IMG/VR virus record: IMGVR_UViG_3300026484_000007
Coordinates: 186,001 to 250,000 of that record
DNA length: 64,000 nt
Reading direction: 5' to 3' (one strand)
This document shows positions 1 through 64,000 of the stretch, piece by piece (the first letter of the stretch is position 1; every line of letters starts with the position of its first letter). Below the pieces are notes generated by a model. That model had not been told where the DNA came from and made no database searches. It saw only the letters and a list, made by a program, of their open reading frames with translations. The position numbers were made by a program, and so were the translations under genes.

Positions 1-227
1 TTTATTTTTATATTTAAATAAGCTTTTTTTGCTTGTAATAAATATAAATCAAATTCGGTAATTCCTATTTCGATCTGATAAAGATTCATTCTGTCTTTAC
101 TAAAAAGATTTTTAGAAATTCTAAAAGAATGCACGAAATAAGAATTATTTGCATTAACCACGACATCCGGAGCTGGAACCATTTGCGCGGTAATGTTATA
201 ATTTTTATTTACTATTTTTTTTGACAT
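1..227 (-). CDS. hypothetical protein, partial (runs off left edge)
   Basis: ATG at 227 preceded by AAAGGAG RBS on minus strand; open frame MSKKIVNKNYNITAQMV... Confidence 0.7.
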   Translation of the reverse strand, partial: MSKKIVNKNYNITAQMVPAPDVVVNANNSYFVHSFRISKNLFSKDRMNLYQIEIGITEFDLYLLQAKKAYLNIKI

Positions 228-257
228 TTTATCTCCTTTTATTTTTTTAACCGCAAA

Positions 258-318
258 AAAACTTGATTTTCTATGTAGCATCTTTTTTAGATACTAAGGA
301 TATATACGAGTTCTAAAA
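258..318. repeat. half copy of ~130-bp intergenic repeat (arm A), candidate phage promoter
   Basis: AAAACTTGATTTTCTATGTAGCATC...GTTCTAAAA matches copies at 2234, 12225 and others. Confidence 0.85.
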
Positions 319-330
319 TTTTCTATAGAT

Positions 331-375
331 TTTTTCTGACGACAAAAAAATTGCTCGGTTAACGAGCAATTTTTA
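331..375 (-). terminator. intrinsic terminator with conserved TTTTTTGTCGTCAGAAAAAA tail
   Basis: ATTGCTCG/CGAGCAAT hairpin followed by T-tract on minus strand, just after stop of 387..1145. Confidence 0.8.
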
Positions 376-386
376 TTTTATCTTTT

Positions 387-1145
387 TTATCTTAATAAAT
401 TTATAAAATCTTTTTCGATATATAATTTTACTAAATTATTTAATTTTTCCGCTGATGTTCTATTAATTATATTCTTAAATATTTCTGTATAGTATTGTTG
501 CTTTCTTGTTTGATCTTCAAGAATATCTACAGAATATCCCAATTCACCTTTTTTCGTAATTTTTGAAAATGATTTTAATGATTTGATTAAATTATTTAAT
601 TTTTCTATTGAATAATCTAAAGATTCTATAATGCTTGTTCTTAAAAACGAATCGTGTGTTTCATAAAATTGAAATTCGTCTCTTGCTTGCGAAAGCGTTT
701 CTATTCCTGCTTTTTCAAGGACTTTGCTAATTGCAATATACGGTAAAAATAACATTACAAAATGTATTAATTTTTTTATAAGAAAACGTTTTTCTGAAGA
801 ATTAGATAATTGAAATTGAAAATCTTCAACTCCGATGCTTAAATAATTTTCATCAATTTTATGTAACCACGGTAAAAAGAATCTTTTCCAGAAAAATTCG
901 AATTCATTGTCATTTAACTTATCCAGATCATCTTCAAAAATATTAAAATTGAAATTTTGAATATCTAAATCTCTAAGATATTCTAAATCTTTATCTAAGA
1001 AATACATTATATCTTCTGATGGTTTTCGAGCCTCAAATGGAGTGATATCAAAATCTTCTCCATCGAAATTTATTTGATAAGAGATGAAAGGAGCCCCTAA
1101 ACTATCTTTAACTCCATTATTTTCTAATATTAAATCTTGAGTCAT
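387..1145 (-). CDS. hypothetical protein
   Basis: 252-aa ORF, no recognised motif. Confidence 0.7.
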   Translation of the reverse strand: MTQDLILENNGVKDSLGAPFISYQINFDGEDFDITPFEARKPSEDIMYFLDKDLEYLRDLDIQNFNFNIFEDDLDKLNDNEFEFFWKRFFLPWLHKIDENYLSIGVEDFQFQLSNSSEKRFLIKKLIHFVMLFLPYIAISKVLEKAGIETLSQARDEFQFYETHDSFLRTSIIESLDYSIEKLNNLIKSLKSFSKITKKGELGYSVDILEDQTRKQQYYTEIFKNIINRTSAEKLNNLVKLYIEKDFINLLR

Positions 1146-2160
1146 ACTTCGATCCTTTTTTAATTTTTATTATTTTTTTGATTTTTCTTGATTTTAAATC
1201 TTTTTTATGAAGTCTTGCCGCTAAATCTATATGAGCTAAATCAGAAGAGGATAAAACTAAACCATTCTCTTTACCGATTTTTACTGATTTAGCGGAAAGT
1301 AATTTATTCTGAATCTCTTTAGTGATCTTTTTTAGATCACTAAAATCAACTCCAGTTTTTTCTTTAATTATTTTCCATTCAGCAAATTTACGATAGTTTC
1401 GTAATCGTTTTAAAGCTTTAAGATGATCGTATTTATTTAATATAACCGCTTCATAAGCTAAAACCATAATACTATTATGATTTCCTATCATTGTATAATT
1501 TCCATCATTTTCTATATAAAAAACTCCATTTCTAAATTCTTTTTTAGCGTATTCATGAAATTCCATGATTTCATGATATTTAGAAATACTTCTATCTAAC
1601 TCAATCCATAAACGATGTTCGAACGGACCACCCATATGTTTATCTTGATATAAAAAGAAACGATCGAAAAAAGATACTTCAGGAATAACGATGAATAATA
1701 AATGGATTCGGTATTCTTTTTCTTTCGATGTTTTTGAATTTTCTCCGATATTTTCTTCAATAAGCGAAAATTCATAAAAATAAAAAGCTGGTGCTTTTAT
1801 AATTTCAGAAGCTAATTTTTTATAATCCGATGGTAAAACGCCTGGAAATTGTTTATTTATTTTTTCAAAATAATTTAATATATCTTTTTTAGATTCAAGA
1901 ATCGGTACGATCGGAATATTGTATTCTTTGAGCTTATCGAAAGAATCTTTATAATTTTTTTTATAAATTTCGATTCCTTCATTTAAAAGTTTTTTACTTT
2001 CTTTATCTATAAAATCTATGGCTTTTTTAATTTCTTCTCTAAGATTCTTCGTATAAATTAATGGATTAAAAATATTTTCAGTTAATAAAATTTTATTTTT
2101 GGATGCGTTATTTATATAATTTATATAATTCGTATAATTGACTAATGAAGATTTTCTCAT
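1117..2160 (-). CDS. hypothetical protein, possible virion protein
   Basis: 347-aa ORF with AAGGA RBS; N-terminal LLTE/LLNE candidate processing sites. Confidence 0.7.
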   Translation of the reverse strand: MRKSSLVNYTNYINYINNASKNKILLTENIFNPLIYTKNLREEIKKAIDFIDKESKKLLNEGIEIYKKNYKDSFDKLKEYNIPIVPILESKKDILNYFEKINKQFPGVLPSDYKKLASEIIKAPAFYFYEFSLIEENIGENSKTSKEKEYRIHLLFIVIPEVSFFDRFFLYQDKHMGGPFEHRLWIELDRSISKYHEIMEFHEYAKKEFRNGVFYIENDGNYTMIGNHNSIMVLAYEAVILNKYDHLKALKRLRNYRKFAEWKIIKEKTGVDFSDLKKITKEIQNKLLSAKSVKIGKENGLVLSSSDLAHIDLAARLHKKDLKSRKIKKIIKIKKGSKYDSRFNIRK

Positions 2161-2233
2161 TATTATTCCTTTTTTGGCTTAGTTTTTTAATTATGATTCG
2201 ACGAGTCAACGAAGTCTAAAGTTTTAAACGCAA

Positions 2234-2361
2234 AAAACTTTGATTTTCTACGTAGCATCTTTTTTAGATACAAGCGATATAAAAGCAGTTCTAAAATTTT
2301 TAGAACTCGTATATATCTTTAGATATCTATAGAAGCGCAACGTTTTGGAAACTCAAGTTTT
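2234..2361. repeat. ~130-bp intergenic repeat, full copy
   Basis: AAAACTTTGA...TCAAGTTTT ends, central GTTCTAAAA/TTTTAGAAC inverted repeat. Confidence 0.9.
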
Positions 2362-2378
2362 CAATAAAAATTATATCG

Positions 2379-2441
2379 AAAACTTTGATTTTCTACGTAG
2401 CATCTTTTTTAGATCTTCCGCGATATATACGAGTTCTAAAA
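2379..2441. repeat. half copy of ~130-bp repeat (arm A)
   Basis: near-identical to 2234-2296. Confidence 0.85.
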
Positions 2442-2495
2442 CAATTATGAAAAACTAAAAATTAAGAATTTTTTTAATAAAATAAGGAGATTAAA

Positions 2496-3107
2496 ATGCA
2501 GAAAATAAAAAATGATATTGATTTAATATCAGATGAAATAAAAAATGAACTGAAACTGATCGAATCAAATCTTTATGCTTTATTCGATTCAAATGATCAT
2601 TCTGACGAACTTTATCAAAAAATTTTAAACATGCAAGACGATATACTTAATAATCCATTTTTCATCGAGCATGGTTTAAGTCAAGAATTTAATAAATTAT
2701 TTAAAATTCTTATTTTTTTAAGTTCTAAAATTGACACAAATGATAAAGAATTCAAGAAAAAAATGTTTGATATCTTAAGCAAATTCAAAGAGAATAAAGA
2801 AAAAAGCGTTGAACTTTCTAAGTATTATATTGAATATTTAAATGAACTTTTAAAATTAATTGAAGATTTAAAAAAAGAAAAAGAAAAAGAAAAGGCAAAT
2901 AAAGATCCAATAAATTACAAAGGAATAAATAAATTTTTATTTATTGTAAAAAATTTATTAATTTATTTATTTAATTCTAAACCAGTACAAGTTCTTTTTA
3001 GTGTATCTTTGGTAGTAGCATTTTTGTATGGTTTAAAAACATTTGACGTAAATTTCTATCAAGAATTTATTGAGTTATTTAAAACTATTCATAAAATATT
3101 TTTATAA
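2496..3107 (+). CDS. hypothetical coiled-coil protein with C-terminal hydrophobic helix
   Basis: AAGGAG RBS; VLFSVSLVVAFLYGL segment. Confidence 0.7.
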   Translation: MQKIKNDIDLISDEIKNELKLIESNLYALFDSNDHSDELYQKILNMQDDILNNPFFIEHGLSQEFNKLFKILIFLSSKIDTNDKEFKKKMFDILSKFKENKEKSVELSKYYIEYLNELLKLIEDLKKEKEKEKANKDPINYKGINKFLFIVKNLLIYLFNSKPVQVLFSVSLVVAFLYGLKTFDVNFYQEFIELFKTIHKIFL

Positions 3108-3119
3108 AAAGGAGTTCTA

Positions 3120-3971
3120 ATGAAAATTATAAAAAATTTATTGAAAAAAATAGAAGACTTTATAAGTGATCTAAAAAAGATCATTTATTATCAGGAAGAA
3201 AAAATTGAGGGGGATAAAGAAGCTAATTCGGGGGGATCGATTAATTCTACAGAAAAAGCAAAAAATGGCGCGGAAGAAATAATTAATTTAGAAAAAGAAG
3301 CGATAGAAATCGATGAGGAAATTCTAAAAACATTCGAAGAACAAGAAAAAACAATCAATCAATTTCAAAAAAATTATTCGGAAATTGAACCTCTAGATTT
3401 AGATAATATAGACTTTTCAAAATTCACCATTATTATCTCCGATGATCATTTAGGTTCTTTGAAATCAATTATTACTGATATAAAAATGATTCTAAAAAAT
3501 GAAACTCAATTTAGTTCGATTAATTCAGAAACCTTAATCAGAATTAAAAAAATAAAAGAAAAATTTGAGAGTCTATATGGATCTTTTTATGATATAAATC
3601 TTATAACTTTTAATACAGATTATGCTCCATATATCATAGAAAAAACATTAGAAAAATATCCAGAGCTTAAACCTAATATAGCGATACTAGATATTATCTA
3701 TGGAGGATTCTTAATTAAAGATAAGAAAAATTATATTTTAGATGGGGTTGACATTGCGGAAAAGATCGTAGAAAGATCACCAAATTGTTTAATTGATTTT
3801 TATACTGGATGCGACCTAAATAAAAATAGTGCAGAAGCAAATAAAATAAATAATTTATCTAAAAAAACTCAAGTACATATTACGGATAAAGACATTGATG
3901 ATAACCATCGTCTAAAACCATTAATTCGGTTATTCGAATCTTTTTTAGATACAACCGAAAAGGAGGAATAA
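3120..3971 (+). CDS. response-regulator receiver-domain protein without obvious output domain
   Basis: IIISDD (beta1 acidic pair), IAILDII (phospho-acceptor Asp), LDGVDIAEKI, FYTG, TDK; adjacent to a histidine kinase. Confidence 0.7.
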   Translation: MKIIKNLLKKIEDFISDLKKIIYYQEEKIEGDKEANSGGSINSTEKAKNGAEEIINLEKEAIEIDEEILKTFEEQEKTINQFQKNYSEIEPLDLDNIDFSKFTIIISDDHLGSLKSIITDIKMILKNETQFSSINSETLIRIKKIKEKFESLYGSFYDINLITFNTDYAPYIIEKTLEKYPELKPNIAILDIIYGGFLIKDKKNYILDGVDIAEKIVERSPNCLIDFYTGCDLNKNSAEANKINNLSKKTQVHITDKDIDDNHRLKPLIRLFESFLDTTEKEE

Positions 3972-3972
3972 A

Positions 3973-5517
3973 ATGAGTTCTTTCAATTCTTCTAATAAAT
4001 CTTCTAATACAAATGAAACAACCGAAACAATCGAAACGATTGAAAATTTTTCAAAAATATCAAAAATACCAAATCTTTCTCAATTAGATGATGAATCCGA
4101 AGCTCAAATAACTTCAGATTCAATATTTTCTAAAAATGGAAAAATTATTTTATTCTCTGGAATCTTTATTATATTTTTAATTAATATATTATTATTTTTT
4201 TATTTTAAATACGAAATAAATAGAGATTTAAAATATTTAAATCTCTATTCTGATATAAAGATCCAAAAAAGATACGAAGGTGATTACTTTTTTAAATTAG
4301 ATGAAAATCGTTTTATTAAAAATGAAAATAATTCAATTAAATTAAATAAAATTATAGGAATAAATATTTTCAAAGATGGATCTTTTAAAGATCCTTTTTA
4401 TTGCATAAATAAAAAGATTTATGTTTCAAAAGAATTAAATTTTAAACATAATTCGATTAAAATTTTATATCCATTGAATGATAAAATTTATTTTTTATTA
4501 CTTAATAATTTATTATTATTTTTATTCGTAATAATTTTATTGAGATTAAATAAATACTATAAAATGATCCATGAAAAAGAAACTGCTATTATAAAAACTA
4601 TAAAATTCAAGCATCAAAGTAATAATCTCGAAGCAAAGATTATTCAAGATATTGCTGAAAATATTCATCATGAATTAAAAACTCCTATAATTTCTTTAAA
4701 AAATATAATTAGAGAATACCAATTTGCTTTAGATATAATTCAGCAACTTGCGCAAAAAAAAGGTAATCGTTTAATTGATAGAATTTTTTATTTGAATAAA
4801 AATCCTACTTCATGTTGGTCATGTCAATTTCATGACATTGAAAATCCAGCATGTAGGTATTATTCAAAAAACGAAATTAATTTATCTAAAAAAATTATAG
4901 AATTAAATGAATTAGCTGATGTTGCGTTAAAAAATATTTTTGGTACCATAAAAATTACTAAGAACTTAAAATCATTTAAAGAACAAGTTGGTGAAATCAA
5001 TGTTTATGACGTGATTTATCGTTCGATAAGTATCTATCATATGGTGCAAAAATATAAATTCAAATACCAAATCGATCCAAAATTAAAAGAATGTTATCTT
5101 AATGGATTAAATCCAGAAGTTCTTACTAATATTTTATTAAATCATATTAAAAATTCATTAGAAGCAAACGGAACGATAATAACTTTTAAATACATTGAAT
5201 ACATAGAAAACATAGAAAATGATCCTGAAAAGATCTCTTCCAATAAATCAACTAAGCCTTCTAAACCTTTAATTCATATTCAGATAATTGATAATGGAAA
5301 TGGAATTCCAAAAGATAAACAGCGAAAGATTTATCAACTTGAATTTAGTACCAAAAGTGTGACTAAATTAAGAGGCGTTGGTCTTTATATTTCGAGAGAA
5401 TTATTACGATATTATGGAGGAGATGAGAAGTTAAAATTTAGTAGCCATTTAGGTACTATTTTTGATTTATATATTCCTATTAAATATTGTGAAAAAAAAT
5501 CAAAGGAAAATCAATGA
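3973..5517 (+). CDS. membrane sensor histidine kinase
   Basis: two TM helices; H-box HHELKTP, N-box NILLNHIKNS, G1 DNGNGIP, F-box FSTK, G2 GVGLYISR. Confidence 0.92.
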   Translation: MSSFNSSNKSSNTNETTETIETIENFSKISKIPNLSQLDDESEAQITSDSIFSKNGKIILFSGIFIIFLINILLFFYFKYEINRDLKYLNLYSDIKIQKRYEGDYFFKLDENRFIKNENNSIKLNKIIGINIFKDGSFKDPFYCINKKIYVSKELNFKHNSIKILYPLNDKIYFLLLNNLLLFLFVIILLRLNKYYKMIHEKETAIIKTIKFKHQSNNLEAKIIQDIAENIHHELKTPIISLKNIIREYQFALDIIQQLAQKKGNRLIDRIFYLNKNPTSCWSCQFHDIENPACRYYSKNEINLSKKIIELNELADVALKNIFGTIKITKNLKSFKEQVGEINVYDVIYRSISIYHMVQKYKFKYQIDPKLKECYLNGLNPEVLTNILLNHIKNSLEANGTIITFKYIEYIENIENDPEKISSNKSTKPSKPLIHIQIIDNGNGIPKDKQRKIYQLEFSTKSVTKLRGVGLYISRELLRYYGGDEKLKFSSHLGTIFDLYIPIKYCEKKSKENQ

Positions 5518-5687
5518 ATGCAATAATGTCAGGAGCAGCTCCGGTTGCTCCGATGGCTTCATCGCGGACGATACAATCGATTAAACCGATGAAAGATCTT
5601 GGAAATAAATTAAATAAAGCTTACCAAGCTCATAAAGCGCACAAAGCCCACAAAGCTCGAAAAAACTATAAAAATAGAAAAAATTAA
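5514..5687 (+). CDS. small basic protein (57 aa, AHK repeats)
   Basis: ATGA overlap with kinase stop, AAGGA RBS; MNAIMSGAAPVAP...AHKAHKAHKARKNYKNRKN. Confidence 0.6.
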   Translation: MNAIMSGAAPVAPMASSRTIQSIKPMKDLGNKLNKAYQAHKAHKAHKARKNYKNRKN

Positions 5688-5724
5688 ATATAAAATTAAA
5701 TATAAAATTAAATAAGGATTTTTT

Positions 5725-6450
5725 ATGGCTGTACAAACTTGGCAAAACTGGAATAATCTTATTGATTGGATAAAGTTACAGATGGGTGCTCCAGTCTTAA
5801 AATTAGAATTGACGGACGATGACTTAATTGATCTTATAAAGAATCATACTCTTCCAGAATTCTCTAGATACTTACCTTTATATCGATATTATTTTATGAC
5901 TGAAGAAGAAAATTGTATTCAATTCGAGCCTACTAAACTTTATCAAATTAAGAATTTTCCTTTTAAAATTTTAAAAATAGATAGTATTATAGCTAAACCA
6001 AATATTTTAGATCTTAATCAGAACACGAGCGTTGCTTTATATTCCGGAGATATAACGAATCTTCTTGGAAGTAATTATATGAATCAAGCGAAAACAGTAG
6101 TTCTTGCCGATGATACTTGGACATTTATAGCTCCAGATAAAATTGAATTAATTAAATCAAATAACAGTGTTTGGATTTATGATGATTTCATTGCTAAACT
6201 AGCATGTATACATGAAGATCCATCAACGATCGATCCTGATCTTTATCCATTTTTAAGAGATTTAGCTTTAGCAGATACAATGATAATCATTGGTAGAATT
6301 AGGACTAAATTTAGACAATTTAATACTCCAGCTGGAGCAGTTGAAATGCCTTCTCAAGAATTGATTCAAGAAGGACAGCAATTAAAACAACAGACTCTTG
6401 AAAAATTAGATAGATTGCCTCCAGATCATTATTTATATTTTCTAGATTAA
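5725..6450 (+). CDS. neck protein, T4 gp13-like
   Basis: LIDWIKLQMGAPVLKLELTDDDL resembles gp13-family N-terminus; C-terminal GRIRTKF...ELIQEG. Confidence 0.75.
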   Translation: MAVQTWQNWNNLIDWIKLQMGAPVLKLELTDDDLIDLIKNHTLPEFSRYLPLYRYYFMTEEENCIQFEPTKLYQIKNFPFKILKIDSIIAKPNILDLNQNTSVALYSGDITNLLGSNYMNQAKTVVLADDTWTFIAPDKIELIKSNNSVWIYDDFIAKLACIHEDPSTIDPDLYPFLRDLALADTMIIIGRIRTKFRQFNTPAGAVEMPSQELIQEGQQLKQQTLEKLDRLPPDHYLYFLD

Positions 6451-6535
6451 AAATCTAACTCATGATCTTTTTAAGATCATTAATCATACACGAATAAACA
6501 AACGATTAAAATTAATTGTTTTTAAGGAGAACTTT

Positions 6536-7291
6536 ATGAAAGCTACATTTTCAGAATTAATTTATGAAAGTTATCAATATTTTACAGAATCCACAAAAGG
6601 ATCTAAAAAAGATCACAAGAAAAAAACTACGAAAAAAAGTGGATCTAAACAATCCAAGCAACCTAAATATAGCGAGGATGGGAAATCTGTAGAAGATCAT
6701 TACAGTAAACAGAATACCGTTTTAGGAAATGCCGCAGAATGGGCTGATCCTACTAAAGTTGTTGCTTCTGGTGTTAGAGGTTATGAACTTGGTAAAAAAG
6801 TTGGACATCCAGTAGCTGGGACACTTTTAGGACCAGAAGGAGCAATCGGAGCAGCAAGTAATACTTACGACGATGTTAATCTTGGATCTGTTTATAATTC
6901 TAATGAATTACCAAGAAAAATTCTCGGTTATGGATTAGGAGGTGCTGCAGTTGGTACTGGTTTAGCGTTAATGGGTCATCCTATTCAAGATTTAGATGAT
7001 GCAATTAATCAAGCGAATCCAGTAGATGATCAATCTATTTTTGAAAAAGGATATAATTCCGTTAAAGACTTTTTTGCGCAAGATGCATTACAGAATGATC
7101 CTAAAGATGCTGCAAATATAGTTGGTAAAAGTGCTTTACTTGGAGGTGCTTTAGGTGTAGGTGCTGGAGCAACAATCCCAGCAATGAGATACGCTGGAGG
7201 AAAATTATTCTCTGGAGATCCATATAAAGCAAGACAATTAGCAGGAAATGATGTAAATAATAGATTTTATCCATACGTTGAAAGAGTATAA
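6536..7291 (+). CDS. glycine-zipper protein with processing-type leader
   Basis: MKATFSELIYE|S; GYGLGGAAVGTG and GGALGVGAG zippers. Confidence 0.75.
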   Translation: MKATFSELIYESYQYFTESTKGSKKDHKKKTTKKSGSKQSKQPKYSEDGKSVEDHYSKQNTVLGNAAEWADPTKVVASGVRGYELGKKVGHPVAGTLLGPEGAIGAASNTYDDVNLGSVYNSNELPRKILGYGLGGAAVGTGLALMGHPIQDLDDAINQANPVDDQSIFEKGYNSVKDFFAQDALQNDPKDAANIVGKSALLGGALGVGAGATIPAMRYAGGKLFSGDPYKARQLAGNDVNNRFYPYVERV

Positions 7292-7329
7292 AAAATATAA
7301 AAAAATATAAAAAAAATATAAAAATTATA

Positions 7330-7373
7330 AAAGTGATCCTTCCTGGATCACTTTTTTTGTCGTTAGAAAAAAA
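7330..7373 (+). terminator. intrinsic terminator with conserved tail
   Basis: AAAGTGATCC-TTCCT-GGATCACTTT hairpin + TTTTGTCGTTAGAAAAAA. Confidence 0.85.
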
Positions 7374-7396
7374 CGAAGATCAAAAAGGAAAAAATT

Positions 7397-7705
7397 ATGA
7401 ATACTTTATCATTTCTCAATAAAAGATCTAAAAGAGATCTTTTAAAAATTGAAGAAAATTTTAATAAAGCTGCAGATTCAGAATTTAAATCTGGGATTAT
7501 TGGTGGGGTTCTTGGAGCTGGAGCAGGATATTTCGTTGGAGATCAATTATCGCCTTGGTATGATCATAGCGAGTACGGAGCTAGTAATAATATTATTACT
7601 AATAATTTACATAAAGTTAGTACATTTGGCGGAATGGGAGTAGGAGCCGCAGCAGGAATCGCTGGCGGGACAAAGTTATCAAATGTTTTAAATAAGAATA
7701 AATAA
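7397..7705 (+). CDS. small glycine-zipper protein
   Basis: leader ...LLKIEE|N; GIIGGVLGAGAG and GGMGVGAAAGIAGG. Confidence 0.75.
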   Translation: MNTLSFLNKRSKRDLLKIEENFNKAADSEFKSGIIGGVLGAGAGYFVGDQLSPWYDHSEYGASNNIITNNLHKVSTFGGMGVGAAAGIAGGTKLSNVLNKNK

Positions 7706-7739
7706 AAATAAATAAGAATTAATTTTAAAAGGAGACACT

Positions 7740-8021
7740 ATGAATTTTTTAAATCAGTATGGAATTAAAAATTTAGAATTAATGGAATCTGTTATCGTTT
7801 TATTTGAAAATGAAATTAAAAATCAAATTAAAATTTCTCATCCTGGAGCATTTACAGATTACTGCAAAAAACAAGGATTTTCTGGAGTAACTTGCGATTG
7901 CATATGTAAAGCTATGGCTAGTAATGATAAAACTTTACACAAACGAGCAAATTTTGCTTACAATTTTGGATTTAAGAAAAAAGGACAAACTTGTAGCTGT
8001 ATGGAAAAACAAGGGAAATAA
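7740..8021 (+). CDS. small Cys-rich protein, possible virion protein
   Basis: AAGGAG RBS; LME|S leader; HPGAF...KRANFA. Confidence 0.7.
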   Translation: MNFLNQYGIKNLELMESVIVLFENEIKNQIKISHPGAFTDYCKKQGFSGVTCDCICKAMASNDKTLHKRANFAYNFGFKKKGQTCSCMEKQGK

Positions 8022-8030
8022 GGATCAATT

Positions 8031-9152
8031 ATGCGACAAATAAAATATTTAGAGATCTTAAATGAAGCATCTCGAGTCGACAAAGAACTTAATAAATTAA
8101 GAAAAAGCAATCCAGAAAAAGCTAGAAATATGATGTCTAAGCTTACAGTGCATGCAAATAAATCTATTTTAAATAATAATATTTACACTAAAAAAGATGA
8201 AGGCAAAAAATTTATGGTTGACAAGCCTTTGAATTATAATAAAATACATTTTGCAGCTAACGATAAATTCAATGAAAGTTTTTTTAATGACTTTAAAAAA
8301 AGTTACCGAGAACGATTAAAAGCAATTCCAGAAAACCCTACAATTTCTTCTATTCCAAAAGAAGAATTTAATCAACGATTCGCTGATAGACGTTTTATAA
8401 TGAATAATAATAAAGTAAATAAATTATACGATATGGGATATCTTAATAAAGATGCTTATGATAAAGTCCTGAAAGTAAAAAATTCTGAAAATTTAAAAAA
8501 TCATGTTCCAGAAACATACGATAATCCTAATAAATTTTCTCAAAAAGAAGAATTGAATTATCCAGATAAAAATAATAAAGGGTATACGATCTCTTATCAA
8601 GGAAAAAATTCTTTTGATTTCTTTATGAATAAAAATAAAGAATTTTATAGCAATGTTCCTTTATTTAATAAAGGAGAGAGACAAGCCGTAATTCATCCTC
8701 CTGGGACTATTTATACAAGTGTATTTGATAATAAAGATTCGTATAAAGAGGAGTTAAGATCTTTAAAAGATTCTGATGGAGGAAGTTGGTATGCAATGCG
8801 AACTGGAGAATATGGCGATGAGCCTATTCAAATTAAAGGAAAAATAAAAGGCAAACATATCATTACGCCACCAAACGCAGAAGCTCCTACCGAAGGGTTA
8901 TTGGATAGAGATACAATTCAGAATTTAATCAATAAAAATAAAATAAAAGTAAAAGATTATAAAAATCCTAATGTTTATGATTATAATCAATATGATGATT
9001 CTTATCCTGAACACGTTAACCCTAAATATAATGTAATACGGGCTAAATTAGATCCTGATAGCTTTAATGATATTTCCAACGAAAATGGAACTTACAGATA
9101 CATTGTTTCGCCAAATTATACTTATACAAAACATTTCAAAGGAAAAGGATAA
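8031..9152 (+). CDS. hypothetical virion protein; weakly ADP-ribosyltransferase-like C-terminal half
   Basis: leader ILNE|A; spacing of YQG...IYTS...WYA...TEG is loosely ART-like. Confidence 0.55.
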   Translation: MRQIKYLEILNEASRVDKELNKLRKSNPEKARNMMSKLTVHANKSILNNNIYTKKDEGKKFMVDKPLNYNKIHFAANDKFNESFFNDFKKSYRERLKAIPENPTISSIPKEEFNQRFADRRFIMNNNKVNKLYDMGYLNKDAYDKVLKVKNSENLKNHVPETYDNPNKFSQKEELNYPDKNNKGYTISYQGKNSFDFFMNKNKEFYSNVPLFNKGERQAVIHPPGTIYTSVFDNKDSYKEELRSLKDSDGGSWYAMRTGEYGDEPIQIKGKIKGKHIITPPNAEAPTEGLLDRDTIQNLINKNKIKVKDYKNPNVYDYNQYDDSYPEHVNPKYNVIRAKLDPDSFNDISNENGTYRYIVSPNYTYTKHFKGKG

Positions 9153-9154
9153 TT

Positions 9155-9757
9155 ATGGAATTAGATCCAAAAAAGATACAAGAAAAAGAAGATTATTATT
9201 TATATTATATGTCGCAATCTGATATTAAAAAACTTAAAGAAAAACTTTATAAAGAATACGATGGAAAATGCCCGGTTCTTAAAAAAGAAATACCTTTTGA
9301 TAAAATGGTGCTTGATCATAAACATAAATTGAAATCAGAAGAACCTGATAAAGAAAAAGGTGCATGTAGAATTCATTTAGAATTTAGAGTAAATGCAATG
9401 AGTGGAAAGATAGAAAATATCTTTAAAAGATACGGTTTCCATAAAGAAGATCTTTCTCTTCCAGACATGCTTCGGAATATTGCAGATTATCTTGATAAAG
9501 GATCCTATCGGGATACATATCAAGGAAAACCACTTTATTATATTCATCCAAATGAAGTTCCAAGAAGAAAAAAAGTTTCTAAAAGAGATCTAAAAAAGAT
9601 CCATAAATGGTATTTCGTAATTAAACCACGCGCAAAAAAATTACCAAATTTTACTTATGAAAATGAGGAATTTTTAAGGCTTCTTGAAGAAGCATCTTTT
9701 TTAGATACGAAATATAAAAATGTTAAACGATACGAAAGATTAAATAAAAATAAATAA
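9155..9757 (+). CDS. recombination endonuclease VII family (T4 gp49-like)
   Basis: CPVL...VLDHKH...GACRIHL...NAMSGKIE His-Me finger pattern. Confidence 0.8.
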   Translation: MELDPKKIQEKEDYYLYYMSQSDIKKLKEKLYKEYDGKCPVLKKEIPFDKMVLDHKHKLKSEEPDKEKGACRIHLEFRVNAMSGKIENIFKRYGFHKEDLSLPDMLRNIADYLDKGSYRDTYQGKPLYYIHPNEVPRRKKVSKRDLKKIHKWYFVIKPRAKKLPNFTYENEEFLRLLEEASFLDTKYKNVKRYERLNKNK

Positions 9758-9791
9758 AAATAAATAAAAATAAATAAAAAAAGGATAAACA

Positions 9792-10553
9792 ATGGTAATA
9801 TTTTTAAATGAATCAAGTGTTAAAACTATAAAGAACATTGGAAATCATATTAAGCAAGCATCGAGTAAGATGATTAAGAATATAAAAAATATAAAAAATT
9901 TATTATCAAAACCAATTGATTCGGTTAAAATTAATAATTTCCTAAAAAAGAATAAAATCAAAAACGGATCTAAAAAAGATCTTAATGAATCAGAAGAGAT
10001 TCTTTTAGAATCAAAGATAGAAAAAGCCATAAAAAATAAACCAGGAAAACTGACTAACGCTGATACTAACGTTAATGATACTTGTCTTACTGCAGCATTA
10101 AAAATTCTTGGAAAAGAAAAATTAATAGATAAATGCCAAGGATCATTATTAATGTTTTTAAAATTATATAAAAAAGCTGGAGGAGAGTTTGAAAAACTCA
10201 CGAAGGATAATATTGATTCTCTTAAAAAAGGTCATATAATTCTTGCAAATTTTGATCCAAAAAAACTGAAAAGTCCAACGGCAAAAAAAGTTACAACTGG
10301 TTTCGATCCAAAATATGGAGTTATGTCTTCTAACGTTTGGCATGGACCAAGCGGTCATATTATGATAGTAATTAAACCGGATAACGAAAATACATTGTTT
10401 CTTCATAACACGATGAATTCTAATGTAAATGATGCAGTTATCGATCATGCTTTATCATTAGAAATATATAAAGGAACTACTTTTATAAAAAATATCAAAA
10501 ATGAAAAACAATCTGCGTACGTGCTCGATTCTAAAGTTATTGAAAAAATGTAA
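9792..10553 (+). CDS. NlpC/P60-like (papain-fold) amidase/peptidase with processing leader
   Basis: DTCLT (Cys), GHIIL, GHIMIV (His), FLHN; leader FLNE|S and LLE|S. Confidence 0.6.
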   Translation: MVIFLNESSVKTIKNIGNHIKQASSKMIKNIKNIKNLLSKPIDSVKINNFLKKNKIKNGSKKDLNESEEILLESKIEKAIKNKPGKLTNADTNVNDTCLTAALKILGKEKLIDKCQGSLLMFLKLYKKAGGEFEKLTKDNIDSLKKGHIILANFDPKKLKSPTAKKVTTGFDPKYGVMSSNVWHGPSGHIMIVIKPDNENTLFLHNTMNSNVNDAVIDHALSLEIYKGTTFIKNIKNEKQSAYVLDSKVIEKM

Positions 10554-10583
10554 ATAAAAATAAAAAAAATTAAAGGATAATCT

Positions 10584-11147
10584 ATGCTTCCGATGTTTCT
10601 TAATAAAAGATCTTTAAAAGATCTTTTATCGATCGAAGAAAGTTTTTTTAATTTTTTTAAATCTAAAAAATTAAAATACGAGTTTTTAAAAAAGGATCCT
10701 AAAAAGATCTCTCTTGATCATCTCGGTATTTATACGATAAAAGATAATTTAAAGGATAAAAAAATTGGAGAAGTTGAATTAATTATAAAAAATTATAGAA
10801 CTTTTTTAGCAGAATTAAATAAATCTAAAGATAAAGATCTTTCTAAACTTAGATTAACCGATGTAATTTTATTTTATCCAAATAAAAAAATTAATTATTT
10901 TTGTAATTTTCAAAAAGGATCTAAAATAGATGCTACTTCAAAATCTCAGTTTTTTATAGATTTTTTAATTAATTTTCATGAATATTATAAAACGCTTTCA
11001 GTATCAAATAAAGATCCAAAATATAAAAATTATAAAATTGGATTAATAATTACTGATAAAGACGTAAGTGATCTAAAAAAGATCACTTCTATAAAAAGAA
11101 CAATTTCTTTCAGAAAAATAGATAAAGATTTGAATCTAATTTTTTAA
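10584..11147 (+). CDS. hypothetical virion protein
   Basis: leader FLNKRSLKDLLSIEE|S nearly identical to that of 7397..7705. Confidence 0.7.
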   Translation: MLPMFLNKRSLKDLLSIEESFFNFFKSKKLKYEFLKKDPKKISLDHLGIYTIKDNLKDKKIGEVELIIKNYRTFLAELNKSKDKDLSKLRLTDVILFYPNKKINYFCNFQKGSKIDATSKSQFFIDFLINFHEYYKTLSVSNKDPKYKNYKIGLIITDKDVSDLKKITSIKRTISFRKIDKDLNLIF

Positions 11148-11212
11148 ACGAAGAAGTAAAATAAAAAAATAAAAAAAATAAAAATATATTTTATATATAA
11201 TAGGAGTTAAAT

Positions 11213-12169
11213 ATGCCTAAACAATATCAACCTTTTTTAAGCACGATTGATGCTGCTTACAAAGATCTTCGATTTAAAATCGAAGGACGAGAACCGAAAA
11301 AAGTTATCGAAGAAGGTTTATTTCCTGAACCACCAGCGCAACCAACTAGAAAAATGGATCCTATTTCCAATGATTCTGATTCATCTAATATAGCTGGAAA
11401 ACTTGGACTAACGTTAGGTGGTCTTGGTCTAACAGCTTATGGAGCAAATGAATATTTTGATTCAAATGATGCGACTGATACACTTACGCAAGCTAAAGCA
11501 GATGCAAATGAAGTAGTCGATAAAGAAGTTCAAGCGAAAACGCAAGCAAATGTAAAAGATATAAATAATTTCCTTGCTACAAATAATCTAAATAAAATTC
11601 CTGAATATCATTCTAATAATTCTACAGTTTTTGCGAATACAAAAGAATCCGATTTAGCTCATAAACTTTACGTGGGTGGAGAAGGAATTGATACTGATTT
11701 TGAAAAAGCTTTAAATAAGTACCATCACGGAAATAAAGCATTAGTTGACTGGTTAACGAACACTGACGGTGGTTTCGAATGGGATAAATTATGGAAAGGA
11801 TCTTATGATTCTACTAGAAATAATTTATTAGAACAGTTAAAAGAAGCTAAAGCATATGCTGCTGGAAAACCAGTACCACTTAAAATGGGTCATTTAATTG
11901 ATTGGGGATTACATAATCCAGACAATGGAGCAGACGCATCCTCTCAAGCATATTGGGAAAGAGTAGCGAATGAAATACAATCGAAAATTAATAAATTGGA
12001 CGCAGCGGAACAAGAAATGGTTCATAATCTTAAACAACAATACTACGACAAATACATGGATGAACAATTGAAAGATAAATTACTTGCTTTCGATAAAGCT
12101 CATGGAGGCACTGGTAAATTTGATACAGTCGAAGAATTACGAGAATATCTTAAAAAACATAAAGGGTGA
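11213..12169 (+). CDS. glycine-zipper protein
   Basis: VIEE|G; GLTLGGLGLTAYG followed by hydrophilic domain. Confidence 0.75.
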   Translation: MPKQYQPFLSTIDAAYKDLRFKIEGREPKKVIEEGLFPEPPAQPTRKMDPISNDSDSSNIAGKLGLTLGGLGLTAYGANEYFDSNDATDTLTQAKADANEVVDKEVQAKTQANVKDINNFLATNNLNKIPEYHSNNSTVFANTKESDLAHKLYVGGEGIDTDFEKALNKYHHGNKALVDWLTNTDGGFEWDKLWKGSYDSTRNNLLEQLKEAKAYAAGKPVPLKMGHLIDWGLHNPDNGADASSQAYWERVANEIQSKINKLDAAEQEMVHNLKQQYYDKYMDEQLKDKLLAFDKAHGGTGKFDTVEELREYLKKHKG

Positions 12170-12205
12170 TCCTCTTTGGATCACTTTTTTTGTCGTTAGA
12201 AAAAA
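12165..12205 (+). terminator. intrinsic terminator with conserved tail
   Basis: GTGATCC-TCTTT-GGATCAC + TTTTTTTGTCGTTAGAAAAAA. Confidence 0.85.
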
Positions 12206-12224
12206 TCCATAGAAAAACTTTTGA

Positions 12225-12351
12225 AAAACTTTGATTTCTACGTAGCATCTTTTTTCGATACAAGCGATATAAAAGCAGTTCTAAAATTTTTAGAACTGCT
12301 ATATATCTTTGTGTATCTATCGTTGATCAACGTTCTGGAAACACAGTTTTT
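12225..12351. repeat. ~130-bp intergenic repeat
   Basis: same orientation and near-identical to 2234-2361. Confidence 0.9.
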
Positions 12352-12424
12352 CAAAAGTTTTTTGCGTCCAGTTTTCTCCATCGTATCTCCTTAAACAATT
12401 TAAAAAATAAATTAAGGAGATCTA

Positions 12425-14290
12425 ATGGAGATCATTACTAATACGATAGACTATGCAAGGGAATATTTAAAATGTAAATTAAGTCCTTTGTATTTTATTG
12501 AAAATTATATTAAAATCCCAGTGCCTGGGGGTATAATTACTCAGCCGGAATCTGATATTTGGAATGCTACTCCCAAATATAGAGATCTTATAAAATTATA
12601 TATGGATGAGCAAATACAAAATATCGCTTTCCAAGCATCAAGACAGCACGCGAAAACAACAACCGTCGCTCAATTGGTGCTACATGCTTTAATTTTTTAT
12701 CCAAGAATGAAAATAGAAATGCTTACTCTTACTAAAAAGAATGCTGAAGATACAGTCGAAAGAATTCTTTTTATGCATAATCATTTACCAAAGTGGTTGC
12801 AAGTTGGATTTAAAGGAAAAGCAGATTATAAAACATATATCCTTTTCTCAAATGATTCAAGATTCAATACAAGATTTATTTCAGGGAATATTAGTCCTGA
12901 TACCGTTGCAAGGGGGATGTCTGTACCATTCTTATGGGTTGACGAAGCAGCTTTTATTCCTCATATGGAAGAAGCTTGGGCTGCTGCACAACCTGCGATC
13001 GCAACTGCTCGAAAATTCGCTCTTTTAAATAAGGTTCCTACAAAGATCATTATGACCAGTACACCAAACGGTGCAGGAGAAAATTTCTTTTATAAAACGT
13101 GGTCTCGTGCATGGGATTATACTGAAGTTATGGATCTCGAAAAAAGAAAAGTTGTTCCTAATGCTCAAGAAATATTGAATTCCAATCCAGATAAAAACAA
13201 CTTCGTTAAACTTAAAATTCATTGGAGTGAAACTGGTAAAACTGAAGAATGGTATCAAAGACAGATCAAAGAACTACAGTTCAATATGAGAAAAGTAAAC
13301 CAAGAGCTTAACTTAGTATTCTTAGGATCTGCTTTTACTATTTTCCCAGATGAAGTAATCGCTGAATTCAAACCCAAAAAAGAAATAAAAAAGATCGATA
13401 TAGGATACGGAAATTATTTTTCACTTTTTGAAGATATAGAAGAAATTCTTTCAGAAAATAAAGAAGAAGTATTTATTCTTGGAGTCGATACTGCAGTAAG
13501 TACCGCAGCAAAAGCCGATTATAGTGCGATAGTTTTAACGAAAGGATCTACTGGAGAACAGATCGGAGAATGGCACGGAAAAGTTTCAGTTCTTAAGAGA
13601 TACGGAATTATTCTTAAAAAATTAATTCTTAATTTACTTAAACATTTTGATTTAGATGAAGATAATTTTAAAGTAATTATAGAAAGAAATAGCATTGGTC
13701 TTAGTATCGTTGAAGATCTTCAATACGATGATGAATTTGATTTCGGAGCATTTTTATATCGAACGGAGATAAGAAAAGGAGAAAAAGCTCCTGGGATCGC
13801 TACAAAGAAAGATACTCGGGAAAAAATGTTTGATCTTTTATTATCAATCGTAAATGAAAATCCAGGAGTTGTTCAAGGACCATTAATTCAAGAAGAACTA
13901 AGAAATCTTGAACAGAAATCAAGTGGAAGAATTGAAGCTGGTAATGGGACTCATGATGATATTATTATGGCTTATAACTTTACTTTATTTGTCCGAGAAG
14001 AATTAATTAAAAATGGAATAATTGCTTCAAAACATTCTCCAAAACGTTTTGATAAAAATACTATTATTAATGACGTTGATGTAGCGCTTTCGTCGATCAA
14101 TAATTATCAGTCTTTTTTAGATACAAAATCAAAAAATGACGATTTTATTTTTACGACTGATTTTGAAAATGAAAAAGCAAAAAAAGACATAGAAAAATAT
14201 AAAAAGCAATTAATGAAAGAACTTACTCCGAAAGGTATGAATTATACGGAGGAAGAAGATATTATTGGATACGATATTATAGCTTTTTAA
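12425..14290 (+). CDS. terL: terminase large subunit (T4 gp17-like)
   Basis: Walker A SRQHAKTT, Walker B LWVDEAAF, motif III TSTPNG, nuclease LGVDTA...DYS, IERN, HDDIIMA. Confidence 0.95.
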   Translation: MEIITNTIDYAREYLKCKLSPLYFIENYIKIPVPGGIITQPESDIWNATPKYRDLIKLYMDEQIQNIAFQASRQHAKTTTVAQLVLHALIFYPRMKIEMLTLTKKNAEDTVERILFMHNHLPKWLQVGFKGKADYKTYILFSNDSRFNTRFISGNISPDTVARGMSVPFLWVDEAAFIPHMEEAWAAAQPAIATARKFALLNKVPTKIIMTSTPNGAGENFFYKTWSRAWDYTEVMDLEKRKVVPNAQEILNSNPDKNNFVKLKIHWSETGKTEEWYQRQIKELQFNMRKVNQELNLVFLGSAFTIFPDEVIAEFKPKKEIKKIDIGYGNYFSLFEDIEEILSENKEEVFILGVDTAVSTAAKADYSAIVLTKGSTGEQIGEWHGKVSVLKRYGIILKKLILNLLKHFDLDEDNFKVIIERNSIGLSIVEDLQYDDEFDFGAFLYRTEIRKGEKAPGIATKKDTREKMFDLLLSIVNENPGVVQGPLIQEELRNLEQKSSGRIEAGNGTHDDIIMAYNFTLFVREELIKNGIIASKHSPKRFDKNTIINDVDVALSSINNYQSFLDTKSKNDDFIFTTDFENEKAKKDIEKYKKQLMKELTPKGMNYTEEEDIIGYDIIAF

Positions 14291-14305
14291 AATAAAAGGA
14301 TTTTT

Positions 14306-15199
14306 ATGAAAAGAAAAAAACATTTAAAACATATAAAATACATAAATTATTTAAATGAAACTGCCACTATTGGAGCTCTAAATATAGGAAAAGCTGCAGC
14401 AATTGGAGCTGGGAAAGTAGGAGCCGCGACAGCCACCACTGGAGTTGCTTCTGGAGCTGGAACTGGAGCAACCGCAGGCGCAGGAATAGCTGGACTAAGC
14501 GCGTTAGGATTATCTGGTAAATTAATTAAGAAAACTTCAGAAGGATCTTTTAAAGATCACATTAGTAATTCAAACAATCAAAATATTTCTCAGAATATTC
14601 TAATGAAAGATAAAGAATTATATAATGAAATTTTCAATAAAACCAAACAGTTCGAAAATTCAAAAAATCTTTCAGGTGTTTATGATCACGGGACTACAGT
14701 AGGATATGGTAATGATGTTCGATTTTTAGAAGCTAGAGATTTTAAAGATTGGGCAAACGCAAAATCATTCGAAGGCACCCCATTTCAATCAAAATTTAAA
14801 CAATGGGCTTCTGATGGTAAATTTGATAAAAATGAACAACAAGAATTCGTCAATCTTGTAAATAAAAATCATTTAACTCCTGAGCAAATGAATACTATTT
14901 ACAAACATGAATTTGATGAAAGAATTTTACAATTGAAAAATACGTTAGCTAAAGAAGGTATCGATTTTAGCTCTTTACCTGCAAATGTAAAAAAAGTTTT
15001 AATTGATTTTAATTATAATGCCGGTACTGGAAATCTTTTAAAAACTTTAAAAGCAAAAGGATCTATTGAAGATCTAAAATCAGGCGATTATAATGATTTT
15101 GCTAACGATATTAAAACTAGTAATTGGTATAATAATTTTTTAAGTTCGAATATTGATAGACATCATTATATCGATGGAAATTTATCCGATTACGTTTAA
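14306..15199 (+). CDS. Gly/Ala-rich virion protein with C-terminal T4-lysozyme-like domain
   Basis: leader YLNE|T; TVGYG, FSSLPANVKKVLIDFNYNAG, SNWY. Confidence 0.75.
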   Translation: MKRKKHLKHIKYINYLNETATIGALNIGKAAAIGAGKVGAATATTGVASGAGTGATAGAGIAGLSALGLSGKLIKKTSEGSFKDHISNSNNQNISQNILMKDKELYNEIFNKTKQFENSKNLSGVYDHGTTVGYGNDVRFLEARDFKDWANAKSFEGTPFQSKFKQWASDGKFDKNEQQEFVNLVNKNHLTPEQMNTIYKHEFDERILQLKNTLAKEGIDFSSLPANVKKVLIDFNYNAGTGNLLKTLKAKGSIEDLKSGDYNDFANDIKTSNWYNNFLSSNIDRHHYIDGNLSDYV

Positions 15200-15237
15200 A
15201 CGAAAATGAAAAATTGAAAAAATTAAGGAGATATAAT

Positions 15238-16800
15238 ATGATATCTAATCCAAAAGATTTAAAAAAATTTTCTAAAGATTTTGATTATACTCATTATCTT
15301 AATTATGATAGTGTTCCAAAAATGATTCGAATAGAAGAAGGAGCGGCTAAAGTTCTTGGAGCTGGAGCATTAGGGGCAGGAGCTGGAGCAGGTCTTGGAT
15401 GGTATTTAGGAGATCATGATTTAATCCCAAAAGATCTTGGGGAATTTTTAGGAAATCATGATAGTAAAATGCTTGTTGATAAAGATCAAGCAATTGTAAA
15501 TGAAGAACTTAAGAAGCAATTATTAAATGATGCATTAAAAAGAAATCAAAATGTATTAAATACTTATAGCGAACTTAATAAATTCGCAAATCCATTCAAT
15601 GGTAATCATACTAATGAACCAGAATATTTTAGAAATCATATTTATGATAAAACTAATCATACTTGGGGAGAAGCTGGCACTGAAGTAGTTCGTAAAAAAT
15701 TAATGCACAACATTCAAAATGAATTAAGTGCCATCAGATTAGAAAAAATGGATTTAATTAAGAAATATACTGAGCAAGTTAAACATCTTTTAGCTTTAAA
15801 AAATCAATTAACTCCTACAGATCAACAACTTGTTTTAAAATTAAAAAATGAATTAATGCAAGCTCAAAACGATCCTTCAAATAATTCTCTTGATTTAGTA
15901 AATAATACATATCAAAACTTAATCAAGCAATTTACTATAGACAATGCTTCCGCATCTGGTAAAAATGCAGAGATTCAAAATGTAATTGATACATTTAAGC
16001 AAGATATTGATGCTACTACAGCAAAACTTAATCAAGTGATGGATGCTGAAAAACATTATGAAACTGCTAATAAATATATTAATCAAGGTCAAATAGATAA
16101 AGCGATGAAAGAAATCACTAATCCAGATAAACCTATCATTGATCCGAAAAAAGGTTATGAAGGACAATACGATAATCCTTATCTAAAAACAGCTTATGAA
16201 GATATGACTAAAGATAGACAAATGCAAGCGTATGTTAATGCTTGGAATCATGAACATCCAGATGAAAAAATTGAATACGATTCAATTGCTAATAGATTCA
16301 AAGGAGGATTTTTCAAAGATCATCCTGAATTACAAGATAGAGAAAATTTATTAAAATATTTTAATGATCCTAAACATAAAGAGTTATTTGCTAATAAAGA
16401 TCATTTAAAAGATTACACTGAGAAAAATTTAGACGCGTCTAAATTTACAGAACATAAAACAATTAAGACTGCAGTCGATAAACAACCATTATTGACAAAA
16501 GAACAAGCGATAGGAGCAGGAGCTGCTCTTGGAGGGTTAACGCTTGGAGCGATGGCAGTCGATGATAAAAAAGAAAAATCTGAAGATTTCAATGGATTTG
16601 GAGCTCCTCAATACCCAAACCCAGCATTCCAACCAGTTCATCAACCACTTCAGCAGCCAGCGCAATTACAATTTAATTCCCCAGCGTATGGACAACCTCC
16701 AGTATTTAATACAACTCCAGCTGGAGCATTACCTGCGCCTCAACAAACACCAACTCCAACAGCTCAATCGATATTAAATCAAAAACAACCGAATTCTTAA
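15238..16800 (+). CDS. glycine-zipper protein (N- and C-terminal zippers, Pro/Gln tail)
   Basis: AAGGAG RBS favours ATG 15238; RIEE|G then GAGALGAGAGAGLG; GAGAALGGLTLG. Confidence 0.8.
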   Translation: MISNPKDLKKFSKDFDYTHYLNYDSVPKMIRIEEGAAKVLGAGALGAGAGAGLGWYLGDHDLIPKDLGEFLGNHDSKMLVDKDQAIVNEELKKQLLNDALKRNQNVLNTYSELNKFANPFNGNHTNEPEYFRNHIYDKTNHTWGEAGTEVVRKKLMHNIQNELSAIRLEKMDLIKKYTEQVKHLLALKNQLTPTDQQLVLKLKNELMQAQNDPSNNSLDLVNNTYQNLIKQFTIDNASASGKNAEIQNVIDTFKQDIDATTAKLNQVMDAEKHYETANKYINQGQIDKAMKEITNPDKPIIDPKKGYEGQYDNPYLKTAYEDMTKDRQMQAYVNAWNHEHPDEKIEYDSIANRFKGGFFKDHPELQDRENLLKYFNDPKHKELFANKDHLKDYTEKNLDASKFTEHKTIKTAVDKQPLLTKEQAIGAGAALGGLTLGAMAVDDKKEKSEDFNGFGAPQYPNPAFQPVHQPLQQPAQLQFNSPAYGQPPVFNTTPAGALPAPQQTPTPTAQSILNQKQPNS

Positions 16801-16850
16801 AAGTGATCTAAAAAAGATCACTTTTGGAATTTTTTTGTCTTTTGAAAAAA
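16799..16850 (+). terminator. terminator hairpin with conserved tail
   Basis: AAAAGTGATCT-AAAAA-AGATCACTTTT; TTTTTTTGTCTTTTGAAAAAA. Confidence 0.75.
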
Positions 16851-16894
16851 TTTATATACAAAATGATCCTAAAGATATGTATAAGTGCATAAAA

Positions 16895-16920
16895 ATATAA
16901 TGCAATGTATTGCATTATAT
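16895..16920. promoter_or_regulatory. perfect 12-bp inverted repeat, candidate operator
   Basis: ATATAATGCAAT-GT-ATTGCATTATAT upstream of 16965. Confidence 0.45.
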
Positions 16921-16964
16921 TGCAATAAAAAAGTAAAATACTAAAAACAGAGAAAAGGAAAAAC

Positions 16965-18308
16965 ATGGAAAATTTAAAAATTTTAAGTGTATCAAATTTA
17001 GATTCGACTCAAGATGTTCTTTCACAATCAACGATTGACGTAGTAAAACATTCTCCAAAAAAATGCTATAGAATTTTAAGTAAAAATGATTTTGGTAAAA
17101 AAAGAAGAATCAATATTGGATTCTTTAATAAGAAGACGAATTTTATAGTAAGCAATGAAAACTCTTTAATGACGTTAAAATTAGATAATAATGAATTAAA
17201 AGTTCAAGCAACAACAATCGATTCAATTGAAAAAAATGAATTCCTAATCTATTATATTCCTATTTTAGAATTAAAAAGATTAAATAAAATTAATGAGCAT
17301 ATTTTGATTACTACGCATGATGAAGATGATCCTGAAAAGATCATTAAAACAGAAGTTCCTTTAACTTTCGATTTAGGTAGAGTAGTAGGTAAAATTTTAA
17401 AATATAGAAATCTTGATGAATACATAAATGAAAATCTTTATAAAGATCCTGAAAAGATCAAAGAGGATGAAGCTTTAGAAATTTTTCTAAAATTAATTAT
17501 TGAGAATAATTCGGCGGGAGCAGTATCGCTTCATAAAAAATTAATTTTAAGTAGTAATGAAGAATTTTTATTTGGAATAATTTTTGAATTCTTCGAAAAA
17601 CCAAAAACTTCAGAAGAGAAAAATAAAATATATATAAATGATATTAACGTGTATAGTTTAACTATGATATTAAATCTTTTAGGTGCGAGTTATTCAATTA
17701 GAAAAACTCCAGAAAGAGGTTTTCAATTAAGATTTAAATTACCTATTTATTTTGAATATTTATTAGAAAAATTATACGATTCTAATAAAGAATCTTTTAA
17801 AGATCTTTCTAAAGAAGAATTTTTATATAAATTAAAAATGTTTAGACAATATAGATTCTACGTGCTTAAAAATGAAAACTCTAATGAAAACTCTATCGAA
17901 ATCAAAGAACTTAGTGGATATAGTACTTATAAAAAAGTCGTAGAAGATTTCAAAAAATTAGACAATCAAGATGAAACTTTAATTAATTTAATTAATATTG
18001 GAGCGATTGAATTAATACCAGTTTATGATCTAGTATTTGAAAAAGTGGAATGTCCAGTAATGTTTGATTTTGTGACAGAAGGTAGAGAAAAAGGAACTAA
18101 CTATATCATTCCTGGATTACCATTATTAAAAAATAGTGATGGAGATATACTTGGTGTTATGGCAGTATGGACAAAAGATGCTGCGCAAGAAGCTGATAAA
18201 AAATTTGGAATTAAAACTAAATCTAATTTAGTAAGTCCATTGACTGGTGGTGTTTATCAATGGATAGGAATCGATGGAATTCTTGGATTATATAATTTTA
18301 CAAAATAG
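16965..18308 (+). CDS. split-intein C-fragment (390 aa, degenerate LAGLIDADG region) fused to 57-aa RNA polymerase beta' segment starting SDGD
   Basis: block F VMFDFVTE...NY, block G LLKN|S at 18134/18135; extein SDGDILGV...NLVSPLTG...DGILGLYNFT aligns to RpoC DGDQMAV...NILSPANG...DVVLGLYYMT. Confidence 0.88.
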   Translation: MENLKILSVSNLDSTQDVLSQSTIDVVKHSPKKCYRILSKNDFGKKRRINIGFFNKKTNFIVSNENSLMTLKLDNNELKVQATTIDSIEKNEFLIYYIPILELKRLNKINEHILITTHDEDDPEKIIKTEVPLTFDLGRVVGKILKYRNLDEYINENLYKDPEKIKEDEALEIFLKLIIENNSAGAVSLHKKLILSSNEEFLFGIIFEFFEKPKTSEEKNKIYINDINVYSLTMILNLLGASYSIRKTPERGFQLRFKLPIYFEYLLEKLYDSNKESFKDLSKEEFLYKLKMFRQYRFYVLKNENSNENSIEIKELSGYSTYKKVVEDFKKLDNQDETLINLINIGAIELIPVYDLVFEKVECPVMFDFVTEGREKGTNYIIPGLPLLKNSDGDILGVMAVWTKDAAQEADKKFGIKTKSNLVSPLTGGVYQWIGIDGILGLYNFTK

Positions 18309-18416
18309 ATTCAATTGATATACATTGATGGTAAAAATATTAAAAACTTTAAAAAAACTTTAAAAAAATAAAAAATAAAACCCTAAATAAAGGGAAAAGA
18401 ATTAAGGGAGAAATTC

Positions 18417-21400
18417 ATGGAAAATACTGGATTCAAAATAATCGAAAATCATAATTTTGATGAAATAAAAAGATATTGGTTAGATTTATATGGTGCAGAA
18501 GAATTAGCTTCTGATGAAACAATTAGAGTTGTTCCTCAAATCAAATTTGATAATGGAGAGCAAAAAGTTTTCACAATTAATAATCAAATAAACTCATTAT
18601 CTGGTTTTTTAGATTTCATAAAAAATATGGATAATCAATACGGAATAGGTAAAGTAGGATATAGTATTTCATCAGCAATATTCCATTATGATCCTGAAAA
18701 TAAAGATGATAAGGGTCAGGTTGTTAAGCCGAATGCTGGAACTTTCAAAAGAATAAAAAATGTAGTCGTGGATATTGATTTTCATATGGCGAAATCTAAA
18801 GATAGATTCGTGCTTGGATTTTTAGAAAATACTTATATTGATTTTGCTATTTTAAATATTTTCTTAAGCATTTCTGAAAAATTACAAGAAGCCGGAATTG
18901 ATGTTGTTAAACCTAAAATCGCTGGAATGACTGGTAGTGGTCTTCAAATTGTATTTGAAATGGATAGAGAATTATATAAAGATGATGCTCTAGTTTTTCT
19001 TACGTATCTAAAAAAGATCCTTGGTGGTTTAACTAAAGATTTAGCTTTAAAAGATCAATTTGGTAATATAGTATCTGCGACTGCTGAAGTTGATACAACG
19101 TTTGCGGATCTTGTTCACGTTCAAAGAGTTCTTGGAAGTATTAATCAAAAATACTTTACTTTATCAAAATATTCTAATGTATTTGAATTTAATTCTAAAG
19201 AAGAATATTTTAAAAATATTGATAGAATAAAAAACGAATATCTTAGTTTTATCAATGAAGCACAATTCCCAATTACCACTAAAGAAAAATATAATAAATA
19301 CATTACTCATATTATTGAAAGAATTAAAACTATTACTGCGAATGAAAGTGTGAATCAATTTTTCGTAGATAAATATTTACAATTAGCTAAAATGGAGCAA
19401 TACGCTGGAAAGACAGCAATTCGTCCTTCTGAAATGAAAAATATTGAATTAGATTTAATTTATAAATTAAAAGAAGAAGGAATAAAAACTATTGATTTAA
19501 TTAGAGATCTTGTAAAGATCGATCATGAGAGCTCTAGATTTATTGCTTTAAAATGTCCTTTTCATGAGGATACTAAATACAGTTTCGCAATTTATATTAA
19601 TGATGGAATTGATGTTCTTTACGATTTCCACGATGGTAAAAGTTATAATCTAGTTTCATTTTGGGAAAAAATTTACAATGTAAATAAAACGACAGCGATC
19701 AGTCAAATTTCTCAAAAAGCAGGAATTAAATTAGGCAAAGGGGAAAGAAAAGATTTCCAACAATTAGAAATCGAAGAAATCGTTGATCATCTTTTAGATA
19801 AAATTGATCTTGATAAATTTATTTATTATAGATTAGCTAATAAAAATAGAGTTTGTATTGTAAGACATAAAGATACTGGAGAAGCGTTCGTTTTCGATGG
19901 ACCAAAAATGATTGCTAGTCATGTTTTACAAAATCAATTAAAAGTTGAAGACGCTGATAAAAAATTACAAGAAGTGTTCTATAATAGATTCCAAGAAAGA
20001 ATTTTAATTGATGCTTTCGAAGAATTTCATCCAGGGAAACCTACGGTATTTCAAAGAGAATTCATTAAATTCGTGAATCTTTGGGTTCCAAGTAAAAATT
20101 ATTTAAACGCTCATGAAAGAGCTAAAGAATTAAAAGAAGAGCTTCAAATAGATAAAAAAATTCCTTTAGAAGATAGTATTCAAATTCTTAAAGAAAAAAC
20201 ACCTTGGACTTTCAAATACATTCAACAATTAACTCAAAAAGGAAATCTTTTATGGTTTATTAATTGGCTTGCAAATGGAGCTAAATATCAAGTTATGCCT
20301 ACTATTCCTGTAATTTTTGGTGTTCCAGGAGTTGGTAAGAATCTTTTTGTAACTACTATTCTTGAGTGGTATCATAATAATGAATATACTAAAGTAATGA
20401 CTTCTGATAGATTAATGTCTAATTTTAATAGTATTCTTGAAAATGCTAGTATGGTAGTTCTAGATGAAGGAGATGTATCTAATTCAAAAGAATTCGACTT
20501 CCTTAAATTCTTAAGTGGTAATAAGAATTTAATGATTGAAAAAAAAGGACAAGATGTAAAAATTTCTGAAAAATTCTTCAACATCATAATGTTCTCGAAT
20601 GGGGATATTCCAGTAAGACATTCTTTTGATGATAGAAGAATTCAATATTTTAAAACAGAGCAAACTTTATTACAAAGCTGCAAACAATGGGGTATCACAA
20701 TCGATGACTTCATTGAAAACGTAGAAAAAGAATTAGAAGATTTCTGGGGTATTCTTTTAAATATTAGCTTAGATAAAAAATGGAGCATTTCTAATGAAAA
20801 AGATAAATTATATATTATCCAAATTCTTAAACAGCATAGTTTTGGAGAATTAATTCTTAAATTATTAGAAGGTCAATGGAGAGATATTGCTTTACAATTA
20901 AATGAAAATATTTCAGATCCTGCTTTAATGAAAGCAAACCTTGAATTATTAAAAGAAATCAAAGAACATTTCGAAAACGAAAGCAAGCTTTCATTAACGT
21001 TAATTAATAGATATCTTAATGCTTTAAATTTTAAATATAAAACAAGTATTCAAAGATTCATTCAAAGAAACTCTTTACAAGACATTGGTATTGATATTGA
21101 GGTAACTTTAGAAGATGTATTAATTAAAATTGATAAAGAAAAACTTCAAAATTTAATAAATGTTCCTAATGTATTAACTATCAAAGAATATAAATCAATT
21201 GATAGATTTATTAGAATTCTTAAAAAAGCTATTGATAGTATAATTGATACGAAATCAAAATTTATTGAAGATGAAAAAATTATTGAATCTCAAGAGATTA
21301 AAGTAGAGACTGATATGGAAGCTTCGAATAAAAAAGAATTAGAATCTATAGGAATTTATGACAAAGATTCTCCCGAAATAGATCCAGATGGATTATTTAA

Positions 21401-21590
21401 AAATCCAGAAGTCAAAAAAGCGGAAAATGAAATAAATAAAATTTTTGATAAAGTGACCGATGAAGTGACCAATGAAGTATCTGAAGCATCTGATGAAAAT
21501 TCTGAAATTAATTTAGCGGTCGGCGTTAAACCAACGATCCCAGGCGCTCCAGTTCCTCCTCCACCAACACCTCCAAAAGGATCTTTTTAA
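18417..21590 (+). CDS. primase-helicase (AEP/PrimPol-like primase, Zn-finger, SF3-like helicase)
   Basis: VVDIDFH, TGSGLQ, QRVLGSIN; CPFHED; GVPGVGKN, VVLDE, MFSN. Confidence 0.85.
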   Translation: MENTGFKIIENHNFDEIKRYWLDLYGAEELASDETIRVVPQIKFDNGEQKVFTINNQINSLSGFLDFIKNMDNQYGIGKVGYSISSAIFHYDPENKDDKGQVVKPNAGTFKRIKNVVVDIDFHMAKSKDRFVLGFLENTYIDFAILNIFLSISEKLQEAGIDVVKPKIAGMTGSGLQIVFEMDRELYKDDALVFLTYLKKILGGLTKDLALKDQFGNIVSATAEVDTTFADLVHVQRVLGSINQKYFTLSKYSNVFEFNSKEEYFKNIDRIKNEYLSFINEAQFPITTKEKYNKYITHIIERIKTITANESVNQFFVDKYLQLAKMEQYAGKTAIRPSEMKNIELDLIYKLKEEGIKTIDLIRDLVKIDHESSRFIALKCPFHEDTKYSFAIYINDGIDVLYDFHDGKSYNLVSFWEKIYNVNKTTAISQISQKAGIKLGKGERKDFQQLEIEEIVDHLLDKIDLDKFIYYRLANKNRVCIVRHKDTGEAFVFDGPKMIASHVLQNQLKVEDADKKLQEVFYNRFQERILIDAFEEFHPGKPTVFQREFIKFVNLWVPSKNYLNAHERAKELKEELQIDKKIPLEDSIQILKEKTPWTFKYIQQLTQKGNLLWFINWLANGAKYQVMPTIPVIFGVPGVGKNLFVTTILEWYHNNEYTKVMTSDRLMSNFNSILENASMVVLDEGDVSNSKEFDFLKFLSGNKNLMIEKKGQDVKISEKFFNIIMFSNGDIPVRHSFDDRRIQYFKTEQTLLQSCKQWGITIDDFIENVEKELEDFWGILLNISLDKKWSISNEKDKLYIIQILKQHSFGELILKLLEGQWRDIALQLNENISDPALMKANLELLKEIKEHFENESKLSLTLINRYLNALNFKYKTSIQRFIQRNSLQDIGIDIEVTLEDVLIKIDKEKLQNLINVPNVLTIKEYKSIDRFIRILKKAIDSIIDTKSKFIEDEKIIESQEIKVETDMEASNKKELESIGIYDKDSPEIDPDGLFKNPEVKKAENEINKIFDKVTDEVTNEVSEASDENSEINLAVGVKPTIPGAPVPPPPTPPKGSF

Positions 21591-21616
21591 GATCCTTTTA
21601 TAAAAAGGAATTTTAT

Positions 21617-21889
21617 ATGAATGAAGTAATTAATGAAGCGGTTAATGTAATAGAATTTAAATCTTACTTATCTATAGATTTTTTAATTTATGTGGGCAGA
21701 TGGATTTTTAGTGCTTTTGTTATGATGATACCTTTATATTTTTTACAAAAATTTCAGATTTCTAAATATTTTAAAAAAATTAAAGGTTATAAAACCGAAT
21801 ACCAAGAATACATTGATTTAATTATTATTCAAATAATTGGAGCTTTTATTTTCTGGTATATTGATCAAATGATATTTAAAGGAGTTTAA
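21617..21889 (+). CDS. small two-TM membrane protein
   Basis: two hydrophobic segments; RBS. Confidence 0.7.
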   Translation: MNEVINEAVNVIEFKSYLSIDFLIYVGRWIFSAFVMMIPLYFLQKFQISKYFKKIKGYKTEYQEYIDLIIIQIIGAFIFWYIDQMIFKGV

Positions 21890-21890
21890 T

Positions 21891-22187
21891 ATGGATGAAA
21901 TTCAAATGATTAACACATATAATAAAATTGTTGGTACTGTTTATGGAGAAGTAGAAATTGACGCGAACTCGTCATCAACTGTCGATATCTCTTCTCCGAT
22001 TAATGGAATTACAGCTGTGGTGACTTTAAAATTAAAAGATGATTCTGATGCGGATAATGTTATTTATAAATCAGAGCATTCTTTTTCTTACGAGATTAAT
22101 GATGATGGAAATCAAATCACAATCTATAACAATTCAACTGCGAAAGCAACTTGTGTATATACTATTATAGATTTATATTTAAATTGA
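21891..22187 (+). CDS. hypothetical beta-rich protein
   Basis: AAGGAG RBS, 98 aa. Confidence 0.7.
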   Translation: MDEIQMINTYNKIVGTVYGEVEIDANSSSTVDISSPINGITAVVTLKLKDDSDADNVIYKSEHSFSYEINDDGNQITIYNNSTAKATCVYTIIDLYLN

Positions 22188-22213
22188 TCCTTTTGGATTA
22201 ATTTTTTATTACG

Positions 22214-22354
22214 AAAAACTCGTGATCCTAAAACGTTGAGCATCTATAGATACACAAAGATATATACGAGTTCTAAAACTATCTTTAAAATTTTAGAACT
22301 GCTATATATCGCGGAAGATCTAAAATAGATGCGACGAAGAAAATCAAAGTTTTT
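22214..22354. repeat. ~130-bp intergenic repeat, reverse orientation, longer central spacer
   Basis: GTTCTAAAA-ctatctttaaaa-TTTTAGAAC core; ends AAAATCAAAGTTTTT. Confidence 0.9.
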
Positions 22355-22406
22355 CAAGTTTAAAAATTAGAATTTAAATAATTTAAATATATTTAAAAGG
22401 AAAAAG

Positions 22407-23012
22407 ATGTTATATATAATTAATTTATTTGGAGGTCCTGGTTCAGGTAAAAGTACTACAGCAGCATCTTTATTTGGAGCAATGAAATCTTTAAAGAAAC
22501 AAAAAGAATCTTTTTTAGATCAATATCAAATTGAATTAGTAACTGAATTTGCTAAAGATAAAGTATACGATTTTCATCATATATGTTTAGAAAATCAATT
22601 TTTTACTAGTGGAAATCAATATCATAGAATGTGGAGAGTAATTAATTTTTGGAATTATCATAATTATAAAAATGGAATTATAATTACAGATTCGCCTATA
22701 ATAAATGGTATATTTTATGATACTCATCCAAAAAAGGAATTACTCAAAAAAGTTTTAATCGAATACTCTGAATTCGACGAATACAAAAACAATTTTGCTG
22801 GACTTGAACAATTTAATTATTTATTAATAAGAGATCATGATTTTGAACAATCTGGAAGACTTCAGACTTCAGAAGAATCTGATAAAATTACGAATGATAT
22901 TAAAAAATTTTTTAATAAAAATAATAAGGATCTTTTAGAGATTCAAACTTCAAAAGCTCAAGAATTTATTTTGAATGATATTTTAAAAAATATAAAAAAG
23001 GAAAAAACATGA
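22407..23012 (+). CDS. P-loop nucleoside/nucleotide kinase-like ATPase (NadR/AAA_28-like)
   Basis: INLFGGPGSGKST, ELVTEFAK, ITDSP, GRLQ. Confidence 0.8.
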   Translation: MLYIINLFGGPGSGKSTTAASLFGAMKSLKKQKESFLDQYQIELVTEFAKDKVYDFHHICLENQFFTSGNQYHRMWRVINFWNYHNYKNGIIITDSPIINGIFYDTHPKKELLKKVLIEYSEFDEYKNNFAGLEQFNYLLIRDHDFEQSGRLQTSEESDKITNDIKKFFNKNNKDLLEIQTSKAQEFILNDILKNIKKEKT

Positions 23013-23449
23013 AAGAATTAGAATTGAACGCTTCGAACAAGCCAAATTTTTTATCGGATGAAGAAATTAATTCTCTTTTGGATGTAGTTTTCGATAAAAA
23101 TTTTATTGAAAACACTCAAAGAAAATATTTTACTAGCGATAATAAAGATGATATAATTAAAGGCCATCAATTAATACTAGAACATATTAGTGTTAGAATT
23201 GATAAGCTTTTACTTGGATTTAAAAATATAAAAATAGAAGGATCTTTAGCAGATCCAATAATAAAAATTCTTGGAGAAAATCAATATGATGATCACGTGA
23301 ATTTATTTAAAATTATTCAATCGACAAAAAATCTAAATAACGATATTATCGAAGCTATTGCTCAAATGGATTATATTGAAAATAAAATAAGAAAAAAAGT
23401 GGAAGAAAAGGAACTCGAAGATGAAAATACAGAAGAATGTCATTTTTGA
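23009..23449 (+). CDS. hypothetical protein
   Basis: 146-aa ORF, ATGA-coupled. Confidence 0.7.
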   Translation: MKELELNASNKPNFLSDEEINSLLDVVFDKNFIENTQRKYFTSDNKDDIIKGHQLILEHISVRIDKLLLGFKNIKIEGSLADPIIKILGENQYDDHVNLFKIIQSTKNLNNDIIEAIAQMDYIENKIRKKVEEKELEDENTEECHF

Positions 23450-23909
23450 TAATAATACTAAATTACTAATTTATGCAGATGGTAGTTGTCTCGGAAATCC
23501 TGGAAAAGGAGGATGGGCAGCTCTTTTAATTTTTTTAAAAAATGGAGCGAAGAAAGCTGAAAAAATGATATCGGGTTGTTCTAAATCTAGCACTAATAAT
23601 AAAATGGAATTACAAGCAGTTATCGAAGCTTTAAAAACTATAAAATTAAATACTATTTCGTATCCAATAGAGATTCATGTTGATTCTCAATATGTTCAAA
23701 AAGGGCTAACTGACTGGAGAGAATCTTGGGAGTATCGAAATTTTAGAGGAGTAAAGAATCCTGAGCAATGGAAAGAATTGATTGATTTAATAAATAAAAT
23801 TGAACATAAAAAAATTAAAATATCTATCAATTATGTAAAAGCTCATAACGGGCATCCTGAAAACGAAAGAGTCGATGACGAAGCAAGAAAAAAAGCCGAG
23901 AGATGCTAA
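23421..23909 (+). CDS. rnhA: ribonuclease HI
   Basis: IYADGSCLGNPGKGGW, TNNKMEL, DSQYV, VKAHNGHPENERVD. Confidence 0.97.
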   Translation: MKIQKNVIFDNNTKLLIYADGSCLGNPGKGGWAALLIFLKNGAKKAEKMISGCSKSSTNNKMELQAVIEALKTIKLNTISYPIEIHVDSQYVQKGLTDWRESWEYRNFRGVKNPEQWKELIDLINKIEHKKIKISINYVKAHNGHPENERVDDEARKKAERC

Positions 23910-23943
23910 AGAAATGCTAAAGAATGGCTAAAAGGGGAAGCGT

Positions 23944-24432
23944 ATGAAAAACATGAAAAACATGAAAAACATTTTTACATCCATAAAAGATCTTTTTAAA
24001 AAAGATTACGAAAAAATTATTGAAGAATTAAAAGATGAGCATAAATATTTACTCATTCTTTATCACGAAATTATTCATATTTGTACGGTAGAAAAAGATA
24101 TTGAAAGATTAAATAATATGATCGATAATTTTTTAAATATCTTAAAAGAACATTTAGAAAAAGAAAATAAAGAGATCTATGAATTTTTTGACAATACAAT
24201 TACTGATGAATTGATAAAAGAACATATCGAAAAAATTAGAAAAGACATCAAAATTATTGATAAAAAATTGAAAATTATTTTAAAAAAGCATAGAAAAATC
24301 AAAGAGGAAACCCTTGATTCATTCCTAAGAGATTTTTCTTATTTAATACAAATGATAATCAAAAGAGTTGAGTTAGAAGAGAATATTATATATTCTTATT
24401 TTCTTCGTAAAAAATCTTCAAAAGCAATTTAA
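23944..24432 (+). CDS. hemerythrin-like (HHE) domain protein
   Basis: EH...HLEKEN..IY...EH...RVELEENIIY. Confidence 0.7.
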   Translation: MKNMKNMKNIFTSIKDLFKKDYEKIIEELKDEHKYLLILYHEIIHICTVEKDIERLNNMIDNFLNILKEHLEKENKEIYEFFDNTITDELIKEHIEKIRKDIKIIDKKLKIILKKHRKIKEETLDSFLRDFSYLIQMIIKRVELEENIIYSYFLRKKSSKAI

Positions 24433-24529
24433 AGAAATAAAAATTCATTATCAAATTATAAGCATATGATAATCATACGAAAATCATTCAAATGTGATAA
24501 AATTACAATAAAATCAAAGGAGACTAGAA

Positions 24530-25177
24530 ATGAAAAAAATTACATTAACTGAAGCATTATCTGAATTAAAATTATACGATAAAAAAATTACTAAAGAAAT
24601 ATCAGAATTAAGTAGATCTAAAAGCACAGTCGATTATGTTATAGGTAAAAATAAATTAACTGAAATCAATAAAATGACTGAAGAAGAGTTAAAAGAATAT
24701 GCTCAAAGCGCTGTAGATAAATTATTAAATTTAATTAAAAACAGAGGTATTCTTAAAGCAGCAATTGCTAAAGCAAACGCAATTACAACATTAAACGTTA
24801 ATGGAAAAGAATATACTATCGTAGAAGCTATTGAAAGAAAAAATAATATTTATAAAGAAAAAGAAATTTTAAATATTCTTGCAGAAAATTATAACAATGT
24901 TGCTTATAAAGTTTCAAGAATCAATGAAAATGCGAGAGATGAAGTAAATAGATTATTAGAAGCTAAATTATCTAGCGATAGTAAAAATCAATCGTCAGAT
25001 GAAATTGAAAAACTATCTCAAGTTCTTTTAGAAGCTAAAGAAGCTAAAATTCTCGATCCATATAAAATCGGAGATTTAATAGTAAAAATGCAAGAAGAAA
25101 TTGAAGAGTTCGAAACTAACATCGACGTAGCATTATCAATCGTAAATGCTAAAACAGAAATCGAAGTAGATCTTTAA
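24530..25177 (+). CDS. conserved coiled-coil protein (DIP1984/DUF6847-like)
   Basis: TLTEALSELK, IAKANAIT, TIVEAIERK, LDP, IDVALSIVNAKTEIEV. Confidence 0.6.
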   Translation: MKKITLTEALSELKLYDKKITKEISELSRSKSTVDYVIGKNKLTEINKMTEEELKEYAQSAVDKLLNLIKNRGILKAAIAKANAITTLNVNGKEYTIVEAIERKNNIYKEKEILNILAENYNNVAYKVSRINENARDEVNRLLEAKLSSDSKNQSSDEIEKLSQVLLEAKEAKILDPYKIGDLIVKMQEEIEEFETNIDVALSIVNAKTEIEVDL

Positions 25178-25224
25178 AAGATCTACTTTTTTTTGTCATT
25201 AGAAAAAATTGTAAAGGAGAATAA

Positions 25225-27525
25225 ATGAACGATATTTACGTAATTAAAAGAGATGGAAGAAAAGAAAAATTTCAATTAAGCAAAATAAGAAAACAGATTG
25301 AATTTGCATGCGCGCCTACTTCAGTAAGTCCTCTTGAAATCGAAAGTCTTTTAAAGATTGATCTTCATAAACCAGATTTAAAAACTTCAGACATTCAAGA
25401 AATCATTATTGGATCAATTGTAAAAAATATTAATATTGATAATAAAGAGTGGGATTTAATTGCTGGTAGAGCAGCGATGTTTGATCTTTATAGAAACGTT
25501 TATAAAGTTACAGGTTTTGATCCAAAAGATTGGAGAGAACATATTAAATGGCTTACTGAAAATAATAGATACAGAACTGATATTTTATCTAAATTAGAAA
25601 AAATGGAGAAAGAAAGAAAATTAGAATTCTTAGATGATCTTTTAGAGAACTTTGTAACTGGAAATTATGATTTTCAAATGGTGTACTCGCAAGTACAAGT
25701 TATTAAATCTAAGTATCTTTTAAAAAGCAAAAGAAAAATTATTGAATATCCAGTGTTGACTGATATAGTTAATAGTATTATTTTATGCGATGGAACTTAT
25801 GAAGATTTTAAAATTCTTTTTGAAATGATTCATAATCAATATATTTCATTAGCGACTCCATTTAAAGCTAATCTTAGAATTCCAAATGGAAGTGTTACAT
25901 CTTGTTTTATTGGAGAAAATATCGATAGTCTTGCGGGAATTGCTAAAGCTTGGAAAGATATGGCTAAGATATCTCAAGAAGGTGGAGGAATCGGTTGGGA
26001 CTTTTCAAAAATTAGACCAGGAGATTCTTATACTGATAACGTTCCTAAATCAAATACTATCAATAAATGGCTTAAGATAGTTAATGATATTATGGTTGCT
26101 GTTAATCAAAGAGGAATTAGACCAGGAGCTTTAACTCCAGCAATACCTTGGTGGCATTTAGATGTTTTTGATTTTATCGATATGAAATCAGAATTAAATG
26201 GAGATCTTAGAGAAAAATGTTTTGACCTTTTCCCTCAAGTAACTGTAGATAATTATTTTATTGATGCGGTACTTAACGACGAAGAAGTTTATTTATTCGA
26301 CCAAAAAGAATATAAAGATTTAACTTGCATCGATATTACTGAGTTAGTCGATGAAAAATTATATGAAACTCATAAACATGTTGAAAAATTAATCAATGAA
26401 AATAAACTTACTCATTATAAAAAGATTAAAGCTAGAGATCTTTGGAAAAAAATCTTATGGGTATGGGTTGAGATAGGTGATTTTTATATCGCTCATAAAG
26501 ACAATATTAATAAAGCAAATTACTTAAAAAATGATCCTCAAGGAGGGATTACAAAGAATGTTAATCTATGTTGTGAAAGTTATAGTCTTACAAAAGCACC
26601 TACTCAATGGGCTTCAAAATCAATTAATGATGGTGATAGAGAAATAACAATTGAAACGGATGGTAGATATCATGCTTGTAATCTTTGTAGTATCAATCTT
26701 ACAAATCTTGTAGATAAATCGGAAGAATTTATTAAATTAGTTTCTAAATACGCAGTAATTATTCTTGATAGAGGAATTGATTTAAGTACTTTCCCAGTTC
26801 TTGAAGCTGAATTAAATTCAAAAGAATTAAGAAACATAGGTATCGGATTTGTAGGTATGGCTGATTATATGGCTTATAATAATAAAATGTTTGACACTGA
26901 AGATGGTCAAAGATTTGCGGAAGCTTTAATCGAAAGATTCTCTTGGTACGTTCATAATACAAGCGTAGAATTAGCTAAAGAAAAAGGATCTTATCCATTA
27001 TTCAAACCAGAAAATTATTATAAAATTCTTGGGCATAAACCAGAAGAATTAGAAAATTTTAGTAAAGCAAATGGAAATAATTTCCCTTGGAGACAATTAC
27101 AACAAGATATTTTTGAACATGGAATTAGAAATTTTTATTTATTAAGTCCAGCACCAAACACATCAACTGCGATCTTAAATGGATCAACAGCGAGTTTCTT
27201 ACCAGTATATAATAAAGAAATGTATCAAACAATGAGCAATCAATCAGTTCCTATTATTCCTAAATTTATTAAAGAAAAATTCTGGTTGTATAAAACTAAA
27301 TTCGATTATATTCCAAAAGATATCATCAATTATACTAGAAGACTTCAAAGATGGATTGACGCAGGAATTTCATTAGAAATTAATATTAATCCAGCTCTTA
27401 CGAATATCAAAGAAATTTCAGATGCTATTCTAGATGGTTTTAAATCTGGAGAGCTTAAAGCAATATATTATTCATTGACAATTGATGGTAAAAAACAAGA
27501 AGGTTGTGTATCATGTGCGAATTAG
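25225..27525 (+). CDS. nrdA: class I ribonucleotide reductase alpha subunit with ATP cone
   Basis: VIKRDG, SCF, NLCCE, CNLCSINL, APNTST, YY, C-terminal CVSC. Confidence 0.96.
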   Translation: MNDIYVIKRDGRKEKFQLSKIRKQIEFACAPTSVSPLEIESLLKIDLHKPDLKTSDIQEIIIGSIVKNINIDNKEWDLIAGRAAMFDLYRNVYKVTGFDPKDWREHIKWLTENNRYRTDILSKLEKMEKERKLEFLDDLLENFVTGNYDFQMVYSQVQVIKSKYLLKSKRKIIEYPVLTDIVNSIILCDGTYEDFKILFEMIHNQYISLATPFKANLRIPNGSVTSCFIGENIDSLAGIAKAWKDMAKISQEGGGIGWDFSKIRPGDSYTDNVPKSNTINKWLKIVNDIMVAVNQRGIRPGALTPAIPWWHLDVFDFIDMKSELNGDLREKCFDLFPQVTVDNYFIDAVLNDEEVYLFDQKEYKDLTCIDITELVDEKLYETHKHVEKLINENKLTHYKKIKARDLWKKILWVWVEIGDFYIAHKDNINKANYLKNDPQGGITKNVNLCCESYSLTKAPTQWASKSINDGDREITIETDGRYHACNLCSINLTNLVDKSEEFIKLVSKYAVIILDRGIDLSTFPVLEAELNSKELRNIGIGFVGMADYMAYNNKMFDTEDGQRFAEALIERFSWYVHNTSVELAKEKGSYPLFKPENYYKILGHKPEELENFSKANGNNFPWRQLQQDIFEHGIRNFYLLSPAPNTSTAILNGSTASFLPVYNKEMYQTMSNQSVPIIPKFIKEKFWLYKTKFDYIPKDIINYTRRLQRWIDAGISLEININPALTNIKEISDAILDGFKSGELKAIYYSLTIDGKKQEGCVSCAN

Positions 27526-27818
27526 ACCAAAATGCTAAAAATGAAATCTTAAAAGAAATAAGACAATTAAGGCAAAAATTTGAAGAGGATCTTAGAAATA
27601 AAAGATTCTCTTCGGATATACCAGAGAGATCTTTTGCAGATCAGTTTGAGCAAATTGTCCCACCATTAACATTTTTAATAGTGGTTTTATCTATATTGAT
27701 TTTATTCATTGGTGATGTATACAATAAACATCAATTAAATAAATTAATTATCGAAAAAAATTGTAGTCAATTTTTAAATAAGATGCATGAAATAAGAGAA
27801 ATGAAGGAGAAAAAATGA
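27513..27818 (+). CDS. hypothetical single-TM protein
   Basis: hydrophobic LTFLIVVLSILILFI; start uncertain (27504 or 27513). Confidence 0.6.
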   Translation: MCELDQNAKNEILKEIRQLRQKFEEDLRNKRFSSDIPERSFADQFEQIVPPLTFLIVVLSILILFIGDVYNKHQLNKLIIEKNCSQFLNKMHEIREMKEKK

Positions 27819-28885
27819 GCCAAATATCAAATCAAGTAAATCATAATTGTAAAGTTAAAAAATTATTTAATCCAGATGTTCAGGATGAACACAAATTATA
27901 CGGAGGTTGTACGACAAATACATTAGATCTTGCTAACGTAAAATATCCAGTGTTCGTTGATTGGGTGGATAAACAATACGCAAATAACTGGTTACCTCAA
28001 AAAGTTGATATGACTGGGGATTATAGTCAATACTGGAATGATTTAACAGATGATGAAAGAGTTGCGTTTGATAATATTTTATCTTTCTTAATATTCTTAG
28101 ATAGTATTCAAACGAACAATCTTCCTAATATTGCAGATTATATTACATTACCTGAGGTTGTATATGCATTAGCAAGACAAACATATGACGAAGCAATACA
28201 TAGTCGTTCATATGGATTAATATTAAATTTTAATATTAAAGATAAAGCTAAAATAGAAGAAATTACTTATCTTTGGAGAAAAAATAAAATTCTTTTAGAA
28301 AGAAATAAAAAAATTGCAGAGATCTATCAAGACGCAAAAGATAATCATTCTGATCTTAATTTTATCAAAGGTCTTATAGGGAATTTTATGTTAGAAGGAA
28401 TTTATTTTTATAATGGATTTCAGTTCTTTCATAATCTTGCATCAAGAGGTCTTATGATTGGAACAGATACTCAAATCAGATATATCCAAAGAGATGAATT
28501 AGGACATTTAAAGCTTTTCGCTGATATTATTAAAATATCGCAAGAAGAAAATCCAGAAATTTGGACAGACGAAGTTAAAGAAATCGTTTACGATATGTTT
28601 AGAGATGCTGTAGATCTTGAAATTAAATTTAGTCAAGATGTTATTGGAGATAAAATTCTTGGAATGAGTTCACAAGCAATCGAAGATTACGCTTATTGGC
28701 TTGGGAATAAAAGACTTAAAGAAATTAAATTAAAACCAATTTTTCCAGAAAGAAAAAATCCTTATTCTCATTTAGAAAAAATTGCTTCTGTCGAAGATGA
28801 AAGTTCAAATAGAACTAATAACTTCGAAAGCACATCAATTACTTATAAATCTCCAGAAATTCTTGATGGATGGGATCAAATTTAA
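27815..28885 (+). CDS. nrdB: class I ribonucleotide reductase beta subunit
   Basis: WLPQ, FLDSIQ, EAIHSRSY, LEGIYFYNGF, RDELGH. Confidence 0.96.
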   Translation: MSQISNQVNHNCKVKKLFNPDVQDEHKLYGGCTTNTLDLANVKYPVFVDWVDKQYANNWLPQKVDMTGDYSQYWNDLTDDERVAFDNILSFLIFLDSIQTNNLPNIADYITLPEVVYALARQTYDEAIHSRSYGLILNFNIKDKAKIEEITYLWRKNKILLERNKKIAEIYQDAKDNHSDLNFIKGLIGNFMLEGIYFYNGFQFFHNLASRGLMIGTDTQIRYIQRDELGHLKLFADIIKISQEENPEIWTDEVKEIVYDMFRDAVDLEIKFSQDVIGDKILGMSSQAIEDYAYWLGNKRLKEIKLKPIFPERKNPYSHLEKIASVEDESSNRTNNFESTSITYKSPEILDGWDQI

Positions 28886-28907
28886 AACCGATTTAAAAAG
28901 GAATCAA

Positions 28908-29093
28908 ATGTTACTTAAAGAATGTAATGGTTGCAAATATCTAGCTCGATTGATCGGTATAGGTCAAGGAGTTAGATGTACAAATCCAGAAAATCAAATA
29001 ACTGGAATGGATGGATCAAAAGCGATAGTTATATCTCAGATAGAGAATTGTAATTATTATAAGCAACATAAAAAAGATAAGAAAGAATCTTAA
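28908..29093 (+). CDS. small Cys-rich protein
   Basis: AAGGA RBS before ATG 28908; CNGC...C...C. Confidence 0.65.
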   Translation: MLLKECNGCKYLARLIGIGQGVRCTNPENQITGMDGSKAIVISQIENCNYYKQHKKDKKES

Positions 29094-29114
29094 AAGGATC
29101 TTAAAAAGATCCAA

Positions 29115-29142
29115 TTGAAATATTTTTTTTGAAATTTAAGAT
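29115..29142 (+). promoter_or_regulatory. sigma70-like promoter for the ncRNA
   Basis: TTGAAA-N16-TAAGAT, ~9 nt upstream of the RNA closing stem. Confidence 0.45.
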
Positions 29143-29151
29143 TTTCTTTAA

Positions 29152-29535
29152 CTTTCTTTATCAGGCGATAAAAATCGAATAATCCCGCCTGACTGGAGCG
29201 AAATACCAGTCACAAAATTATTTTACATGGGTTAAAATAAGGAGATCGCACTGAAGATGCGCTTTTATAATTACACCAAAAACGAAGGTTCGATTCCTTC
29301 CTTTCCCAACATAATAGGGAAAGTAGCCAAGAGGTAAGGCATTGGTTCCAAAATATAAATATATAACAATCGAACGAAAAGTTCAAAGTAAAAAATTTAA
29401 AATTTAATGCTTAAATACTAACTACTAAAAATTAACCTTCAAAATTTAAAATAAAAAGCTTTTTAAAATCTTGGAGGAAGTTTTAAGTGGCGAGGATTAG
29501 CCCGATTTTTGATCCAAGCTGCTTGATAGAGAAAG
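29152..29535 (+). ncRNA. large structured ncRNA with permuted tRNA-like domain and 7-nt periodic tract
   Basis: closing stem 29152-29166/29521-29535 with two G-U pairs; AAAAATCG/CGATTTTT, TAATCC/GGATTA, CGCC/GGCG; possible pseudoknot CTTGGA/TCCAAG; no ORF; terminator follows. Confidence 0.8.
29275..29346 (+). ncRNA. circularly permuted tRNA-like domain (no anticodon loop)
   Basis: ACCAA-aaac-GAAGG TTCGATT CCTTC-CTTTCCC-A, linker ACATAATA, GGGAAAG-TA-GCC AAGAGGTAA GGC-A-TTGGT. Confidence 0.85.
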
Positions 29536-29540
29536 ACTTC

Positions 29541-29584
29541 AAAACCCTCGCATAGTGCGAGGGTTTTTTTGTCGTTAGAAAAAA
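29541..29584 (+). terminator. intrinsic terminator with conserved tail
   Basis: AAAACCCTCGCA-TAG-TGCGAGGGTTTT + TTTGTCGTTAGAAAAAA. Confidence 0.9.
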
Positions 29585-29626
29585 TTAGATAAAATTAGAA
29601 AAATAAAAAAATTTTGTAAATAAAAT

Positions 29627-29701
29627 CTATGGGGAGCAATGCTCCCCATAGGGGGACTTTGTCCCCCTTGGAGGAGTGGAGACTTTTCGTCTCCACTCCT
29701 C
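29627..29701. repeat. GC-rich triple-hairpin cassette, copy 1
   Basis: CTATGGGGAGC-AAT-GCTCCCCATAG, GGGGGAC-TTT-GTCCCCC, GAGGAGTGGAGAC-TTTTC-GTCTCCACTCCTC. Confidence 0.85.
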
Positions 29702-29708
29702 TCTTTCT

Positions 29709-29747
29709 GCTATTTATATATCAATTAAAACTAAAGCAGTTCTAAAA
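29709..29747 (-). promoter_or_regulatory. candidate phage promoter TTTTAGAAC-N16-GATAT-N5-TAGC
   Basis: same bipartite motif at 29927, 30559, 31287. Confidence 0.55.
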
Positions 29748-29777
29748 AATCTCCGTAAATAAAATTACAAATAAAAT

Positions 29778-29920
29778 CTATGGGGAGCATTGCTCCCCAT
29801 AGGGGGACTTTGTCCCCCACTCACTGGGGTGGTTGCCCACATTGGCAACGGGAGCAATCCCGCTCATTTGAGCGGGGCCCGACCACCCCGGAGGACTCAC
29901 CTCCTTTCTTGGAGTCCTCC
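29778..29920. repeat. GC-rich hairpin cassette, copy 2, with multibranch domain
   Basis: same first two hairpins, then GGGGTGGT/ACCACCCC enclosing small hairpins, then GGAGGACTC/GAGTCCTCC. Confidence 0.85.
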
Positions 29921-29926
29921 TTTTTT

Positions 29927-29965
29927 GCTAATTAAATATCTGATAAAACTAAAGCAGTTCTAAAA
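29927..29965 (-). promoter_or_regulatory. candidate phage promoter
   Basis: minus strand TTTTAGAACTGCTTTAGTTTTATCAGATATTTAATTAGC. Confidence 0.55.
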
Positions 29966-30044
29966 AATCTTTATAAATAAATTTAAAAAATCTTTTCTAA
30001 AACAATATATAAATTATCAATTAAAATATATAAGGAGATTAATT

Positions 30045-30329
30045 ATGGCAACTGCTTTTCATAAAGATTACAATGCAGAATACGTAATCGGTGATGACGT
30101 TGTAAATTCTGAAGAAGTAAAAAATACTCAGCCAACTGTATTATCTAAAATTATAGATGGAAAACCAGCTGATGTTAATACCGAAACTAAAGATATGCTA
30201 ACCGAAGAAACTGTATGGTTTAGAAATGACAGAATCAGACAAACTCTTCAAGATCAATACACTGAAGTTTCTAGACAAACTTTTGAAATTGATCAATTTG
30301 AAACTACTGATTTACCAGGAAATCCATAA
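30045..30329 (+). CDS. small acidic hypothetical protein
   Basis: TAAGGAG RBS, 94 aa, followed by terminator. Confidence 0.8.
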   Translation: MATAFHKDYNAEYVIGDDVVNSEEVKNTQPTVLSKIIDGKPADVNTETKDMLTEETVWFRNDRIRQTLQDQYTEVSRQTFEIDQFETTDLPGNP

Positions 30330-30380
30330 GCAAATATTGCGATGCATGGCGCTAATGGATAACTCGTATATATATCTCAT

Positions 30381-30434
30381 AAAACTCCGGAGTTCTAAAA
30401 TAGAGCTCTGGAGTTTTTTTGTCGTTAGAAAAAA
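30381..30434 (+). terminator. terminator with conserved tail, overlapping a GTTCTAAAA box
   Basis: AAAACTCCGGAGTTCT-AAAAT-AGAGCTCTGGAGTTTT + TTTGTCGTTAGAAAAAA. Confidence 0.8.
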
Positions 30435-30476
30435 TTAGAAAAAATTAGAAAAAATAAAAAAATTTGCAAATAAAAT

Positions 30477-30551
30477 CTATGGGGAGCAATGCTCCCCATA
30501 GGGGGACTTTGTCCCCCTTGGAGGAGTGGGGAATTTTCATCTCCACTCCTC
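30477..30551. repeat. GC-rich triple-hairpin cassette, copy 3 (part of ~185-bp direct repeat 29564-29748 / 30414-30598)
   Basis: near-identical to copy 1 including flanks. Confidence 0.85.
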
Positions 30552-30558
30552 TCTTTCT

Positions 30559-30597
30559 GCTATTTATATATCTAATAAAACTAAAGTAGTTCTAAAA
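30559..30597 (-). promoter_or_regulatory. candidate phage promoter
   Basis: minus strand TTTTAGAACTACTTTAGTTTTATTAGATATATAAATAGC. Confidence 0.55.
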
Positions 30598-30644
30598 ATA
30601 ATTAAAAATTAATGCGAAAAAAAGAGACAGAAGCGTCAGTAGGC

Positions 30645-31265
30645 TTAAGCCTCCGATTGATGCTTTTTAAGCAATTTATCGAAGGCTTTCAGATACCTAC
30701 TAATCTTGACAATATACACAATTGTCGCCCCTGAAATTATCCCGAATAGGAGTATAACTCCATTGTCGGGCAACTTCAGGTATGAATAGCCCATTAATAA
30801 TAGGGCCACAACCAATTGCACTCTCGAGCGCGCTTTATTCACGTCACTCGAAAACGTCTCCGCCTCTTCTGAATTCAGCAAGACGTTCGTCAAAACTGAA
30901 TTCATGTTCGCCTGAACGGCGAACAACAATACATACAGCGGAAAGATCAATACGACGATCTTTGCCGCTAATACTCTATCTATCTCCGGATGGAGATAGA
31001 ATAGGTACACTAGAATGCAGAAATACGCTACATCTAGTGTGCTTAATAACACGAAGCTCGCAAAGTAGCTAATTTTGTGTGTTAGCCACTTATTGAACTC
31101 CATCATTGTAGCGCTCATTAGACTAATGAACGCGATAAACCCAACCGAGAACTCACCATAAAGGTGAGACTCAAATGGTTGAATTATTTGGAAAGCTAAG
31201 CTTCCCAGAATAACTATCTTTATTCTTAATGTTAAGAATAAAGACTTCAATACTTCCATCTTCAT
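30645..31265 (-). CDS. multi-pass membrane protein, GC-richer than neighbours
   Basis: AAAGGAG RBS, 5-6 hydrophobic helices. Confidence 0.8.
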   Translation of the reverse strand: MKMEVLKSLFLTLRIKIVILGSLAFQIIQPFESHLYGEFSVGFIAFISLMSATMMEFNKWLTHKISYFASFVLLSTLDVAYFCILVYLFYLHPEIDRVLAAKIVVLIFPLYVLLFAVQANMNSVLTNVLLNSEEAETFSSDVNKARSRVQLVVALLLMGYSYLKLPDNGVILLFGIISGATIVYIVKISRYLKAFDKLLKKHQSEA

Positions 31266-31286
31266 CTTTTCTCCTTTGATTTTTTT

Positions 31287-31326
31287 GCTATTTTAGATAT
31301 CTCATAAGCCTTTACCAGTTCTAAAA
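31287..31326 (-). promoter_or_regulatory. candidate phage promoter directly upstream of RBS of 30645..31265
   Basis: minus strand TTTTAGAACTGGTAAAGGCTTATGAGATATCTAAAATAGC. Confidence 0.6.
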
Positions 31327-31426
31327 AAAACTTCGATTTTCTTAACAAAGATTTTCTTAACAAACGAAGAAAATTCATAAGAATAAAATACAAATAAATA
31401 CAAAAATATTTAATTAAGGAGTATTA

Positions 31427-32875
31427 ATGGGTTTTGATTTACTCGATATAAATAAATTTATTAAAGAAAAGGATGCTAAAGAAGTAACATCCGAAAAAAC
31501 ATTTTTATTTACAAAAGGCGATTTTATTCCAGATCCAAATGGTTTATATAGTCCACAGATCTTCGAAGGAACTGGTATTAAAGGACAACGGGATAAATAC
31601 GGATACATATCTTTAAAAAATACAATTATGCATCCATTAATTTATAAGAATCTAAAAAAGATTGCTACAATTTTTTATTATGTAGCAACTTCTGAAAAAC
31701 ACGTTGAAATTATTGATGGTGAACTTATAGAAACACCACCAGAAAACGGTGGTAAAACTGGATTAGACTTTCTAATAAATAATTGGAAAAAAATTAATTT
31801 AGATAAATACAAGAAAGAAACGAATGAATTCTTTATTGAGTTTCTAAAGAAAGTTCAAGAAAAATTAATTTTTATTAATAAACTTCCAGTTATTCCAGTA
31901 CTTTATCGACCTTATACTTTTGAACACGGACGAGTAATTGAAGATGAAATTACTGAAAAGTATAAAAAAATTTTATTAGAATACAAAAAAACTATGGGAG
32001 GTCTTTCCGGTCAGCCTTTGAATTCGTTGAATTCTAAAAATTTAACTGCGTCTGAAGATGCAGTTAGTTTAACTGGAAGAAGATCTACTATATCTAACAT
32101 TGATAACCCATTAGGTATTTCTGATGATAATGGATTAGAATTATTAAATTCATTTATTCAGAATAATGTAAATTCTTCAGAAAAAGTTCAAAAATACGTT
32201 CAGGATCTATATGATTATTTTATTTCTAAATTAGAGAAAAAAGAAGGTTTCTTTAGAAGTAATTTAGTAGGTAAAAGATTAGATAATGTATCAAGATTAG
32301 TTGCTAATGCTCGTCCAGATATACCAGTAGATTGCGTAGGTATTCCTTGGCATGTATTAATTAATATTTTTGATTATTACGTATTAGCTGAGTTAGAGCA
32401 TAATAAAGATGTCGCTGAAAAACTTGGTCTTGCTGACATTAGTACAGTAGACTTTGGAAAACACATCTATTATATCTATAAAAACTGTGATATTTATTGC
32501 AAGTCGTTTCCTGAAAGACAACAGATATGGATAGAATTACTTACAGAAATCTTTGATAAACATGATTATCTTAGAGTAGTATTTAAACGGGATCCAGGTT
32601 GGTCAGCGAATTCATTCTGGTCAGTAAAACCATTAATCTTAAAAGGATGTTCGTATTACATTGTTGTAAATTCATTTTATTACAAACCACTTGGTGGAGA
32701 TAGTTTTAATACTAATATTCTAATTAAAGAATCTACTCAAAAATCTATTACTAAAGATTTAATTTTATCAAAGGATCCAAAAAAGATCCAAAAAAGATAT
32801 ACGTTAGAATTTCCAGTAGCTAATGAAGCAAAAACATTAAAAAATTATTACGAAAAAAATAAAAAGGAGAAATAA
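31427..32875 (+). CDS. RNA polymerase beta' N-terminal fragment ending in GGD, fused to 57-aa split-intein N-fragment
   Basis: GLYSPQIF, LPVIPVLYRP, KEGFFRSNLVGKRLD, KRDP; KPLGGD|SFNTNILI at 32701/32702. Confidence 0.9.
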   Translation: MGFDLLDINKFIKEKDAKEVTSEKTFLFTKGDFIPDPNGLYSPQIFEGTGIKGQRDKYGYISLKNTIMHPLIYKNLKKIATIFYYVATSEKHVEIIDGELIETPPENGGKTGLDFLINNWKKINLDKYKKETNEFFIEFLKKVQEKLIFINKLPVIPVLYRPYTFEHGRVIEDEITEKYKKILLEYKKTMGGLSGQPLNSLNSKNLTASEDAVSLTGRRSTISNIDNPLGISDDNGLELLNSFIQNNVNSSEKVQKYVQDLYDYFISKLEKKEGFFRSNLVGKRLDNVSRLVANARPDIPVDCVGIPWHVLINIFDYYVLAELEHNKDVAEKLGLADISTVDFGKHIYYIYKNCDIYCKSFPERQQIWIELLTEIFDKHDYLRVVFKRDPGWSANSFWSVKPLILKGCSYYIVVNSFYYKPLGGDSFNTNILIKESTQKSITKDLILSKDPKKIQKRYTLEFPVANEAKTLKNYYEKNKKEK

Positions 32876-33576
32876 TGGCTAGAGCACCTAAAACAACAAG
32901 ACGAAAAAGAAAAAATCAAGAAGAATTACAAACAGCACAAAATACTCAAGATGTACAAACAACGTTAAACGAAGAAGGATCTTTAAAAGATCCAAACAAG
33001 TTAACTGATTTAACGGAACCGACAGATTTAAAAGATCAATCTAATTTAACTGATTTAACTGAGCCAACAGTTGAAATCGATAATGAATCTAAAAATGAAT
33101 CTTTAAAAGATCTAACTGAGCCTACTATATCTACTGGCGAAACAACTGAGCCAACAGTTGAAAATGTATCTCAAGAAGATCCAACTGCAGAAGAGCTTAA
33201 AGAAACTTCAGAAAAAGAAATTTTAGAAGAAGCTAAAGAAGAAGCTAAAGAAGATACCAAATCTGCAAAAAAACGTAATACTAAAAAGCGATCTAAAAAA
33301 GATTCTGAGGTTGAAGTCGCTCAATCCAATCAATCTAATCAGATCAATCAAGAATCTAAAAAAGATCGAAAAAAGATCTCTTTTTTAGATAAAGTAAAAA
33401 TGGCTGCAAGAAATGAATTATCGGAAACCGAAAAATTAAAACAAGAATTAATTAAAAAATCAGTTTCTGATGTTTTAACTCAAGAATATCAAAATACCGT
33501 TTATGTATCTAAAGCAGATCAAAATAAAATAAAAGATAAACATGTTACTTATAATATGTCAGATCTTGGATTTTAA
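32875..33576 (+). CDS. low-complexity acidic/basic hypothetical protein
   Basis: DLTEPT repeats; AAGGAG RBS. Confidence 0.75.
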   Translation: MARAPKTTRRKRKNQEELQTAQNTQDVQTTLNEEGSLKDPNKLTDLTEPTDLKDQSNLTDLTEPTVEIDNESKNESLKDLTEPTISTGETTEPTVENVSQEDPTAEELKETSEKEILEEAKEEAKEDTKSAKKRNTKKRSKKDSEVEVAQSNQSNQINQESKKDRKKISFLDKVKMAARNELSETEKLKQELIKKSVSDVLTQEYQNTVYVSKADQNKIKDKHVTYNMSDLGF

Positions 33577-33594
33577 TATTAAAAAGGAGAATGT

Positions 33595-34326
33595 ATGTAT
33601 TTAGCGTTAATGATCGAAGAATCATTTAATGAATTTCTTCAAAAAAATAATCTTCCTCAAACTACTTTAGAAGAAACCCACTATTTAAAAACCGGAAAAA
33701 ATCCTGGTTCTTTTAATTTAATTGAAGAAGGAGCTTTAGCTCGAGGAGCTGGGCTTGGGGCTCTTGTAGGTACTGCTGCGGTAGGAACTGCTCTTGGTAT
33801 GGATCATAGTCACATGCATGACATGCGCGACGCTTACGATTTCGCTCATAATGATGAAACTGGATTAGAAAATTCAAAAATAAATCAAGGGATTAAAGAT
33901 GCTTTAAAATCAGATAATGAAACTGAATTTAAAGACAATAATGGAGAAGCTCCAAAAGATAAACCAGATTTAATTGATTCTGCGGAAGAAAGAAAGAAAA
34001 TCGATGAATTCGTGAAAAACTGGAATGCGGAACATAAAGACCATCCATTGTCGACTAACGACATTATTAGTAAATACAATATGACTCAAAATAAAGAATT
34101 TACTCAACTTCAAAGCAGAATCGATAATGCAGATTTAAATAAATCTAAAGCATTCCAATCTAATTGGGATAGTCTAAAACAAGGCGTTGGTAATCTTTGG
34201 AGTGGTTCTAAAGAAGGGCTTAACGATAAAGCGCTTGGAGCATTAAAAGTTGGTGGAGCAGCAATTGGTGGTGGAGCAGCAATTGGTGCAACATTAGGTG
34301 GAATTCTTGGAAATAATAGAAGATAA
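33595..34326 (+). CDS. glycine-zipper protein (N- and C-terminal zippers)
   Basis: MIEE|S, LIEE|G then GAGLGALVG; GGAAIGGGAAIGATLGG. Confidence 0.8.
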   Translation: MYLALMIEESFNEFLQKNNLPQTTLEETHYLKTGKNPGSFNLIEEGALARGAGLGALVGTAAVGTALGMDHSHMHDMRDAYDFAHNDETGLENSKINQGIKDALKSDNETEFKDNNGEAPKDKPDLIDSAEERKKIDEFVKNWNAEHKDHPLSTNDIISKYNMTQNKEFTQLQSRIDNADLNKSKAFQSNWDSLKQGVGNLWSGSKEGLNDKALGALKVGGAAIGGGAAIGATLGGILGNNRR

Positions 34327-34375
34327 TAGAAGATAATATAAAATAAAAATAAAAATTTTATAAAAGGAAGCGAAT

Positions 34376-35728
34376 ATGGCTTATGTTTTTAAAAAAGACA
34401 AAAACGGTAAATTAAAATTGATTAAACCATCAACCTCGGCTACCTCAACGACCGACAAAAGTGATCTTTTAAAGATCACTAATTCTCATAATTCTCATAC
34501 TTCACTCAAAAGAACAATTGAGGAAAATTCATCTGCTATTTTAGAAGTTCCTATAGAAAAAGAAACCGAAAAATTTATCGAGACTCGAGACTGGGTAATT
34601 CCAAAAAAATTCATGATGCCAGATTGGGTAGAAAAAAATTTAAAAGACTTTAAAGATCAAGCAAGAGAAATTATCTCAAACGCAGACGAATCTTCTATAG
34701 ATTCAATTAATCCTAAAATTAAAAAATTAATTGAAGAATTAATTCTTGATAATAAAGTTAAACCTAAGTATCCTTTAAATAAAAAGACTCTTGGAAAATT
34801 ATCGAATGAAATGTGGAAAGTCTTCGGTGAAGATGAATTCATGTATCGATATTGGATACTACAAGAAGCTGGATTTTTTCTAAGTACTTTTAAACCATCT
34901 GGATTTGAACCTGAGGCTCTACAATTACCTGAAAAATTCGTTAAAAGAAAAGACGCATTATTAAAAGAATTTGAAAAACGAGTTAAAGAACACGGTAAAG
35001 ATAAAGCGGTAGCTTGGATTGATAAAGAATTTAATAATTTAACCAACGAGGTAATCGATTACTGGGAAGAAAAAGGTATTAACGTTGTAGATATGATTAG
35101 ATCAGGAGCAAGAGGTGGTCCAGCGGATATTAGAAAAATGCTTGTTGCTGTTGGGTTAAGTATTGATAGTTCAGGAAAACCAAACGACGTTATTATGACG
35201 TCACAAATCGAAGGTTTATCTCAAACTCAATTCTTTCATTATTCTTCACAAGCAATTATGGCATTATATGCAAAATCTTCAGAAACTGCTGTTCCAGGTT
35301 ATCTTGCAAGAAAATTAAGTACAGTTGCGGACGCGGTAAATCTTTCAGAAGTTGAAGATTGTAAAACGAAGAGATTTTTGGAAGTAACAGTTCTTGATTC
35401 AGATGTTCTTAATGCGTTAGATGGTAGAGTATTGCATACAGGTAAAGTTATTGATTCTGAAAAAGATACTAATTTAATTGGTAAAAAAATTAAAATTAGA
35501 TCGCCTTTATATTGTAAGGCAACTGATGGTATATGCGCTACATGTTATAATAAAAAAATTATTCAGAAAATGAATTGGCAGCCTGGAGAAAAAATTGGGT
35601 TGCATGCAGCTACAACTCTTGGAGATCAAGCATTAGTAAACTTAACACTTAAAAAATCTCATGTTGGTCTTTCATTAAATATGGAAACCGTAGATTTAGA
35701 AAAAGATATTTTTCAATTCGCAGAGTGA
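34376..35728 (+). CDS. RNA polymerase beta' middle fragment (funnel, bridge helix, trigger loop)
   Basis: MIRSGARG, TAVPGYLARKL, RSPLYC...GICATCY, GEKIGLHAATTLG...LTLKKSHVG. Confidence 0.92.
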   Translation: MAYVFKKDKNGKLKLIKPSTSATSTTDKSDLLKITNSHNSHTSLKRTIEENSSAILEVPIEKETEKFIETRDWVIPKKFMMPDWVEKNLKDFKDQAREIISNADESSIDSINPKIKKLIEELILDNKVKPKYPLNKKTLGKLSNEMWKVFGEDEFMYRYWILQEAGFFLSTFKPSGFEPEALQLPEKFVKRKDALLKEFEKRVKEHGKDKAVAWIDKEFNNLTNEVIDYWEEKGINVVDMIRSGARGGPADIRKMLVAVGLSIDSSGKPNDVIMTSQIEGLSQTQFFHYSSQAIMALYAKSSETAVPGYLARKLSTVADAVNLSEVEDCKTKRFLEVTVLDSDVLNALDGRVLHTGKVIDSEKDTNLIGKKIKIRSPLYCKATDGICATCYNKKIIQKMNWQPGEKIGLHAATTLGDQALVNLTLKKSHVGLSLNMETVDLEKDIFQFAE

Positions 35729-35779
35729 TCTTTTTTAGATCACTCTCTAGCTTTTTTTGTCATTAGATAATTTTTCCTG

Positions 35780-35918
35780 AAAACTCGTGATCTTAAAACG
35801 TTGAGCTTCATTAGATATCTAAAGATATATACGAGTTCTAAAATTTATAAAACCGTTTTAGAACTCGTATATATCCTTAGCATCGAAAAAAGATGCTACT
35901 TGAAAAATCAAAGTTTTT
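35780..35918. repeat. ~130-bp intergenic repeat, reverse orientation
   Basis: GTTCTAAAA...TTTTAGAAC core; follows terminator 35722-35770. Confidence 0.9.
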
Positions 35919-35974
35919 CTTTTTCATTTTTTAAAAAATTGAATTTTTTAAACGAAGCCAAAAAAGGATTTTTT

Positions 35975-37066
35975 ATGAGCGCGGCAAGCACAACGAGAGT
36001 GATAAATTTAAACAGATCAATCTTTTATCTTAATCAATCTTGTGTAAAAGAAATTCATGAATCTTCAATGTTAATTGAAGAAATTTCAAGTAAAGAAATA
36101 ATTTCAAAAATAAGATCATTTATGCCTAATTTAGATAATAAAATTGCTAAGCAATTTAATAATATATATAGAATTTTATCTAATGCGTTAGCATCTAAAA
36201 AAGATCTTGAAAGAATAAAAAAGATCAATGATGAGCAAATGAAAGCCATCGAAAAATATTTAAAAAAGAATGGTATAAATACTAAAAAATTAAAAGATAG
36301 ACTTAAAGAGAAAAAACAATTAACTCCAACCGATTTAGATTTAATCATCGAGATGGGATTAATTGAATTAAAACACACAACTGCGAAAGATTTTATTGAA
36401 GTCGTAGCTTTCGTTTTAGTAGCTTTTATTTTAAATACTTTTATTATTTATTCTATACTTGATCTTATATTTTTCATCAATCCATTGGCTAATTATAGTC
36501 AAGCTATGATGGTAGCTGTTTCAATTGGAGCAGTACTTTCAGCACCATTCGTTGAAGAAGCTGGTAAACGAGTAAGTATTGAAAGAAAAAAAGGTTTACT
36601 GTATATTATAGGTTTTAATATTGCTGAATATACTTCTTATGTTTCTGCAGCTGCAGGAGCAGGTCTTGGATACATGATAATTATGATGATTGTTCGATTG
36701 TTACCGGTTGCAATGCATTTCTCAAATTATAGTATTCATCAAAAAGGTGATATTGATCAAAAAATAGCAGATAAGTATAAAATTTCTACTGAAAGAGATT
36801 TCAGACAAGACGCTCAACGAATAGCAATGACAATACATAGATTTTGGAATATTGGATTAATATTTTTAGCTCCACTTGCAGGTTGGGCAAATTCTTATTT
36901 TAGCAATAAATTTCCTGTGAAAAAAATTGAAGAAAAAATTGAACCAAGATCATATTTAAACGAAATTCAAAAATTCTTTAAAGAAAAATCTAAAACTTTA
37001 AAATACATTAATGCTAAAAAAGTAATCGAAAAAAATATCAAAAAAAATATCAAAAAGGATAAATAA
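35975..37066 (+). CDS. PrsW-like intramembrane glutamic/metallo-protease
   Basis: APFVEEAGK, GFNIAE, AMH, IHRFWN in TM helices; RBS supports ATG 35975; IHE|S and LIEE candidate leader sites. Confidence 0.7.
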   Translation: MSAASTTRVINLNRSIFYLNQSCVKEIHESSMLIEEISSKEIISKIRSFMPNLDNKIAKQFNNIYRILSNALASKKDLERIKKINDEQMKAIEKYLKKNGINTKKLKDRLKEKKQLTPTDLDLIIEMGLIELKHTTAKDFIEVVAFVLVAFILNTFIIYSILDLIFFINPLANYSQAMMVAVSIGAVLSAPFVEEAGKRVSIERKKGLLYIIGFNIAEYTSYVSAAAGAGLGYMIIMMIVRLLPVAMHFSNYSIHQKGDIDQKIADKYKISTERDFRQDAQRIAMTIHRFWNIGLIFLAPLAGWANSYFSNKFPVKKIEEKIEPRSYLNEIQKFFKEKSKTLKYINAKKVIEKNIKKNIKKDK

Positions 37067-37338
37067 TGGCTTTAAAAACTTCATATATTGAATTAAATAA
37101 AGATTATCAAATAATTTTAGATAACTCTGGGCAAAATTCCTCAGCAGATAATTTTATTCAAGTTAATCATGGAACAGCAGAATTGTTCTTTGATACCGAT
37201 ACTCCAAGTTCATCTTCGATTGGATTAAGATGGTCCGCTGGAGCTCGAATTTTATTCGTGCCTCAAGGATCAAAATTATATGGAAGACTTTGGAAAAATT
37301 CCGATAGCTGTAGCGTAATCGTGAACAAAGACTCTTAA
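37066..37338 (+). CDS. hypothetical protein
   Basis: 90 aa, AAGGA RBS. Confidence 0.7.
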   Translation: MALKTSYIELNKDYQIILDNSGQNSSADNFIQVNHGTAELFFDTDTPSSSSIGLRWSAGARILFVPQGSKLYGRLWKNSDSCSVIVNKDS

Positions 37339-37348
37339 AGGATAAAAT

Positions 37349-37756
37349 ATGGCTAATAAAAATTATACAGTTGGCCTTGATAAAAAATATTTAGATCTAG
37401 TTGACGCAGATCTAACTCCAGAAAATCAAAGATTTTTAAATGATTACGTTGCTAAAAAATTAAGAATGATAGATAACACTATCATCGCAAATCATCTTAA
37501 AAAAATGGATCAAGAAGCTTCTCATTATAAAAATCTTGATAACTTTGAAAAACAAGAGATAATTAATTCCGAAAGATGGAAAAATCCATTGATCGGTGCA
37601 ACTATTGGAGGAGCTCTTGGTTTTGGACTTACTGATGTAATCAGTGGAAATCCTACGACCGATGGAATATTTGGCGCTCTTGGGTTAGGAGTTGGAGCTT
37701 ATCAAGGTAAGAAATATACTGATTTTAAATTAAAAAGGCAAGGATTGATAAAATGA
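37349..37756 (+). CDS. glycine-zipper protein
   Basis: GATIGGALGFG and GIFGALGLGVG. Confidence 0.75.
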   Translation: MANKNYTVGLDKKYLDLVDADLTPENQRFLNDYVAKKLRMIDNTIIANHLKKMDQEASHYKNLDNFEKQEIINSERWKNPLIGATIGGALGFGLTDVISGNPTTDGIFGALGLGVGAYQGKKYTDFKLKRQGLIK

Positions 37757-38496
37757 AACGAAGAAATTATTTTAATTATTTAAAAGGATCTGCAAAAGAT
37801 CTTTTAGAAGAAAATGATCGTTATCGAGCGTTCTATCCCACTTCCACTGCCGCTGCCGCTCCACAAAGATCAATTTGGTCGGATATGAAAAACGGCGCAA
37901 AAAATCTTGGGAATAGCATAGTAAATTCTGCTAGTAAATTTGGATCTAAAATAACTAATGACCCAAAAATTGCTGCAGCTACAGGAGCAGCGATAGGTGG
38001 AGCTCTTCATCTTTACGATGTTCATGATGCAAAATCTGATTTATCTGATCTTATGGGCAAAAATTTTGATGCAGAAAAAATTAATAAAGATACATTCAAT
38101 AGCAATTATGAGCAATACAAAGATCTTTATAATAAAGAAGGTATTAATAAATTTGATGCGAATAACGATGGATACTTAGATAAAAACGAACTTCATAAAC
38201 TTTATAATACATATAAAAATGATACAAGTTGGTTCCCGTGGTGGAATGATGCAGATGATAAAATCAGTGCGGCTAAAGAATATTATGATTATATTCAAAA
38301 AACTCCAGCAATGGATTTTAATAAAGATGGAATTGTAGATTCTAATGACACTAAAGCAATGAAAGATGTTGATCGTGTCGTTAATAGTAGTTTACCTGCG
38401 AACTTAATGGGTGGTGCTGCAATTGGAGGAGCTCTTGGATATGGAACTAATAAACTTAATTCAAAACTTAATTCAAAATTTGGAGGACATTCATGA
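37753..38496 (+). CDS. glycine-zipper protein with EF-hand loops
   Basis: LLEE|N; GAAIGGA; DANNDGYLDKNE, DFNKDGIVDSND; GGAAIGGALGYG. Confidence 0.8.
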   Translation: MKRRNYFNYLKGSAKDLLEENDRYRAFYPTSTAAAAPQRSIWSDMKNGAKNLGNSIVNSASKFGSKITNDPKIAAATGAAIGGALHLYDVHDAKSDLSDLMGKNFDAEKINKDTFNSNYEQYKDLYNKEGINKFDANNDGYLDKNELHKLYNTYKNDTSWFPWWNDADDKISAAKEYYDYIQKTPAMDFNKDGIVDSNDTKAMKDVDRVVNSSLPANLMGGAAIGGALGYGTNKLNSKLNSKFGGHS

Positions 38497-39260
38497 AAAA
38501 TATAAAAAAGACAAGAACGCTTAATTATTTAAATGAGGCATCTAATAGAGATCTTTCAATTGCTTTAACTGGATTAGGTTTTGGAATTGGTGGAGCCGCT
38601 CTTGGCGACTCAATATATGATGCTCACTTAGATCATTATAATTCCGAATTCCAAAAACAATTTTCCGATATTAATGCCACCAAAGATCAATTATTGAATG
38701 AAAAATTTGGTGATCCTGAAAATAATAAAGAAGCTCTTCAATCATATCAAGATCAATACAATAAAATAAAATTTGCTGATTTTAATAAAGATGGTTTCGT
38801 TGATGAACGAGAATACAACAAAGCACTTGAAAATTATAAAAATTATATTAACAGCGGAGGTAATAATCCATTCTCTGATAATTATAAAAATTTAGATTAT
38901 AAACCAGATACAGTAAAACAATTAAATACTTATAAAAATTTATTACATGATAAAGATTTTGTATCTAAATTCGATGTAAATCAAGATGGAACATTTAACG
39001 CAAGAGAATTACAGTTATTGAAAAAACTTCCAGAGTATCAAGACAGAATGAATTCTTTTGAATATCAACCATATTTATATGGAACTGCTGGAGCAATAGC
39101 GGGAATGAAATTAATGGATGCTGCGACTAGAGGCGAAAGTTCTGATAAAGATCGAATAAATTTTCCAAGTAATAGATTTGCTCCGTTTGGTGCTCCAAAA
39201 AGACCAAACGAATCTCAAGAAATCGTAGATAAAGTTCCACTACCACCGATAGTAAAATAA
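38493..39260 (+). CDS. glycine-zipper protein with EF-hand loops
   Basis: YLNE|A; GLGFGIGGAALG; DFNKDGFVDERE, DVNQDGTFNARE; GTAGAIAG. Confidence 0.8.
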   Translation: MKNIKKTRTLNYLNEASNRDLSIALTGLGFGIGGAALGDSIYDAHLDHYNSEFQKQFSDINATKDQLLNEKFGDPENNKEALQSYQDQYNKIKFADFNKDGFVDEREYNKALENYKNYINSGGNNPFSDNYKNLDYKPDTVKQLNTYKNLLHDKDFVSKFDVNQDGTFNARELQLLKKLPEYQDRMNSFEYQPYLYGTAGAIAGMKLMDAATRGESSDKDRINFPSNRFAPFGAPKRPNESQEIVDKVPLPPIVK

Positions 39261-39294
39261 AAAATTATATAAAATTTAAATCAAAGGAAAATCG

Positions 39295-40047
39295 ATGTTA
39301 TCGAAAGACAAATTTAATAAATATTTAAAAATTGAAAATAATACTGTAATTGCAAAAGCACCTATCCGAATCGATCTTGATCTTTCAGAATACAAAAATA
39401 TATCGGAAGAATTTGATACGGATAATGATTCTGGAATTGCAGAGACTGCTAATGGAGTTTATGAGATTCCAGGATTTTTTACTTTAGAAATTCTTGATAA
39501 TGATAAGAATATCGTTGATAGTATTCAATTCTTTTTCCCATACAACGTATACTTATTAGGATCAAATAATTCTGAAATTAGTAGTACAAGATTTTTAATG
39601 GAATACGAAGAAGGGGATTCAATATTCTTCGCGAAATTTAAAAAACAAGAAACTGATATTAGAATTCTTGACAAATTATTTGAAAACGGGATAAAATATC
39701 TTAGTACAAGAATGGATTTCTTAATTTATAATATTTGGAAACAAGTTGAACCAACGATTAACGTTCCTTGGCATCACTTTGAAGTAATTGTTTCTCAATT
39801 GTATGGTAAAAGAGTTGAAGGAGGACATTACGTTCCTTTACGATTAACTAACGAAGAGTATTCTAAAAAATATGCTTTAAATACTAAACAAGCAGCGCAC
39901 TATTTTGGAGAATCAAGTGGATTCTTATATGGATATAGTAATGATGCGTTATTGACTAGTGTTTCTAAAGATAAAACAGTTCCGAAAAAATATAGACCAG
40001 ATTATTATATGGAAAAATTAATTGCCGGAGAAGTTAATGAAGTTTAA
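39295..40047 (+). CDS. RNA polymerase beta' C-terminal fragment
   Basis: INVPWHHFEVIVSQL resembles RpoC INDKHIEVIVRQM; C-terminal EKLIAGE resembles ENVIVG. Confidence 0.7.
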   Translation: MLSKDKFNKYLKIENNTVIAKAPIRIDLDLSEYKNISEEFDTDNDSGIAETANGVYEIPGFFTLEILDNDKNIVDSIQFFFPYNVYLLGSNNSEISSTRFLMEYEEGDSIFFAKFKKQETDIRILDKLFENGIKYLSTRMDFLIYNIWKQVEPTINVPWHHFEVIVSQLYGKRVEGGHYVPLRLTNEEYSKKYALNTKQAAHYFGESSGFLYGYSNDALLTSVSKDKTVPKKYRPDYYMEKLIAGEVNEV

Positions 40048-40152
40048 AAACTTATAAAGTTTAAAAGTGATCTAAAAAAGATCACTTTTAATTTTTTTTG
40101 TCTTTAGCAAAATTTTAGCGAAGTTCTATCGAAGTCAATAAAAAAACTTTTG

Positions 40153-40281
40153 AAAACTTGAGTTTCCAGAACGTTGAGCTTCTATAGATATCTAAAGATA
40201 TATAGCAGTTCTAAAAATTTTAGAACTGCTTTTATATCGCTTGTATCTAAAAAAGATGCTACGTGGAAAATCAAAGTTTTT
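40153..40281. repeat. ~130-bp intergenic repeat, reverse orientation
   Basis: near reverse complement of 2234-2361; follows terminator 40061-40112. Confidence 0.9.
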
Positions 40282-40343
40282 CAAGTTTTAAATTTAAAAA
40301 AATACAAAGAAAGAAAAAGAAAGAAAATTAAAAGGATAGTTAA

Positions 40344-41999
40344 ATGAAATTAGATCAATTATTAATGAAACAAAAAACATCTTTGAAAGACTCAGCATTT
40401 CCAGCTTTATTCGCTGGCGACGAAATTACTATAAGTTATTTACCTGAGATCGGAGCATCCGGAATAAATTTTATTAATAAATTAAGAAAGAAAAATATTT
40501 TCAATGAAGTTCTTATTTATCCATATTATACCCTTGGAGCGAAAAAAATTATTTCTAAAGATTACATTGCAGATTTTAAAAAATTAAATCCAAATATAAA
40601 GACTGTTTATAAATTTAAAACTTTCATGAAAAACAGAGCAAACGTGATCGATCTAACTCCACTGATGGATCTTTTTTCGATCCTAATCAATCAGCAGCCA
40701 AAATTTAAAGTTTTAAATGAAACGATTGATGCTATAAATAATTATTTTACTGAGAATGTATCTTCCCAAGATCCTACTGGAGAAAAACATTTTATTTTCG
40801 TGGATTGTAATTCTAAAAGCAATTTTAATTTCTTAGATTCTATTTATAGATTATTTAGAAAAAAAGCTTTCAAACTCAATCATGATCTTTTAAAGATCAA
40901 AGGTTTATTTGTAATAGCTTTAAACGAATCTGAAGAATTTGATATTTATCCATTAATCCATAAAAAAGAAAAACATTTAATCTTTCGACCTGATATTTAT
41001 AGATTAATCAAAAAAGATCTTACTGGGATCGAAGAAGAAGAAATAAACGAATTCGTTGATTCATATGAAAAAATCAATGAAGCTAGAAATAATATTTTAA
41101 ACATTACTGATAAACTTTTAAATAAAATTGGGAAAGGATCTGCAAAAGATTCGAAAGAGACTGCAGACTTTCTAAATCAATTAGGAAATGCTAAAGAAAG
41201 ATTTGAAAACTACATCGATTTAATTTATCAAGAATTATCAAGTAATGATATTCCTGGAAATGATTATATAGAAAAACTTCATCGTTTATTTCCGAAAGAC
41301 ACGACGGATCCAAAAAAGATCCAAAAGATTGAAAAATTAATTTCTTACATAGATGATCTTAATAAGATCTATAATGGATCAATTAAAATAAAAAAAGATT
41401 TAATTAATAAATCTGCTGATATTTATTATGATCCAATGGAGATCGTTAAGTTAGATGAAATTTCTGTTTATAATAAGCAGAAAACAGAATTCGATGAAGT
41501 GCTAGATAAATCAATGTTTGATTTAATTAAAAGTATTGAGCGAGATAAAGATGCAGGAATTGAAGTTCTTGATATTAAAGTAGAAGTTCAAGACACTAAT
41601 AAAAGTAGATTTAAAAAATACAAAGTTAAATTAAAGAATACTAAGTTCGGTAAAAAAACTCCATACGAAATAGAATTTCTTACTCCGTATCCTATCAAAG
41701 GAAAATATTTAAAAATAGGTGGAGTAAGATACATAATGTTAAATCAATTTATGGCTAAACCTATTTTAAAAATTAAGCCTAACATTGTAAGATTATATAC
41801 TCACTTCAGTACTTTCTCAGTAACTTTAAAAACTCATAAATATAATAATACTCAAGATTTCCACGAGATCTTAATGAAAGTTACTTCTAGTATAAAAGGA
41901 TCTAAAATAGATTACGTCGAATCTACTAACAATGATCCGCGCGAAAAATATAAATTTTATATCGATAGAACTTTTATAGATAAAACTATAGAATTATAA
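40344..41999 (+). CDS. RNA polymerase beta N-terminal fragment with long N-terminal extension
   Basis: PYPIKGKYLKIGGVRYIMLNQF resembles RpoB [22 protein letters not shown]. Confidence 0.65.
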   Translation: MKLDQLLMKQKTSLKDSAFPALFAGDEITISYLPEIGASGINFINKLRKKNIFNEVLIYPYYTLGAKKIISKDYIADFKKLNPNIKTVYKFKTFMKNRANVIDLTPLMDLFSILINQQPKFKVLNETIDAINNYFTENVSSQDPTGEKHFIFVDCNSKSNFNFLDSIYRLFRKKAFKLNHDLLKIKGLFVIALNESEEFDIYPLIHKKEKHLIFRPDIYRLIKKDLTGIEEEEINEFVDSYEKINEARNNILNITDKLLNKIGKGSAKDSKETADFLNQLGNAKERFENYIDLIYQELSSNDIPGNDYIEKLHRLFPKDTTDPKKIQKIEKLISYIDDLNKIYNGSIKIKKDLINKSADIYYDPMEIVKLDEISVYNKQKTEFDEVLDKSMFDLIKSIERDKDAGIEVLDIKVEVQDTNKSRFKKYKVKLKNTKFGKKTPYEIEFLTPYPIKGKYLKIGGVRYIMLNQFMAKPILKIKPNIVRLYTHFSTFSVTLKTHKYNNTQDFHEILMKVTSSIKGSKIDYVESTNNDPREKYKFYIDRTFIDKTIEL

Positions 42000-42020
42000 A
42001 TTAATCATAAAGGACAAAAT

Positions 42021-45000
42021 ATGATCAAAAAAGATACGTCTGATGCTACATTAAAATTAAAATCTGCAAAATTTTATATAGATTTTCATAATGAAAAAAA
42101 TAATAAATTATTTTTTTATGAAGTTTATTCTAAGAAAAAAGGAACTGCTGGAGCAGAGCGTCTCGAATACGCTTATATGACTCCAGACGACGAAGTGATC
42201 TTTTACAAACCCATCGATGATATCGAAGAGCATGAAATACCAAAGAAAGATCTTCGAGAGTTTCTTCTTGGTAGAATTAATAGCATAGCGATGTTAAAAT
42301 TAGGAGCTAGAGTTGATATTAAATCAAAATCTTCTAAACCTACTTTTAAAATTAAAGCGTTGAGCAATGAACCCGAAGTAATTCTTTTTGCTAGTATTAT
42401 TTTAGGATTAAGACCTGCGCTAGATTTCATGGGAATAAAGTATAGTTTTAATAAGACTAAAGAAGGTTATAAATCTATAAAACTATCCACTCAAGATGGT
42501 AAAACTAAATATTTTAATATTTATGCTAACTCTTTATACGATGAATACGTTTTAAATGGAATGTCTTCTTTTATTAAGAAAATTGAATTCACTGAAGAAA
42601 ATTTATCTTCTAAAGATGTATTCATAACTTATTTCGATAATCGTTTTGGTAAAGGTTTATTTAATTCTTATAATCAAAAGTTAGTATCTTTTATAGATAC
42701 AACGACTGAGCAAATTTTAAGATCGTATGGTTATAGTACGGATCCATTAAAATTATTATGTATAACTATGCCTAAGAAAATACTAAACGAAGCAGTCGAT
42801 GATATCGATAATCTTGAAAATAAAAGAATTAGAATGGCTGAAAGTATTGCTCACTCAGCTTATAATGCAGTTTCGCAAGCTCTTGTAAAATTCAAGAAAG
42901 AATCTAAATTAGATAACGTTAAATTACATATTCAAAAAGATTATATTATTAATAATCTTATTAACACTGGTATGGTTCAATGGAGTAATCCAGTTAACCC
43001 ATTAGAAGAATTAACTACTTCTGCAAAAATTACTAAAACTGGGGTTGGGAATCCATTAAAAGAACAGATCACTATAGACAAAAGGGATCTTAATGAAAGT
43101 TATTTTGGAGTTGTATCTGCGACACATACTAATGAGTACGGTGGAATAGGTTTAAACCAAACTCTCGTAAATAAAATGATGATCAAAGATAGATTCGGAA
43201 GTATTTTAATTAAAAAATTCCAAGATACTAATCCTTTTGAAATACTAAGTCCAATTGAAAGTATTGCTCCATTTATGGATACAGATGATACTACTAGAAA
43301 AGTTATGGGGAATCAGCAAACCTCACAATTCATTCAAGTTAAAAATCCAGATGTTCCTCTTGTTCAAACTGGTTTTGAAGCTTATATACCTTATATAGTA
43401 TCTGATAGATTTGCAATGAAAGCTAAAAAACCTGGAACTGTTAAATTAGAAAAAGACTATATTATAATGAAATACAATGATGGTTCTGAAGAAATCTTTA
43501 GTACTAAACCCACTAAAGCGAGAACTAAAAGAGGTCTTTATATTCCAATTGAATATAACGTTCTTGTAAAAGATGGTCAAAAAGTAAAAGAAGGAGAAAT
43601 CCTTGCAGCAACTAATTCTTTAAAACACGGAAAATTAGGTATAGGAAAAAATTTAGTAGTCGCAGAAATGTCTTATCGAGGTATGAATTACGAAGATGGT
43701 TGGGTAATATGCGAAGACCTTAAAGAAAAATATCAAAGTTCTTTATATGAAAAAATTACTATAATTATTCCAGAAGGTGCTAAGATTCAAGATTTTAATA
43801 TTGAATTAAATAAAAACACTAAACCTGGAGAAAAATTAATTTCGTATGTTACAAACGCAACTGAGTCTTTAGAATTCGATGAAGAAAATAGTATTACTGA
43901 TGAAAATACTGATGATTTAAGTACAGGTAAAGAGATTAGAGGTAATACAGTAACTTACTATAGTATCGGTGGACAAATTGCAGATTTTGTAATAAAATTA
44001 AATTCTACTAAAATTGATAAAAAAATTATAGAAAAATTTAAATTTCAAAATTCAGAAATTGAAAAAAAATTAAAGATTTGCGAAAAACTCAAAAATGAAA
44101 TTAATAAATTAGATTGTAGAGATAACATTGAACATCTTGAAGCTCTTGAAGTTGGTGGACATAAAGCAAATAAAATGGAGCCAGAAGGAGCGATTATTGA
44201 AGTCTATATCGAAACAGAAAATCCAATCAGAAACGGATCAAAATTTACTTTAGCGAGTACTGGTGGTAAAGGTACTGTACAATACATTATTGATAAAGAT
44301 AAAAAACCTTATACAAAAGAAACTGGATTAGAAATTGATTTTATTGCGACTCCGTTGTCAATCATTTCAAGAAAAAACCCAAGTATTATTTTACAATTGT
44401 ATCTTGGAAAAGTAATTTATTTTCTAAATAAAAAAGTTGAAGAATTAGCTAAAGAAAATAAAATTTCTTCGGTTAGAACTTTAATTACTAAAGTATTTGA
44501 AAGAATTGATAAATCAGATGATAAAGTTTATCTAAATCAATTAAAAGGATTCTTAAAAAATAAAGATGATTTTCTTAAAAAATATATTTTAAAACATGAT
44601 CCTTTAAATAACCCAGCTTTCCCAGCAATTATGCCTCCATTCGGAAGTAAATTAAGTACGAAAGATATCGAAGATGCTGCAGATATTCTTGGAATTCCTT
44701 TACAAGAACATGTAATAATTCCAGAAGAAGATAATAAAGAGACTAAATATAAAGTTACTGTTGGAATTATGCCAGTATTTTATTTAGAACATTTTCCAAA
44801 AGCTATGTCAGGGGTAAGAGGAAGTATTAATGTTAAAAATCAATTAACGACTGGACAAGGTCGTGCCGGAACTAAAGAAGGAAACGGAGCAATTAAACTT
44901 GGTTTATATGATATGTTTTCCGTTACATCAAGACGAGCAAATAAGTTCATTAAAGAAATGTGGGCAGTAAAATCAGATGATTACGAAGCGAAAAAAGAAC

Positions 45001-45140
45001 TTCGAAAGAAAATCATTAAATCAGCCGAAACTGGCGAAGAAATAAATGTTTCTGATATTGAAGTAAAACCAGAAGATATTACTACCAAAAAATTGATTGA
45101 AGCATATTTTTATGGAGCATGTTTGCAGCCACGTTTCTAA
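42021..45140 (+). CDS. RNA polymerase beta main fragment
   Basis: HTNEYGGIGL, DDTTRKVMGNQQTSQ, GMNYEDG, GSKF...GGKGTV, SRKN, LEH, KSDD. Confidence 0.95.
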   Translation: MIKKDTSDATLKLKSAKFYIDFHNEKNNKLFFYEVYSKKKGTAGAERLEYAYMTPDDEVIFYKPIDDIEEHEIPKKDLREFLLGRINSIAMLKLGARVDIKSKSSKPTFKIKALSNEPEVILFASIILGLRPALDFMGIKYSFNKTKEGYKSIKLSTQDGKTKYFNIYANSLYDEYVLNGMSSFIKKIEFTEENLSSKDVFITYFDNRFGKGLFNSYNQKLVSFIDTTTEQILRSYGYSTDPLKLLCITMPKKILNEAVDDIDNLENKRIRMAESIAHSAYNAVSQALVKFKKESKLDNVKLHIQKDYIINNLINTGMVQWSNPVNPLEELTTSAKITKTGVGNPLKEQITIDKRDLNESYFGVVSATHTNEYGGIGLNQTLVNKMMIKDRFGSILIKKFQDTNPFEILSPIESIAPFMDTDDTTRKVMGNQQTSQFIQVKNPDVPLVQTGFEAYIPYIVSDRFAMKAKKPGTVKLEKDYIIMKYNDGSEEIFSTKPTKARTKRGLYIPIEYNVLVKDGQKVKEGEILAATNSLKHGKLGIGKNLVVAEMSYRGMNYEDGWVICEDLKEKYQSSLYEKITIIIPEGAKIQDFNIELNKNTKPGEKLISYVTNATESLEFDEENSITDENTDDLSTGKEIRGNTVTYYSIGGQIADFVIKLNSTKIDKKIIEKFKFQNSEIEKKLKICEKLKNEINKLDCRDNIEHLEALEVGGHKANKMEPEGAIIEVYIETENPIRNGSKFTLASTGGKGTVQYIIDKDKKPYTKETGLEIDFIATPLSIISRKNPSIILQLYLGKVIYFLNKKVEELAKENKISSVRTLITKVFERIDKSDDKVYLNQLKGFLKNKDDFLKKYILKHDPLNNPAFPAIMPPFGSKLSTKDIEDAADILGIPLQEHVIIPEEDNKETKYKVTVGIMPVFYLEHFPKAMSGVRGSINVKNQLTTGQGRAGTKEGNGAIKLGLYDMFSVTSRRANKFIKEMWAVKSDDYEAKKELRKKIIKSAETGEEINVSDIEVKPEDITTKKLIEAYFYGACLQPRF

Positions 45141-45176
45141 ATTATAAGTATTTAGAAGATTTAGAAGGAGTCGACA

Positions 45177-46178
45177 ATGAAAAAAATGACTAAATTTTTA
45201 TCAGTGATCTTTTTAGGATCACTTTTTTTAAATCCACTTTCAGCCAATGATTATAATGATTATAATGATTATAATGATTGTAATGATTGTTTTGAATTTA
45301 ACGATGGAATCGCTATTCCTACAAATCCTATATTAAAAAATAGACTATCGACAAAAATTAGCAATAAAGAATTTTATATCAATGTGCTAAACACTTGTCC
45401 AGGTTTAACATCAAATGAAAAAATTTATTTTGAATTAAACAGAACGAGAATTGATAGTAAAACTGGAAATTGTTATACGGAAAGTAAAATTGTATCTATC
45501 GAAGATCCAACGATTCGTCTTTTTTTGCCAGAGAATGTTTTAAAATTAAAAGTTAAAGATAGTTGGAATATCGCAAAAATTTCGATCGATTACAATTTAA
45601 GACAAATGATTTATCCATTCAAAATAGTATCTAAAAAAGATTCTTCTGATACTTTTGCGGTAAGACCTGATCATTTTCGAATAAAAGTTTTTAAATCTTC
45701 AGCGTCTGATCCAACCGTATCATCTACATCATCCACATCATCTATACCATCTATACCAGCGGGAAATTTTATTTCACTTAAAATAGAAGCATTAGATTAT
45801 CAAGGGAATGTTGTGACGTACGATAAATCTACAGATGATTATTTAACTATAGAACTTTCTCCTGGAAATAAAATACAATTTATTCCTTATAATATAAAAA
45901 ACGGGCAAGGTTTAATAAGAATGATGTTTTCTTTATCTGCAGAAGATCAAGAAATTAAATTAATAGATGAAACTTTTTCTAATATAGATATAAACGATTC
46001 TTTAGAAGATCAACGATATTTTGAAGGAAAAGTTAATTTACGAATCTCAGAAAGATTCAAATCTTGGTGTGGAACTGGAACTGGTGAGAAAGAAAACGAT
46101 CCAAATAAAAATACAGTTCAGCCTAATATAAGAAATAATGTAAATAAAAATTTACAATACCATAAAATGCAATGGTAA
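45177..46178 (+). CDS. secreted protein resembling C-terminal part of DUF6701/MshQ-like surface proteins
   Basis: signal peptide ending PLSA; DTFAVRPDHF, DETFSNIDINDS, WCGTGTG, terminal W. Confidence 0.5.
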   Translation: MKKMTKFLSVIFLGSLFLNPLSANDYNDYNDYNDCNDCFEFNDGIAIPTNPILKNRLSTKISNKEFYINVLNTCPGLTSNEKIYFELNRTRIDSKTGNCYTESKIVSIEDPTIRLFLPENVLKLKVKDSWNIAKISIDYNLRQMIYPFKIVSKKDSSDTFAVRPDHFRIKVFKSSASDPTVSSTSSTSSIPSIPAGNFISLKIEALDYQGNVVTYDKSTDDYLTIELSPGNKIQFIPYNIKNGQGLIRMMFSLSAEDQEIKLIDETFSNIDINDSLEDQRYFEGKVNLRISERFKSWCGTGTGEKENDPNKNTVQPNIRNNVNKNLQYHKMQW

Positions 46179-46226
46179 AAAATGGTAAAAACGATAAAAA
46201 TGGTATATTAAATTAAGGATTTAATA

Positions 46227-47420
46227 ATGATTATTACACACAATTATTATATTGATTTTTTTAAAGCCTTTAATCAGTTTCTTAAAAAGATTCTTGATCC
46301 TCGCGCTTTAAAAGACGGTAGAGGTATTCAAAAAATTGAATACTCTATCGCATCTAAAACACTTCTGAGTCATAAATTATATGGAAATGAATCTTTTGAA
46401 TATCCAAATTTAATTATTGATCTTCAAGATATCCATGCTGACGAAGGTGTAAGTACAATTAAAAATAATGCTTATGGTTTAATTGATAATATTAATACGG
46501 TTTATCTCGCGGATAATCTTGATAAGAATCAGTTTATTAAAGCAGAAATGAAAAAATATATTCTTAATTTTAATATTACTATTAATTTAGAAGAATCTGC
46601 TGATATGTTAAATTTTTATCATTTAATTACGAATCATGTTCCTGTTAATTTTACATTCGTGGATTTTTCATTCTTTTATGGAATAGACATTACTGAGTTT
46701 GTAAATGATGGGAATTGGGATTTTGATAATGATAATATTTTTAACGTATTTAAACAACCTGATCCAACAGAGAGAGATAAAGAGTATTATTATTCTTATT
46801 TAAAAACTCAACCAGAATTAGAATTAACTGGAATTTCTAAAAATGAAGATAAAGAAGGAATGAAGTACAGTATTCAAATGAATTTTCTTGCATCGTTCTT
46901 AATTCCTTCTTATATTTACGGAACGAATTTTATTAACATTGAAAGAATTGTTCTTCAAATAGATACTACTGATAAAGATGATTATCCTATCATCACTGAC
47001 ACAGAAAATATATTTAGTACAAATAAAATTAAAAAAGGATCTTTTTTAGATCCTAATAGTTTTATTTTAAATGAGGAAAACGAATCTTTTGATATAATTT
47101 TGAAAAATGAAGCTAGCGATGAAGAAACTTTAAATTCATTAAAACAATTTAATTATATTTTAAAACTCGAACCTGATCTTTTGGAGATCTTTTCTCAAAA
47201 AACTCCACATAAGACAGAGAAAAGATTAAATCTTTATTTAGAGAATTTTGAAATTGTATCTGAAGAAGATAAAACAATACTGAGAATCACTAAAGAATCT
47301 CAAAAGACGCATTTTTCTTTATTAGAAGATTTTTTTATAAATTATATAAACTATATAAAAAATGAGGAGAGCGAATCTTCTCAATTTTACAACTTTCAAT
47401 TATTTTATGCGGAGAAGTGA
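46227..47420 (+). CDS. hypothetical protein, possibly tail completion/structural
   Basis: 397 aa; YPNLIIDL and YILNFNITI pattern; weak. Confidence 0.55.
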   Translation: MIITHNYYIDFFKAFNQFLKKILDPRALKDGRGIQKIEYSIASKTLLSHKLYGNESFEYPNLIIDLQDIHADEGVSTIKNNAYGLIDNINTVYLADNLDKNQFIKAEMKKYILNFNITINLEESADMLNFYHLITNHVPVNFTFVDFSFFYGIDITEFVNDGNWDFDNDNIFNVFKQPDPTERDKEYYYSYLKTQPELELTGISKNEDKEGMKYSIQMNFLASFLIPSYIYGTNFINIERIVLQIDTTDKDDYPIITDTENIFSTNKIKKGSFLDPNSFILNEENESFDIILKNEASDEETLNSLKQFNYILKLEPDLLEIFSQKTPHKTEKRLNLYLENFEIVSEEDKTILRITKESQKTHFSLLEDFFINYINYIKNEESESSQFYNFQLFYAEK

Positions 47421-47482
47421 TCTTTTTTAGATCACTTTTTAACCAACTATAAAATTCTAGAAAATTAATTAAGGAGATTTAA

Positions 47483-48316
47483 ATGTCAAAATATTCTGAA
47501 ATCTTAGGGCAACTTATTAATGAAAATATAAGCAAAGCTCATGATTATATCACAAATCAATTAATTATGGAACATCTTTTAAAAACTGGTAAAGTTACAA
47601 TTGAAGAAGCTCAATTATTCAATCAAATGACGTATTCAGTGCTTTATGAAAGTTCTCATTTAATGGTACCAACAGTTGAAGAAATTCAAGAAGCGATGAT
47701 GCCACCTGCGCCAGCTCAAATGGGTGCGCCAGCTCCAGGAGCAGCAGGAGAGGAACCAGTTCCAGCAATGAACGAAGCGCCAGCTCCAGCTCCAGCAGAT
47801 GGAATTCCAAATGAGGGAGAACCAAGTCCTCAAGAAATTCAAGCTGCAATCGATGGTGGAGAAGCTCCAGCAGGTTTAAAAACATTAGTTGATCCAGAAA
47901 CAGGAGAAAAATTTCAATTTGATCCAACAAGCGGATCTGTAATGCCTGAAGCTAAAGACGACATGCCAGTACCAGGAGATACAATGGGAGATTCTGCAGA
48001 ACCAGTTCCAGCCCCAGAAGCAGAACCAGCAGCTCCAACAGATGAACCAGCAGCTCCAACTGATCAAGCAGGTTTACCTAAAAAAGACGTAAGTGCTAGC
48101 GAAGGAAATGTTGAAGAATCTACTGCTGCAGAAGCTACAGCAGCTACTGCGGAAGAATCTAAAAAAGATCAAAATATTGAAGAATCTGCGAATGTAGACG
48201 CTTCTGCAAAAGAAGAAGCAAAAGAAGAAGCAAAAGAAGAAGCAAAAGAAGAAGCAAAAGAAGAATTAAATGAAAATGAATTACTAGTTCAATCATTAAT
48301 GAATCTTATAAAATAA
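47483..48316 (+). CDS. acidic Pro/Ala/Glu-rich prohead core/scaffold-like protein
   Basis: many (L/I/V)xE sites; EEAK x5 encoded by 12-bp tandem repeat. Confidence 0.65.
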   Translation: MSKYSEILGQLINENISKAHDYITNQLIMEHLLKTGKVTIEEAQLFNQMTYSVLYESSHLMVPTVEEIQEAMMPPAPAQMGAPAPGAAGEEPVPAMNEAPAPAPADGIPNEGEPSPQEIQAAIDGGEAPAGLKTLVDPETGEKFQFDPTSGSVMPEAKDDMPVPGDTMGDSAEPVPAPEAEPAAPTDEPAAPTDQAGLPKKDVSASEGNVEESTAAEATAATAEESKKDQNIEESANVDASAKEEAKEEAKEEAKEEAKEELNENELLVQSLMNLIK

Positions 48317-48347
48317 GATAAAATAATATTTTTAAAAGGATTAAATT

Positions 48348-48710
48348 ATGGAAAACAATCCTACTATAGTAGATAAGGTACTTTCGAAGATTATCTTCGA
48401 AAACCTTATTAAAAACGGAAAAGTTACTTTAGAAGAAGCTCAAATCATCAATGAAGCAATTATCGAAATCGTTGATAGATATAATCATACTATTATTGAA
48501 GAAACTGCAAAAATCAATACTTTAATGAATGTTCAAAATTCTCAGCCTCAGCAACCTCAACAACCTCAAATTAATGAAGCTGAAATGAATAGAATACTTC
48601 AAAGTATTGAGGAAGCAGCAATCGAAGCTACACAAAACAATCAAAAAATTATTGAAGAATCTGAAGAAATGTCAATTGCAGAAAAACTTGCATCTAAAGT
48701 TTTAAAATAA
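48348..48710 (+). CDS. prohead core-like protein, paralog of 47483 N-terminus
   Basis: LIKNGKVTLEEAQ versus LLKTGKVTIEEAQ. Confidence 0.7.
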   Translation: MENNPTIVDKVLSKIIFENLIKNGKVTLEEAQIINEAIIEIVDRYNHTIIEETAKINTLMNVQNSQPQQPQQPQINEAEMNRILQSIEEAAIEATQNNQKIIEESEEMSIAEKLASKVLK

Positions 48711-48746
48711 TTTTTAAAAAAATAAAAATCAAATTAAGGAGTACTA

Positions 48747-49255
48747 ATGAATTACTTTGAAAGAGTAAAATTACATGAAATTTGCGAAAGTGTAAAAGAA
48801 ACTTATCTTTTAAATAGCATCGAAGAAAATGCTAATGAAATCGAAGTTCTAAGAACTAAAAAATTCTTAACTGAAACATTTAATACAATTGAAAAATTAT
48901 TAATTGAAGAAGCAATTGCTGATGGTGTAAAAAAAGCAGCAATTATTGGAGCAGCAGGGTTAGCTGGAACAGCTGCAGGTTATGAACTTGGTCATGCTGC
49001 TGATGCAGGGGAATTAGCAGCGGGAAAGTAATTGATCCAGCTGCCCCAGAAGAAGTTGTAGTTGATAAAAATTTAATTACTGCAGATGACGTTGAAAAGC
49101 GAGAGATGAATGCTTTTGCGTTATCTGACTTATACAAACTTGCTCAGCAAAATCCTAATGCTGTTTTATATGGAGGAGCGTTAGGAACAGCTGGGTTAGC
49201 TTCTGGTGCAGTCGCTGCTCAAGCAATGAATTCTCAGAATCCAAGAAGTAGATAA
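48747..49255 (+). CDS. glycine-zipper protein read through a -1 frameshift (94-aa short form ends 49031; ~169-aa long form)
   Basis: G GGA AAG TAA at 49022-49031; -1 frame open to TAA 49253-49255 and encodes second zipper YGGALGTAGLASG. Confidence 0.7.
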
Positions 49256-49352
49256 AAATTATAAAAATATGGAGTTGTGATCTTTTTTAGATCGCTCTCC
49301 AGTTTTTTTGTCGTTAGAAAAAATTCTGAAAAAATTCTGAAAAAAATTATAA

Positions 49353-49491
49353 AAAACTTGAGATTCGCGGACGTTGCGCTTCTGTAGATATCTAAAGATA
49401 TATAGCAGTTCTAAAATTATCAGAGTGGTTTTAGAACTCGTATATATCTTTGTGTATCCAAAATAGATGCTACATAGAAAATCAAGTTTTT
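49353..49491. repeat. ~130-bp intergenic repeat, reverse orientation
   Basis: GTTCTAAAA-ttatcagagtgg-TTTTAGAAC core; follows terminator 49270-49323. Confidence 0.9.
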
Positions 49492-49635
49492 CAATGTTTT
49501 CTTTTGATTGATTTTGATTAAGATTAATTTTAATTTTAATTTTAATTTTAATTAAATTTTATTTATAGCCAAAATCGATCTAACGAAGATAAAAATCTTT
49601 AATTTAAAAATAATATTATATACTAAGGAGAAATA

Positions 49636-50478
49636 ATGAGTCTTTATACTTTAATTGAAGAAGCTTATAATTCTAAAGAAAAAGCTCTCGCGACAATGGG
49701 ACTTGGTGCTCTTGGAGCAGGAGTAGCTGCATATCATGGTCATAGCGTTGATCAATTAGATAATTTGATAGATAAAGAAACTGGATTAACCGATTTAGAA
49801 GCGAATAACTTTAGAGCAGACGCTGCTTTATCAAAAGATGGAATACTAGGGAAAGTGAAAGGAGTTTTTGATTTATCTACTGGTAAATTAGATCCTCGAG
49901 AATTAGCTAAAGCTTATCAAACAGATCCAGATGTTAAAAATTTAATAGATGAAAAACTAGATCCTGAAAGCAAAAAATATATATTAAAAATTATGAATCT
50001 TCAAGATAAATTCAATGATCATCTTTTTCATATTGAGAATGATAAAAAAGAATTACCTGGGGTATTTAATGGTCATGCAAACGCAACTGCTTACGGAGCA
50101 GCAGGATTAATGGGTGGGGCAGCTCTTGGAGCAGCAGCGACATCAGATACGCTTAATCCTAAAAAAGAAACTAAGCAGTTAAAGAAAATTGAAAAAGATT
50201 ATGAAAAAATTTTAAAAGATAAGCAAAAGCTAGCAGAAGAGCTTGAAAAAGAAAAAGCTTTACAATCGACTGTAAAAGATTATCATTTAGAGTCGACTCC
50301 AGCGCCTCCAGCGCCTCAAGCGCCTCAAGCTCAACCAGCGCCAGTTCAGATACCATTTCATCCAAACGTTCAATATTATTATGATCCATTAAATCCATAT
50401 GGTTTACCAGCTCAATCTACACAACCTACCCAACCTATTCAACCTATTCAACCTATTCAACCTACTTTATTAAGATAA
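49636..50478 (+). CDS. glycine-zipper protein (N- and C-terminal zippers, Pro/Gln tail)
   Basis: MSLYTLIEE|A; GLGALGAGVAA; GAAGLMGGAALG. Confidence 0.8.
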   Translation: MSLYTLIEEAYNSKEKALATMGLGALGAGVAAYHGHSVDQLDNLIDKETGLTDLEANNFRADAALSKDGILGKVKGVFDLSTGKLDPRELAKAYQTDPDVKNLIDEKLDPESKKYILKIMNLQDKFNDHLFHIENDKKELPGVFNGHANATAYGAAGLMGGAALGAAATSDTLNPKKETKQLKKIEKDYEKILKDKQKLAEELEKEKALQSTVKDYHLESTPAPPAPQAPQAQPAPVQIPFHPNVQYYYDPLNPYGLPAQSTQPTQPIQPIQPIQPTLLR

Positions 50479-50496
50479 CTTTTAAAGGAATTAATT

Positions 50497-52284
50497 ATGA
50501 AAAACGAGAAAAAAGAAATGAATTTTAAACCAAAAAAATTTAGAGAAATCGAAGAAAGTTTTTTAAAAAATCTTGGATTATATGGTGGATTGGGAGCAGC
50601 AGGAGCTGCTGCTGCAATCTATGGAAACGATCATTGGGATCCGAATGCGACTCATACTGAAGTTGTTGAAAAAGTAAAACATGGAGTAGGCGCGACTGGG
50701 GATAAAGCTGCATGGGACGCGCATGTAAAAAAGGAAAATGAATTTATAAATAATGAAACAGCTTCCGATTTTAATAAATTAATGAAGGGTAATTTTAGTA
50801 ATTCTAAGAACGATTACCAGGAATACCTAAAACAAACAGAGACTATCGATGATTTTAGAAAACTGACACCAGAACAGCAAAAACATTATATTCTTAGCTT
50901 AGCGGGATATGATTTCGATCATCCTGAAGCTTCTAAAAATACTTTAGCATTAAAGTTTGCTCAAGATTTTTATGCTCAAGAATTAGCTAAACAGTATCCT
51001 GAGGCTAAAAACCCTGAAATTTTTCAAACTATGGCTAAGAATTTCTTTGATAATAATAATACTAATGATACTTGGATGTTTAATAAAGATAATAAATTCG
51101 TTCAAGCTCAAGCAGGAGCTGAAAATTCATTCAACGATGCTTTAAAATTAAACAGTCCTAAAATTGATTTTAAAAATGATTGGACTACTTTTACTCAAAA
51201 TAAAAATCAAGATTATATGAACATGGGAAGAATTTTATCAACAGTTGATGGAAATGGTAATGATAATGGCAACAATTTAGTAAATTTTGGAGATTTTATT
51301 AAAAAAGATGGAACGTTTGATTTCAATAAAGCTTCGCAATTTTATAATGGAGATGTTAATAAAGTTAAAGAATTATATAAAACATTTATCGATGCCGCTG
51401 ATACTGACGCAGGCGATACGTTTTCAGGAGACAATATTAAAAATAAAAATCCTTACCCAAATCCGAATGGATTTTTTGATCATATTTCAAATTATTTTTC
51501 AAAAGGTAATATGCCTTTTAATAAAATTAATTCCATTGATGATTTAAAAGCTTGGAATGAAAAACTTTTAGAGACACAACCAAATGCTGCAAAAATATCA
51601 AATTATGATGCTGTTTATAGTGGATTTTTTAATCCTGATACTATGCATCCAGCTGGAACATTAAACAGTTCTCAAGGGACTGATCTTGATTCTAATTTAG
51701 ATTTTTCAAAATTAACTTTAAAAAGCGATACTACGACACCGTCACCTGTAAAAACAGATTTTGATCAATTCAATAAAAAATATGAATCCTATAAACCATA
51801 CGGAGACCAGGCAAATATTTTTATAAAAAACTGGAGTAATTCTACTGTCTTTGATGGACAAGGTAATGTAAAAGATACAGATTCTGTAGTTAATCCAAAT
51901 GAAAAGTGGAGAGAATTTGATTATGATAAAAATGGTAAGATAGATGAAAAAGATTTTGAAGCTTTTAAAAAGTCGGACGAATATCATAAAAAATTAGAAG
52001 AATACAGAAACAAACATCATTCTGAATACGAAAAAAAATTTTTAGAAAATTATAAAGGCAAAATTCCCGAAAAATATAATCCGGGGCATGATGAAATAAT
52101 CAAAGAAAAGAAAGAAGTAAAAGGTATTACTACTAAACCGATGGCTGGTCTTGTAGGAGCTGGAGCTGGACTTGCTGCAGCAGGTATAAGTTCTGCAATC
52201 GCTAACGCAGCAAAAAAACCTAATCATTCGCAGTTCCCAGCTCATCCAACGTATTCGCCGTATCCAGCATATCCTCATAGATAA
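50497..52284 (+). CDS. large glycine-zipper protein with EF-hand loop
   Basis: EIEE|S; GLYGGLGAAG; DYDKNGKIDEKD; GLVGAGAGLAAAG. Confidence 0.8.
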   Translation: MKNEKKEMNFKPKKFREIEESFLKNLGLYGGLGAAGAAAAIYGNDHWDPNATHTEVVEKVKHGVGATGDKAAWDAHVKKENEFINNETASDFNKLMKGNFSNSKNDYQEYLKQTETIDDFRKLTPEQQKHYILSLAGYDFDHPEASKNTLALKFAQDFYAQELAKQYPEAKNPEIFQTMAKNFFDNNNTNDTWMFNKDNKFVQAQAGAENSFNDALKLNSPKIDFKNDWTTFTQNKNQDYMNMGRILSTVDGNGNDNGNNLVNFGDFIKKDGTFDFNKASQFYNGDVNKVKELYKTFIDAADTDAGDTFSGDNIKNKNPYPNPNGFFDHISNYFSKGNMPFNKINSIDDLKAWNEKLLETQPNAAKISNYDAVYSGFFNPDTMHPAGTLNSSQGTDLDSNLDFSKLTLKSDTTTPSPVKTDFDQFNKKYESYKPYGDQANIFIKNWSNSTVFDGQGNVKDTDSVVNPNEKWREFDYDKNGKIDEKDFEAFKKSDEYHKKLEEYRNKHHSEYEKKFLENYKGKIPEKYNPGHDEIIKEKKEVKGITTKPMAGLVGAGAGLAAAGISSAIANAAKKPNHSQFPAHPTYSPYPAYPHR

Positions 52285-52296
52285 AAGGAGGATTTA

Positions 52297-52845
52297 ATGT
52301 TAAATTATTTACAAGAGCAATCTATAGGGCTTCAAGTTCTAAAATCAAAATTGGTTCCAGAAGAATCAAAAGAAGAATCTAAAAAAGATTCGAAAGAATC
52401 TTCTGGTCTTTTTAAGAAAACAGGTATCTTTACTGGATTAAGAGCTAGCGATAATTTTAGTAAAAATAAAGTAAAAGATGCGATAGATAAAACTTCAGAA
52501 GCCGCTTTCGATTCAATTGGAATGACCGAAAATAAACCTAAAAAAGATAATGAAAAATCTTTTGGTTACATTGCTGACAGCGCGTATCAAAAACTTCAAA
52601 AGATCGATGAAGTAATTAATATTTTTGAAACAACATTTCGCAATAACGTATTGACCGTCAAAGGAACTCATAAAAGAGGTTTACCGTATGTTTCTCTCAC
52701 TAAAGAAAAAATGGCTAAAACTTACAAAAAACCTCGAGCGCATGCTACTGATCCTCTTGGGAAAGATCCAAAACAAGCTGCGATAGATTTAAGAAAAAAT
52801 ACAAGAGTTCTTCAAAAGATCAAACAAGGAACACAAAATGGCTAG
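52297..52845 (+). CDS. hypothetical basic virion protein
   Basis: MLNYLQE| leader; AGGAGG RBS. Confidence 0.7.
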   Translation: MLNYLQEQSIGLQVLKSKLVPEESKEESKKDSKESSGLFKKTGIFTGLRASDNFSKNKVKDAIDKTSEAAFDSIGMTENKPKKDNEKSFGYIADSAYQKLQKIDEVINIFETTFRNNVLTVKGTHKRGLPYVSLTKEKMAKTYKKPRAHATDPLGKDPKQAAIDLRKNTRVLQKIKQGTQNG

Positions 52846-53173
52846 TATTCTTGTTGGTGATATTGATACGACAATGATCAACGGAATTCCAAATGAATTA
52901 ATTTTTAAAAATATATTAAATAATAATATTCAATTTTTTCAAGAAAACGAATTGAAAGCGTTAGATACTTTTAAGATCGATGAATCTTATAAATACCGTC
53001 CAGATAAAGTAGCTTTCGAATACTACGGAGAAGACGGCTATTATCCTCTCGTGCTTTACGCAAATAATATTGGATCAATTTTACAATTTAATCCAGAGAT
53101 TATTGGAGATGAGATAAAATTATTAAAACCAGAATATGCATTAAAATTAATAATTGATTATAGGCATAAATAA
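52838..53173 (+). CDS. baseplate wedge protein, T4 gp53/LysM-like
   Basis: YRPDKVAFEYYG...VLYANNI. Confidence 0.8.
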   Translation: MASILVGDIDTTMINGIPNELIFKNILNNNIQFFQENELKALDTFKIDESYKYRPDKVAFEYYGEDGYYPLVLYANNIGSILQFNPEIIGDEIKLLKPEYALKLIIDYRHK

Positions 53174-53261
53174 TATAATAAATAATATAATAAATAATAT
53201 AATAAATAATATAATAAATAATATAATAAATAATATAATAAATAATATAATAAATAATATA
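53166..53261. repeat. pure-AT tandem repeat (ATAAATAATATA)x8
   Basis: eight perfect 12-mers; ACTGACCTT x~2.7 follows at 53293-53317. Confidence 0.95.
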
Positions 53262-53345
53262 ATACATATATGCGAACAGACGCAGTCAATTAACTGACCT
53301 TACTGACCTTACTGACTACGTCAAAACGATTAAAAGGAGATTTAA

Positions 53346-54374
53346 ATGTTATATCGAGAAATTAAAAGATTTCATCTCGAGAAAGTCCCGTTAAATCAAG
53401 AAACATTTGACGAATTAAAAAGAAGACTTTTTTTAGCTTTATCCAAATATAAAAGTTCTAAAAAAACAAGAATCGTTCATAAAATTATAGAAAATAATCT
53501 TTTTCAACTTTATTTTTTCAATAAAGATATTTCTGACGAAGTGATATTAATTTTTTCAGAGAATAATAAAATTACATTATTTCCTATAAATATTGATTTA
53601 ATTGCAGATTACTCGCCTGATGATATAGTTCATATCGCGGACCAAATTATTTTAACTCATAGAAAATTAAAAGAAGAAAAAGAAGTTTTAAGCGCGCACC
53701 AAATATACAATATTGAAAAATTAAATAAAAAATTAGAAGATTTATATGAAAGATATTTAGACGCTTTTGATTATTTTAAAATAATTGATATTCTTTATTA
53801 TGGATTTTTAAAATTCTTAGCGGGAAGAATATTCCTTACGAATCAAAAGTTATCGAAAGAAGTCCTTGAAGAACTATCAAGCATCATCTTTGAAATTATT
53901 TCAAAAATCTATACAAAAAGTGTTAAAAAATATTTAAATTCATATGAAGAAAAGATAGTTAAAGCTATCGCAGGTATCTATGTTTTAAGTGCTTTTAAAG
54001 AAGAAAATTCTTCAATGATTCTAAAAAAGATTCAAAAAATTTATGACGAAGAAGTTTTTTCAGCAATTAAAAAAATTAGAAAAGTAAGTATGAAATCTTT
54101 AGATGATCTTATTGAAGCTTTATTCGATACAGAAGTTTTTAAAGTTTCAAAAAATATTTTCAAAATCAATCTTAGACAAATCCTTGGTGACAAAGCAGAA
54201 TATTTTATACAAGGTCCAGCAAATGAATTCATTGCATTCTTGTGTTCTTTGAATCATAAAAATCAATTATTTAATGCTTTATCTCCGAATGAAAAGAAAA
54301 CTGTTAGATTAGAAGAACTTGTTTTTAATGAAAAAGGAAATGTGATCTTAAATAAATTAAGGCCAATGCTATGA
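53346..54374 (+). CDS. hypothetical protein
   Basis: 342 aa, AAGGAG RBS. Confidence 0.75.
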   Translation: MLYREIKRFHLEKVPLNQETFDELKRRLFLALSKYKSSKKTRIVHKIIENNLFQLYFFNKDISDEVILIFSENNKITLFPINIDLIADYSPDDIVHIADQIILTHRKLKEEKEVLSAHQIYNIEKLNKKLEDLYERYLDAFDYFKIIDILYYGFLKFLAGRIFLTNQKLSKEVLEELSSIIFEIISKIYTKSVKKYLNSYEEKIVKAIAGIYVLSAFKEENSSMILKKIQKIYDEEVFSAIKKIRKVSMKSLDDLIEALFDTEVFKVSKNIFKINLRQILGDKAEYFIQGPANEFIAFLCSLNHKNQLFNALSPNEKKTVRLEELVFNEKGNVILNKLRPML

Positions 54375-54682
54375 CGCCTACTATTATAAGAAAAGGATCT
54401 AAAAAAGATTCAGAAAAGAAAAAATTTTCTTTTCTATTTGAATATACGCCAGATGGCGAAATGTATCTTACAAAGATCACTCGACCTGTAAGCTATTTTA
54501 TTATGCTTTTTATTTTTATATTTTTATTAATTCTCAATAGTTTCAATGTAATTCATACTGACGAATTATATATTGAAACATTAAAACAAGTTCTGCTTTT
54601 AATGACAGGATTTTATTTTACTGCGCGCACGCTCGAAAAAATTCAAAAAGGATCTAAAAAAGATCCTTTGGATGAGAAATAA
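54371..54682 (+). CDS. holin-like membrane protein
   Basis: TRP + TM helix, second helix ending GFYFTARTLEK, typical of small phage holins. Confidence 0.6.
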   Translation: MTPTIIRKGSKKDSEKKKFSFLFEYTPDGEMYLTKITRPVSYFIMLFIFIFLLILNSFNVIHTDELYIETLKQVLLLMTGFYFTARTLEKIQKGSKKDPLDEK

Positions 54683-54803
54683 AAAATAATTTTTTAAATT
54701 AATTTTTTAAAACGATTTTCCCTAAAAGGATCCTAAAAGGATCCTTTTAGGATTTTTGTCGTTAAACGAAAACCAAATTAATTTAATATTTTAAGGAGAC
54801 CTA

Positions 54804-57800
54804 ATGGGTGCTTTAGGTAATGAATATTTATATAAAAAATTGGTCGAAGAACAACAAGCGCAAGAAATGCGTAATAAAATGGCTTCGAAAAATAGTTTTT
54901 TTAATAAAAATATAATCGGAGGAACTCAGCGTATGACTGGTAGTCCATTGATTGGAGCTCTTGCTCCTACAATGGCTGCTGGAATGGGTAAAACGATGGT
55001 GACTGCTCACACAACTGACGCAGCTCTTCAAATGGCAGGATCTATTCCTTATTTATTTTTAAAAGCTGGTCAAGGAGCAAATTATTTAAATAAATATAAA
55101 CAATTAGATCTTAAATTTCAAAGCGGTTTGATGGATAATTATAGTGGCTTTAGTCATACGATGCATAATGCTATGAAAGTTCAAACTGCTTCTGCGGGAG
55201 CTAGTGCGGCTGCCGCTGCGCTTGGTCATACTGGAGCAGCTCAATGGATAGCTGCTCATAACCCAATGCTTATGGCTTTTCATGGATTAGGACCAAGTAG
55301 TGGGCTGGGATCTTTAACAGGAGCAATTGGAAAAGGAACCGCAGGACTTTTAGGTTTAAAAGGTGGTGCTGCGACAGCTCTTGGAACTCTTGGATCTTTC
55401 GCTCCTATGGCGTTAGCCCTTGGTGGGTTAATGTATGGTGCTCATAAATTTAATAAAATGGGTGGAAGCGATACAACCATCCAAAATAAAAAAATTAGAA
55501 ACGAGACTCCAAAAGTCAATGGTATTCAAAAGTTGATCTCCGAAGGATCATATAAGACACATGCGAATACTATTCAAATGCTTCAGGCTCAAAATTTATT
55601 AGATCCTTTTCAGACTTTACAATTAACTATCTTAAATGATATTAATCTTAATACCACAGCTAATAAATTAAGTTATATTGAAAAACACACGAAATCAACA
55701 GATAATGCTAGAGTAAGTAATGAATTAGCTAATAGATTTTATCAAGATGAATTTCGATCGAGCTCGTTGAGTGGTTCAAAAAATTTAAATAAAAATATTT
55801 GGTATAATGTAAACCAAGGGATCTCTTTAGGATCATTTAGATTATTTGCAAACTTAATGGGTCCTTTATCTCGAGTTATGTTTGGTCAACATGTTGGAGA
55901 AATTAATTCTCAAATCGATAGCATGCTGACTTCAGACAGCAGAAATTCTTTTCATAATGCTTTAACGAAAAGCGCAAATAAATTAAACATTCCTCATAAT
56001 TTACTTTCATCAGTTCACGCGAGCGCAAATGATTTTCTTAAGTATGAATCTTTTGAAGATCAATTATTAGGTTTAACTGCAAACATTCATGAAATATCAA
56101 GAACAAGTGCGTTAGCCCTTTTAGATATACGAACTGGTATGGGTTATAATCAAAGCACTTCTCTTGGTGATGGAGCAAAAACATCTGCTTTTAGTATCAT
56201 CGGAGACACCAAAGATTATCTAAAAAGAACAGCAGGAGTAAAATCATTTGAAGATAAATCTTTTGCTCAAAAATATTTTGGAAGCTTTTGGGGAACCTTA
56301 CTTGAAGGTGGATTAAGTTTTGCTCACGGATTAAGCACAAATGTATTAAAAGAAACAGCAAAACTCGGTGGTAAGCAATTAGATAAAGGATTAGTAAAAT
56401 TATTTGGAGCAGGATTCTCTGACGATCTTAATTACAAAGAAGCGGTTAAACAGAAAAAGATAAATAACTTACTTAAGTTAGCTGCTAAAAAAGGCGACAT
56501 CAACGAAGCATTTAATTCAATGACTAATTCTGATTATGATTTAAGTCAGTCGCTTCATATAGCGACCATCTTACATAAAGAAAGAAAAAAAGAACATTTC
56601 ACTGGAAATTATTCTGACGACATTGAAAAAGCTTTAAATGGTTTAGATCTTGAAACAGAGATAAATGAAAGTAATATCACAAAAGAACACGTTAAAAACG
56701 CTGAAAAAGTTCTAGATAAAATTAATAATACAATCAGAAAACTTAACGATGAAAAGAAAAGAATTACTAATCCAGATAGATTAGAAGAAATTAATAAAAA
56801 GATTAAATCATTCAGAAGAATAAAAACAATTGTAGAATCTCGATATTCTAAATTGAATCTTTTATGGATCGCTAAAAAGAATGGTGGAATTGAAAAAGCA
56901 ATCCAATCTGGTAAATTAAATTCTGATAAAGATGCTTTTTTAGCTTATAAAGAATTTGATCCTACTCAATCCGGAGGAAGCAATAGTTACGTTCAGAATT
57001 TATTAAATCCATTTTTAGATCCATTCAGACAAATGCGATCTTCTTTTATAAATTATAAAGAAAATCTTGCTCGAAAATTAAGAAATTCATTCAATATTTA
57101 TTCTCAAAAAGATATTGAAAAATTATACGACGACGCTAAAAGTAAACTTAGAAAAGTCGATTATGAAAAATCTGGTAGGGAATTTCTTGGTAAAAAATTC
57201 CCAGATATGATGATCCAAATTCTAAACGAACTTAAAACACAGAGTTCGTATTTAAAAGATCTCTTACGTTGTAATGGTTGTAGCGTTAAGCAAGTAAAAG
57301 GATTAATTTCAGGAAAATGGCGAGGTCAGTTTGGTGATATAATGACTGACTCAGAATACGATAGAAGACTTTCAACAGAAGCTTTATCCCAAGTGGAAGG
57401 ACAATTAGAAACCGGTAAAAGCAAAAGATTAATTGGAGGTCTTACTAAACACATAGGAATTAATCTTTTAAAATTGATGACTCTTGGATCAATCAAAGCG
57501 GAAGAATTCAATACTGGATCATCCGTTATGAAAAAATTTAGAATGTATACAAGATTAAATGACGATCAGCTTCAAAGAATTCAGGAAAAAGAAAATAAAG
57601 AAAAAGAATTCGAAAAAGAATTAAAAGAAAAAGTAGAATCTGAGAAAAAAAGTTCTAAAACTTTAGAAGTAATTGAAACGACTGTTAAAAAATGGTTTTC
57701 TTTTGAAAAAGAATCTAAAAAAGATTCAGAGAAGAAAGAAGAATCAAAGAAAAAATGGTTGGAAAATTTATTAGTTGGAGGTTTAGGTTTATCTCTTGGA

Positions 57801-59315
57801 GGTTTATTATATAGTGGGTTCGGTTATCTTGCAGAACATTTAGATCATATGATAGATAGCGCATATGAATGGATGCAAGATAACTCTTCAACATTAAAAA
57901 GTGTAGCTGCTACACTTGGTGGAATAGGAGCTGCATACGGTATTAAAAAAGCGAAAGACGCCGTTTTCGGAAAGAAACAGAAACCTAAAACAGATACTTC
58001 TGAAAAACCTAAAAACGATAAATCCAAAAATAAAAAAACTAATAAAACTAATAAACCTAAAAACAATAAACCTAATAAAATTAAGAAAATCGTAAAAAAT
58101 ACGAAACGATCATTAAAAGGTTTCTGGGGAATTTTCCTTGAAAAGCTTAAGAATGTTTGGGATCGAGCGCTTGATTTATTCAAGAAAAAGAATCCAGGCA
58201 AAGTCGATAAAAAATCTTATAATTTTATCAAAACTATTAAAAATTTTATATCTAAGGCTCCAGAAGCTTTCGTAAAATTATTTAAGAGTTTTAGATCTGT
58301 AAGCGGATTTTTAAAAGCTACTAAAATAGTAAGAGCTTTCTTTTCAATGTTAGCAGTTGGTGGAGCTGTTGTTTTAGGTTCCGCTGGAATTGGATCAGCA
58401 ATGATCGCAATATTCACTTCATTTATTATTTTCTTAGTAACTGATTTCTTAATCGATATTGTAATTGATTTAATTAATTCTACAGGTGAAGCTGAAAACT
58501 ACGAAGCTCAAATTGTTTTAGAATCATTGAATAATATTAAAGATTTATCAAATGATGTAGAATACTATAAATTTTTATCTTCGCTTGATTCATTAGGTAA
58601 TATTGATGCGGCGAACACGTTAGTAAAACATTATACACGGACTGGAGATCTTAAACATAATTTATCAGCACTGATTGGAGGCGTTGAAGATAATTATTTT
58701 GAGAACGATGGAATAATATTTAACTTCAAAGAAAAAAATAAAAATGGCGCTAAAATAAGTAAAGATTTTATAAAAAATACATTATACAATCATCTTCGAT
58801 TTAATGATACTAGTAATGTTATTAGAGAGATGAATGCATTTGAATTATATGCAAAAGATAAAGATGATATAAAAAATATGCAAGCAATTGCTAACTTTAA
58901 AGTAATAGTAGAAATGCTTGATGAAAAGAAAAAACAAGAAATCTTTAGTTCTCCAGAAGTCTTTATGAGAAACTTCAATGACTTCCTTAAACAGCCAGAT
59001 AACTGGATCAACTCTCACGGTTTAACTGGTAGAGTAAAAAAGAAAAATATTGAATTCACTAATAAATTTGGAGAAGATTTTAATAAAGCTATTTATTATG
59101 AAAACGAAATTACTCCGAAATATAAAGCTGGTGCATCAGCAATATCGGAAGTTGATTTCAAAAAACCATTAGAAGAAGCAGTACAACAAATTACATTAAG
59201 TATATCAGAAGCAGCATCAATAATCACTTCAGCAATTAATAATCAGACGGTTAGTCTTTCAGGAACTTTAGCAGCAACAAAAGTTGAAAGTATTTCGTCT
59301 ATATCCGAAAAATAA
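54804..59315 (+). CDS. tape-measure-like large virion protein
   Basis: 1503 aa, helical, Gly/Ala-rich and TM segments, located among baseplate genes. Confidence 0.6.
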   Translation: MGALGNEYLYKKLVEEQQAQEMRNKMASKNSFFNKNIIGGTQRMTGSPLIGALAPTMAAGMGKTMVTAHTTDAALQMAGSIPYLFLKAGQGANYLNKYKQLDLKFQSGLMDNYSGFSHTMHNAMKVQTASAGASAAAAALGHTGAAQWIAAHNPMLMAFHGLGPSSGLGSLTGAIGKGTAGLLGLKGGAATALGTLGSFAPMALALGGLMYGAHKFNKMGGSDTTIQNKKIRNETPKVNGIQKLISEGSYKTHANTIQMLQAQNLLDPFQTLQLTILNDINLNTTANKLSYIEKHTKSTDNARVSNELANRFYQDEFRSSSLSGSKNLNKNIWYNVNQGISLGSFRLFANLMGPLSRVMFGQHVGEINSQIDSMLTSDSRNSFHNALTKSANKLNIPHNLLSSVHASANDFLKYESFEDQLLGLTANIHEISRTSALALLDIRTGMGYNQSTSLGDGAKTSAFSIIGDTKDYLKRTAGVKSFEDKSFAQKYFGSFWGTLLEGGLSFAHGLSTNVLKETAKLGGKQLDKGLVKLFGAGFSDDLNYKEAVKQKKINNLLKLAAKKGDINEAFNSMTNSDYDLSQSLHIATILHKERKKEHFTGNYSDDIEKALNGLDLETEINESNITKEHVKNAEKVLDKINNTIRKLNDEKKRITNPDRLEEINKKIKSFRRIKTIVESRYSKLNLLWIAKKNGGIEKAIQSGKLNSDKDAFLAYKEFDPTQSGGSNSYVQNLLNPFLDPFRQMRSSFINYKENLARKLRNSFNIYSQKDIEKLYDDAKSKLRKVDYEKSGREFLGKKFPDMMIQILNELKTQSSYLKDLLRCNGCSVKQVKGLISGKWRGQFGDIMTDSEYDRRLSTEALSQVEGQLETGKSKRLIGGLTKHIGINLLKLMTLGSIKAEEFNTGSSVMKKFRMYTRLNDDQLQRIQEKENKEKEFEKELKEKVESEKKSSKTLEVIETTVKKWFSFEKESKKDSEKKEESKKKWLENLLVGGLGLSLGGLLYSGFGYLAEHLDHMIDSAYEWMQDNSSTLKSVAATLGGIGAAYGIKKAKDAVFGKKQKPKTDTSEKPKNDKSKNKKTNKTNKPKNNKPNKIKKIVKNTKRSLKGFWGIFLEKLKNVWDRALDLFKKKNPGKVDKKSYNFIKTIKNFISKAPEAFVKLFKSFRSVSGFLKATKIVRAFFSMLAVGGAVVLGSAGIGSAMIAIFTSFIIFLVTDFLIDIVIDLINSTGEAENYEAQIVLESLNNIKDLSNDVEYYKFLSSLDSLGNIDAANTLVKHYTRTGDLKHNLSALIGGVEDNYFENDGIIFNFKEKNKNGAKISKDFIKNTLYNHLRFNDTSNVIREMNAFELYAKDKDDIKNMQAIANFKVIVEMLDEKKKQEIFSSPEVFMRNFNDFLKQPDNWINSHGLTGRVKKKNIEFTNKFGEDFNKAIYYENEITPKYKAGASAISEVDFKKPLEEAVQQITLSISEAASIITSAINNQTVSLSGTLAATKVESISSISEK

Positions 59316-59331
59316 TTTTTAAGGAGCTTTT

Positions 59332-60783
59332 ATGGGTAAAAATAACACCGGTAACTCTAGTCCACAAATTCCAGGAATGGAAATTGAAGAACTTGATATA
59401 AAAACTTTAGCAAATTCCGGATCAGGTATTAAAGCAAATAAAATTCATTTAGTTGTTTTGGGTCAATTACCTGGATTCAATTCCGAAATTGATCCAAATT
59501 TTGCTTTAGAAAAATTAAATTTAAGAAACATTCCATTGATTGATTTTATTCCAGTTTCTTATAGTATACCTTTAATTAATAAAATGATGTCAGGAGCTTC
59601 AGAAGGATTATCTAAATTTAGCGCGATGTTAGCTGAAGGTGAATTTGGAACTATGGGATTATATTTAAAAAATGGATTAAGTTCAAGTTATAACTCTTTT
59701 AAATCTCTTCTTTCATCGGCAGCAAATTCTGTCAATCAAAAAGGATTCGTAGGCGCTTCGACATCTGCTCTTGCTGATGGAGTTCAGAATTTGACAAAGT
59801 TAGCAGATTCTACTTCATTGTATAACTATGAAGCTTCTCCAGAAAACGAATGTAATTTTTTATTTAATTTACTTTTAATGAGATACGTGAATTTGAATTG
59901 GGGGGTAGACGCCAAATCGCATATTTCTTCTTACCTTAAAGAAGATAAAAAAAATAAACAAGATGAAGCTAAAATAAAACAAGGATCGGAAGAATACTTA
60001 GGAGTAAGATTAATTGCTGCAAATGATGCTATGTATAATGAATCAATTAGTAATTCATTTGGACAAAATGAAGCTTTAAATGTCTTATCAAATAACCCGT
60101 TAGTTAACGCATTTTCTGGAGCGGCGACGTCTCTTTTCAATAAAGGAGCAAACGCAATTACAAACGCTACAAAAATTAATGCTCTGAATACAGTACAGAA
60201 TCTCCCTAAACTAAGTTATGGAGATGCATTGAAAGTCTTTGAAGGATCTAGTACTGGTAATATAATTACTCAAATTGCTCAAAGTAAATTTCTTGGAATG
60301 AATATAGCTTTACCAAAAGCTTTTAATAGTTCAAATTTTTCGGATAATTTTAGTATAACAGTGAAGTTATCTTCTCCGAGTGGACATCCAATTGATATTC
60401 AAAATTATATTATAAATCCTTTAAAAATTTTCTTATCTATGGCAGCTCCAATTACGCAAAATCTTGAAACATATTATTTACCATTATTATGGAAAGTACA
60501 AGGTTATGGTATTCATAATGATTTAGTAGCTTATATAAATAATATAACTATAATGAAAGGCGGAATGGAAAATTCAGTCAATGATTATCTTCAACCAACA
60601 ATGATTGAAGTAAGATTAACTTTAAGTACGATTTCTGAAACAATGGCTGCTGTAGCTGCTCCAGATGTGCTTGTTTCAGATACAAACGAACGAAACGCGA
60701 TTGGTATGACTACTCCTTTAAGATCAGCTGAATCTATGGACCAATCCAAATATAAAAGAGAAAAATACACTGTGAAATTATAA
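59332..60783 (+). CDS. putative baseplate/tail-tube-initiator-type structural protein
   Basis: follows tape-measure-like gene; C-terminal YINNITIMKG...PTMIEVRLTL tube-like strands. Confidence 0.5.
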   Translation: MGKNNTGNSSPQIPGMEIEELDIKTLANSGSGIKANKIHLVVLGQLPGFNSEIDPNFALEKLNLRNIPLIDFIPVSYSIPLINKMMSGASEGLSKFSAMLAEGEFGTMGLYLKNGLSSSYNSFKSLLSSAANSVNQKGFVGASTSALADGVQNLTKLADSTSLYNYEASPENECNFLFNLLLMRYVNLNWGVDAKSHISSYLKEDKKNKQDEAKIKQGSEEYLGVRLIAANDAMYNESISNSFGQNEALNVLSNNPLVNAFSGAATSLFNKGANAITNATKINALNTVQNLPKLSYGDALKVFEGSSTGNIITQIAQSKFLGMNIALPKAFNSSNFSDNFSITVKLSSPSGHPIDIQNYIINPLKIFLSMAAPITQNLETYYLPLLWKVQGYGIHNDLVAYINNITIMKGGMENSVNDYLQPTMIEVRLTLSTISETMAAVAAPDVLVSDTNERNAIGMTTPLRSAESMDQSKYKREKYTVKL

Positions 60784-60825
60784 TAAAAATACAATAAATT
60801 ATAAAATTTTTTACAAAGGATTCAA

Positions 60826-60999
60826 ATGAAAAAAACAGAAAATGATAAAAATGATAAAAAAATTTTAGAAATAAAAGATCCTTTATCTAAAAAAGATTTA
60901 GAAATAGAAACAATCGTTTGCGATGAATTCTTAGAAGAAGGATCTTTTATAGAAATCGATTTAGACGTTATCGATTTCGTAGAAAAACTTAAAAAATAA
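60826..60999 (+). CDS. small acidic protein (57 aa)
   Basis: AAAGGA RBS; MKKTENDKNDKK...VEKLKK. Confidence 0.6.
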   Translation: MKKTENDKNDKKILEIKDPLSKKDLEIETIVCDEFLEEGSFIEIDLDVIDFVEKLKK

Positions 61000-61055
61000 A
61001 AAAGGATCTTTTTTAGATCCTTTTTAAAAATTAAAAATATAAAGGGAGATTAATA

Positions 61056-61634
61056 ATGTTAGATGATATTCAAAAACCACTTACAACGCTTATAAATATT
61101 TTTAATATTAATTTTATAGTAGGAATTATTTTATTTTCAATCGTTTTTACTATTGGAATGATTTTATTCAAAGATCAAATTAAATATTTATTTTATTCAT
61201 TTATGGATTTTATGAGATCTTTTATAGATCGCAAGTCTACTCAAAAATCTATAAAAGATCAACAGAAGCAATCTTCTTCGTCTTCTCCGCGCGCTCAGCT
61301 TTCTATACAAGAAGCGCAAGAAGTTAGACGATTATTAAACGATATCATTAAAGAAAAATTTAATTTTTATTTAATCAATGAATTATTACCTATGTACTAT
61401 GGTAATAAAAAACCAGATAAAAATGATATTAATGAATTGCAAGAAAGATTTTTCACTGATGTATCGTTATTGATCACAAAGGATCTAAAAAAGATCTTTT
61501 TAAAATATTATACTACAGAAGGTATAAAAATATACATTAATGAACAATTTTTGTATTACGTGAATAAAATTGATAAAGCTTTCTATACTGATCAGACTTC
61601 GATAGTTTCCGACGATTTATATAAATCGATATAA
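61056..61634 (+). CDS. membrane-anchored hypothetical protein
   Basis: N-terminal TM helix. Confidence 0.7.
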   Translation: MLDDIQKPLTTLINIFNINFIVGIILFSIVFTIGMILFKDQIKYLFYSFMDFMRSFIDRKSTQKSIKDQQKQSSSSSPRAQLSIQEAQEVRRLLNDIIKEKFNFYLINELLPMYYGNKKPDKNDINELQERFFTDVSLLITKDLKKIFLKYYTTEGIKIYINEQFLYYVNKIDKAFYTDQTSIVSDDLYKSI

Positions 61635-61696
61635 CAACGTAATAAACGTAAAACGTAATAAAACGTAACAACACGCAACAACGTAAAGGAGAATAA

Positions 61697-64000
61697 ATGC
61701 CTACAAACACAAACAATATAAATCATAAAAATTATAAATTAAAAATTCTTCAAGAGGCATCTTGGGAAGATGCTTTTGAAGATGAAGATCCAGTTGATGA
61801 TGTTGTGGATAGTGCGTCAGCGCTAAACTCTCACGAACAGTCGCTTAAAGCAATATCATCTTTAGAAGATCTCGAAAAGATCGATAAACAGTTTGATTCA
61901 TTATATAAAAATTTTCTTGATAAAAATGATGATATTAATCTTTTTTCAGCGAAAGTTCAACGAATTGAATTGAGTAAAACATCTCAATTATATAAAAGAG
62001 AAAAAGAAAAAGAAGAGCCTGATGATCCTTTCGATGATCATAAACAAGCTCAGGAAGAATTAAATAAACTTTTCAATAATGAATCTAATGATATTCTTAA
62101 GATTTTCCAATCTCAAACTATTCATAATAATAGAAAAGATCTTTATGAGATGTACGATGAAATCGCTGATATAAATTATATTGCGTATAAAATGCTAAGA
62201 GTGTATCTTGATAATATTTTAATTAAGAATGCTCAAACTAAAACATTCATTAATATCAAAGAAAATGAAGATAATAAAAATTTAGCTAAAATCGATGATA
62301 CTAAATTAGATTTTATTAAAAAGATGCTTGATATGTTTTTAGTATTTTTTGATATTCAAAATAAGTTAAAAAACCAAATTGTTCCAAAGACTTTAAAGTA
62401 CGGAGATTTTTATATTGAAGTTGTTGATCTTTCAAAGATCGATAATATTCTTTATAGACAACCTCAATTATTAACTGAAAATTTCGTAATTGAAAATAAT
62501 GGAAGGAAAAAAACTTATAAAAATGTTTCTTACGCTTATCTTGAATTACCGTATAAAGAAAATTTTATGGAGTCTATGGATGCTGAAAACATTAATGAAT
62601 CTAAATTCGGATCTAAAAAAGATTCGATTCATGATTTAAATAATTTAGCTCCAGCAGGCAATAATTTTGAAAATTTGGAAGAATCCTTTCAATACAAACT
62701 TGAAAAATTACGAGATAAATTATCGGCGAGAGTTCTTGAAGAAAGCGATATTCCTTTTTTAAAAAGAAATGATAATGAAGAATTTGATATTGAAAATTTA
62801 TTTAAAATGGATCTTGATAAGATCGAAAATATTTATTTAAGATTACAAGACCCAAGTAAAGTTCTTAAAGTAGAGCAAGATGGAGTACTTTATGGGTATT
62901 TAGTAATCGAAGATGTCGATAGAGAAAAAAATGGGGATGAAGAAGAGATAAACATATACAAACGATTTTTATCGGATAATGAAAGTGGATCAAATGATGA
63001 TGTAAATAAAAATGTTACAAAAAATATTGCTGGAGAAATTTCAGAGAAAATCTCAGAAAGACTTGCGGAATTTATTAATCAGAAAGGTGATTTTGAAGCT
63101 ATTCCAGATGAACTTAAAGCATCATTAAGAGTAATTATTTATCAAAAATTACTTAAGAAATCTAAGATAAAATTTAGATTTTTAGAAACTTCTGATATGG
63201 TAAATTTTCATACAGTGATTGATAAATTTGCTCCATATGGAACGTCAATTTTCGATCCAATTATTCAACCAGTAAAAATGTATACTATTGGATTAATGAC
63301 TTCGATAGTATCAAGACTTAGTAGAGCTGCAGTGATTCGAAAATGGAATATTGAAGTAGGTAATAAAAGAAACTATCAAGCTGTAATCGAGCAAGTTAAA
63401 AAAGATCTTCGTAATAAATCAGTAACATACGATAGTCTTACTAGTATTAAAAATATATCAAAAATGATTACCGATTTTAAAGATATTGCGACAGTTACTA
63501 GAGATGGTCAAAGATTTATCGATCTTGAAGTGATGCCAATGCATGATCGATCTTTACCTATTCAAGAATTACAAGATCTAAAAACAGAATTAATTGCTGC
63601 GACTGGAATTCCTGCGACTTATTTAAATATGCCAGATGCAGTTGATCTTAGAGAGACTCTTGTAAATATTAATATCAATTTTGCAAATACTATTATTAGT
63701 CAGCAAAGTTATATCGAAGATGGTCTGAATATTTTATTTAATATTATTATTAAAAAATTATTAAATTTAAATGGAATACCAGATAAAGGTTTCAATATAT
63801 CTAGTATTTTTAAATTAACTTTAAACACTCCATTAGTACTTCAATTACAACAGAGTGAAGCTCTTGTTGGAAGTATAATTAATATTATTGGAGCATTGAA
63901 TCAAGCTCAGCTTCAGATAGATCCATTAAAATTATTAGAAATGTATATACCTCAAATGAATTGGGAAGCATTGAAAAAATCTGGAGAAGAATTAACTCGA
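61697..64000 (+). CDS. portal protein, T4 gp20-like, partial (runs off right edge)
   Basis: AAGGAG RBS; LKYGDFYIE, PYGTSIFD, SRLSRAAVIRKWNIEVGN, ATGIPATYL. Confidence 0.85.
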   Translation, partial: MPTNTNNINHKNYKLKILQEASWEDAFEDEDPVDDVVDSASALNSHEQSLKAISSLEDLEKIDKQFDSLYKNFLDKNDDINLFSAKVQRIELSKTSQLYKREKEKEEPDDPFDDHKQAQEELNKLFNNESNDILKIFQSQTIHNNRKDLYEMYDEIADINYIAYKMLRVYLDNILIKNAQTKTFINIKENEDNKNLAKIDDTKLDFIKKMLDMFLVFFDIQNKLKNQIVPKTLKYGDFYIEVVDLSKIDNILYRQPQLLTENFVIENNGRKKTYKNVSYAYLELPYKENFMESMDAENINESKFGSKKDSIHDLNNLAPAGNNFENLEESFQYKLEKLRDKLSARVLEESDIPFLKRNDNEEFDIENLFKMDLDKIENIYLRLQDPSKVLKVEQDGVLYGYLVIEDVDREKNGDEEEINIYKRFLSDNESGSNDDVNKNVTKNIAGEISEKISERLAEFINQKGDFEAIPDELKASLRVIIYQKLLKKSKIKFRFLETSDMVNFHTVIDKFAPYGTSIFDPIIQPVKMYTIGLMTSIVSRLSRAAVIRKWNIEVGNKRNYQAVIEQVKKDLRNKSVTYDSLTSIKNISKMITDFKDIATVTRDGQRFIDLEVMPMHDRSLPIQELQDLKTELIAATGIPATYLNMPDAVDLRETLVNININFANTIISQQSYIEDGLNILFNIIIKKLLNLNGIPDKGFNISSIFKLTLNTPLVLQLQQSEALVGSIINIIGALNQAQLQIDPLKLLEMYIPQMNWEALKKSGEELTR

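Follow-up and report, generated by a model that had tools for sequence, protein, structure and literature searches.

Glycine-zipper proteins with capsid-type leaders as candidate ejection proteins of a hydrothermal-vent jumbo phage

Background

A capsid-targeting leader of the internal proteins of phage T4 (IPI, IPII, IPIII and Alt) reads MKTYQEFIAE. Such (L/I)xE leaders are removed by the prohead protease; apart from the conserved capsid-targeting sequence the internal proteins are diverse, and they are ejected with the DNA (PMC3012670). In the giant phages phiKZ and SPN3US, numerous head proteins undergo cleavage after Glu, the ejected proteins include paralogous sets and their genes are partly clustered (10.1101/2024.03.24.586471; PMC10052503; PMC13282480). 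Proteases of the S80 family cut after Glu and trim N-propeptides of 20-254 residues off head and ejection proteins, and SPN3US gp245 undergoes C-terminal self-cleavage (PMC10052503). The T6SS and T7SS effectors Tde1, TelE and EsxX make the cytoplasmic membrane of the target cell permeable through glycine zippers; for Tde1, a contractile-injected effector, the zipper is needed both for membrane permeabilisation and for entry (PMC10240207).

Here we describe an uncultivated hydrothermal-vent jumbo phage that encodes about 15 fast-evolving proteins in which a short leader is joined to one or two helices that are rich in glycine and weakly hydrophobic. As in the T4 internal proteins, an (L/I)xE leader that is probably removed by the prohead protease precedes diverse cargo, and the leader MSLYTLIEE is similar in style to that of T4. 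In contrast to T4, which uses gp21, the protease is a Peptidase_S80 (phiKZ gp175 type), the leaders reach 55 aa and contain several sites, and glycine zippers are present in the cargo but are not known from any T4 internal protein. With phiKZ and SPN3US the phage shares its giant size and a presumed virion RNA polymerase, but the predicted P3 residue is Leu or Ile rather than Ala, Ser or Gly, and domain searches of the phage detected no chimallin, tubulin or phiKZ inner-body domain (PF12699, phiKZ_IP). In Tde1, TelE and EsxX, as in the zipper set, GxxxG repeats form helices of low hydrophobicity on soluble proteins that are, or here would be, injected; however, there is no sequence homology, the cargo lies between two zippers where the effectors have one terminal motif, and delivery would be by the phage capsid. 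SlyB/Pcp-type glycine-zipper 2TM/YMGG outer-membrane lipoproteins likewise have two consecutive zipper helices forming a hairpin, and ORF 7397 matches Gly-zipper_YMGG (27.3 bits) and, weakly, PF05433, but the YMGG score is below the curated cut-off, there is no lipoprotein signal and the loop spans 100-500 residues in most members of the set.

Genome and gene neighbourhood

The 64,000-bp stretch that was analysed (the window) lies in a genome of 272,602 bp with 27% GC. The phage possesses a Peptidase_S80 prohead protease, a T4-like portal and T4-like capsid proteins; its split RNA polymerase genes are phiKZ-like and present as two sets. The landmarks, in window coordinates unless stated otherwise, are as follows.

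12425..14290, + strand: large terminase (PHROG phrog_2, E = 5e-32)
31427..45140, + strand: phiKZ-like split RNA polymerase beta/beta' set (31427-32875, 34376-35728, 42021-45140), the presumed virion polymerase
61697..64000, + strand: T4 gp20-like portal (Pfam Portal_T4, 42.8 bits, cut-off 22.9)
Genome 6204-7040: Peptidase_S80 prohead protease (33.8 bits, cut-off 23.4, and head-maturation-protease PHROGs)

All zipper genes reside in the + strand arm, which also holds the portal, terminase, protease and capsid genes and one RNA polymerase set. Zipper genes 11213 and 14306/15238 (named by their first coordinate) bracket the terminase, and 33595, 37349, 37753 and 38493 are interspersed among the + strand polymerase genes. 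An upstream motif, T(T)AAACGAAG, is common to several zipper genes, one polymerase gene and other genes of the + arm.

The zipper proteins

The 12 reading frames named in the initial annotation were all found on the + strand, each preceded by a strong Shine-Dalgarno sequence of AAGGAG type, and all carry Gly/Ala-rich zipper helices; no obvious Sec signal was seen in any of the 12, as judged by eye. The genes, with one further large candidate, are listed below (features in residues).

6536..7291, + strand: 251 aa, module profile match; leader MKATFSELIYE, long basic N-region, zippers 128-148 and 195-217, basic tail
7397..7705, + strand: 102-aa minimal unit, Pfam Gly-zipper_YMGG 27.3 bits (cut-off 28.9, just missed); leader ..LLKIEE, zipper 32-48, D/H patch, 24-aa loop, zipper 73-95, tail NVLNKNK
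11213..12169, + strand: 318-aa single-zipper protein (composition scan, module profile); leader ..KKVIEE, zipper 61-78, hydrophilic C-domain
14306..15199, + strand: 297 aa; basic leader ending YINYLNE, Gly/Ala/Thr-rich segment of ~55 aa (19-75), T4-lysozyme/pesticin-like, probable muramidase domain (~100-297)
15238..16800, + strand: 520 aa, true start at ATG 15238 with an upstream Shine-Dalgarno site; 34-aa leader ending RIEE, zipper 1 at the predicted new N-terminus (GAAKVLGAGALG..), GDHD patch, 363-aa orphan helical centre, zipper 423-442, Pro/Gln tail
33595..34326, + strand: 243 aa, weak paralogy to 15238; 45-aa acidic leader with three xE sites ending NLIEE, zipper 46-69 at the predicted new N-terminus, DHSHMHD patch, 143-aa centre, zipper 213-240, tail NRR
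37349..37756, + strand: 135 aa; 80-aa N-domain, tandem zippers 83-100 and 104-119, basic tail
37753..38496, + strand: 247 aa, Pfam EF-hand_5 26.2 bits (cut-off 25.9); leader ..KDLLEE, zipper ~75-86, YDVHD patch, two EF-hand-type DxDxDG loops, zipper 216-232, basic tail
38493..39260, + strand: 255 aa, Pfam Dockerin_1 29.7 bits (cut-off 22.9); leader ..TLNYLNE, zipper 20-42, YDAHLDH patch, two EF-hand/dockerin-type loops, weak second Gly/Ala segment ~196-206, Pro-rich tail
48747..49255, + strand: zipper gene with possible frameshift; conserved 55-aa multi-site leader
49636..50478, + strand: 280 aa, best module-profile match; 9-aa leader MSLYTLIEE, zipper 19-35, HGHSVDQLD patch, 113-aa centre, zipper 149-170, 110-aa coiled-coil and Pro/Gln tail
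50497..52284, + strand: 595 aa; basic leader ..FREIEE, zipper 25-44, NDHWD patch, 503-aa orphan centre that includes a single EF-hand loop, zipper 548-567, basic/Pro tail
54804..59315, + strand: 1503 aa; zipper-like segments 165-200 and 1181-1202, one truly hydrophobic stretch at 1166-1229

The architecture proposed earlier, two zippers around a variable centre, holds for nine of the 12 (6536, 7397, 15238, 33595, 37349 with its zippers in tandem, 37753, 38493, 49636 and 50497), whereas 11213, 14306 and 48747 have one zipper; 37349 has no leader motif. An aromatic/G/D-H patch downstream of zipper 1 can be aligned across 11 sequences, and in at least 10 members a zipper lies 0-13 residues from the predicted new N-terminus. 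The variable domain between the zippers spans 3-503 residues. In all nine two-zipper proteins the net charge of the centre is between -15 and 0 (negative in eight) and that of the tail between 0 and +5. The idea of swappable central domains is supported: the centres are mutually unrelated, one being a probable muramidase and others pairs of EF-hands or helical orphan domains; searches for homologs of 15238 and 50497 found none. In the structure model of 33595 both zippers are helical, with low model confidence.

A composition scan detected zipper-like segments in 20 of the 291 ORFs of the genome, 14 of them within window positions 6536-59315 and three more beside the head protease and capsid genes. 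Members beyond the original 12 are 49106-49255, segments of 54804-59315 and three genes outside the window. Canonical zippers, defined as (G/A/S)xxxGxxx(G/S/T), occur at 10.4 per 1000 residues in the set and at 1.8 per 1000 in other proteins, while 38493, 50497 and 11213, Gly/Ala-rich as they are, have only 0-1 matches to this strict expression. All-vs-all comparison by BLASTP with SEG revealed no pairwise homology across the set, and only two pairs look like paralogs: 37753/38493 (E = 8e-6) and 33595/15238 (E = 0.005), the latter with a THYL..IEEGA leader and a WNxEH motif in common. What had been called a family is better regarded as a class defined by its architecture, within which a few members form paralog pairs and for which common descent is unproven.

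The C-domain of 14306 is a probable muramidase. Its E117, D127 and T131-VGYG are similar to the lysozyme catalytic motif, Pfam matches are to Pesticin (E = 1e-3) and Phage_lysozyme (E = 0.055), Atlas features score 0.92 and structure TM scores are 0.61/0.79; the top 50 Foldseek PDB matches are all T4 lysozyme or T4-lysozyme fusion constructs, with weak E-values. In 48747, frame 0 (48747-49031) encodes 94 aa with one zipper, and a heptamer G_GGA_AAG at 49022-49028 adjoins the stop codon. The -1 frame continues to 49255, where a linker leads to a second zipper and the tail NPRSR; the product would total ~168 aa, and the 49-aa ORF 49106-49255 is probably part of this -1 frameshift extension. The product of 54804 may resemble a tape measure or be a giant ejection protein, and its membership in the set is uncertain.

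Leader motif and prohead protease

The leader motif [LI][EN]E is found in the first 60 aa of 13 of 17 zipper proteins versus 48 of 274 other proteins (Fisher p = 6e-7). Only forms stricter than [LI]xE separate the two groups, as the looser motif is frequent in this AT-rich proteome (161 of 274 other proteins, first 60 aa). The strict motif is concentrated near N-termini, with 30 of 53 occurrences in the first 80 residues against 27% expected. The gp23-like capsid protein also has it, followed by a small residue, at residue ~75, and an 84% identical relative retains it (AMILEE/ANS vs AMLIEE/ANS, the slash marking the predicted cut). The N-terminus of the portal contains KLKILQE/A, and the protease has the motif at two C-terminal positions, matching the self-cleavage pattern of SPN3US gp245 (PMC10052503). 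Because the motif recurs in the capsid protein and the protease, (L/I)(E/N)E is a probable protease cleavage site, and the leader is probably removed by the capsid protease. Packaging of the zipper proteins in the capsid, as suggested initially, is reasonably supported by the S80 protease, the motif in capsid protein, protease and portal, and the portable leaders described below; cleavage, packaging and ejection themselves we infer from motifs.

Relatives

Related vent phages from other samples have the same leader-zipper architecture. Their zipper genes occupy variable islands bordered by conserved genes: the borders show 45-60% identity between relatives, but the zipper genes there are not conserved and the members are non-orthologous. 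One relative (L026) has two adjacent genes with an identical leader, MNQEAQYKIEKLIEE, one attached to zipper cargo and the other to non-zipper cargo. Another (L013) has two paralogs with a 48747-type leader (58% identical to that of 48747) and different downstream parts. Leaders are thus portable between cargoes in the relatives, a pattern that matches the T4 internal proteins.

Proposed membrane action and alternative roles

On a Hessa-type scale, zipper windows score +3.5 to +9 kcal/mol, versus -4.5 to 0 for the ordinary transmembrane proteins of the phage. Stable insertion as a single transmembrane helix is unlikely, and the zippers are far too weakly hydrophobic to count as ordinary transmembrane helices, which qualifies the helical hairpins envisaged in the initial annotation. 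If membrane-active, they would by analogy work in the manner of fusion peptides or the glycine zippers of effectors and not as classical hairpin anchors. In class I viral fusion proteins, cleavage likewise yields a new N-terminus with a Gly/Ala-rich, moderately hydrophobic peptide, and the termini predicted here, IEE/GAAKVLGAGALG and LNE/AGLGKIMAIGGG, are fusion-peptide-like; one zipper begins AVGIGA, and the HIV-1 gp41 fusion peptide begins similarly. The zipper proteins are not homologous to class I fusion proteins, however, and they lack heptad-repeat machinery and belong to another biological setting. The probable muramidase (14306) and the EF-hand/dockerin loops (37753, 38493) are cargo types of extracytoplasmic character. 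Of the three roles first proposed (DNA-entry conduit, membrane compartment around the injected genome, pore-forming effectors), the conduit is the least likely, since the genes lie in variable islands and are unconserved between relatives; this and their fast evolution point to an accessory host-interface arsenal, not a fixed conduit.

The most likely reading, to which we give about even odds, is that the zipper proteins are internal head ('ejection') proteins acting on the host membrane. They would be synthesized late as soluble precursors with an N-terminal leader of 9-55 residues that, like the T4 capsid-targeting sequence, would carry the protein into the prohead core. There the S80-family protease would cleave behind the Glu of (L/I)-(E/N)-E, ahead of a small residue, exposing in at least 10 cases a Gly/Ala-rich zipper helix near the new N-terminus. 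The mature unit would consist of zipper 1, an aromatic/Asp/His patch, the variable acidic domain, zipper 2 and, at the end, a short tail that is either basic or of Pro/Gln type. We propose that weak zipper hydrophobicity keeps the proteins out of the producer membrane, so that they stay packageable. During infection they would exit the capsid together with DNA and virion RNA polymerase, and the zippers would engage the recipient inner membrane, oligomerise via their GxxxG faces and permeabilise or remodel it, the basic tails being drawn to the cytoplasmic side and the acidic centres remaining periplasmic. Membrane action and this topology we infer; if true, ejected zipper proteins would be a class so far undescribed for giant phages.

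All of the packaging evidence would apply equally if the proteins were processed and packaged but not membrane-active, the zippers being helix packing faces of an internal capsid structure (an inner-body-like or core assembly, or DNA-spacing filler, comparable in function to the inner-body proteins of phiKZ or the T4 internal proteins) and any post-ejection role being cytoplasmic, or the proteins simply being discarded. Most known glycine zippers of such composition are, however, membrane-active (PMC10240207), and the muramidase cargo suggests envelope action. Zipper hydrophobicity below that of classical transmembrane helices, and centres that are helical, low-complexity and fast-evolving like internal proteins, are compatible with packing, and the D/H patches and EF-hand loops could bind divalent cations of packed DNA; yet the acidic centre/basic tail pattern and the N-terminal zipper have no obvious role in a core, the phiKZ_IP domain is absent, and we judge this reading unlikely. 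A similarly small chance attaches to non-virion late envelope proteins, in which a Lys/Arg-rich N-terminus and Gly/Ala helix would serve as a signal anchor that is weak and SAR-like, with export of the acidic centre to the periplasm and re-anchoring by zipper 2, for lysis, lysis control or superinfection exclusion. Many leaders are Lys/Arg-rich and compatible with a signal-anchor n-region (basic in 7397, 14306, 37753, 38493 and 50497), the charge pattern would suit an N-in, centre-out, C-in topology, and the EF-hand/dockerin loops and muramidase are extracytoplasmic in type. But leaders are acidic or lack a basic n-region in 33595, 48747, 49636, 6536 and L026, an acidic E-E or N-E always stands between n-region and helix, the leader motif also marks capsid protein, portal and protease, and an identical leader occurs on non-zipper cargo. 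SAR domains are Gly/Ala-rich but score about +1, so the zippers are far less hydrophobic than these and than the phage's own membrane proteins; it would also be unusual for 15 genes for lysis or exclusion to be dispersed between those for head and polymerase proteins. In particular, 14306, the only lysozyme-like gene detected in the genome, may be a SAR-type endolysin, or simply an endolysin: it shares with SAR endolysins a basic N-terminus, a weakly hydrophobic Gly/Ala segment and a T4-lysozyme-type muramidase, but differs in the length (~55 aa) and score (+4.7 to +6.9) of its Gly/Ala/Thr segment, in having the YLNE leader motif of other set members and in adjoining the terminase.

It is quite improbable that there is no single system at all, that is, that unrelated proteins with differing fates and functions became Gly/Ala low-complexity by convergence or compositional drift. 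The lack of pairwise homology under SEG filtering, the unrelated centres, the poor fit of some members to the strict zipper expression and the non-orthology of the relatives' members all agree with it. However, Gly-rich helices need GC-rich codons in a 27% GC, Lys/Asn/Ile-rich proteome and yet are confined to one gene class, an ordered leader-zipper-aromatic-D/H module can be aligned in 11 proteins and is seen again in relatives of separate samples, and there are two paralog pairs.

Distribution of the module

The module profile had no matches in five isolate jumbo phages, phiKZ included, and a single outside match among 1.84 billion proteins. In phiR1-37, the sole comparable zipper is found in its annotated tape-measure protein.

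Genome setting

The phage genome is represented by an IMG/VR record of 272,602 bp (27% GC, ~97% complete), in which the window occupies positions 186,001–250,000. Hydrothermal-vent metagenomes from separate studies (2018 and 2025) hold the same phage or near-identical strains. An independent 272,083-bp assembly of the same phage or a near-identical strain was present among the vent metagenomes, and one metatranscriptome run contained a small share of the phage's sampled words. By sequence, the phage is a giant one, remote from every isolate. Identity is 27.5% between its large terminase and the terminases of T4-like cyanophages, and 22–27% between its RNA polymerase beta-like protein and the counterparts in Staphylococcus phage S6, Yersinia phage phiR1-37, Fusobacterium phages and PBS1. 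A blastn search with a 7-kb stretch gave no match among isolate phages, a search of viral contigs with the large terminase gave no relative, and the capsid protein retrieved from metagenome contigs only its own genome and one 84% identical fragment.

The phage encodes two paralogous sets of phiKZ-type split beta/beta' RNA polymerase genes which, by analogy with phiKZ, would be the virion and non-virion polymerases. The plus-strand structural arm of the genome (the plus arm) spans 188 kb to the end of the record plus 0–78 kb.

RNA polymerase sets and head genes of the plus arm
Window 31427–32875, 34376–35728 and 42021–45140, plus strand: RNA polymerase set
117–125 kb, minus strand: paralogous RNA polymerase set
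Plus arm: T4 gp20-like portal
Plus arm: large terminase
Genome 6204–7040, plus arm: Peptidase_S80 prohead protease (33.8 bits, cut-off 23.4; phrog_207, E = 2e-19)
Genome 12513–14075, plus arm: weakly gp23-like capsid protein

The phiKZ_IP domain (PF12699) had no match at E ≤ 1 across the genome and none in the Pfam scans of the zipper proteins described below, which rules out membership in the phiKZ inner-body family for this genome. The Tubulin Pfam family likewise had no match in the genome, and the phiKZ gp54 query for chimallin found none in a single-sequence search of limited sensitivity. With neither chimallin nor PhuZ tubulin detected in these searches, membership in the Chimalliviridae, the nucleus-forming phages with EPI vesicles, was also rejected.

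Proteins with glycine zippers

Twelve ORFs, designated here by their window starts (6536, 7397, 11213, 14306, 15238, 33595, 37349, 37753, 38493, 48747, 49636 and 50497), had been annotated initially as encoding proteins with Gly/Ala-rich, GxxxG-type helices (zippers). All twelve are genuine, with open frames and an AAGGAG-type ribosome-binding site before each, and the fifth starts at ATG 15238 as annotated and not at the TTG upstream. A composition scan (stretches of 17 residues with no fewer than 5 Gly and 10 small residues and no more than 1 that is polar or charged) detected zipper-like segments in 20 of the 291 genome ORFs. Fourteen of these lie within window 6536–59315 and three adjoin the protease and capsid genes (genome 7451–9169, 9208–9843 and 14343–15005); the remaining matches are Gly/Ser low-complexity proteins. 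The strict pattern (G/A/S)xxxGxxx(G/S/T), which on a helical segment defines the glycine zipper of Kim et al., occurs 61 times in 5,892 residues of the set versus 138 times in 77,135 residues of the other proteins, a roughly six-fold enrichment, and is absent from 38493 and genome 9208.

The architecture proposed for most of these proteins, two zippers around a variable centre, is present in nine. In these nine the net charge of the centre ranges from −15 to 0 (negative in eight) and that of the N- and C-terminal tails from 0 to +5. A patch of an aromatic residue, Gly and Asp/His recurs after the first zipper and can be aligned in 11 sequences, in such forms as GDHD, MDHSHMHD, HGHSVDQLD, NDHWD, YDVHD and YDAHLDH. 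The description of the set as an expanded family stands only in part. BLASTP with SEG gave no pairwise matches; two pairs are likely paralogs, namely 37753 and 38493 (E = 8e-6) and 33595 and 15238, which have in common the leader THYL..IEEGA and a WNxEH motif. On these comparisons, the set is not demonstrable as a single gene family. Among the Pfam glycine-zipper domains (PF13441, PF13488 and PF05433) the best match was that of 7397 to PF13441, at 27.3 bits under a cut-off of 28.9, with far lower scores or none for the other members, and tblastn of 15238 against isolate phages gave no match.

One member, 48747, is a candidate for programmed −1 frameshifting (window 49022–49255). The gene ends in ..GCG GGA AAG TAA, where a heptamer of the lambda G/GT type, G_GGA_AAG in X_XXY_YYZ phase, touches the stop codon. 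The −1 frame past this point is open for 74 codons, runs through a separately called 49-aa ORF and completes the canonical architecture with a linker, another zipper and a tail, NPRSR. Of the 13 copies of this heptamer that lie inside genes, only two have this phase. The site is identical in four assemblies, and in a variant from a fifth sample, with three substitutions downstream, the −1 frame is still open. No strong RNA structure was found downstream of the heptamer; the 74-nt spacer has ~40% GC, with no good Shine-Dalgarno site before ATG 49106.

Zipper-like segments also occur in the 1503-aa product of 54804–59315, together with one strongly hydrophobic stretch (aa 1166–1229). This gene lies directly upstream of those for a virion structural protein and the portal, matches no PHROG or Pfam family, and may encode a giant ejection protein or a tape measure, the annotated tape measure of phiR1-37 being where the comparable zipper of that phage sits.

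Leader motif and prohead protease

The motif [LI][EN]E, which ends the N-terminal leader, occurs within the first 60 aa in 13 of 17 zipper proteins versus 48 of 274 others (p = 6e-7), while the loose form [LI]xE is too frequent in the proteome to be informative alone. A strict form, hydrophobic-(L/I)-(E/N)-E with a small residue next to it, is found 53 times across the proteome; 30 of these occurrences fall within residues 1–80, where 27% would be expected, and P1' is G, A, S, N or T at the listed leader sites. The predicted cut (↓) would leave the zipper 0–13 residues from the new N-terminus in at least 10 proteins of this phage and its relatives.

Similar sites are found in head proteins. 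The capsid protein contains LILE↓N and FVTE↓N close to its start and AMILEE↓ANS at residue ~75 (AMLIEE↓ANS in the 84% identical relative), which is about the position where T4 gp23 is cut, and which suggests a propeptide of ~75 aa. The portal begins ..KLKILQE↓A. In the 278-residue protease, sites lie close to the N-terminus and at positions 200 and 232, the latter two suggesting C-terminal self-trimming, in line with the C-terminal self-cleavage reported for SPN3US gp245 (PMC10052503). S80 proteases cleave after Glu with Ala, Ser or Gly at P3 and remove N-propeptides of 20–254 residues from head and ejection proteins (PMC10052503), whereas the predicted P3 here is Leu or Ile, as in T4 gp21. 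The S80-family prohead protease encoded by this genome would be the cognate enzyme for these sites; its family assignment is a tool result, and we infer its Glu specificity from the matching site in the capsid protein. Proteins of the types that bear the motif here undergo processing in T4 and phiKZ-like phages.

Five ORFs without zippers also carry this motif at the N-terminus: 8031–9152 (YLEILNE↓A), 9792–10553 (MVIFLNE↓S), 21617–21889 (MNEVINE↓A), 47483–48316 (QLINE↓N) and 48348–48710 (IINE↓A). Their products are candidates for additional head or ejection proteins cut by the protease.

Relatives and variable islands

The beta' fragment at 34376–35728 has more than 100 metagenomic homologs, and four contigs of related vent phages were compared: L011 and L013 (58–61% identity), L017 (~43%) and L026 (flanking genes 43–49%). 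All four encode proteins of the same build, for example a 95-aa protein, MKFRYLNE↓AGLGKIMAIGGGLAGAG..DFMHD..second zipper..KPKK..RYNR, a 206-aa protein with ..KLLIIEE↓N.., and a 330-aa protein, P0121, that combines ..KLIEE↓G.. with a DHH patch, a centre of 250 aa, a second zipper and RKKK. The zipper genes of the relatives are not orthologous to those of the window and sit in different slots between conserved genes, with the surrounding genes 45–60% identical; conservation between the two groups of zipper genes is confined to the leaders. Compared with the two L013 paralogs, 48747 is 58% identical to one over its first 62 residues and 56% identical to the other over residues 7–54, and the parts downstream differ in both cases. 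In L026, two adjacent genes share identical first 15 residues, MNQEAQYKIEKLIEE, one before a zipper protein and the other before an unrelated 139-aa protein. This is the pattern of a portable leader with variable cargo described for the T4 internal proteins (PMC3012670). A profile built on the leader, zipper and patch module gave 14 matches among 1.84 billion representatives, of which only P0121 has the same architecture, the other 13 being own-genome proteins or repetitive or uninspected sequences; it found no credible match in PBS1, phiR1-37, S6, JD-Fnp7 or phiKZ.

Cargo domains

The product of 14306 probably carries a muramidase of the T4 lysozyme/pesticin type. Its Pfam matches to such enzymes are weak and below cut-off, and a PDB sequence search gave no match. 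The ESM Atlas comparison (features 0.92, TM 0.61/0.79) points in this direction, as does an E117/D127/T131-VGYG motif seen by eye. An AlphaFold2 model of residues 85–297 (pLDDT 53), for which the top Foldseek matches were T4 lysozyme and its fusions at E ≥ 0.14, is a weak hint of a lysozyme fold. The Gly/Ala-rich segment of this protein is ~55 aa long and scores +4.7 to +6.9 on an approximate Hessa-type scale.

The products of 37753 and 38493 each contain two canonical DxDxDG loops, with EF-hand_5 and Dockerin_1 scores above cut-off, and that of 50497 contains one. These three ORFs account for 5 of the 11 loop-like matches in the genome; a further EF-hand-type loop is found in an 811-aa ORF beside the capsid gene (genome 9848–12283), whose product starts MANYINE↓S. 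Homolog searches with 15238 and with the centre of 50497 returned only the queries themselves, and the ESM Atlas gave no match for either centre. Taken with the charge pattern, the probable muramidase and the Ca-binding loops point to periplasmic centres and cytoplasmic tails.

Zippers as possible membrane elements

In their best 19-residue windows the zippers reach +3.5 to +9 kcal/mol on the approximate Hessa-type scale, versus −4.5 to 0 for the ordinary membrane proteins of this phage, and are therefore not classical transmembrane anchors. On this scale their hydrophobicity falls short of stable insertion as integral-membrane helical hairpins, the form proposed initially. Such weak hydrophobicity fits a protein kept soluble for capsid packing. 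The zippers are predicted to be helical in a low-confidence AlphaFold2 single-sequence model of 33595 (pLDDT 43), and a complex prediction for four copies of mature 7397 (residues 21–102) scored 0.00 with pLDDT ~37, which speaks neither for nor against oligomerisation.

In composition the zippers are like those of injected effectors: the T6SS effector Tde1 needs its GxxxG zipper to permeabilise membranes and, once contractile injection has taken place, to enter the target cell (PMC10240207), and the T7SS toxins TelE and EsxX use the same motif. They also resemble viral fusion peptides, by analogy only. Of the three functions that had been put forward for the set, pore-forming or permeabilising effectors are the best match. 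A conserved, essential DNA-entry conduit is the least likely role because the zipper genes lie in variable islands, and a membrane compartment is possible.

Possible roles of the zipper proteins

Beyond the sequence anatomy, what can be said of this uncultivated phage is prediction. We see about an even chance that the set consists of internal head proteins that are targeted and cut by way of their leaders and ejected with the DNA and the polymerase, and whose zippers would then act on the inner membrane of the recipient cell. Processing and packaging taken alone are probable, and membrane action, given packaging, is likely. That the proteins are packaged yet serve only as capsid-internal elements of assembly is rather unlikely. 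Equally unlikely, they would be unpackaged, SAR-like late envelope proteins for lysis or exclusion. This explanation has its best case in 14306, the one lysozyme-like gene detected in the genome. A heterogeneous, convergent collection, in keeping with the absent BLASTP matches, is very unlikely.

A more specific form of the ejection model, in which the proteins are primed by the protease to remodel membranes, is a long shot. Cleavage by the capsid protease would expose a fusion-peptide-like Gly/Ala zipper as the new N-terminus, and on ejection at least 12 mixed two-zipper proteins would co-assemble in the host inner membrane into a pore, patch or vesicle of phage origin. Through or in this structure the infection would be started by the genome and the virion RNA polymerase, with muramidase and Ca-binding domains on its periplasmic face. 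If true, these would be the first candidate phage-encoded membrane components of the early compartments of giant phages, and a phage counterpart to effector translocation by glycine zippers. If the proteins are only capsid filler or lysis proteins, they are still an unusual lineage-specific expansion in vent phages.

In their predicted targeting and processing logic the zipper proteins are like the T4 internal proteins and the phiKZ/SPN3US ejection proteins, and in their putative membrane-active element like the glycine zippers of injected effectors. No literature joining "glycine zipper" and "jumbo phage" was found, and the papers retrieved with "glycine zipper", "bacteriophage" and "virion" concern other subjects, by title and abstract. 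The terms "transmembrane" and "ejection proteins" are absent from a 2026 jumbo-phage review, and the passages on EPI vesicles consulted in it name no phage-encoded membrane component. Along with their DNA, giant phages deliver dozens of proteins into the host, and the set bears on how host membranes are crossed or reshaped and on which phage proteins build the early membrane-bound compartment of phiKZ-like phages (PMC13282480). The set is compact and testable: its targeting and cleavage code is readable, the smallest mature unit has ~80 residues and cargo insertions occur naturally. Should the code hold, the leader could serve to load the capsids of giant phages with foreign proteins, as is done with the T4 capsid-targeting sequence, and the zipper unit would be a new type of self-delivering membrane module.

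Other genome features

The element T(T)AAACGAAG lies 20–66 nt upstream of ~18 plus-arm genes and of only 2 minus-arm genes, often after a GATC-containing terminator hairpin. It precedes 6536, 7397, 9792, 11213, 15238, 31427, 35975, 46227, 49636, 53346 and 54804 in the window and genome 7451, 22126, 30966, 42820, 76343 and 250495 outside it, and is a candidate late promoter that the zipper genes would share with one polymerase gene and further genes of the structural arm.

The beta' fragment at 34376–35728 has an N-terminus ~65 aa longer than in nearly all of ~110 homologs, which are 375–400 aa long and whose alignments begin at residue ~70 of its product; this could be an extension or a mis-called start. 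Past the end of the window, at genome ~258,000–270,300, at least five paralogous ORFs, some of them BLAST-related to each other, carry CxxxCxxC near the N-terminus in the forms CNMNCDYC, CNMNCKYC, CNFNCSYC, CSLNCPYC and CNLACPMC. The motif is typical of radical SAM enzymes, and a cluster of such putative enzymes would be unusual for a phage.

Follow-up and report, generated by a model that had tools for sequence, protein, structure and literature searches.

Two open reading frames in the window analysed here, a 64-kb stretch of a 272.6-kb phage genome, very probably encode two precursors of one jumbo-phage RNA polymerase β′ N-terminal subunit (β′N), joined by trans-splicing of a permanently split class-1 intein. 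ORF A would contribute the N-extein followed by the short N-terminal intein fragment (IntN), and ORF B the long C-terminal fragment (IntC) followed by the C-extein (Table 1). The β′N described here is the counterpart of the non-virion β′N of phages AR9 and phiKZ and belongs to a multisubunit RNA polymerase. Its sequences, fold, insertion site, allelic series, conservation and synteny were all established by computation.

Table 1. Features of the split β′N locus and its neighbourhood (positions counted from the first base of the window)
Feature	Position	Strand	Evidence or remark
ORF B, precursor: IntC fused to β′ C-extein, 447 aa	16965..18308	+	
IntC, 390 aa: predicted Hint strands from before block B, inserted LAGLIDADG-like domain, block F (MFDFVT...TNY), block G (PLLKN)	16965..18134	+	
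His29 codon, candidate NX-motif histidine of Ser1 inteins, preceded by Lys	17049..17051	+	invariant 65/65 (alignment A1)
LAGLIDADG-like domain, ~residues 133-345, degenerate catalytic motifs	17361..17999	+	PI-PfuI and PI-SceI fold matches
Asp368 codon, block F aspartate in M-[YF]-D-[LF]-[TV]	18066..18068	+	invariant 65/65
Putative C-terminal splice junction, Asn390/Ser391	18132..18137	+	both invariant 65/65
C-extein, 57 aa: SDGD (second and third catalytic Asp), then rest of β′ region D	18135..18305	+	alignment with P0241
ORF A, precursor: β′ N-extein fused to IntN, 482 aa	31427..32875	+	ORF list, translation
N-extein, β′ N-terminal part, residues 1-425, ends PLGGD (first catalytic Asp, D425)	31427..32701	+	alignment with P0241
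IntN, 57 aa: Ser426 (intein residue 1), block A SFNTNILI, then strands and terminal helix	32702..32872	+	
Terminator-like hairpin just upstream of ORF B	16797..16827	+	pattern scan only
Primase-helicase gene	18417..21590	+	Pfam DUF5906, Zn_ribbon_DnaG; same position in L001, L003, L011, L012
β′ C-terminal subunit (β′C), candidate partner of the spliced product	34376..35728	+	Rpb1_4/5 weak (Pfam); phrog_2962 4.6e-23
β-like subunit of the same polymerase	42021..45140	+	Pfam Rpb2_6 4.8e-16; phrog_3148 4.4e-50

The product of ORF A is β′-like. It matches phrog_2986 (1.6e-33, PHROGs) and, weakly, Rpb1_1 and Rpb1_2 (Pfam), and the top Foldseek match of its AF2 model is chain d of the AR9 non-virion RNA polymerase (7s01_d, E 3e-14), followed by bacterial β′. 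Its translation reads FYYKPLGGD, with the last base of D425 at 32701, and then continues with SFNTNILI to the stop codon, giving a tail of 57 residues. In ORF B, IntC ends in VMFDFVTEGREKGTNYIIPGLPLLKN and the C-extein, SDGDILGV...SPLTGG...GILGLYNFTK, starts at base 18135. The original prediction had drawn these boundaries from the letters alone, and its coordinates, the break between GGD and Ser, the 57-residue tail of ORF A and the 390-residue part of ORF B ahead of SDGD were correct to the base. Homologues of ORF A form 92 clusters, and G424, D425 and S426 are invariant in their alignment (A2). A tail is present on every β′N homologue above ~34% identity, with lengths of 34-65 aa (median 49) across the homologues, and in the AF2 model it forms four strands and a helix (pLDDT 60-82). 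Comparison of a profile of the tail with the N-termini of contiguous inteins gave nothing significant beyond block A, and a reversed-sequence control scored about equally.

ORF B matched no family in Pfam or PHROGs, and tblastn found no match to it in 50,697 deposited phage genomes. Its family comprises 75 representatives among 1.84 billion proteins, and its homologues fall into 93 clusters, each full length. The claim that its first 390 residues are intein-like was supported by structure prediction: the AF2 model (pLDDT 85, pTM 0.83) has an intein fold, and its best nine PDB matches in Foldseek, with E values from 4.8e-9 to 6e-4, are full-length inteins that contain LAGLIDADG domains, led by TliVMA (7qss, E 4.8e-9) and followed by PhoVMA, PI-PfuI, PI-TkoII and PI-SceI. 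The match probability is 1.00 for eight of the nine and 0.82 for 1jva_B, and the BFVD matches of the same model are viral proteins bearing inteins. By sequence, a family profile recovered no intein from the PDB sequences, only chance matches, and PF14890 (Intein_splicing) did not match ORF B of the window and matched nine of 65 relatives, all under the gathering cutoff (best score 28.8 bits vs 35.8). The first Hint strands are missing from the ORF B model and the block B strands are present; the tail of ORF A is expected to supply the missing strands. On this model, IntC is predicted to consist of a Hint domain and a LAGLIDADG domain.

Residues 23-97 of the IntC profile align with residues 56-130 of contiguous inteins, which places the break at about residue 33 of the contiguous relatives. 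The split is thus upstream of block B and away from the endonuclease insertion point, and IntC encompasses the block B region as well as the endonuclease-like domain. A break between blocks A and B with a short IntN and a long IntC, as originally proposed, is therefore what the IntC model, the profile alignment and the model of the IntN tail all indicate. At 57 aa, IntN exceeds the 15-37 aa of known atypically split inteins of the TerL, PolB16 and VidaL types (PMC13014065), and that of the L013 lineage measures 33 aa. PI-PfuI, PI-SceI and the TliVMA intein match over the whole chain and make the LAGLIDADG fold evident; I-DmoI and I-OnuI match less well. In motif 2 of this domain (consensus FLLGILEGY; FLFGIIFEFF in the window protein), Tyr or Phe occupies the position of the catalytic acid, and the equivalent position of motif 1 is variable (K/S/L/N/E/R) with no conserved acid. 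Mean pairwise identity is 0.38 in the LAGLIDADG-like domain vs 0.39 in the Hint part. Judged from these alignments, the endonuclease motifs are dead and the domain is nonetheless conserved.

We looked for an intact DxDGD-containing β′ gene as counter-evidence and found that D.DGD is absent from all six frames of the window, where the only partial motifs are GGD of ORF A and SDGD of ORF B. No single chain therefore holds the three Asp residues, D425 being in ORF A and D392 and D394 in ORF B. The intein-free relative P0241 (445 aa, NLGGDSDGDAVNV) aligns through residues 9-389 with ORF A 3-426 (E 1e-47) and through residues 389-445, its C-terminus, with ORF B 391-447. Since the two exteins tile P0241 end to end and abut at GGD/SDGD, the split pattern is not due to chance. 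In a sister phage clade, the same site is found empty (GPLGGDSDGDTVAV), reading GGDSDGD, which is the predicted ligation product; it is also found occupied, as GGD/C...N/SDGD, by contiguous mini-inteins of 179-208 aa and full inteins of 488 aa (PF14528). The L013 lineage has adjacent halves in forward order, with an IntC of 192 aa. Tiling and empty alleles alike thus bear out the proposal that the joined exteins make up the catalytic motif, and the intein-free or contiguous alleles whose existence had been raised as a check all occur in the sister clade as empty, mini-intein and full-intein forms. The Asn of KN/SDGD was considered as the Asn of cellular NADFDGD and rejected, because Gly takes its place in related intein-free phage β′ genes, which read GGD-x-DGD. 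P0182 and P0185, in which β′N carries a non-polymerase tail after DGD, were considered as a possible second split site and rejected, as their neighbourhoods contain ordinary β′C genes and no intein half.

The junction residues are of the intein type, in agreement with the original reading. Ser1 (Ser426 of ORF A, directly after GGD) occurs in 85/85 N-half homologues, and Asn390, Ser391, Asp368, Asn379 and His29 are invariant in 65/65 C-halves, whose overall identity is only ~30-45%; D392, G393 and D394 of the C-extein are invariant in the same alignment (A1). Both nucleophiles are Ser, as had been pointed out, a combination that is rare yet precedented by the PolB16 OarG intein (PMC10189870) and hence not novel, and the L013 lineage has Thr at +1. 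No Cys is conserved, with 0-3 per half in the pairs checked. Several helper residues depart from the canonical pattern. The penultimate intein residue is Lys in 54 and His in 5 of the 65 C-halves, so that the block G His is generally missing. Block B lacks a conserved Thr-x-x-His at positions 63-66 (Thr site G42/S18/T5, His site N24/H13/K9), which read S-N-E-N in ORF B of the window, and the block F His is replaced by Thr in 49/65. Gly-Asn termini are known among working inteins (PMC1635734), and for Ser1 inteins an NX motif has been described, PolB16 OarG splicing with its block B (N3) His dispensable and its NX-motif His critical (PMC10189870). PolB16 is thereby a precedent for splicing of the serine type that does not need the block B His. 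From its position ~37 residues upstream of block B, His29 is a candidate for the NX-motif histidine. The contiguous relatives also lack the block B and penultimate His, though they sit in the active-site loop and would have to splice for the enzyme to work. The charge complementarity between halves that marks canonical split inteins was looked for and showed no consistent pattern.

ORF A and ORF B are separated by 13 kb, each with a start and a stop codon of its own. The order C-half gene, primase-helicase, N-half gene, β′C recurs in L001, L003, L011 and L012, and the only phiKZ match to the β′C product of the window is gp74 of the non-virion RNA polymerase. Across co-located pairs on at least 12 contigs, IntC distances correlate with N-extein distances (r = 0.93, Mantel 0/5000); by this measure the intein and the polymerase have diverged together. 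Extein identity is 0.46-0.52. The halves had been described as distant, reversed and in different transcription units. Distance and reversal stand. As for transcription, the stretch between the two halves in the window contains additional plus-strand hairpins (25163, 29541, 29670, 30381 and 30520, pattern scan) and also a minus-strand ORF, yet in compact relatives a single primase-helicase gene on the same strand is all that separates them. Sigma-70-like promoter matches occur at chance level (115 vs 113 expected) and are uninformative on transcription units, and the window gave no hit when scanned for Rfam families and tRNAs. Separate transcription units are plausible for the window phage, judging from its gene layout. 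The further suggestion that splicing acts as a timing or assembly checkpoint is a possibility and goes no further, because of the compact relatives.

In cyanobacterial DnaE, an essential polymerase subunit is trans-spliced from two distant genes, and the arrangement is fixed and vertically inherited. The DnaE intein is broken at the canonical place, where an endonuclease would be inserted, into an IntN of ~100-123 aa and an IntC of ~36 aa; its nucleophiles are Cys, and it lacks an endonuclease domain. In architecture and residues, the window family resembles PolB16 OarG (Pasch et al. 2023, PMC10189870), which is likewise natural and atypically split, with a short IntN, Ser1 and Ser+1. Its His upstream of block B is preceded by Lys/Arg (NX motif), comparable to the invariant His29 with Lys before it in the window protein. 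PolB16 OarG resides in a DNA polymerase, lacks an endonuclease domain and has an IntN of 15 aa and an IntC of 168 aa, the penultimate residue being His (PMC10189870), whereas the window intein has an IntN of 57 aa (34-65 in the family), an IntC of 390 aa with a LAGLIDADG-like domain and a penultimate Lys, and sits in the catalytic loop of an RNA polymerase. AceL-TerL, GOS-TerL and Cat-TerL (PMC11766414; Dassa 2009, PMC2677866) are also natural phage inteins split near the N-terminus (IntN 25-37 aa) and not where the endonuclease is inserted, GOS-TerL sharing Ser1 with the window intein. They differ in being mini-inteins (IntC 104-115 aa) of the terminase large subunit, with Cys+1 and both halves at one locus, unlike the window family, in which the halves are reversed and 7-13 kb apart.

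The contiguous inteins of the sister clade (P0238 type, 915 aa; P0236 type, ~630 aa) occupy the identical insertion point (GGD/...N/SDGD) and have block F (aYDlT) in common with the split family, as well as a penultimate residue other than His, the full version also having a LAGLIDADG domain. Their equivalent of His29 is His in an ungapped by-eye alignment and Gln according to hhalign. They differ in Cys1, in being single polypeptides and in their intact-looking LAGLIDADG motifs, and they resemble the split family only weakly except in blocks A, B/N4, F and G. They appear to be still mobile, since they coexist with empty alleles. Multisubunit RNA polymerases are known to carry inteins at positions of high conservation (Mja rPol A′ and A′′, RPB2, RPA2, RPC2; PMC1635734). 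These cellular and giant-virus inteins are all contiguous, and the searchable papers report none that is split, none from a bacteriophage and none within the DxDGD triad. In phiKZ, gene 55 is interrupted within one codon of DFDGD by an insert with the HNH endonuclease gp56, again a mobile element in a β′N gene; it differs in having a free-standing HNH gene and no intein, and is presumably removed at the RNA level. Our literature search found no intein, split or contiguous, described in a phage RNA polymerase β′; most subscription journals were outside its scope, so earlier work is possible.

In the mechanism that we propose, the intein would interrupt the β′N gene directly behind the first Asp codon of the catalytic DxDGD loop and would itself be broken after ~33 residues of the ancestral intein, IntN giving the strand of block A together with the first helix and IntC the remaining Hint fold with the dead LAGLIDADG domain inserted. 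Docking of the IntN tail into IntC would complete the Hint fold. An N-O acyl shift at Ser426 of ORF A (intein Ser1), probably aided by the invariant His29 and Asp368, would then allow transesterification, passing the N-extein to Ser391 of ORF B (+1), and cyclisation of Asn390 would release the intein. A final O-N shift would yield a 482-aa β′N containing KPLGGDSDGDILGV, the same motif as in intein-free relatives, with PLGGDSDGDILGV as the predicted junction peptide. Only after ligation would the Mg-binding triad form in the double-psi β-barrel and the subunit assemble with β′C and β. Both this splicing chemistry and the inactivity of the unspliced halves are what we infer from the computed features.

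It is improbable that splicing has been lost and that the Hint and LAGLIDADG module serves as a permanent non-covalent dock of two β′ pieces, giving a polymerase with one more split subunit. Such a dock would fit the lack of conservation of block B, block F and the penultimate histidines, as well as the purifying selection on the LAGLIDADG-like domain despite its dead motifs, which hints at a kept role; jumbo-phage polymerases are, moreover, already made of split β and β′ pieces (PMC7824862). However, the invariance of Asn390, Ser391 and Ser1 across ~90 clusters is expected for splicing and needless for docking, and on steric grounds a module of ~450 aa would go on separating the first Asp of the Mg-binding loop from the second, far inside the active centre. 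The same non-canonical residues are seen in contiguous inteins of this allele, which nevertheless must splice if the enzyme is to work, and PolB16 splices without needing the block B His (PMC10189870).

Decay is another reading, in which the two ORFs are remnants of a disrupted β′ gene and an intact β′N is encoded elsewhere in the genome. The window covers 64 kb, and phiKZ-like phages have two polymerase sets (PMC8287921), so a second copy is conceivable; we nevertheless rate this as very unlikely, given that both ORFs are intact and conserved over their full length in ~90 clusters each, occur together on at least 12 contigs while diverging in step, and have extein identities at the level of a gene under selection. 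The window without another DxDGD and the tail on every closer β′N homologue also speak against it. That the halves are joined in RNA, by an intron or by trans-splicing of transcripts, has a parallel in the intron-like insert with an HNH endonuclease gene that interrupts the same motif in phiKZ. Here, by contrast, the C-half gene comes first and a primase gene intervenes, both halves run from a start codon to a stop codon of their own and carry an intein-fold or intein-like extension in frame, and Rfam detects no intron or other RNA family in the window, which makes joining in RNA extremely unlikely.

Within the preferred reading of trans-splicing, the conservation of the dead LAGLIDADG-like domain at the level of the splicing domain and the fixation of the permuted gene arrangement raise the thought that the element perhaps serves the phage. 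We put forward only tentatively, and think it rather doubtful, that the split intein has been domesticated, in which case it may license formation of the active site, restricting it to the time and place at which both precursors meet, e.g. coupled to assembly or to compartment entry, or the excised IntN-IntC may have a second job, e.g. DNA binding.

If true, this would be, within the literature that we searched, the first report of a split intein in a multisubunit RNA polymerase, and the intein would lie inside the Asp triad itself. For protein chemistry, it would offer a large family of natural split inteins that use Ser1 and Ser+1, have a short N-fragment and contain no conserved Cys, a class called rare and sought after (PMC13014065). 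At one and the same site, the empty allele, mini-intein, full intein, adjacent split and permuted split with a dead endonuclease domain form an allelic series in which a mobile intein turns into an element that is fixed and that gene expression depends on. Provided that the splicing is real, an uncultured clade of jumbo phages (~90 protein clusters at 90% identity, genomes of ~270-290 kb) needs post-translational protein ligation to build the catalytic centre of its own RNA polymerase.

Translation of ORF A (β′N followed by the putative N-terminal intein half, IntN) and ORF B (the C-terminal half, IntC, followed by the C-extein) revealed the reading frames and junctions of the original prediction to be exact to the base. 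In ORF A (482 aa), ...FYYKPLGGD runs up to D425 (last base 32701), and 57 residues beginning SFNTNILI come next. ORF B (447 aa) opens with 390 residues ending ...PGLPLLKN; from base 18135 onward it reads SDGDILGVMAVW...SPLTGG...GILGLYNFTK. The next gene encodes a primase-helicase, not further β′, and a motif scan detected D.DGD in no frame of the 64-kb window.

ORF B itself gave no informative match in Pfam, PHROGs, deposited phage genomes or a PDB sequence profile search. Sub-threshold Pfam Intein_splicing matches were found in 9 of 65 relatives, spanning profile positions 24-138 or 95-155 of 155 and never the first 23. Each of the nine best PDB matches of the ORF B AF2 model (pLDDT 85, pTM 0.83) is a full-length intein bearing a LAGLIDADG endonuclease domain (E 4.8e-9 to 6e-4), including TliVMA, PhoVMA, PI-PfuI, PI-TkoII and PI-SceI, and predicted viral structures returned assorted intein-bearing proteins (for example terminases, helicases, ribonucleotide reductases and RNA polymerases of giant viruses). 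The predicted fold, which we regard as decisive, identifies the 390-residue stretch of ORF B as an intein.

Profile and follow-up searches revealed a sister β′N clade sharing the site, GGD/...N/SDGD (slashes mark junctions). It carries contiguous mini-inteins (179-208 aa, Cys1; 13 clusters among the matches listed), full inteins, likewise contiguous (488 aa, Pfam LAGLIDADG_3; 10 clusters among the matches listed), or empty alleles, 425-428-aa proteins reading GPLGGDSDGDTVAV or GGDCDGD. The intein-free β′N homologue P0241 can be aligned to residues 3-426 of ORF A (E 1e-47) and, to its own final residue, to residues 391-447 of ORF B. Since both exteins cover P0241 and empty alleles exist, the predicted ligation product, ...PLGGDSDGD..., is an ordinary gene in relatives. 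Reading the Asn before SDGD as that of cellular NADFDGD was rejected; related phage enzymes carry Gly there, indicating that this Asn is the last intein residue. Locus L013 (ENA ERZ23491340 scaffold_1157, 4135-6244) is split at the same site with its halves adjacent, in forward order and 110 nt apart; its IntN has 33 aa (SVIGCSVEL...), and its IntC has 192 aa, lacks an endonuclease domain and is followed by Thr at +1. This arrangement is likely intermediate between the contiguous and permuted forms. A ribonucleotide reductase encoded at this locus matches Intein_splicing.

Homologues of ORF B form 93 clusters, with 75 representatives among 1.84 billion proteins, nearly all of 380-460 aa with full-length coverage; those of ORF A form 92 clusters. 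All β′N proteins above ~34% identity end ...PLGGD/S plus a tail of 34-65 aa (median 49), and Ser1 is present in 85/85 N-halves. At 30-45% overall identity, the C-halves share invariant His29, Gly52, Phe54, Asn55, Asp368, Asn379, Asn390, Ser391 and DGD, and blocks F (M-Y-D-L-T...T-N-Y) and G (P-L-L-K-N/S) are both discernible. On the fold, the allelic series and the invariant junction residues, the original reading of a split intein in the β′ active-site loop stands, trans-splicing being the chemistry we infer.

Splicing competence of the precursors would be favoured by the nucleophiles, terminal Asn and block F Asp, all invariant, and disfavoured by non-conserved histidines: the block B position varies in the C-halves (N24, H13, K9), the block F position is Thr in 49/65 and the penultimate position is Lys in 54/65. 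Contiguous relatives, which must splice, have the same unusual residues, and a ~450-aa module kept within the Mg-binding loop should preclude catalysis. In PolB16 OarG, a natural Ser1/Ser+1 split intein, the block B His is dispensable and an earlier overlooked, essential His lies upstream of block B; this NX-motif His is conserved in serine-type inteins only, with Lys or Arg before it (PMC10189870). The precedent fits the window family well. His29 is invariant and sits ~37 residues upstream of block B; Lys comes just before it in the window protein and in 27/65 members, and the position of His29 makes it the candidate NX histidine.

A short IntN and long IntC, broken between blocks A and B, had also been proposed, and the IntC model bears this out: it begins with strands ahead of block B and goes on through the block B region, an endonuclease-like insert, block F and block G. 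IntC profile residues 23-97 align with contiguous-intein residues 56-130 (hhalign E 1.5e-4, probability 51%), which puts the break at about residue 33, an atypical site. For the ORF A tail, strands and a terminal helix are predicted (pLDDT 60-82). In nearly every natural split intein the break lies at the point of endonuclease insertion (Dassa 2009, PMC2677866), known natural exceptions being TerL inteins (IntN 25-37 aa; PMC11766414; PMC13014065) and PolB16 OarG (IntN 15 aa; PMC10189870). Compared with these, the window IntN is longer and its IntC retains an in-frame endonuclease-like domain, a combination not found described in the literature searched.

The second LAGLIDADG motif of this domain has the consensus FLLGILEG-Y/F (FLFGIIFEFF in the window protein), with an aromatic residue at the expected catalytic-acid position, and the first has no conserved acid. 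Homing activity has probably been lost, as these motifs suggest and as expected of an element unable to move as a unit. The domain is nevertheless conserved to the same degree as the Hint part, with mean pairwise identities of 0.38 and 0.39 respectively (exteins 0.46-0.52); Asn228, Tyr230 and Tyr243 are invariant within the domain, and some lineages (P0211, P0228) have shorter or no inserts.

Features of the window, with positions in nucleotides
Feature	Position	Remark
T4-type terminase	12425..14290	
Terminator-like hairpin upstream of ORF B	16797-16827	
ORF B	16965..18308	447 aa
Primase-helicase	18417..21590	Pfam match
Ribonucleotide reductase subunits, both	25225..27525 and 27815..28885	
Intergenic repeat region	29541-30621	
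β′N of multisubunit RNA polymerase (ORF A)	31427..32875	482 aa
ORF between β′N and β′C	32875..33576	low-complexity; repeated (D)LTEPT units, Lys/Glu-rich stretches
ORF between β′N and β′C	33595..34326	Gly/Ala-rich ends
β′C of multisubunit RNA polymerase	34376..35728	
ORF adjoining β gene upstream	40344-41999	551 aa; no Pfam or PHROG match
β of multisubunit RNA polymerase	42021..45140	
A[AT]AGCAGTTCTAAAA[AT] motif copies	2282-2312, 12272-12302, 22290, 29733, 29951, 30583, 40202-40232, 49402	

The AT-rich window (GC 0.23-0.33) derives from a contig of 272,602 bp. Its polymerase pieces show 23-28% identity to their counterparts in phiKZ, AR9 and phiR1-37-type jumbo phages and its terminase at best only ~27% to deposited phages, indicating an uncultured jumbo phage lineage. 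ORF A matches phrog_2986 (1.6e-33), and the structure most similar to its AF2 model (pLDDT 82) is AR9 non-virion polymerase chain d (7s01_d, E 3.4e-14), with bacterial β′ next; among phiKZ genes, the β′C piece matches only gp74, a non-virion polymerase subunit. From these two matches the set looks like the non-virion type, weak evidence because the phage polymerases with solved structures are, to our knowledge, non-virion only. The two ORFs between β′N and β′C have no PHROGs homologues, and in compact relatives β′C directly follows β′N. From its position, the ORF upstream of β could be an N-terminal β piece or a phage-specific polymerase subunit.

Four family-spanning relatives have the order C-half gene, primase-helicase, N-half gene, β′C on one strand, in one case with the terminase just upstream, as in the window. 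Both in the window and in its nearest relative, other genes spanning ~10 kb (ribonucleotide reductase genes among them in the window) separate primase and N-half gene. Pairwise distances of IntC and N-extein are correlated (r = 0.93, Mantel 0/5000, 12 pairs on shared contigs), indicating that the intein has been inherited vertically with the polymerase. The proposal that the halves lie in different transcription units is plausible for the window, where ORF B has a terminator-like hairpin ahead of it and the stretch between the halves contains another five hairpins on the plus strand along with an ORF on the minus strand, but is not a conserved family feature. The timing or assembly checkpoint proposed with it, like any other regulatory role, is speculative. 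Terminator-like sites number 25 in 15000-34500 against 5.7 expected. In the intergenic repeat region a 186-nt module occurs twice (94% identical) and a perfect GC-rich hairpin, CTATGGGGAGCA.TGCTCCCCATAG, three times, alongside further strong stem-loops. The motif A[AT]AGCAGTTCTAAAA[AT] (<=3 mismatches) occurs 24 times in the window against 5.6 expected, mostly in intergenic positions, with three inverted pairs ahead of genes, among them the terminase gene and the 551-aa ORF; a weak copy lies at 31312 upstream of ORF A, and ORF B has no copy upstream. The motif is a possible promoter or regulatory site of the phage.

The inteins known from RNA polymerases are contiguous and come from archaea, eukaryotes and giant viruses (PMC1635734); no report of one in a phage RNA polymerase was found in the full-text literature searched. 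Two distant phage β′N proteins, P0182 (L008:10001-11416) and P0185 (L009:9708-10967), have an intact GGD[FY]DGD followed by a short non-polymerase tail; region D is seemingly missing, the neighbouring β′C-like genes start later, and no intein half was found in their neighbourhoods. To the first reading, the analysis adds evidence from the fold, a series of alleles at the site, the family's size and age, a probably dead but conserved endonuclease domain, a putative NX-type histidine and a conserved permuted synteny. In phiKZ (AF399011; L010:3924-6762; genes 55, 56 and 56.1), the deposited gp55 CDS ends ...KAPN/GQLNN and a stop, next comes gp56, an HNH endonuclease gene, and ADFDGDQLN... is coded ~1.35 kb downstream; joining gp55 after N415 puts DFDGD at 417-421, matching the cryo-EM paper. 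The same motif is therefore interrupted in phiKZ by a mobile insert resembling an intron, a sign that homing elements may favour the DNA encoding the DxDGD loop as a hot spot.

Follow-up and report, generated by a model that had tools for sequence, protein, structure and literature searches.

A bacterial-type RNA polymerase (RNAP) with split beta and beta' genes is common to the virion enzymes of phiKZ-like, PBS1-AR9-like and phiR1-37-like phages, the genomes of which also carry a second, non-virion set. Inteins offer a second group of described systems, amongst which the contiguous PI-SceI, PI-PfuI and TliVMA/PhoVMA combine a splicing domain with a LAGLIDADG endonuclease and possess a terminal Asn and a nucleophile. 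The cyanobacterial DnaE split inteins are divided at the endonuclease insertion site into an N-fragment of ~100 aa and a C-fragment of ~35 aa, have no endonuclease domain, and trans-splice an essential polymerase subunit encoded by two distant genes with an intein half each. Dassa et al. reportedly described, in 2009, 'fractured genes' accompanied by free-standing endonuclease genes (cited in PMC6892783). The naturally split PolB16 OarG intein possesses Ser1 and Ser+1, no catalytic Cys, an N-fragment of 15 aa and a C-fragment of 168 aa (PMC10189870).

The jumbo phage analysed here (272.6-kb genome; hydrothermal-vent metagenomes) shares the split RNAP genes and the second RNAP set with the phiKZ, AR9 and phiR1-37 types, whereas the RNAP set within the window, the 64,000-nucleotide stretch of DNA under analysis, is only ~22-27% identical to them and its beta' is further cut in the trigger loop. 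The candidate split intein that divides the N-terminal part of this beta' resembles DnaE in the placement of an essential polymerase subunit in two distant genes, each with an intein half, and in the predicted trans-splicing, but is split upstream of block B and holds an endonuclease-fold domain inside its C-half. With PolB16 OarG it has in common Ser1 and Ser+1 without a catalytic Cys, a split N-terminal of the usual site, a short N- and a long C-fragment, a phage-like metagenomic source and a seemingly non-canonical block B; the host protein is PolB there and the interrupted site is the RNAP beta' loop here, the N-fragment is longer (45-80 aa), and the C-fragment is longer (~390 aa) because the LAGLIDADG-fold domain is retained. 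A literature search, of incomplete coverage and no proof of novelty, returned no intein, split or contiguous, described in a phage RNAP beta' gene.

Gene content and arrangement of the window polymerase

The RNAP set of the window consists of six genes (Table 1), four of which contribute to beta' (31427, the C-terminus of 16965, 34376 and 39295) and two to beta (40344 and 42021), as translated with genetic code table 11 only. An earlier, sequence-only reading of this DNA had named the same six genes and its list is right, with 31427, 34376 and 42021 identified by direct profiles and 16965, 39295 and 40344 by evidence that is indirect but convergent. A second, canonical RNAP set that had escaped that reading is present in the same genome outside of the window (C1:117-127 kb). 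The beta' paralog of this set 2 has CQCG..CEECG cysteines, unlike the window set, and the sole canonical NADFDGD of the genome belongs to set 2, not to the window RNAP. The N-terminal Zn finger that had been thought missing from the window beta' is indeed absent, with 0 Cys in residues 1-120 of P0001, and is also absent from phiR1-37 g178 and the beta' of Staphylococcus phage Machias.

Table 1. Coordinates in the window of the polymerase and candidate intein segments (IntN, intein N-part; IntC, intein C-part), with their products.
Feature	Position	Strand	Product	Description
IntC	16965..18134	+	P0006	Residues 1-390; His29, LAGLIDADG-fold ~100-340, block F Asp368, terminal Asn390
C-extein	18135..18308	+	P0006	Ser391-Asp-Gly-Asp + 53 residues + stop; end of beta' N subunit
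beta' N-extein	31427..32701	+	P0001	Residues 1-425; clamp/DPBB; end ...YYKPLGGD
IntN	32702..32875	+	P0001	Ser426-Lys482, 57 aa, plus stop codon; starts with Ser1
beta' middle	34376..35728	+	P0002	Funnel, bridge helix, first trigger helix
beta' C-terminal	39295..40047	+	P0005	SI3/SBHM-like domain 7-114; second trigger helix + C-terminal helices 115-250
beta N-terminal	40344..41999	+	P0004	~380-aa family-specific N-region, then conserved beta block ~384-530
beta C-terminal	42021..45140	+	P0003	Fork, Rpb2_6 catalytic region, clamp end

Rpb1 domains 1, 2, 4 and 5 occur in order across the beta' genes of the window, with Rpb1_1 and Rpb1_2 weakly matched in P0001 and Rpb1_4 and Rpb1_5 in P0002, all below Pfam cut-offs. 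In profile searches P0001 matches phrog_2986 (E 1.6e-33) and P0002 matches phrog_2962/3015 (about 5e-23). P0002 is a paralog of the set-2 beta'-C (4e-12) and over residues 228-433 it matches positions 710-940 of E. coli beta' (E 4e-12). Residues 1-~70 are a lineage-specific extension, relatives starting at ~70. For P0005, with a family of 71 members, a Pfam scan gave 0 families and a PDB profile search nothing or coiled-coil noise. The fold of the 39295 product matches the beta' C-end; hhalign of its family against the set-2 paralog gave an alignment at the expected position without significance (E 0.042). With the structure model (pLDDT 76.6) as Foldseek query, the first 50 matches consist almost entirely of beta' chains, including AR9 7um0_D and 7s00_F (best E 2e-3), and VIA aligns the model to SI3 inserts (Z 3-4.1) and phiKZ 7ogp_D (Z 3.5). 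The beta' is split inside the trigger loop, between the 34376 and 39295 products.

The beta C-terminal product P0003 matches Rpb2_6 above the cut-off (E 4.8e-16, 59 bits), as well as Rpb2_3, phrog_3148 (4e-50) and bacterial beta (2.3e-31). The assignment of 40344 to beta is supported by a relative (L013) in which its ortholog is fused with beta-C in a 1599-aa ORF, and by tblastn matches of residues 384-530 to annotated phage 'RNA polymerase beta subunit' genes (E 3e-4 to 2e-3), but not by hhalign against the set-2 paralog, where the alignment falls in the expected place and is not significant (E 0.73). In Staphylococcus phage S6 the match to this product lies directly upstream of the beta-C match, the product is collinear with phiR1-37 g099, and its conserved block carries an invariant ...GxYLKIxGVxYIMxNQ.... 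ESM Atlas look-alikes of P0004 (Rpb2_1/2) are weak leads, the Pfam scan gave 0 families for the product and only noise for 22 family members, and a PDB profile search with the family gave nothing or coiled-coil noise.

The sequence-only reading had described these genes as interleaved with virion-type genes; the seven intervening ORFs (32875-34326 and 35801-39260) match 0 virion families. As that reading had also not recognised, close relatives carry their RNAP genes almost side by side, and it is lineage-specific insertions that have spread them apart in this phage. The 16965 and 31427 genes are ~13-14 kb apart in this phage and 4-6 kb apart in relatives, and the order, with the IntC gene upstream of the IntN gene and other genes between, is found on at least five independent contigs. 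Intact versions of all six RNAP genes are present in many contigs; amongst deposited phages, megablast gave 0 matches to the region. Joints suggested by read mapping had sides of no more than 24 letters in AT-rich sequence and were taken as spurious, and no RNA run contained this DNA.

The catalytic loop and its interruption

The Asp triad (D-x-D-x-D) occurs in no single product of the window set; it is distributed as GGD and SDGD across the joined exteins, with all three Asp invariant, an interruption that the sequence-only reading had missed. In P0001, D425 is the first catalytic Asp of the triad and residues G423, G424 and D425 are invariant in the family. The junction reads ...PLGGD/SFNTN (a slash marks junctions throughout), such that P0001 alone shows S, N and N at the triad positions. 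P0001 and the other eight split genes, which lie on related contigs, share GGD/S[FL]xxN followed by a tail of 45-80 aa, and the position of Ser426 is Ser in 9/9 split genes and Cys in the unsplit P0075 (see below). A contig from an independent study has the P0001 junction and stop codon unchanged, and bears out the division into two separate genes.

The sequence-only reading had assigned no more than the C-terminus of the 16965 product to beta', an unusual call that is right: residues 391-447 of P0006 align with the C-extein of P0075 (hhalign probability 98%, E 2e-13) and correspond approximately to E. coli beta' 461-520. The junction reads ...LLKN/SDGD, and His29, Asp368, Asn390, Ser391, Asp392, Gly393 and Asp394 are invariant in 49/49 cluster representatives of the family, which have pairwise identities <50%. 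Asp368 lies within the stretch aligned to block F of P0075, and His29 is assigned as the block-B or NX-like His by spacing alone (intein position ~75-86), no TxxH being alignable. The penultimate IntC residue is Lys in most members, in place of the usual His. Two other candidates, Cys34 as the intein nucleophile and 'ITTH' (residues 115-118) as block B, were dropped as not conserved. The Pfam family Intein_splicing is matched by 4 of 45 family members (best E 1.6e-5) and P0006 itself has 0 Pfam families; a PDB sequence-profile search with the family found no intein, and tblastn of P0006 against phages gave 0 matches. The framework Gly of the LAGLIDADG fold are kept in the family (G138, G142, G204, G208) and the acid positions are degenerate, mostly Lys (143) and Tyr/Phe (209), with Lys and Phe in this phage; judged by these residues, the endonuclease domain in IntC is decayed and its catalytic acids are lost.

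An unsplit allele, the 915-residue P0075, carries a full intein at the same beta' site, reading ...GPLGGD/CVKGN... at the upstream junction and ...ILQCN/SDGD... at the downstream one, with GLWLGDGY and GLIDSDAS between them. Its N part matches P0001 (1e-29), its block F/G and C-extein together align to the split family (hhalign probability 98%, E 2e-13), and Pfam finds Rpb1_2 and LAGLIDADG_3. P0075 shares the exact architecture of the contiguous HEN-bearing inteins, whereas in the phage studied here there are two genes, with the C-half gene upstream and the endonuclease acids lost. Pairwise alignments of the P0075 intein to the tail of P0001 and the N-region of P0006 are not above shuffles (z <=1.6), and the split point is for this reason not fixable by homology.

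In phiR1-37 and Machias the beta' loop is broken at DFDG/D by an intron/HEG-type insertion, in contrast to the protein-level split intein proposed here; once the insertion is removed the loop is continuous, and the end of the downstream exon coincides with that of P0006. With the P0006 family profile, the downstream exons of these two phages are the top two non-self matches of 7020 segments, in register; a single-sequence phmmer comparison of the phiR1-37 exon with P0006 gave no match, and only the family profile ranks the exon.

The P0006 structure model retrieves HEN-bearing inteins as its top Foldseek matches (7qss, 1.9e-4; 1dq3; 7qst), with ~400-440 columns aligned, and in VIA its best matches are PI-SceI, at Z 7.6 over 144 aligned positions with an rmsd of 3.7, and TliVMA, at Z 7.2. 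Similarity to the LAGLIDADG fold is moderate (Z 7.6/7.2/5.4) and TM-scores are low (0.26-0.30). The HINT fold of P0006 is only putative, the quality of the model being poor: its mean pLDDT is 49.9 and drops below 40 in the strands assigned to that fold. Association of the 31427 and 16965 products is predicted by modelling: the complex of P0006 with P0001 395-482 reached an ipSAE of 0.68 (best control 0.00), with one of three runs at 0.00, contact agreement across runs of at least 4% and partner pLDDT of at least 25, a low partner confidence. The pair thereby passes a docking mark that is reached by 51/78 solved complexes and 2/108 mismatched pairs, and the predicted interface on P0001 covers residues 436-467.

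Proposed maturation and alternative readings

From the observed gene identities, insertion site, unsplit allele, residue conservation and intein/LAGLIDADG fold similarity, we infer with good confidence that the window encodes a virion-type RNAP of six genes in which the beta' N subunit would be made by split-intein trans-splicing across the Asp loop. In the proposed mechanism, IntN (31427) and IntC (16965) would dock to form a HINT domain and then carry out class-1 protein trans-splicing via oxyesters, employing Ser1, Ser+1 and cyclisation of the terminal Asn. The exteins would be joined into a 482-residue beta' N subunit in which the loop GGDSDGD forms the Mg-binding Asp triad, with a predicted junction peptide of PLGGDSDGDILGVMAVWTK, and an intein of ~447 residues would be released. 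With 31427 and 16965 as split-intein halves, the six genes probably yield five polypeptides, and, as the Asp triad is found only in the joined flanks, the polymerase would be catalytically incompetent before splicing and probably has no active site until the two proteins have been joined.

The virion assignment had been proposed from candidate (L/I)xE processing sites and is supported on other grounds, namely orthology to genes of Yersinia phage phiR1-37 annotated as 'phage structural protein', g178 (1.3e-33 to P0001 vs 6e-4 to set 2) and g099 (3.3e-29 to P0003; no match to set 2). The processing sites themselves do not stand out, occurring at 1.3-2.0 per 100 aa vs 1.72 genome-wide, and TIEE/N in the 34376 product falls within the N-terminal extension missing from relatives. 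Packaging of the window RNAP in virions is suggested by one annotated homolog genome, for a phage known from metagenome contigs alone. Similarity to the solved non-virion enzymes of phiKZ/AR9 was also tried as a means of separating virion from non-virion sets and was not discriminating. As for the T4-like morphogenesis genes described previously for this phage, the gp20-type portal holds up (window 62879-63841; Portal_T4 PF07230, 43.6 bits, cut-off 22.9), but Gp23-type capsid (PF07068) and gp21-type protease (PF03420) searches gave 0 matches, and the control genomes were equally silent. The T4-like label is a weak one, drawn from the portal family alone, and most large late ORFs have 0 PHROG matches.

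A reading in which the HINT halves do no more than tether the 31427 product to the 16965 product without a covalent link, with the catalytic loop formed across the uncut junction, fits the docking result equally well and would accommodate both the penultimate His to Lys change in most members and the lack of an alignable canonical TxxH block B. It is nonetheless unlikely, since Ser1, the terminal Asn, Ser+1 and the block F Asp serve splicing chemistry, not binding, and are invariant in 49 clusters despite the decay of the endonuclease acids. Furthermore, RNAP structures show the Asp loop buried deep at the bottom of the active-centre cleft, and a module of ~450 residues attached there could hardly be expected to fit.

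Readings without an active intein fare less well. A simple RNAP of six fragments, with the C-terminus of 16965 as a small beta' fragment and a T4-type prohead protease that matures the enzyme at (L/I)xE, is consistent with RNAP parts in all six genes and with a portal of the T4 family, yet would leave unexplained the conserved 390-residue intein/LAGLIDADG-like part of P0006, the conserved P0001 tail that begins with Ser, and the unsplit allele; with [LI]xE at background frequency, TIEE/N in a non-conserved extension and no gp21-type protease found (a weak negative), this reading is very unlikely. It is most improbable that the polymerase is decaying or inactive, its catalytic loop lost and 16965 a relic of a mobile-element invasion. 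The S, N and N at the Asp triad of P0001 alone and the decayed endonuclease domain would be expected of such a relic, but both partner families have been maintained across deep divergence and their catalytic and splice residues are invariant, many contigs carry all six genes intact, and variants from an independent sample keep the reading frame.

Implications for the family

Under the trans-splicing reading, there is a further and rather doubtful suggestion that the split intein, instead of being a passenger, acts as a built-in safety catch of an injected enzyme, whereby the Mg loop would form only when the precursors meet, tying competence to late assembly or packaging. Coupled to it, and equally tentative, is the proposal that the family (at least 49 diverged Ser1/Ser+1 pairs) would be the first natural split inteins whose C-half retains a domain of endonuclease fold. 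According to PMC10189870, natural split inteins with Ser at both junctions are very rare, and they are wanted as tools for ligating proteins in an oxidising environment. The family would represent dozens of diverged natural Ser/Ser pairs with an unusual split position and, if the safety-catch reading is true, could supply orthogonal cysteine-less trans-splicing pairs.

Set beside the intron/HEG-type insertions of phiR1-37 and the Staphylococcus jumbo phages, the split intein marks the beta' Asp loop as a place where mobile elements of different classes have landed repeatedly, and annotators should expect RNAP 'fragments' that start or end inside this loop. If the proposed splicing is true, an RNAP of cellular type would have its catalytic, metal-binding loop assembled post-translationally from two genes.

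A probable intein junction in the catalytic loop of beta'

The N part of the beta' subunit (P0001) runs through the double-psi barrel and, at the place of the NADFDGD motif, reads ...YYKPLGGD-SFNTN..., followed by a short tail, and the product of the gene at 16965 (P0006) ends in ...LLKN-SDGDILGVMAVW...LGLYNFTK. The canonical NADFDGD occurs as a single copy in the genome, in a second RNAP set of canonical type (Set 2). Judged from sequence, the pattern in P0001 and P0006 is that of an intein junction, with Ser at position 1, Asn as the last residue and Ser at position +1. If P0001 is cut behind Asp425 and P0006 ahead of Ser391, the joined flanks form a 482-residue subunit whose loop, GGD-SDGD, has the full D-x-D-x-D pattern; trans-splicing would create the junction peptide PLGGDSDGDILGVMAVWTK in the ligated beta'-N. 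In relatives, the G-G-D-S of P0001 and the N-S-D-G-D of P0006 are both invariant. A P0006 profile search of 1.84 billion representatives recovered 68 family members, nearly all of 380-450 residues, and His29, Asp368, Asn390, Ser391 and Asp392-Gly393-Asp394 are invariant in the full-length representatives (49/49; pairwise identity <50%). In each of the nine split N-partner genes, P0001 plus eight from related contigs, GGD/S[FL]xxN leads into a tail, the intein N-fragment, of 45-80 residues (57 in this phage), and a P0006-like gene accompanies the split N-partner wherever the contig is long enough.

One of the 68 family members, an unsplit relative of 915 residues (P0075), reads ...GPLGGD/CVKGNIITY..., carries the canonical LAGLIDADG motifs GLWLGDGY and GLIDSDAS, and continues ...ILQCN/SDGDTVAVF.... 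Its first 374 residues match P0001 (1e-29), its block F/G and C-extein match the split family (hhalign probability 98%, E 2e-13), and its stored Pfam matches are Rpb1_2 and LAGLIDADG_3. Among 45 members of the P0006 family scanned, Intein_splicing was the only Pfam family matched by more than one (four members; best, 1.6e-5). The structure model of P0006 is of low quality (mean pLDDT, 49.9), reaching 60-86 only over residues ~110-340. Its three significant Foldseek matches are all endonuclease-bearing inteins (7qss, 1.9e-4; 1dq3, 4.1e-4; 7qst, 4.8e-4), with PI-SceI and free-standing LAGLIDADG enzymes next; VIA gave moderate values for PI-SceI (Z 7.6; rmsd 3.7, 144 aligned), TliVMA (Z 7.2) and I-DmoI (Z 5.4). 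Predicted docking of P0006 with P0001 residues 395-482 scored 0.68 (best control, 0.00), a level attained by 51 of 78 solved complexes; of 108 mismatched pairs, 2 attained it. The interface lies at P0001 residues 436-467. Across the runs, of which one scored 0.00, contact agreement was at least 4% and partner pLDDT at least 25.

The split arrangement is not an artefact. On at least five contigs the gene for the intein C-part is found upstream of the gene for the N half, and other genes separate the two. In a contig of 1,696 nt from an independent study, spanning 31528-33232, the junction, tail and stop codon are unchanged and the in-gene indels are multiples of three. Collectively, the arrangement is very probably intein-derived and split, and active trans-splicing is predicted as the likely outcome.

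Features of the RNAP genes and their surroundings
Feature	Coordinates	Strand	Length	Match or remark
Head-tail adaptor or virion structural protein	window 5725-6450	+		phrog_18911 1.8e-19; phrog_211 'Ad2' 5.6e-8
Primase-like protein	window 18417-21590	+	1057 aa	phrog_1156 3.4e-10
ORF among nucleotide-metabolism genes	window 24530-25177	+		phrog_1491 'tail fiber protein' 1.9e-48, full length
beta' N part (P0001)	window 31427-32875	+		phrog_2986 E 1.6e-33
beta' middle part (P0002)	window 34376-35728	+		phrog_2962/3015 ~5e-23
Adjacent ORFs between RNAP genes	window 37753-38496, 38493-39260	+		EF-hand/dockerin-type Ca-binding motifs
beta C part (P0003)	window 42021-45140	+		Rpb2_6 4.8e-16; phrog_3148 4e-50
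Set 2 RNAP	whole record 117,333-126,715	minus		outside window
Set 2 beta'-N			414 aa	Zn finger CQCG..CEECG
Set 2 beta'-C			670 aa	starts FFNADFDGD
Set 2 ORF between beta'-C and beta-N	whole record 120810-122444		544 aa	no family match
Set 2 beta-N			406 aa	
Set 2 beta-C			720 aa	
Fused beta-N + beta-C	L013 (IMGVR_UViG_3300026521_000527) 8192-12991		1599 aa	single ORF
phiR1-37 loop region	AJ972879.2 2501-3919, 4017-4949, 5321-5479			g178, g179, unannotated downstream frame

The remaining polymerase chains

The six genes named as RNAP parts in the sequence-only reading are upheld, three by profile and three (16965, 39295 and 40344) by indirect evidence, the latter products (P0006, P0005 and P0004) having no family match in Pfam and PHROG profile searches. 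In alignment with E. coli beta', P0002 residues 228-433 cover positions 710-940, and P0002 therefore ends just past the first trigger helix; P0003 matches bacterial beta (2e-31). P0001 has a lineage-specific insertion (residues ~185-232) and P0002 a lineage-specific extension (residues 1-~70; 34376-34585), both missing from relatives; the P0001 insertion is polymorphic, with a 9-nt in-frame insertion at 32017 in independent samples.

P0004 matched nothing in Pfam or PDB profile searches. On the related contig L013 the orthologs of P0004 and P0003 are fused in one ORF, and because of this fusion the beta split is seen to vary within the clade. Klebsiella jumbo phage genes annotated 'RNA polymerase beta subunit' match P0004 residues 384-530 (E 2e-3), as does Staphylococcus phage S6 (E 3e-4), where the match lies directly upstream of, and co-oriented with, the match to P0003; the phiR1-37 RNAP subunit g099 weakly matches residues 427-544, collinear with its strong match to P0003. 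Atlas look-alikes of P0004 include Rpb2_1/Rpb2_2 clusters, as leads only. P0004 is accepted as the putative N-terminal chain of beta; its N-region (~380 residues) is specific to the family.

For P0005 (family n = 71), a structure model built from 44 members (pLDDT, 76.6) returned beta' chains in nearly every one of the top 50 Foldseek rows, with a best E of only 2e-3; among them is beta'-C of the AR9 non-virion enzyme (7um0_D, probability 0.87; 7s00_F, probability 0.95). By VIA, residues 7-114 resemble SI3/SBHM inserts from the trigger loop of beta' (Z 3.0-4.1), and residues 115-250 resemble the C-terminal end of gp74 from phiKZ (7ogp_D; Z 3.5), matches that are individually weak. The modelled arrangement nevertheless fits P0002 stopping at the trigger-loop insertion point.

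Gene neighbourhood and enzyme type

The IMG/VR virus record (272,602 bp; window, bases 186001-250000; CheckV completeness, 97%) has a GC of ~28%, and the + strand carries nearly all window genes. Hydrothermal-vent metagenomes contain near-identical DNA, as does an independent 2025 study (73% of sampled words); among the runs searched for such DNA, no RNA run contained the stretch. No deposited phage is similar to the region at the DNA level, and the nearest beta genes, from Staphylococcus S6, Yersinia phiR1-37, Fusobacterium phages and PBS1, share 22-27% protein identity. Near the genome end (whole record 258149-270000), at least four proteins with radical-SAM domains are encoded in a row (phrog_1802, phrog_27238, phrog_21308; lowest E, 1.8e-66).

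On the related contigs L012 and L013 the order is the intein C-part gene, one ORF, the primase-like gene, beta'-N, beta'-mid, small ORFs, a head-tail-adaptor-like gene, beta-N and beta-C. The RNAP genes of this phage are spaced more widely because of insertions: the genes for RNR and thymidylate kinase, two ORFs that separate beta'-N from beta'-mid, and five ORFs ahead of 39295. The primase-like gene lies between the intein C-part gene and beta'-N in relatives too (conserved, E 1e-235 to 1e-267), and therefore always separates the intein halves. The ortholog of the head-tail-adaptor gene sits inside the L012/L013 RNAP cluster and is 25 kb distant in this phage. The Ca-binding-motif ORFs (EF-hand_5, 4.8e-6; Dockerin_1, 7.5e-7, over the cut-off) are absent from relatives' RNAP clusters. 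The 'tail fiber protein' label may be wrong because the ORF sits among nucleotide-metabolism genes (thymidylate kinase, 22407; RNR alpha, 25225; RNR beta, 27815).

The 544-aa ORF of Set 2 could be, judged by its position, a fifth, promoter-specificity-type subunit. The non-virion enzymes of phiKZ and AR9 have such a subunit. The phiR1-37 subunits g178 and g099 both carry the annotation 'phage structural protein'. Of these, g178 matches the window set at 1.3e-33 (Set 2, 6e-4) and g099 at 3.3e-29 (Set 2, no match), and thus the window set is the virion-type enzyme by orthology, putatively packaged in virions. The earlier proposal of a virion-packaged enzyme draws its support from this orthology and not from its original basis, (L/I)xE processing sites, which occur at 1.3-2.0 per 100 residues in the six proteins versus 1.72 genome-wide, the TIEE/N site (P0002 residue 47) falling in the extension that relatives lack. 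Interleaving with virion-type genes was not borne out, as the interleaved ORFs match no virion family, and of the T4-like morphogenesis genes the portal alone stands (Portal_T4, 43.6 bits), searches for Gp23 and the gp21 protease being negative with silent controls. Overall, the earlier observation is largely right and its interpretation partly right.

Anatomy of the probable intein and the same loop in other phages

In phiR1-37, g178 ends ...GGDFDGKF-stop and is followed by the endonuclease-like ORF g179 and an open frame, D-TFRLIGLFSDEANREAERIM...SLYMMTRD, which is unannotated and resumes beta' at the third Asp; the deposited g178 CDS stops inside the catalytic loop. The insertion looks like an unannotated intron/HEG type, and annotated g178 is therefore probably truncated. 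In Staphylococcus phage Machias, annotated exons join as GADFDG/DMISIRSLWSVEANKEA. With the P0006 C-extein profile, the phiR1-37 and Machias exon frames rank first and second among 7020 six-frame segments (E-values, 0.17 and 0.54, not significant alone); both alignments begin at the third Asp, and that of phiR1-37 extends to the subunit end.

Based on spacing, with 29 residues added to the N-fragment, the invariant His29 would fall at intein position ~75-86, the usual place of block B, a placing that no alignment of the unsplit P0075 intein with the P0001 tail and P0006 N-region backs. With His29 so placed, the phage intein would be split upstream of block B, whereas DnaE-type split inteins are cut at the endonuclease insertion site. 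The C-fragment retains a LAGLIDADG-fold domain with conserved framework glycines, and the catalytic-acid positions in the split family are mostly Lys (143) and Tyr/Phe (209), whereas P0075 retains the canonical endonuclease acids; in the split family the endonuclease residues have decayed and the splicing residues are preserved. Among described elements the nearest is the PolB16 OarG intein, a natural intein with an atypical split (15 + 168 residues) that uses Ser1/Ser+1, and cysteine-less split inteins have been called very rare (PMC10189870). The interest of the phage element lies in a natural split serine-dependent intein, predicted from these features, that keeps an endonuclease-fold domain and divides the Mg-binding loop of a virion-type phage RNAP.
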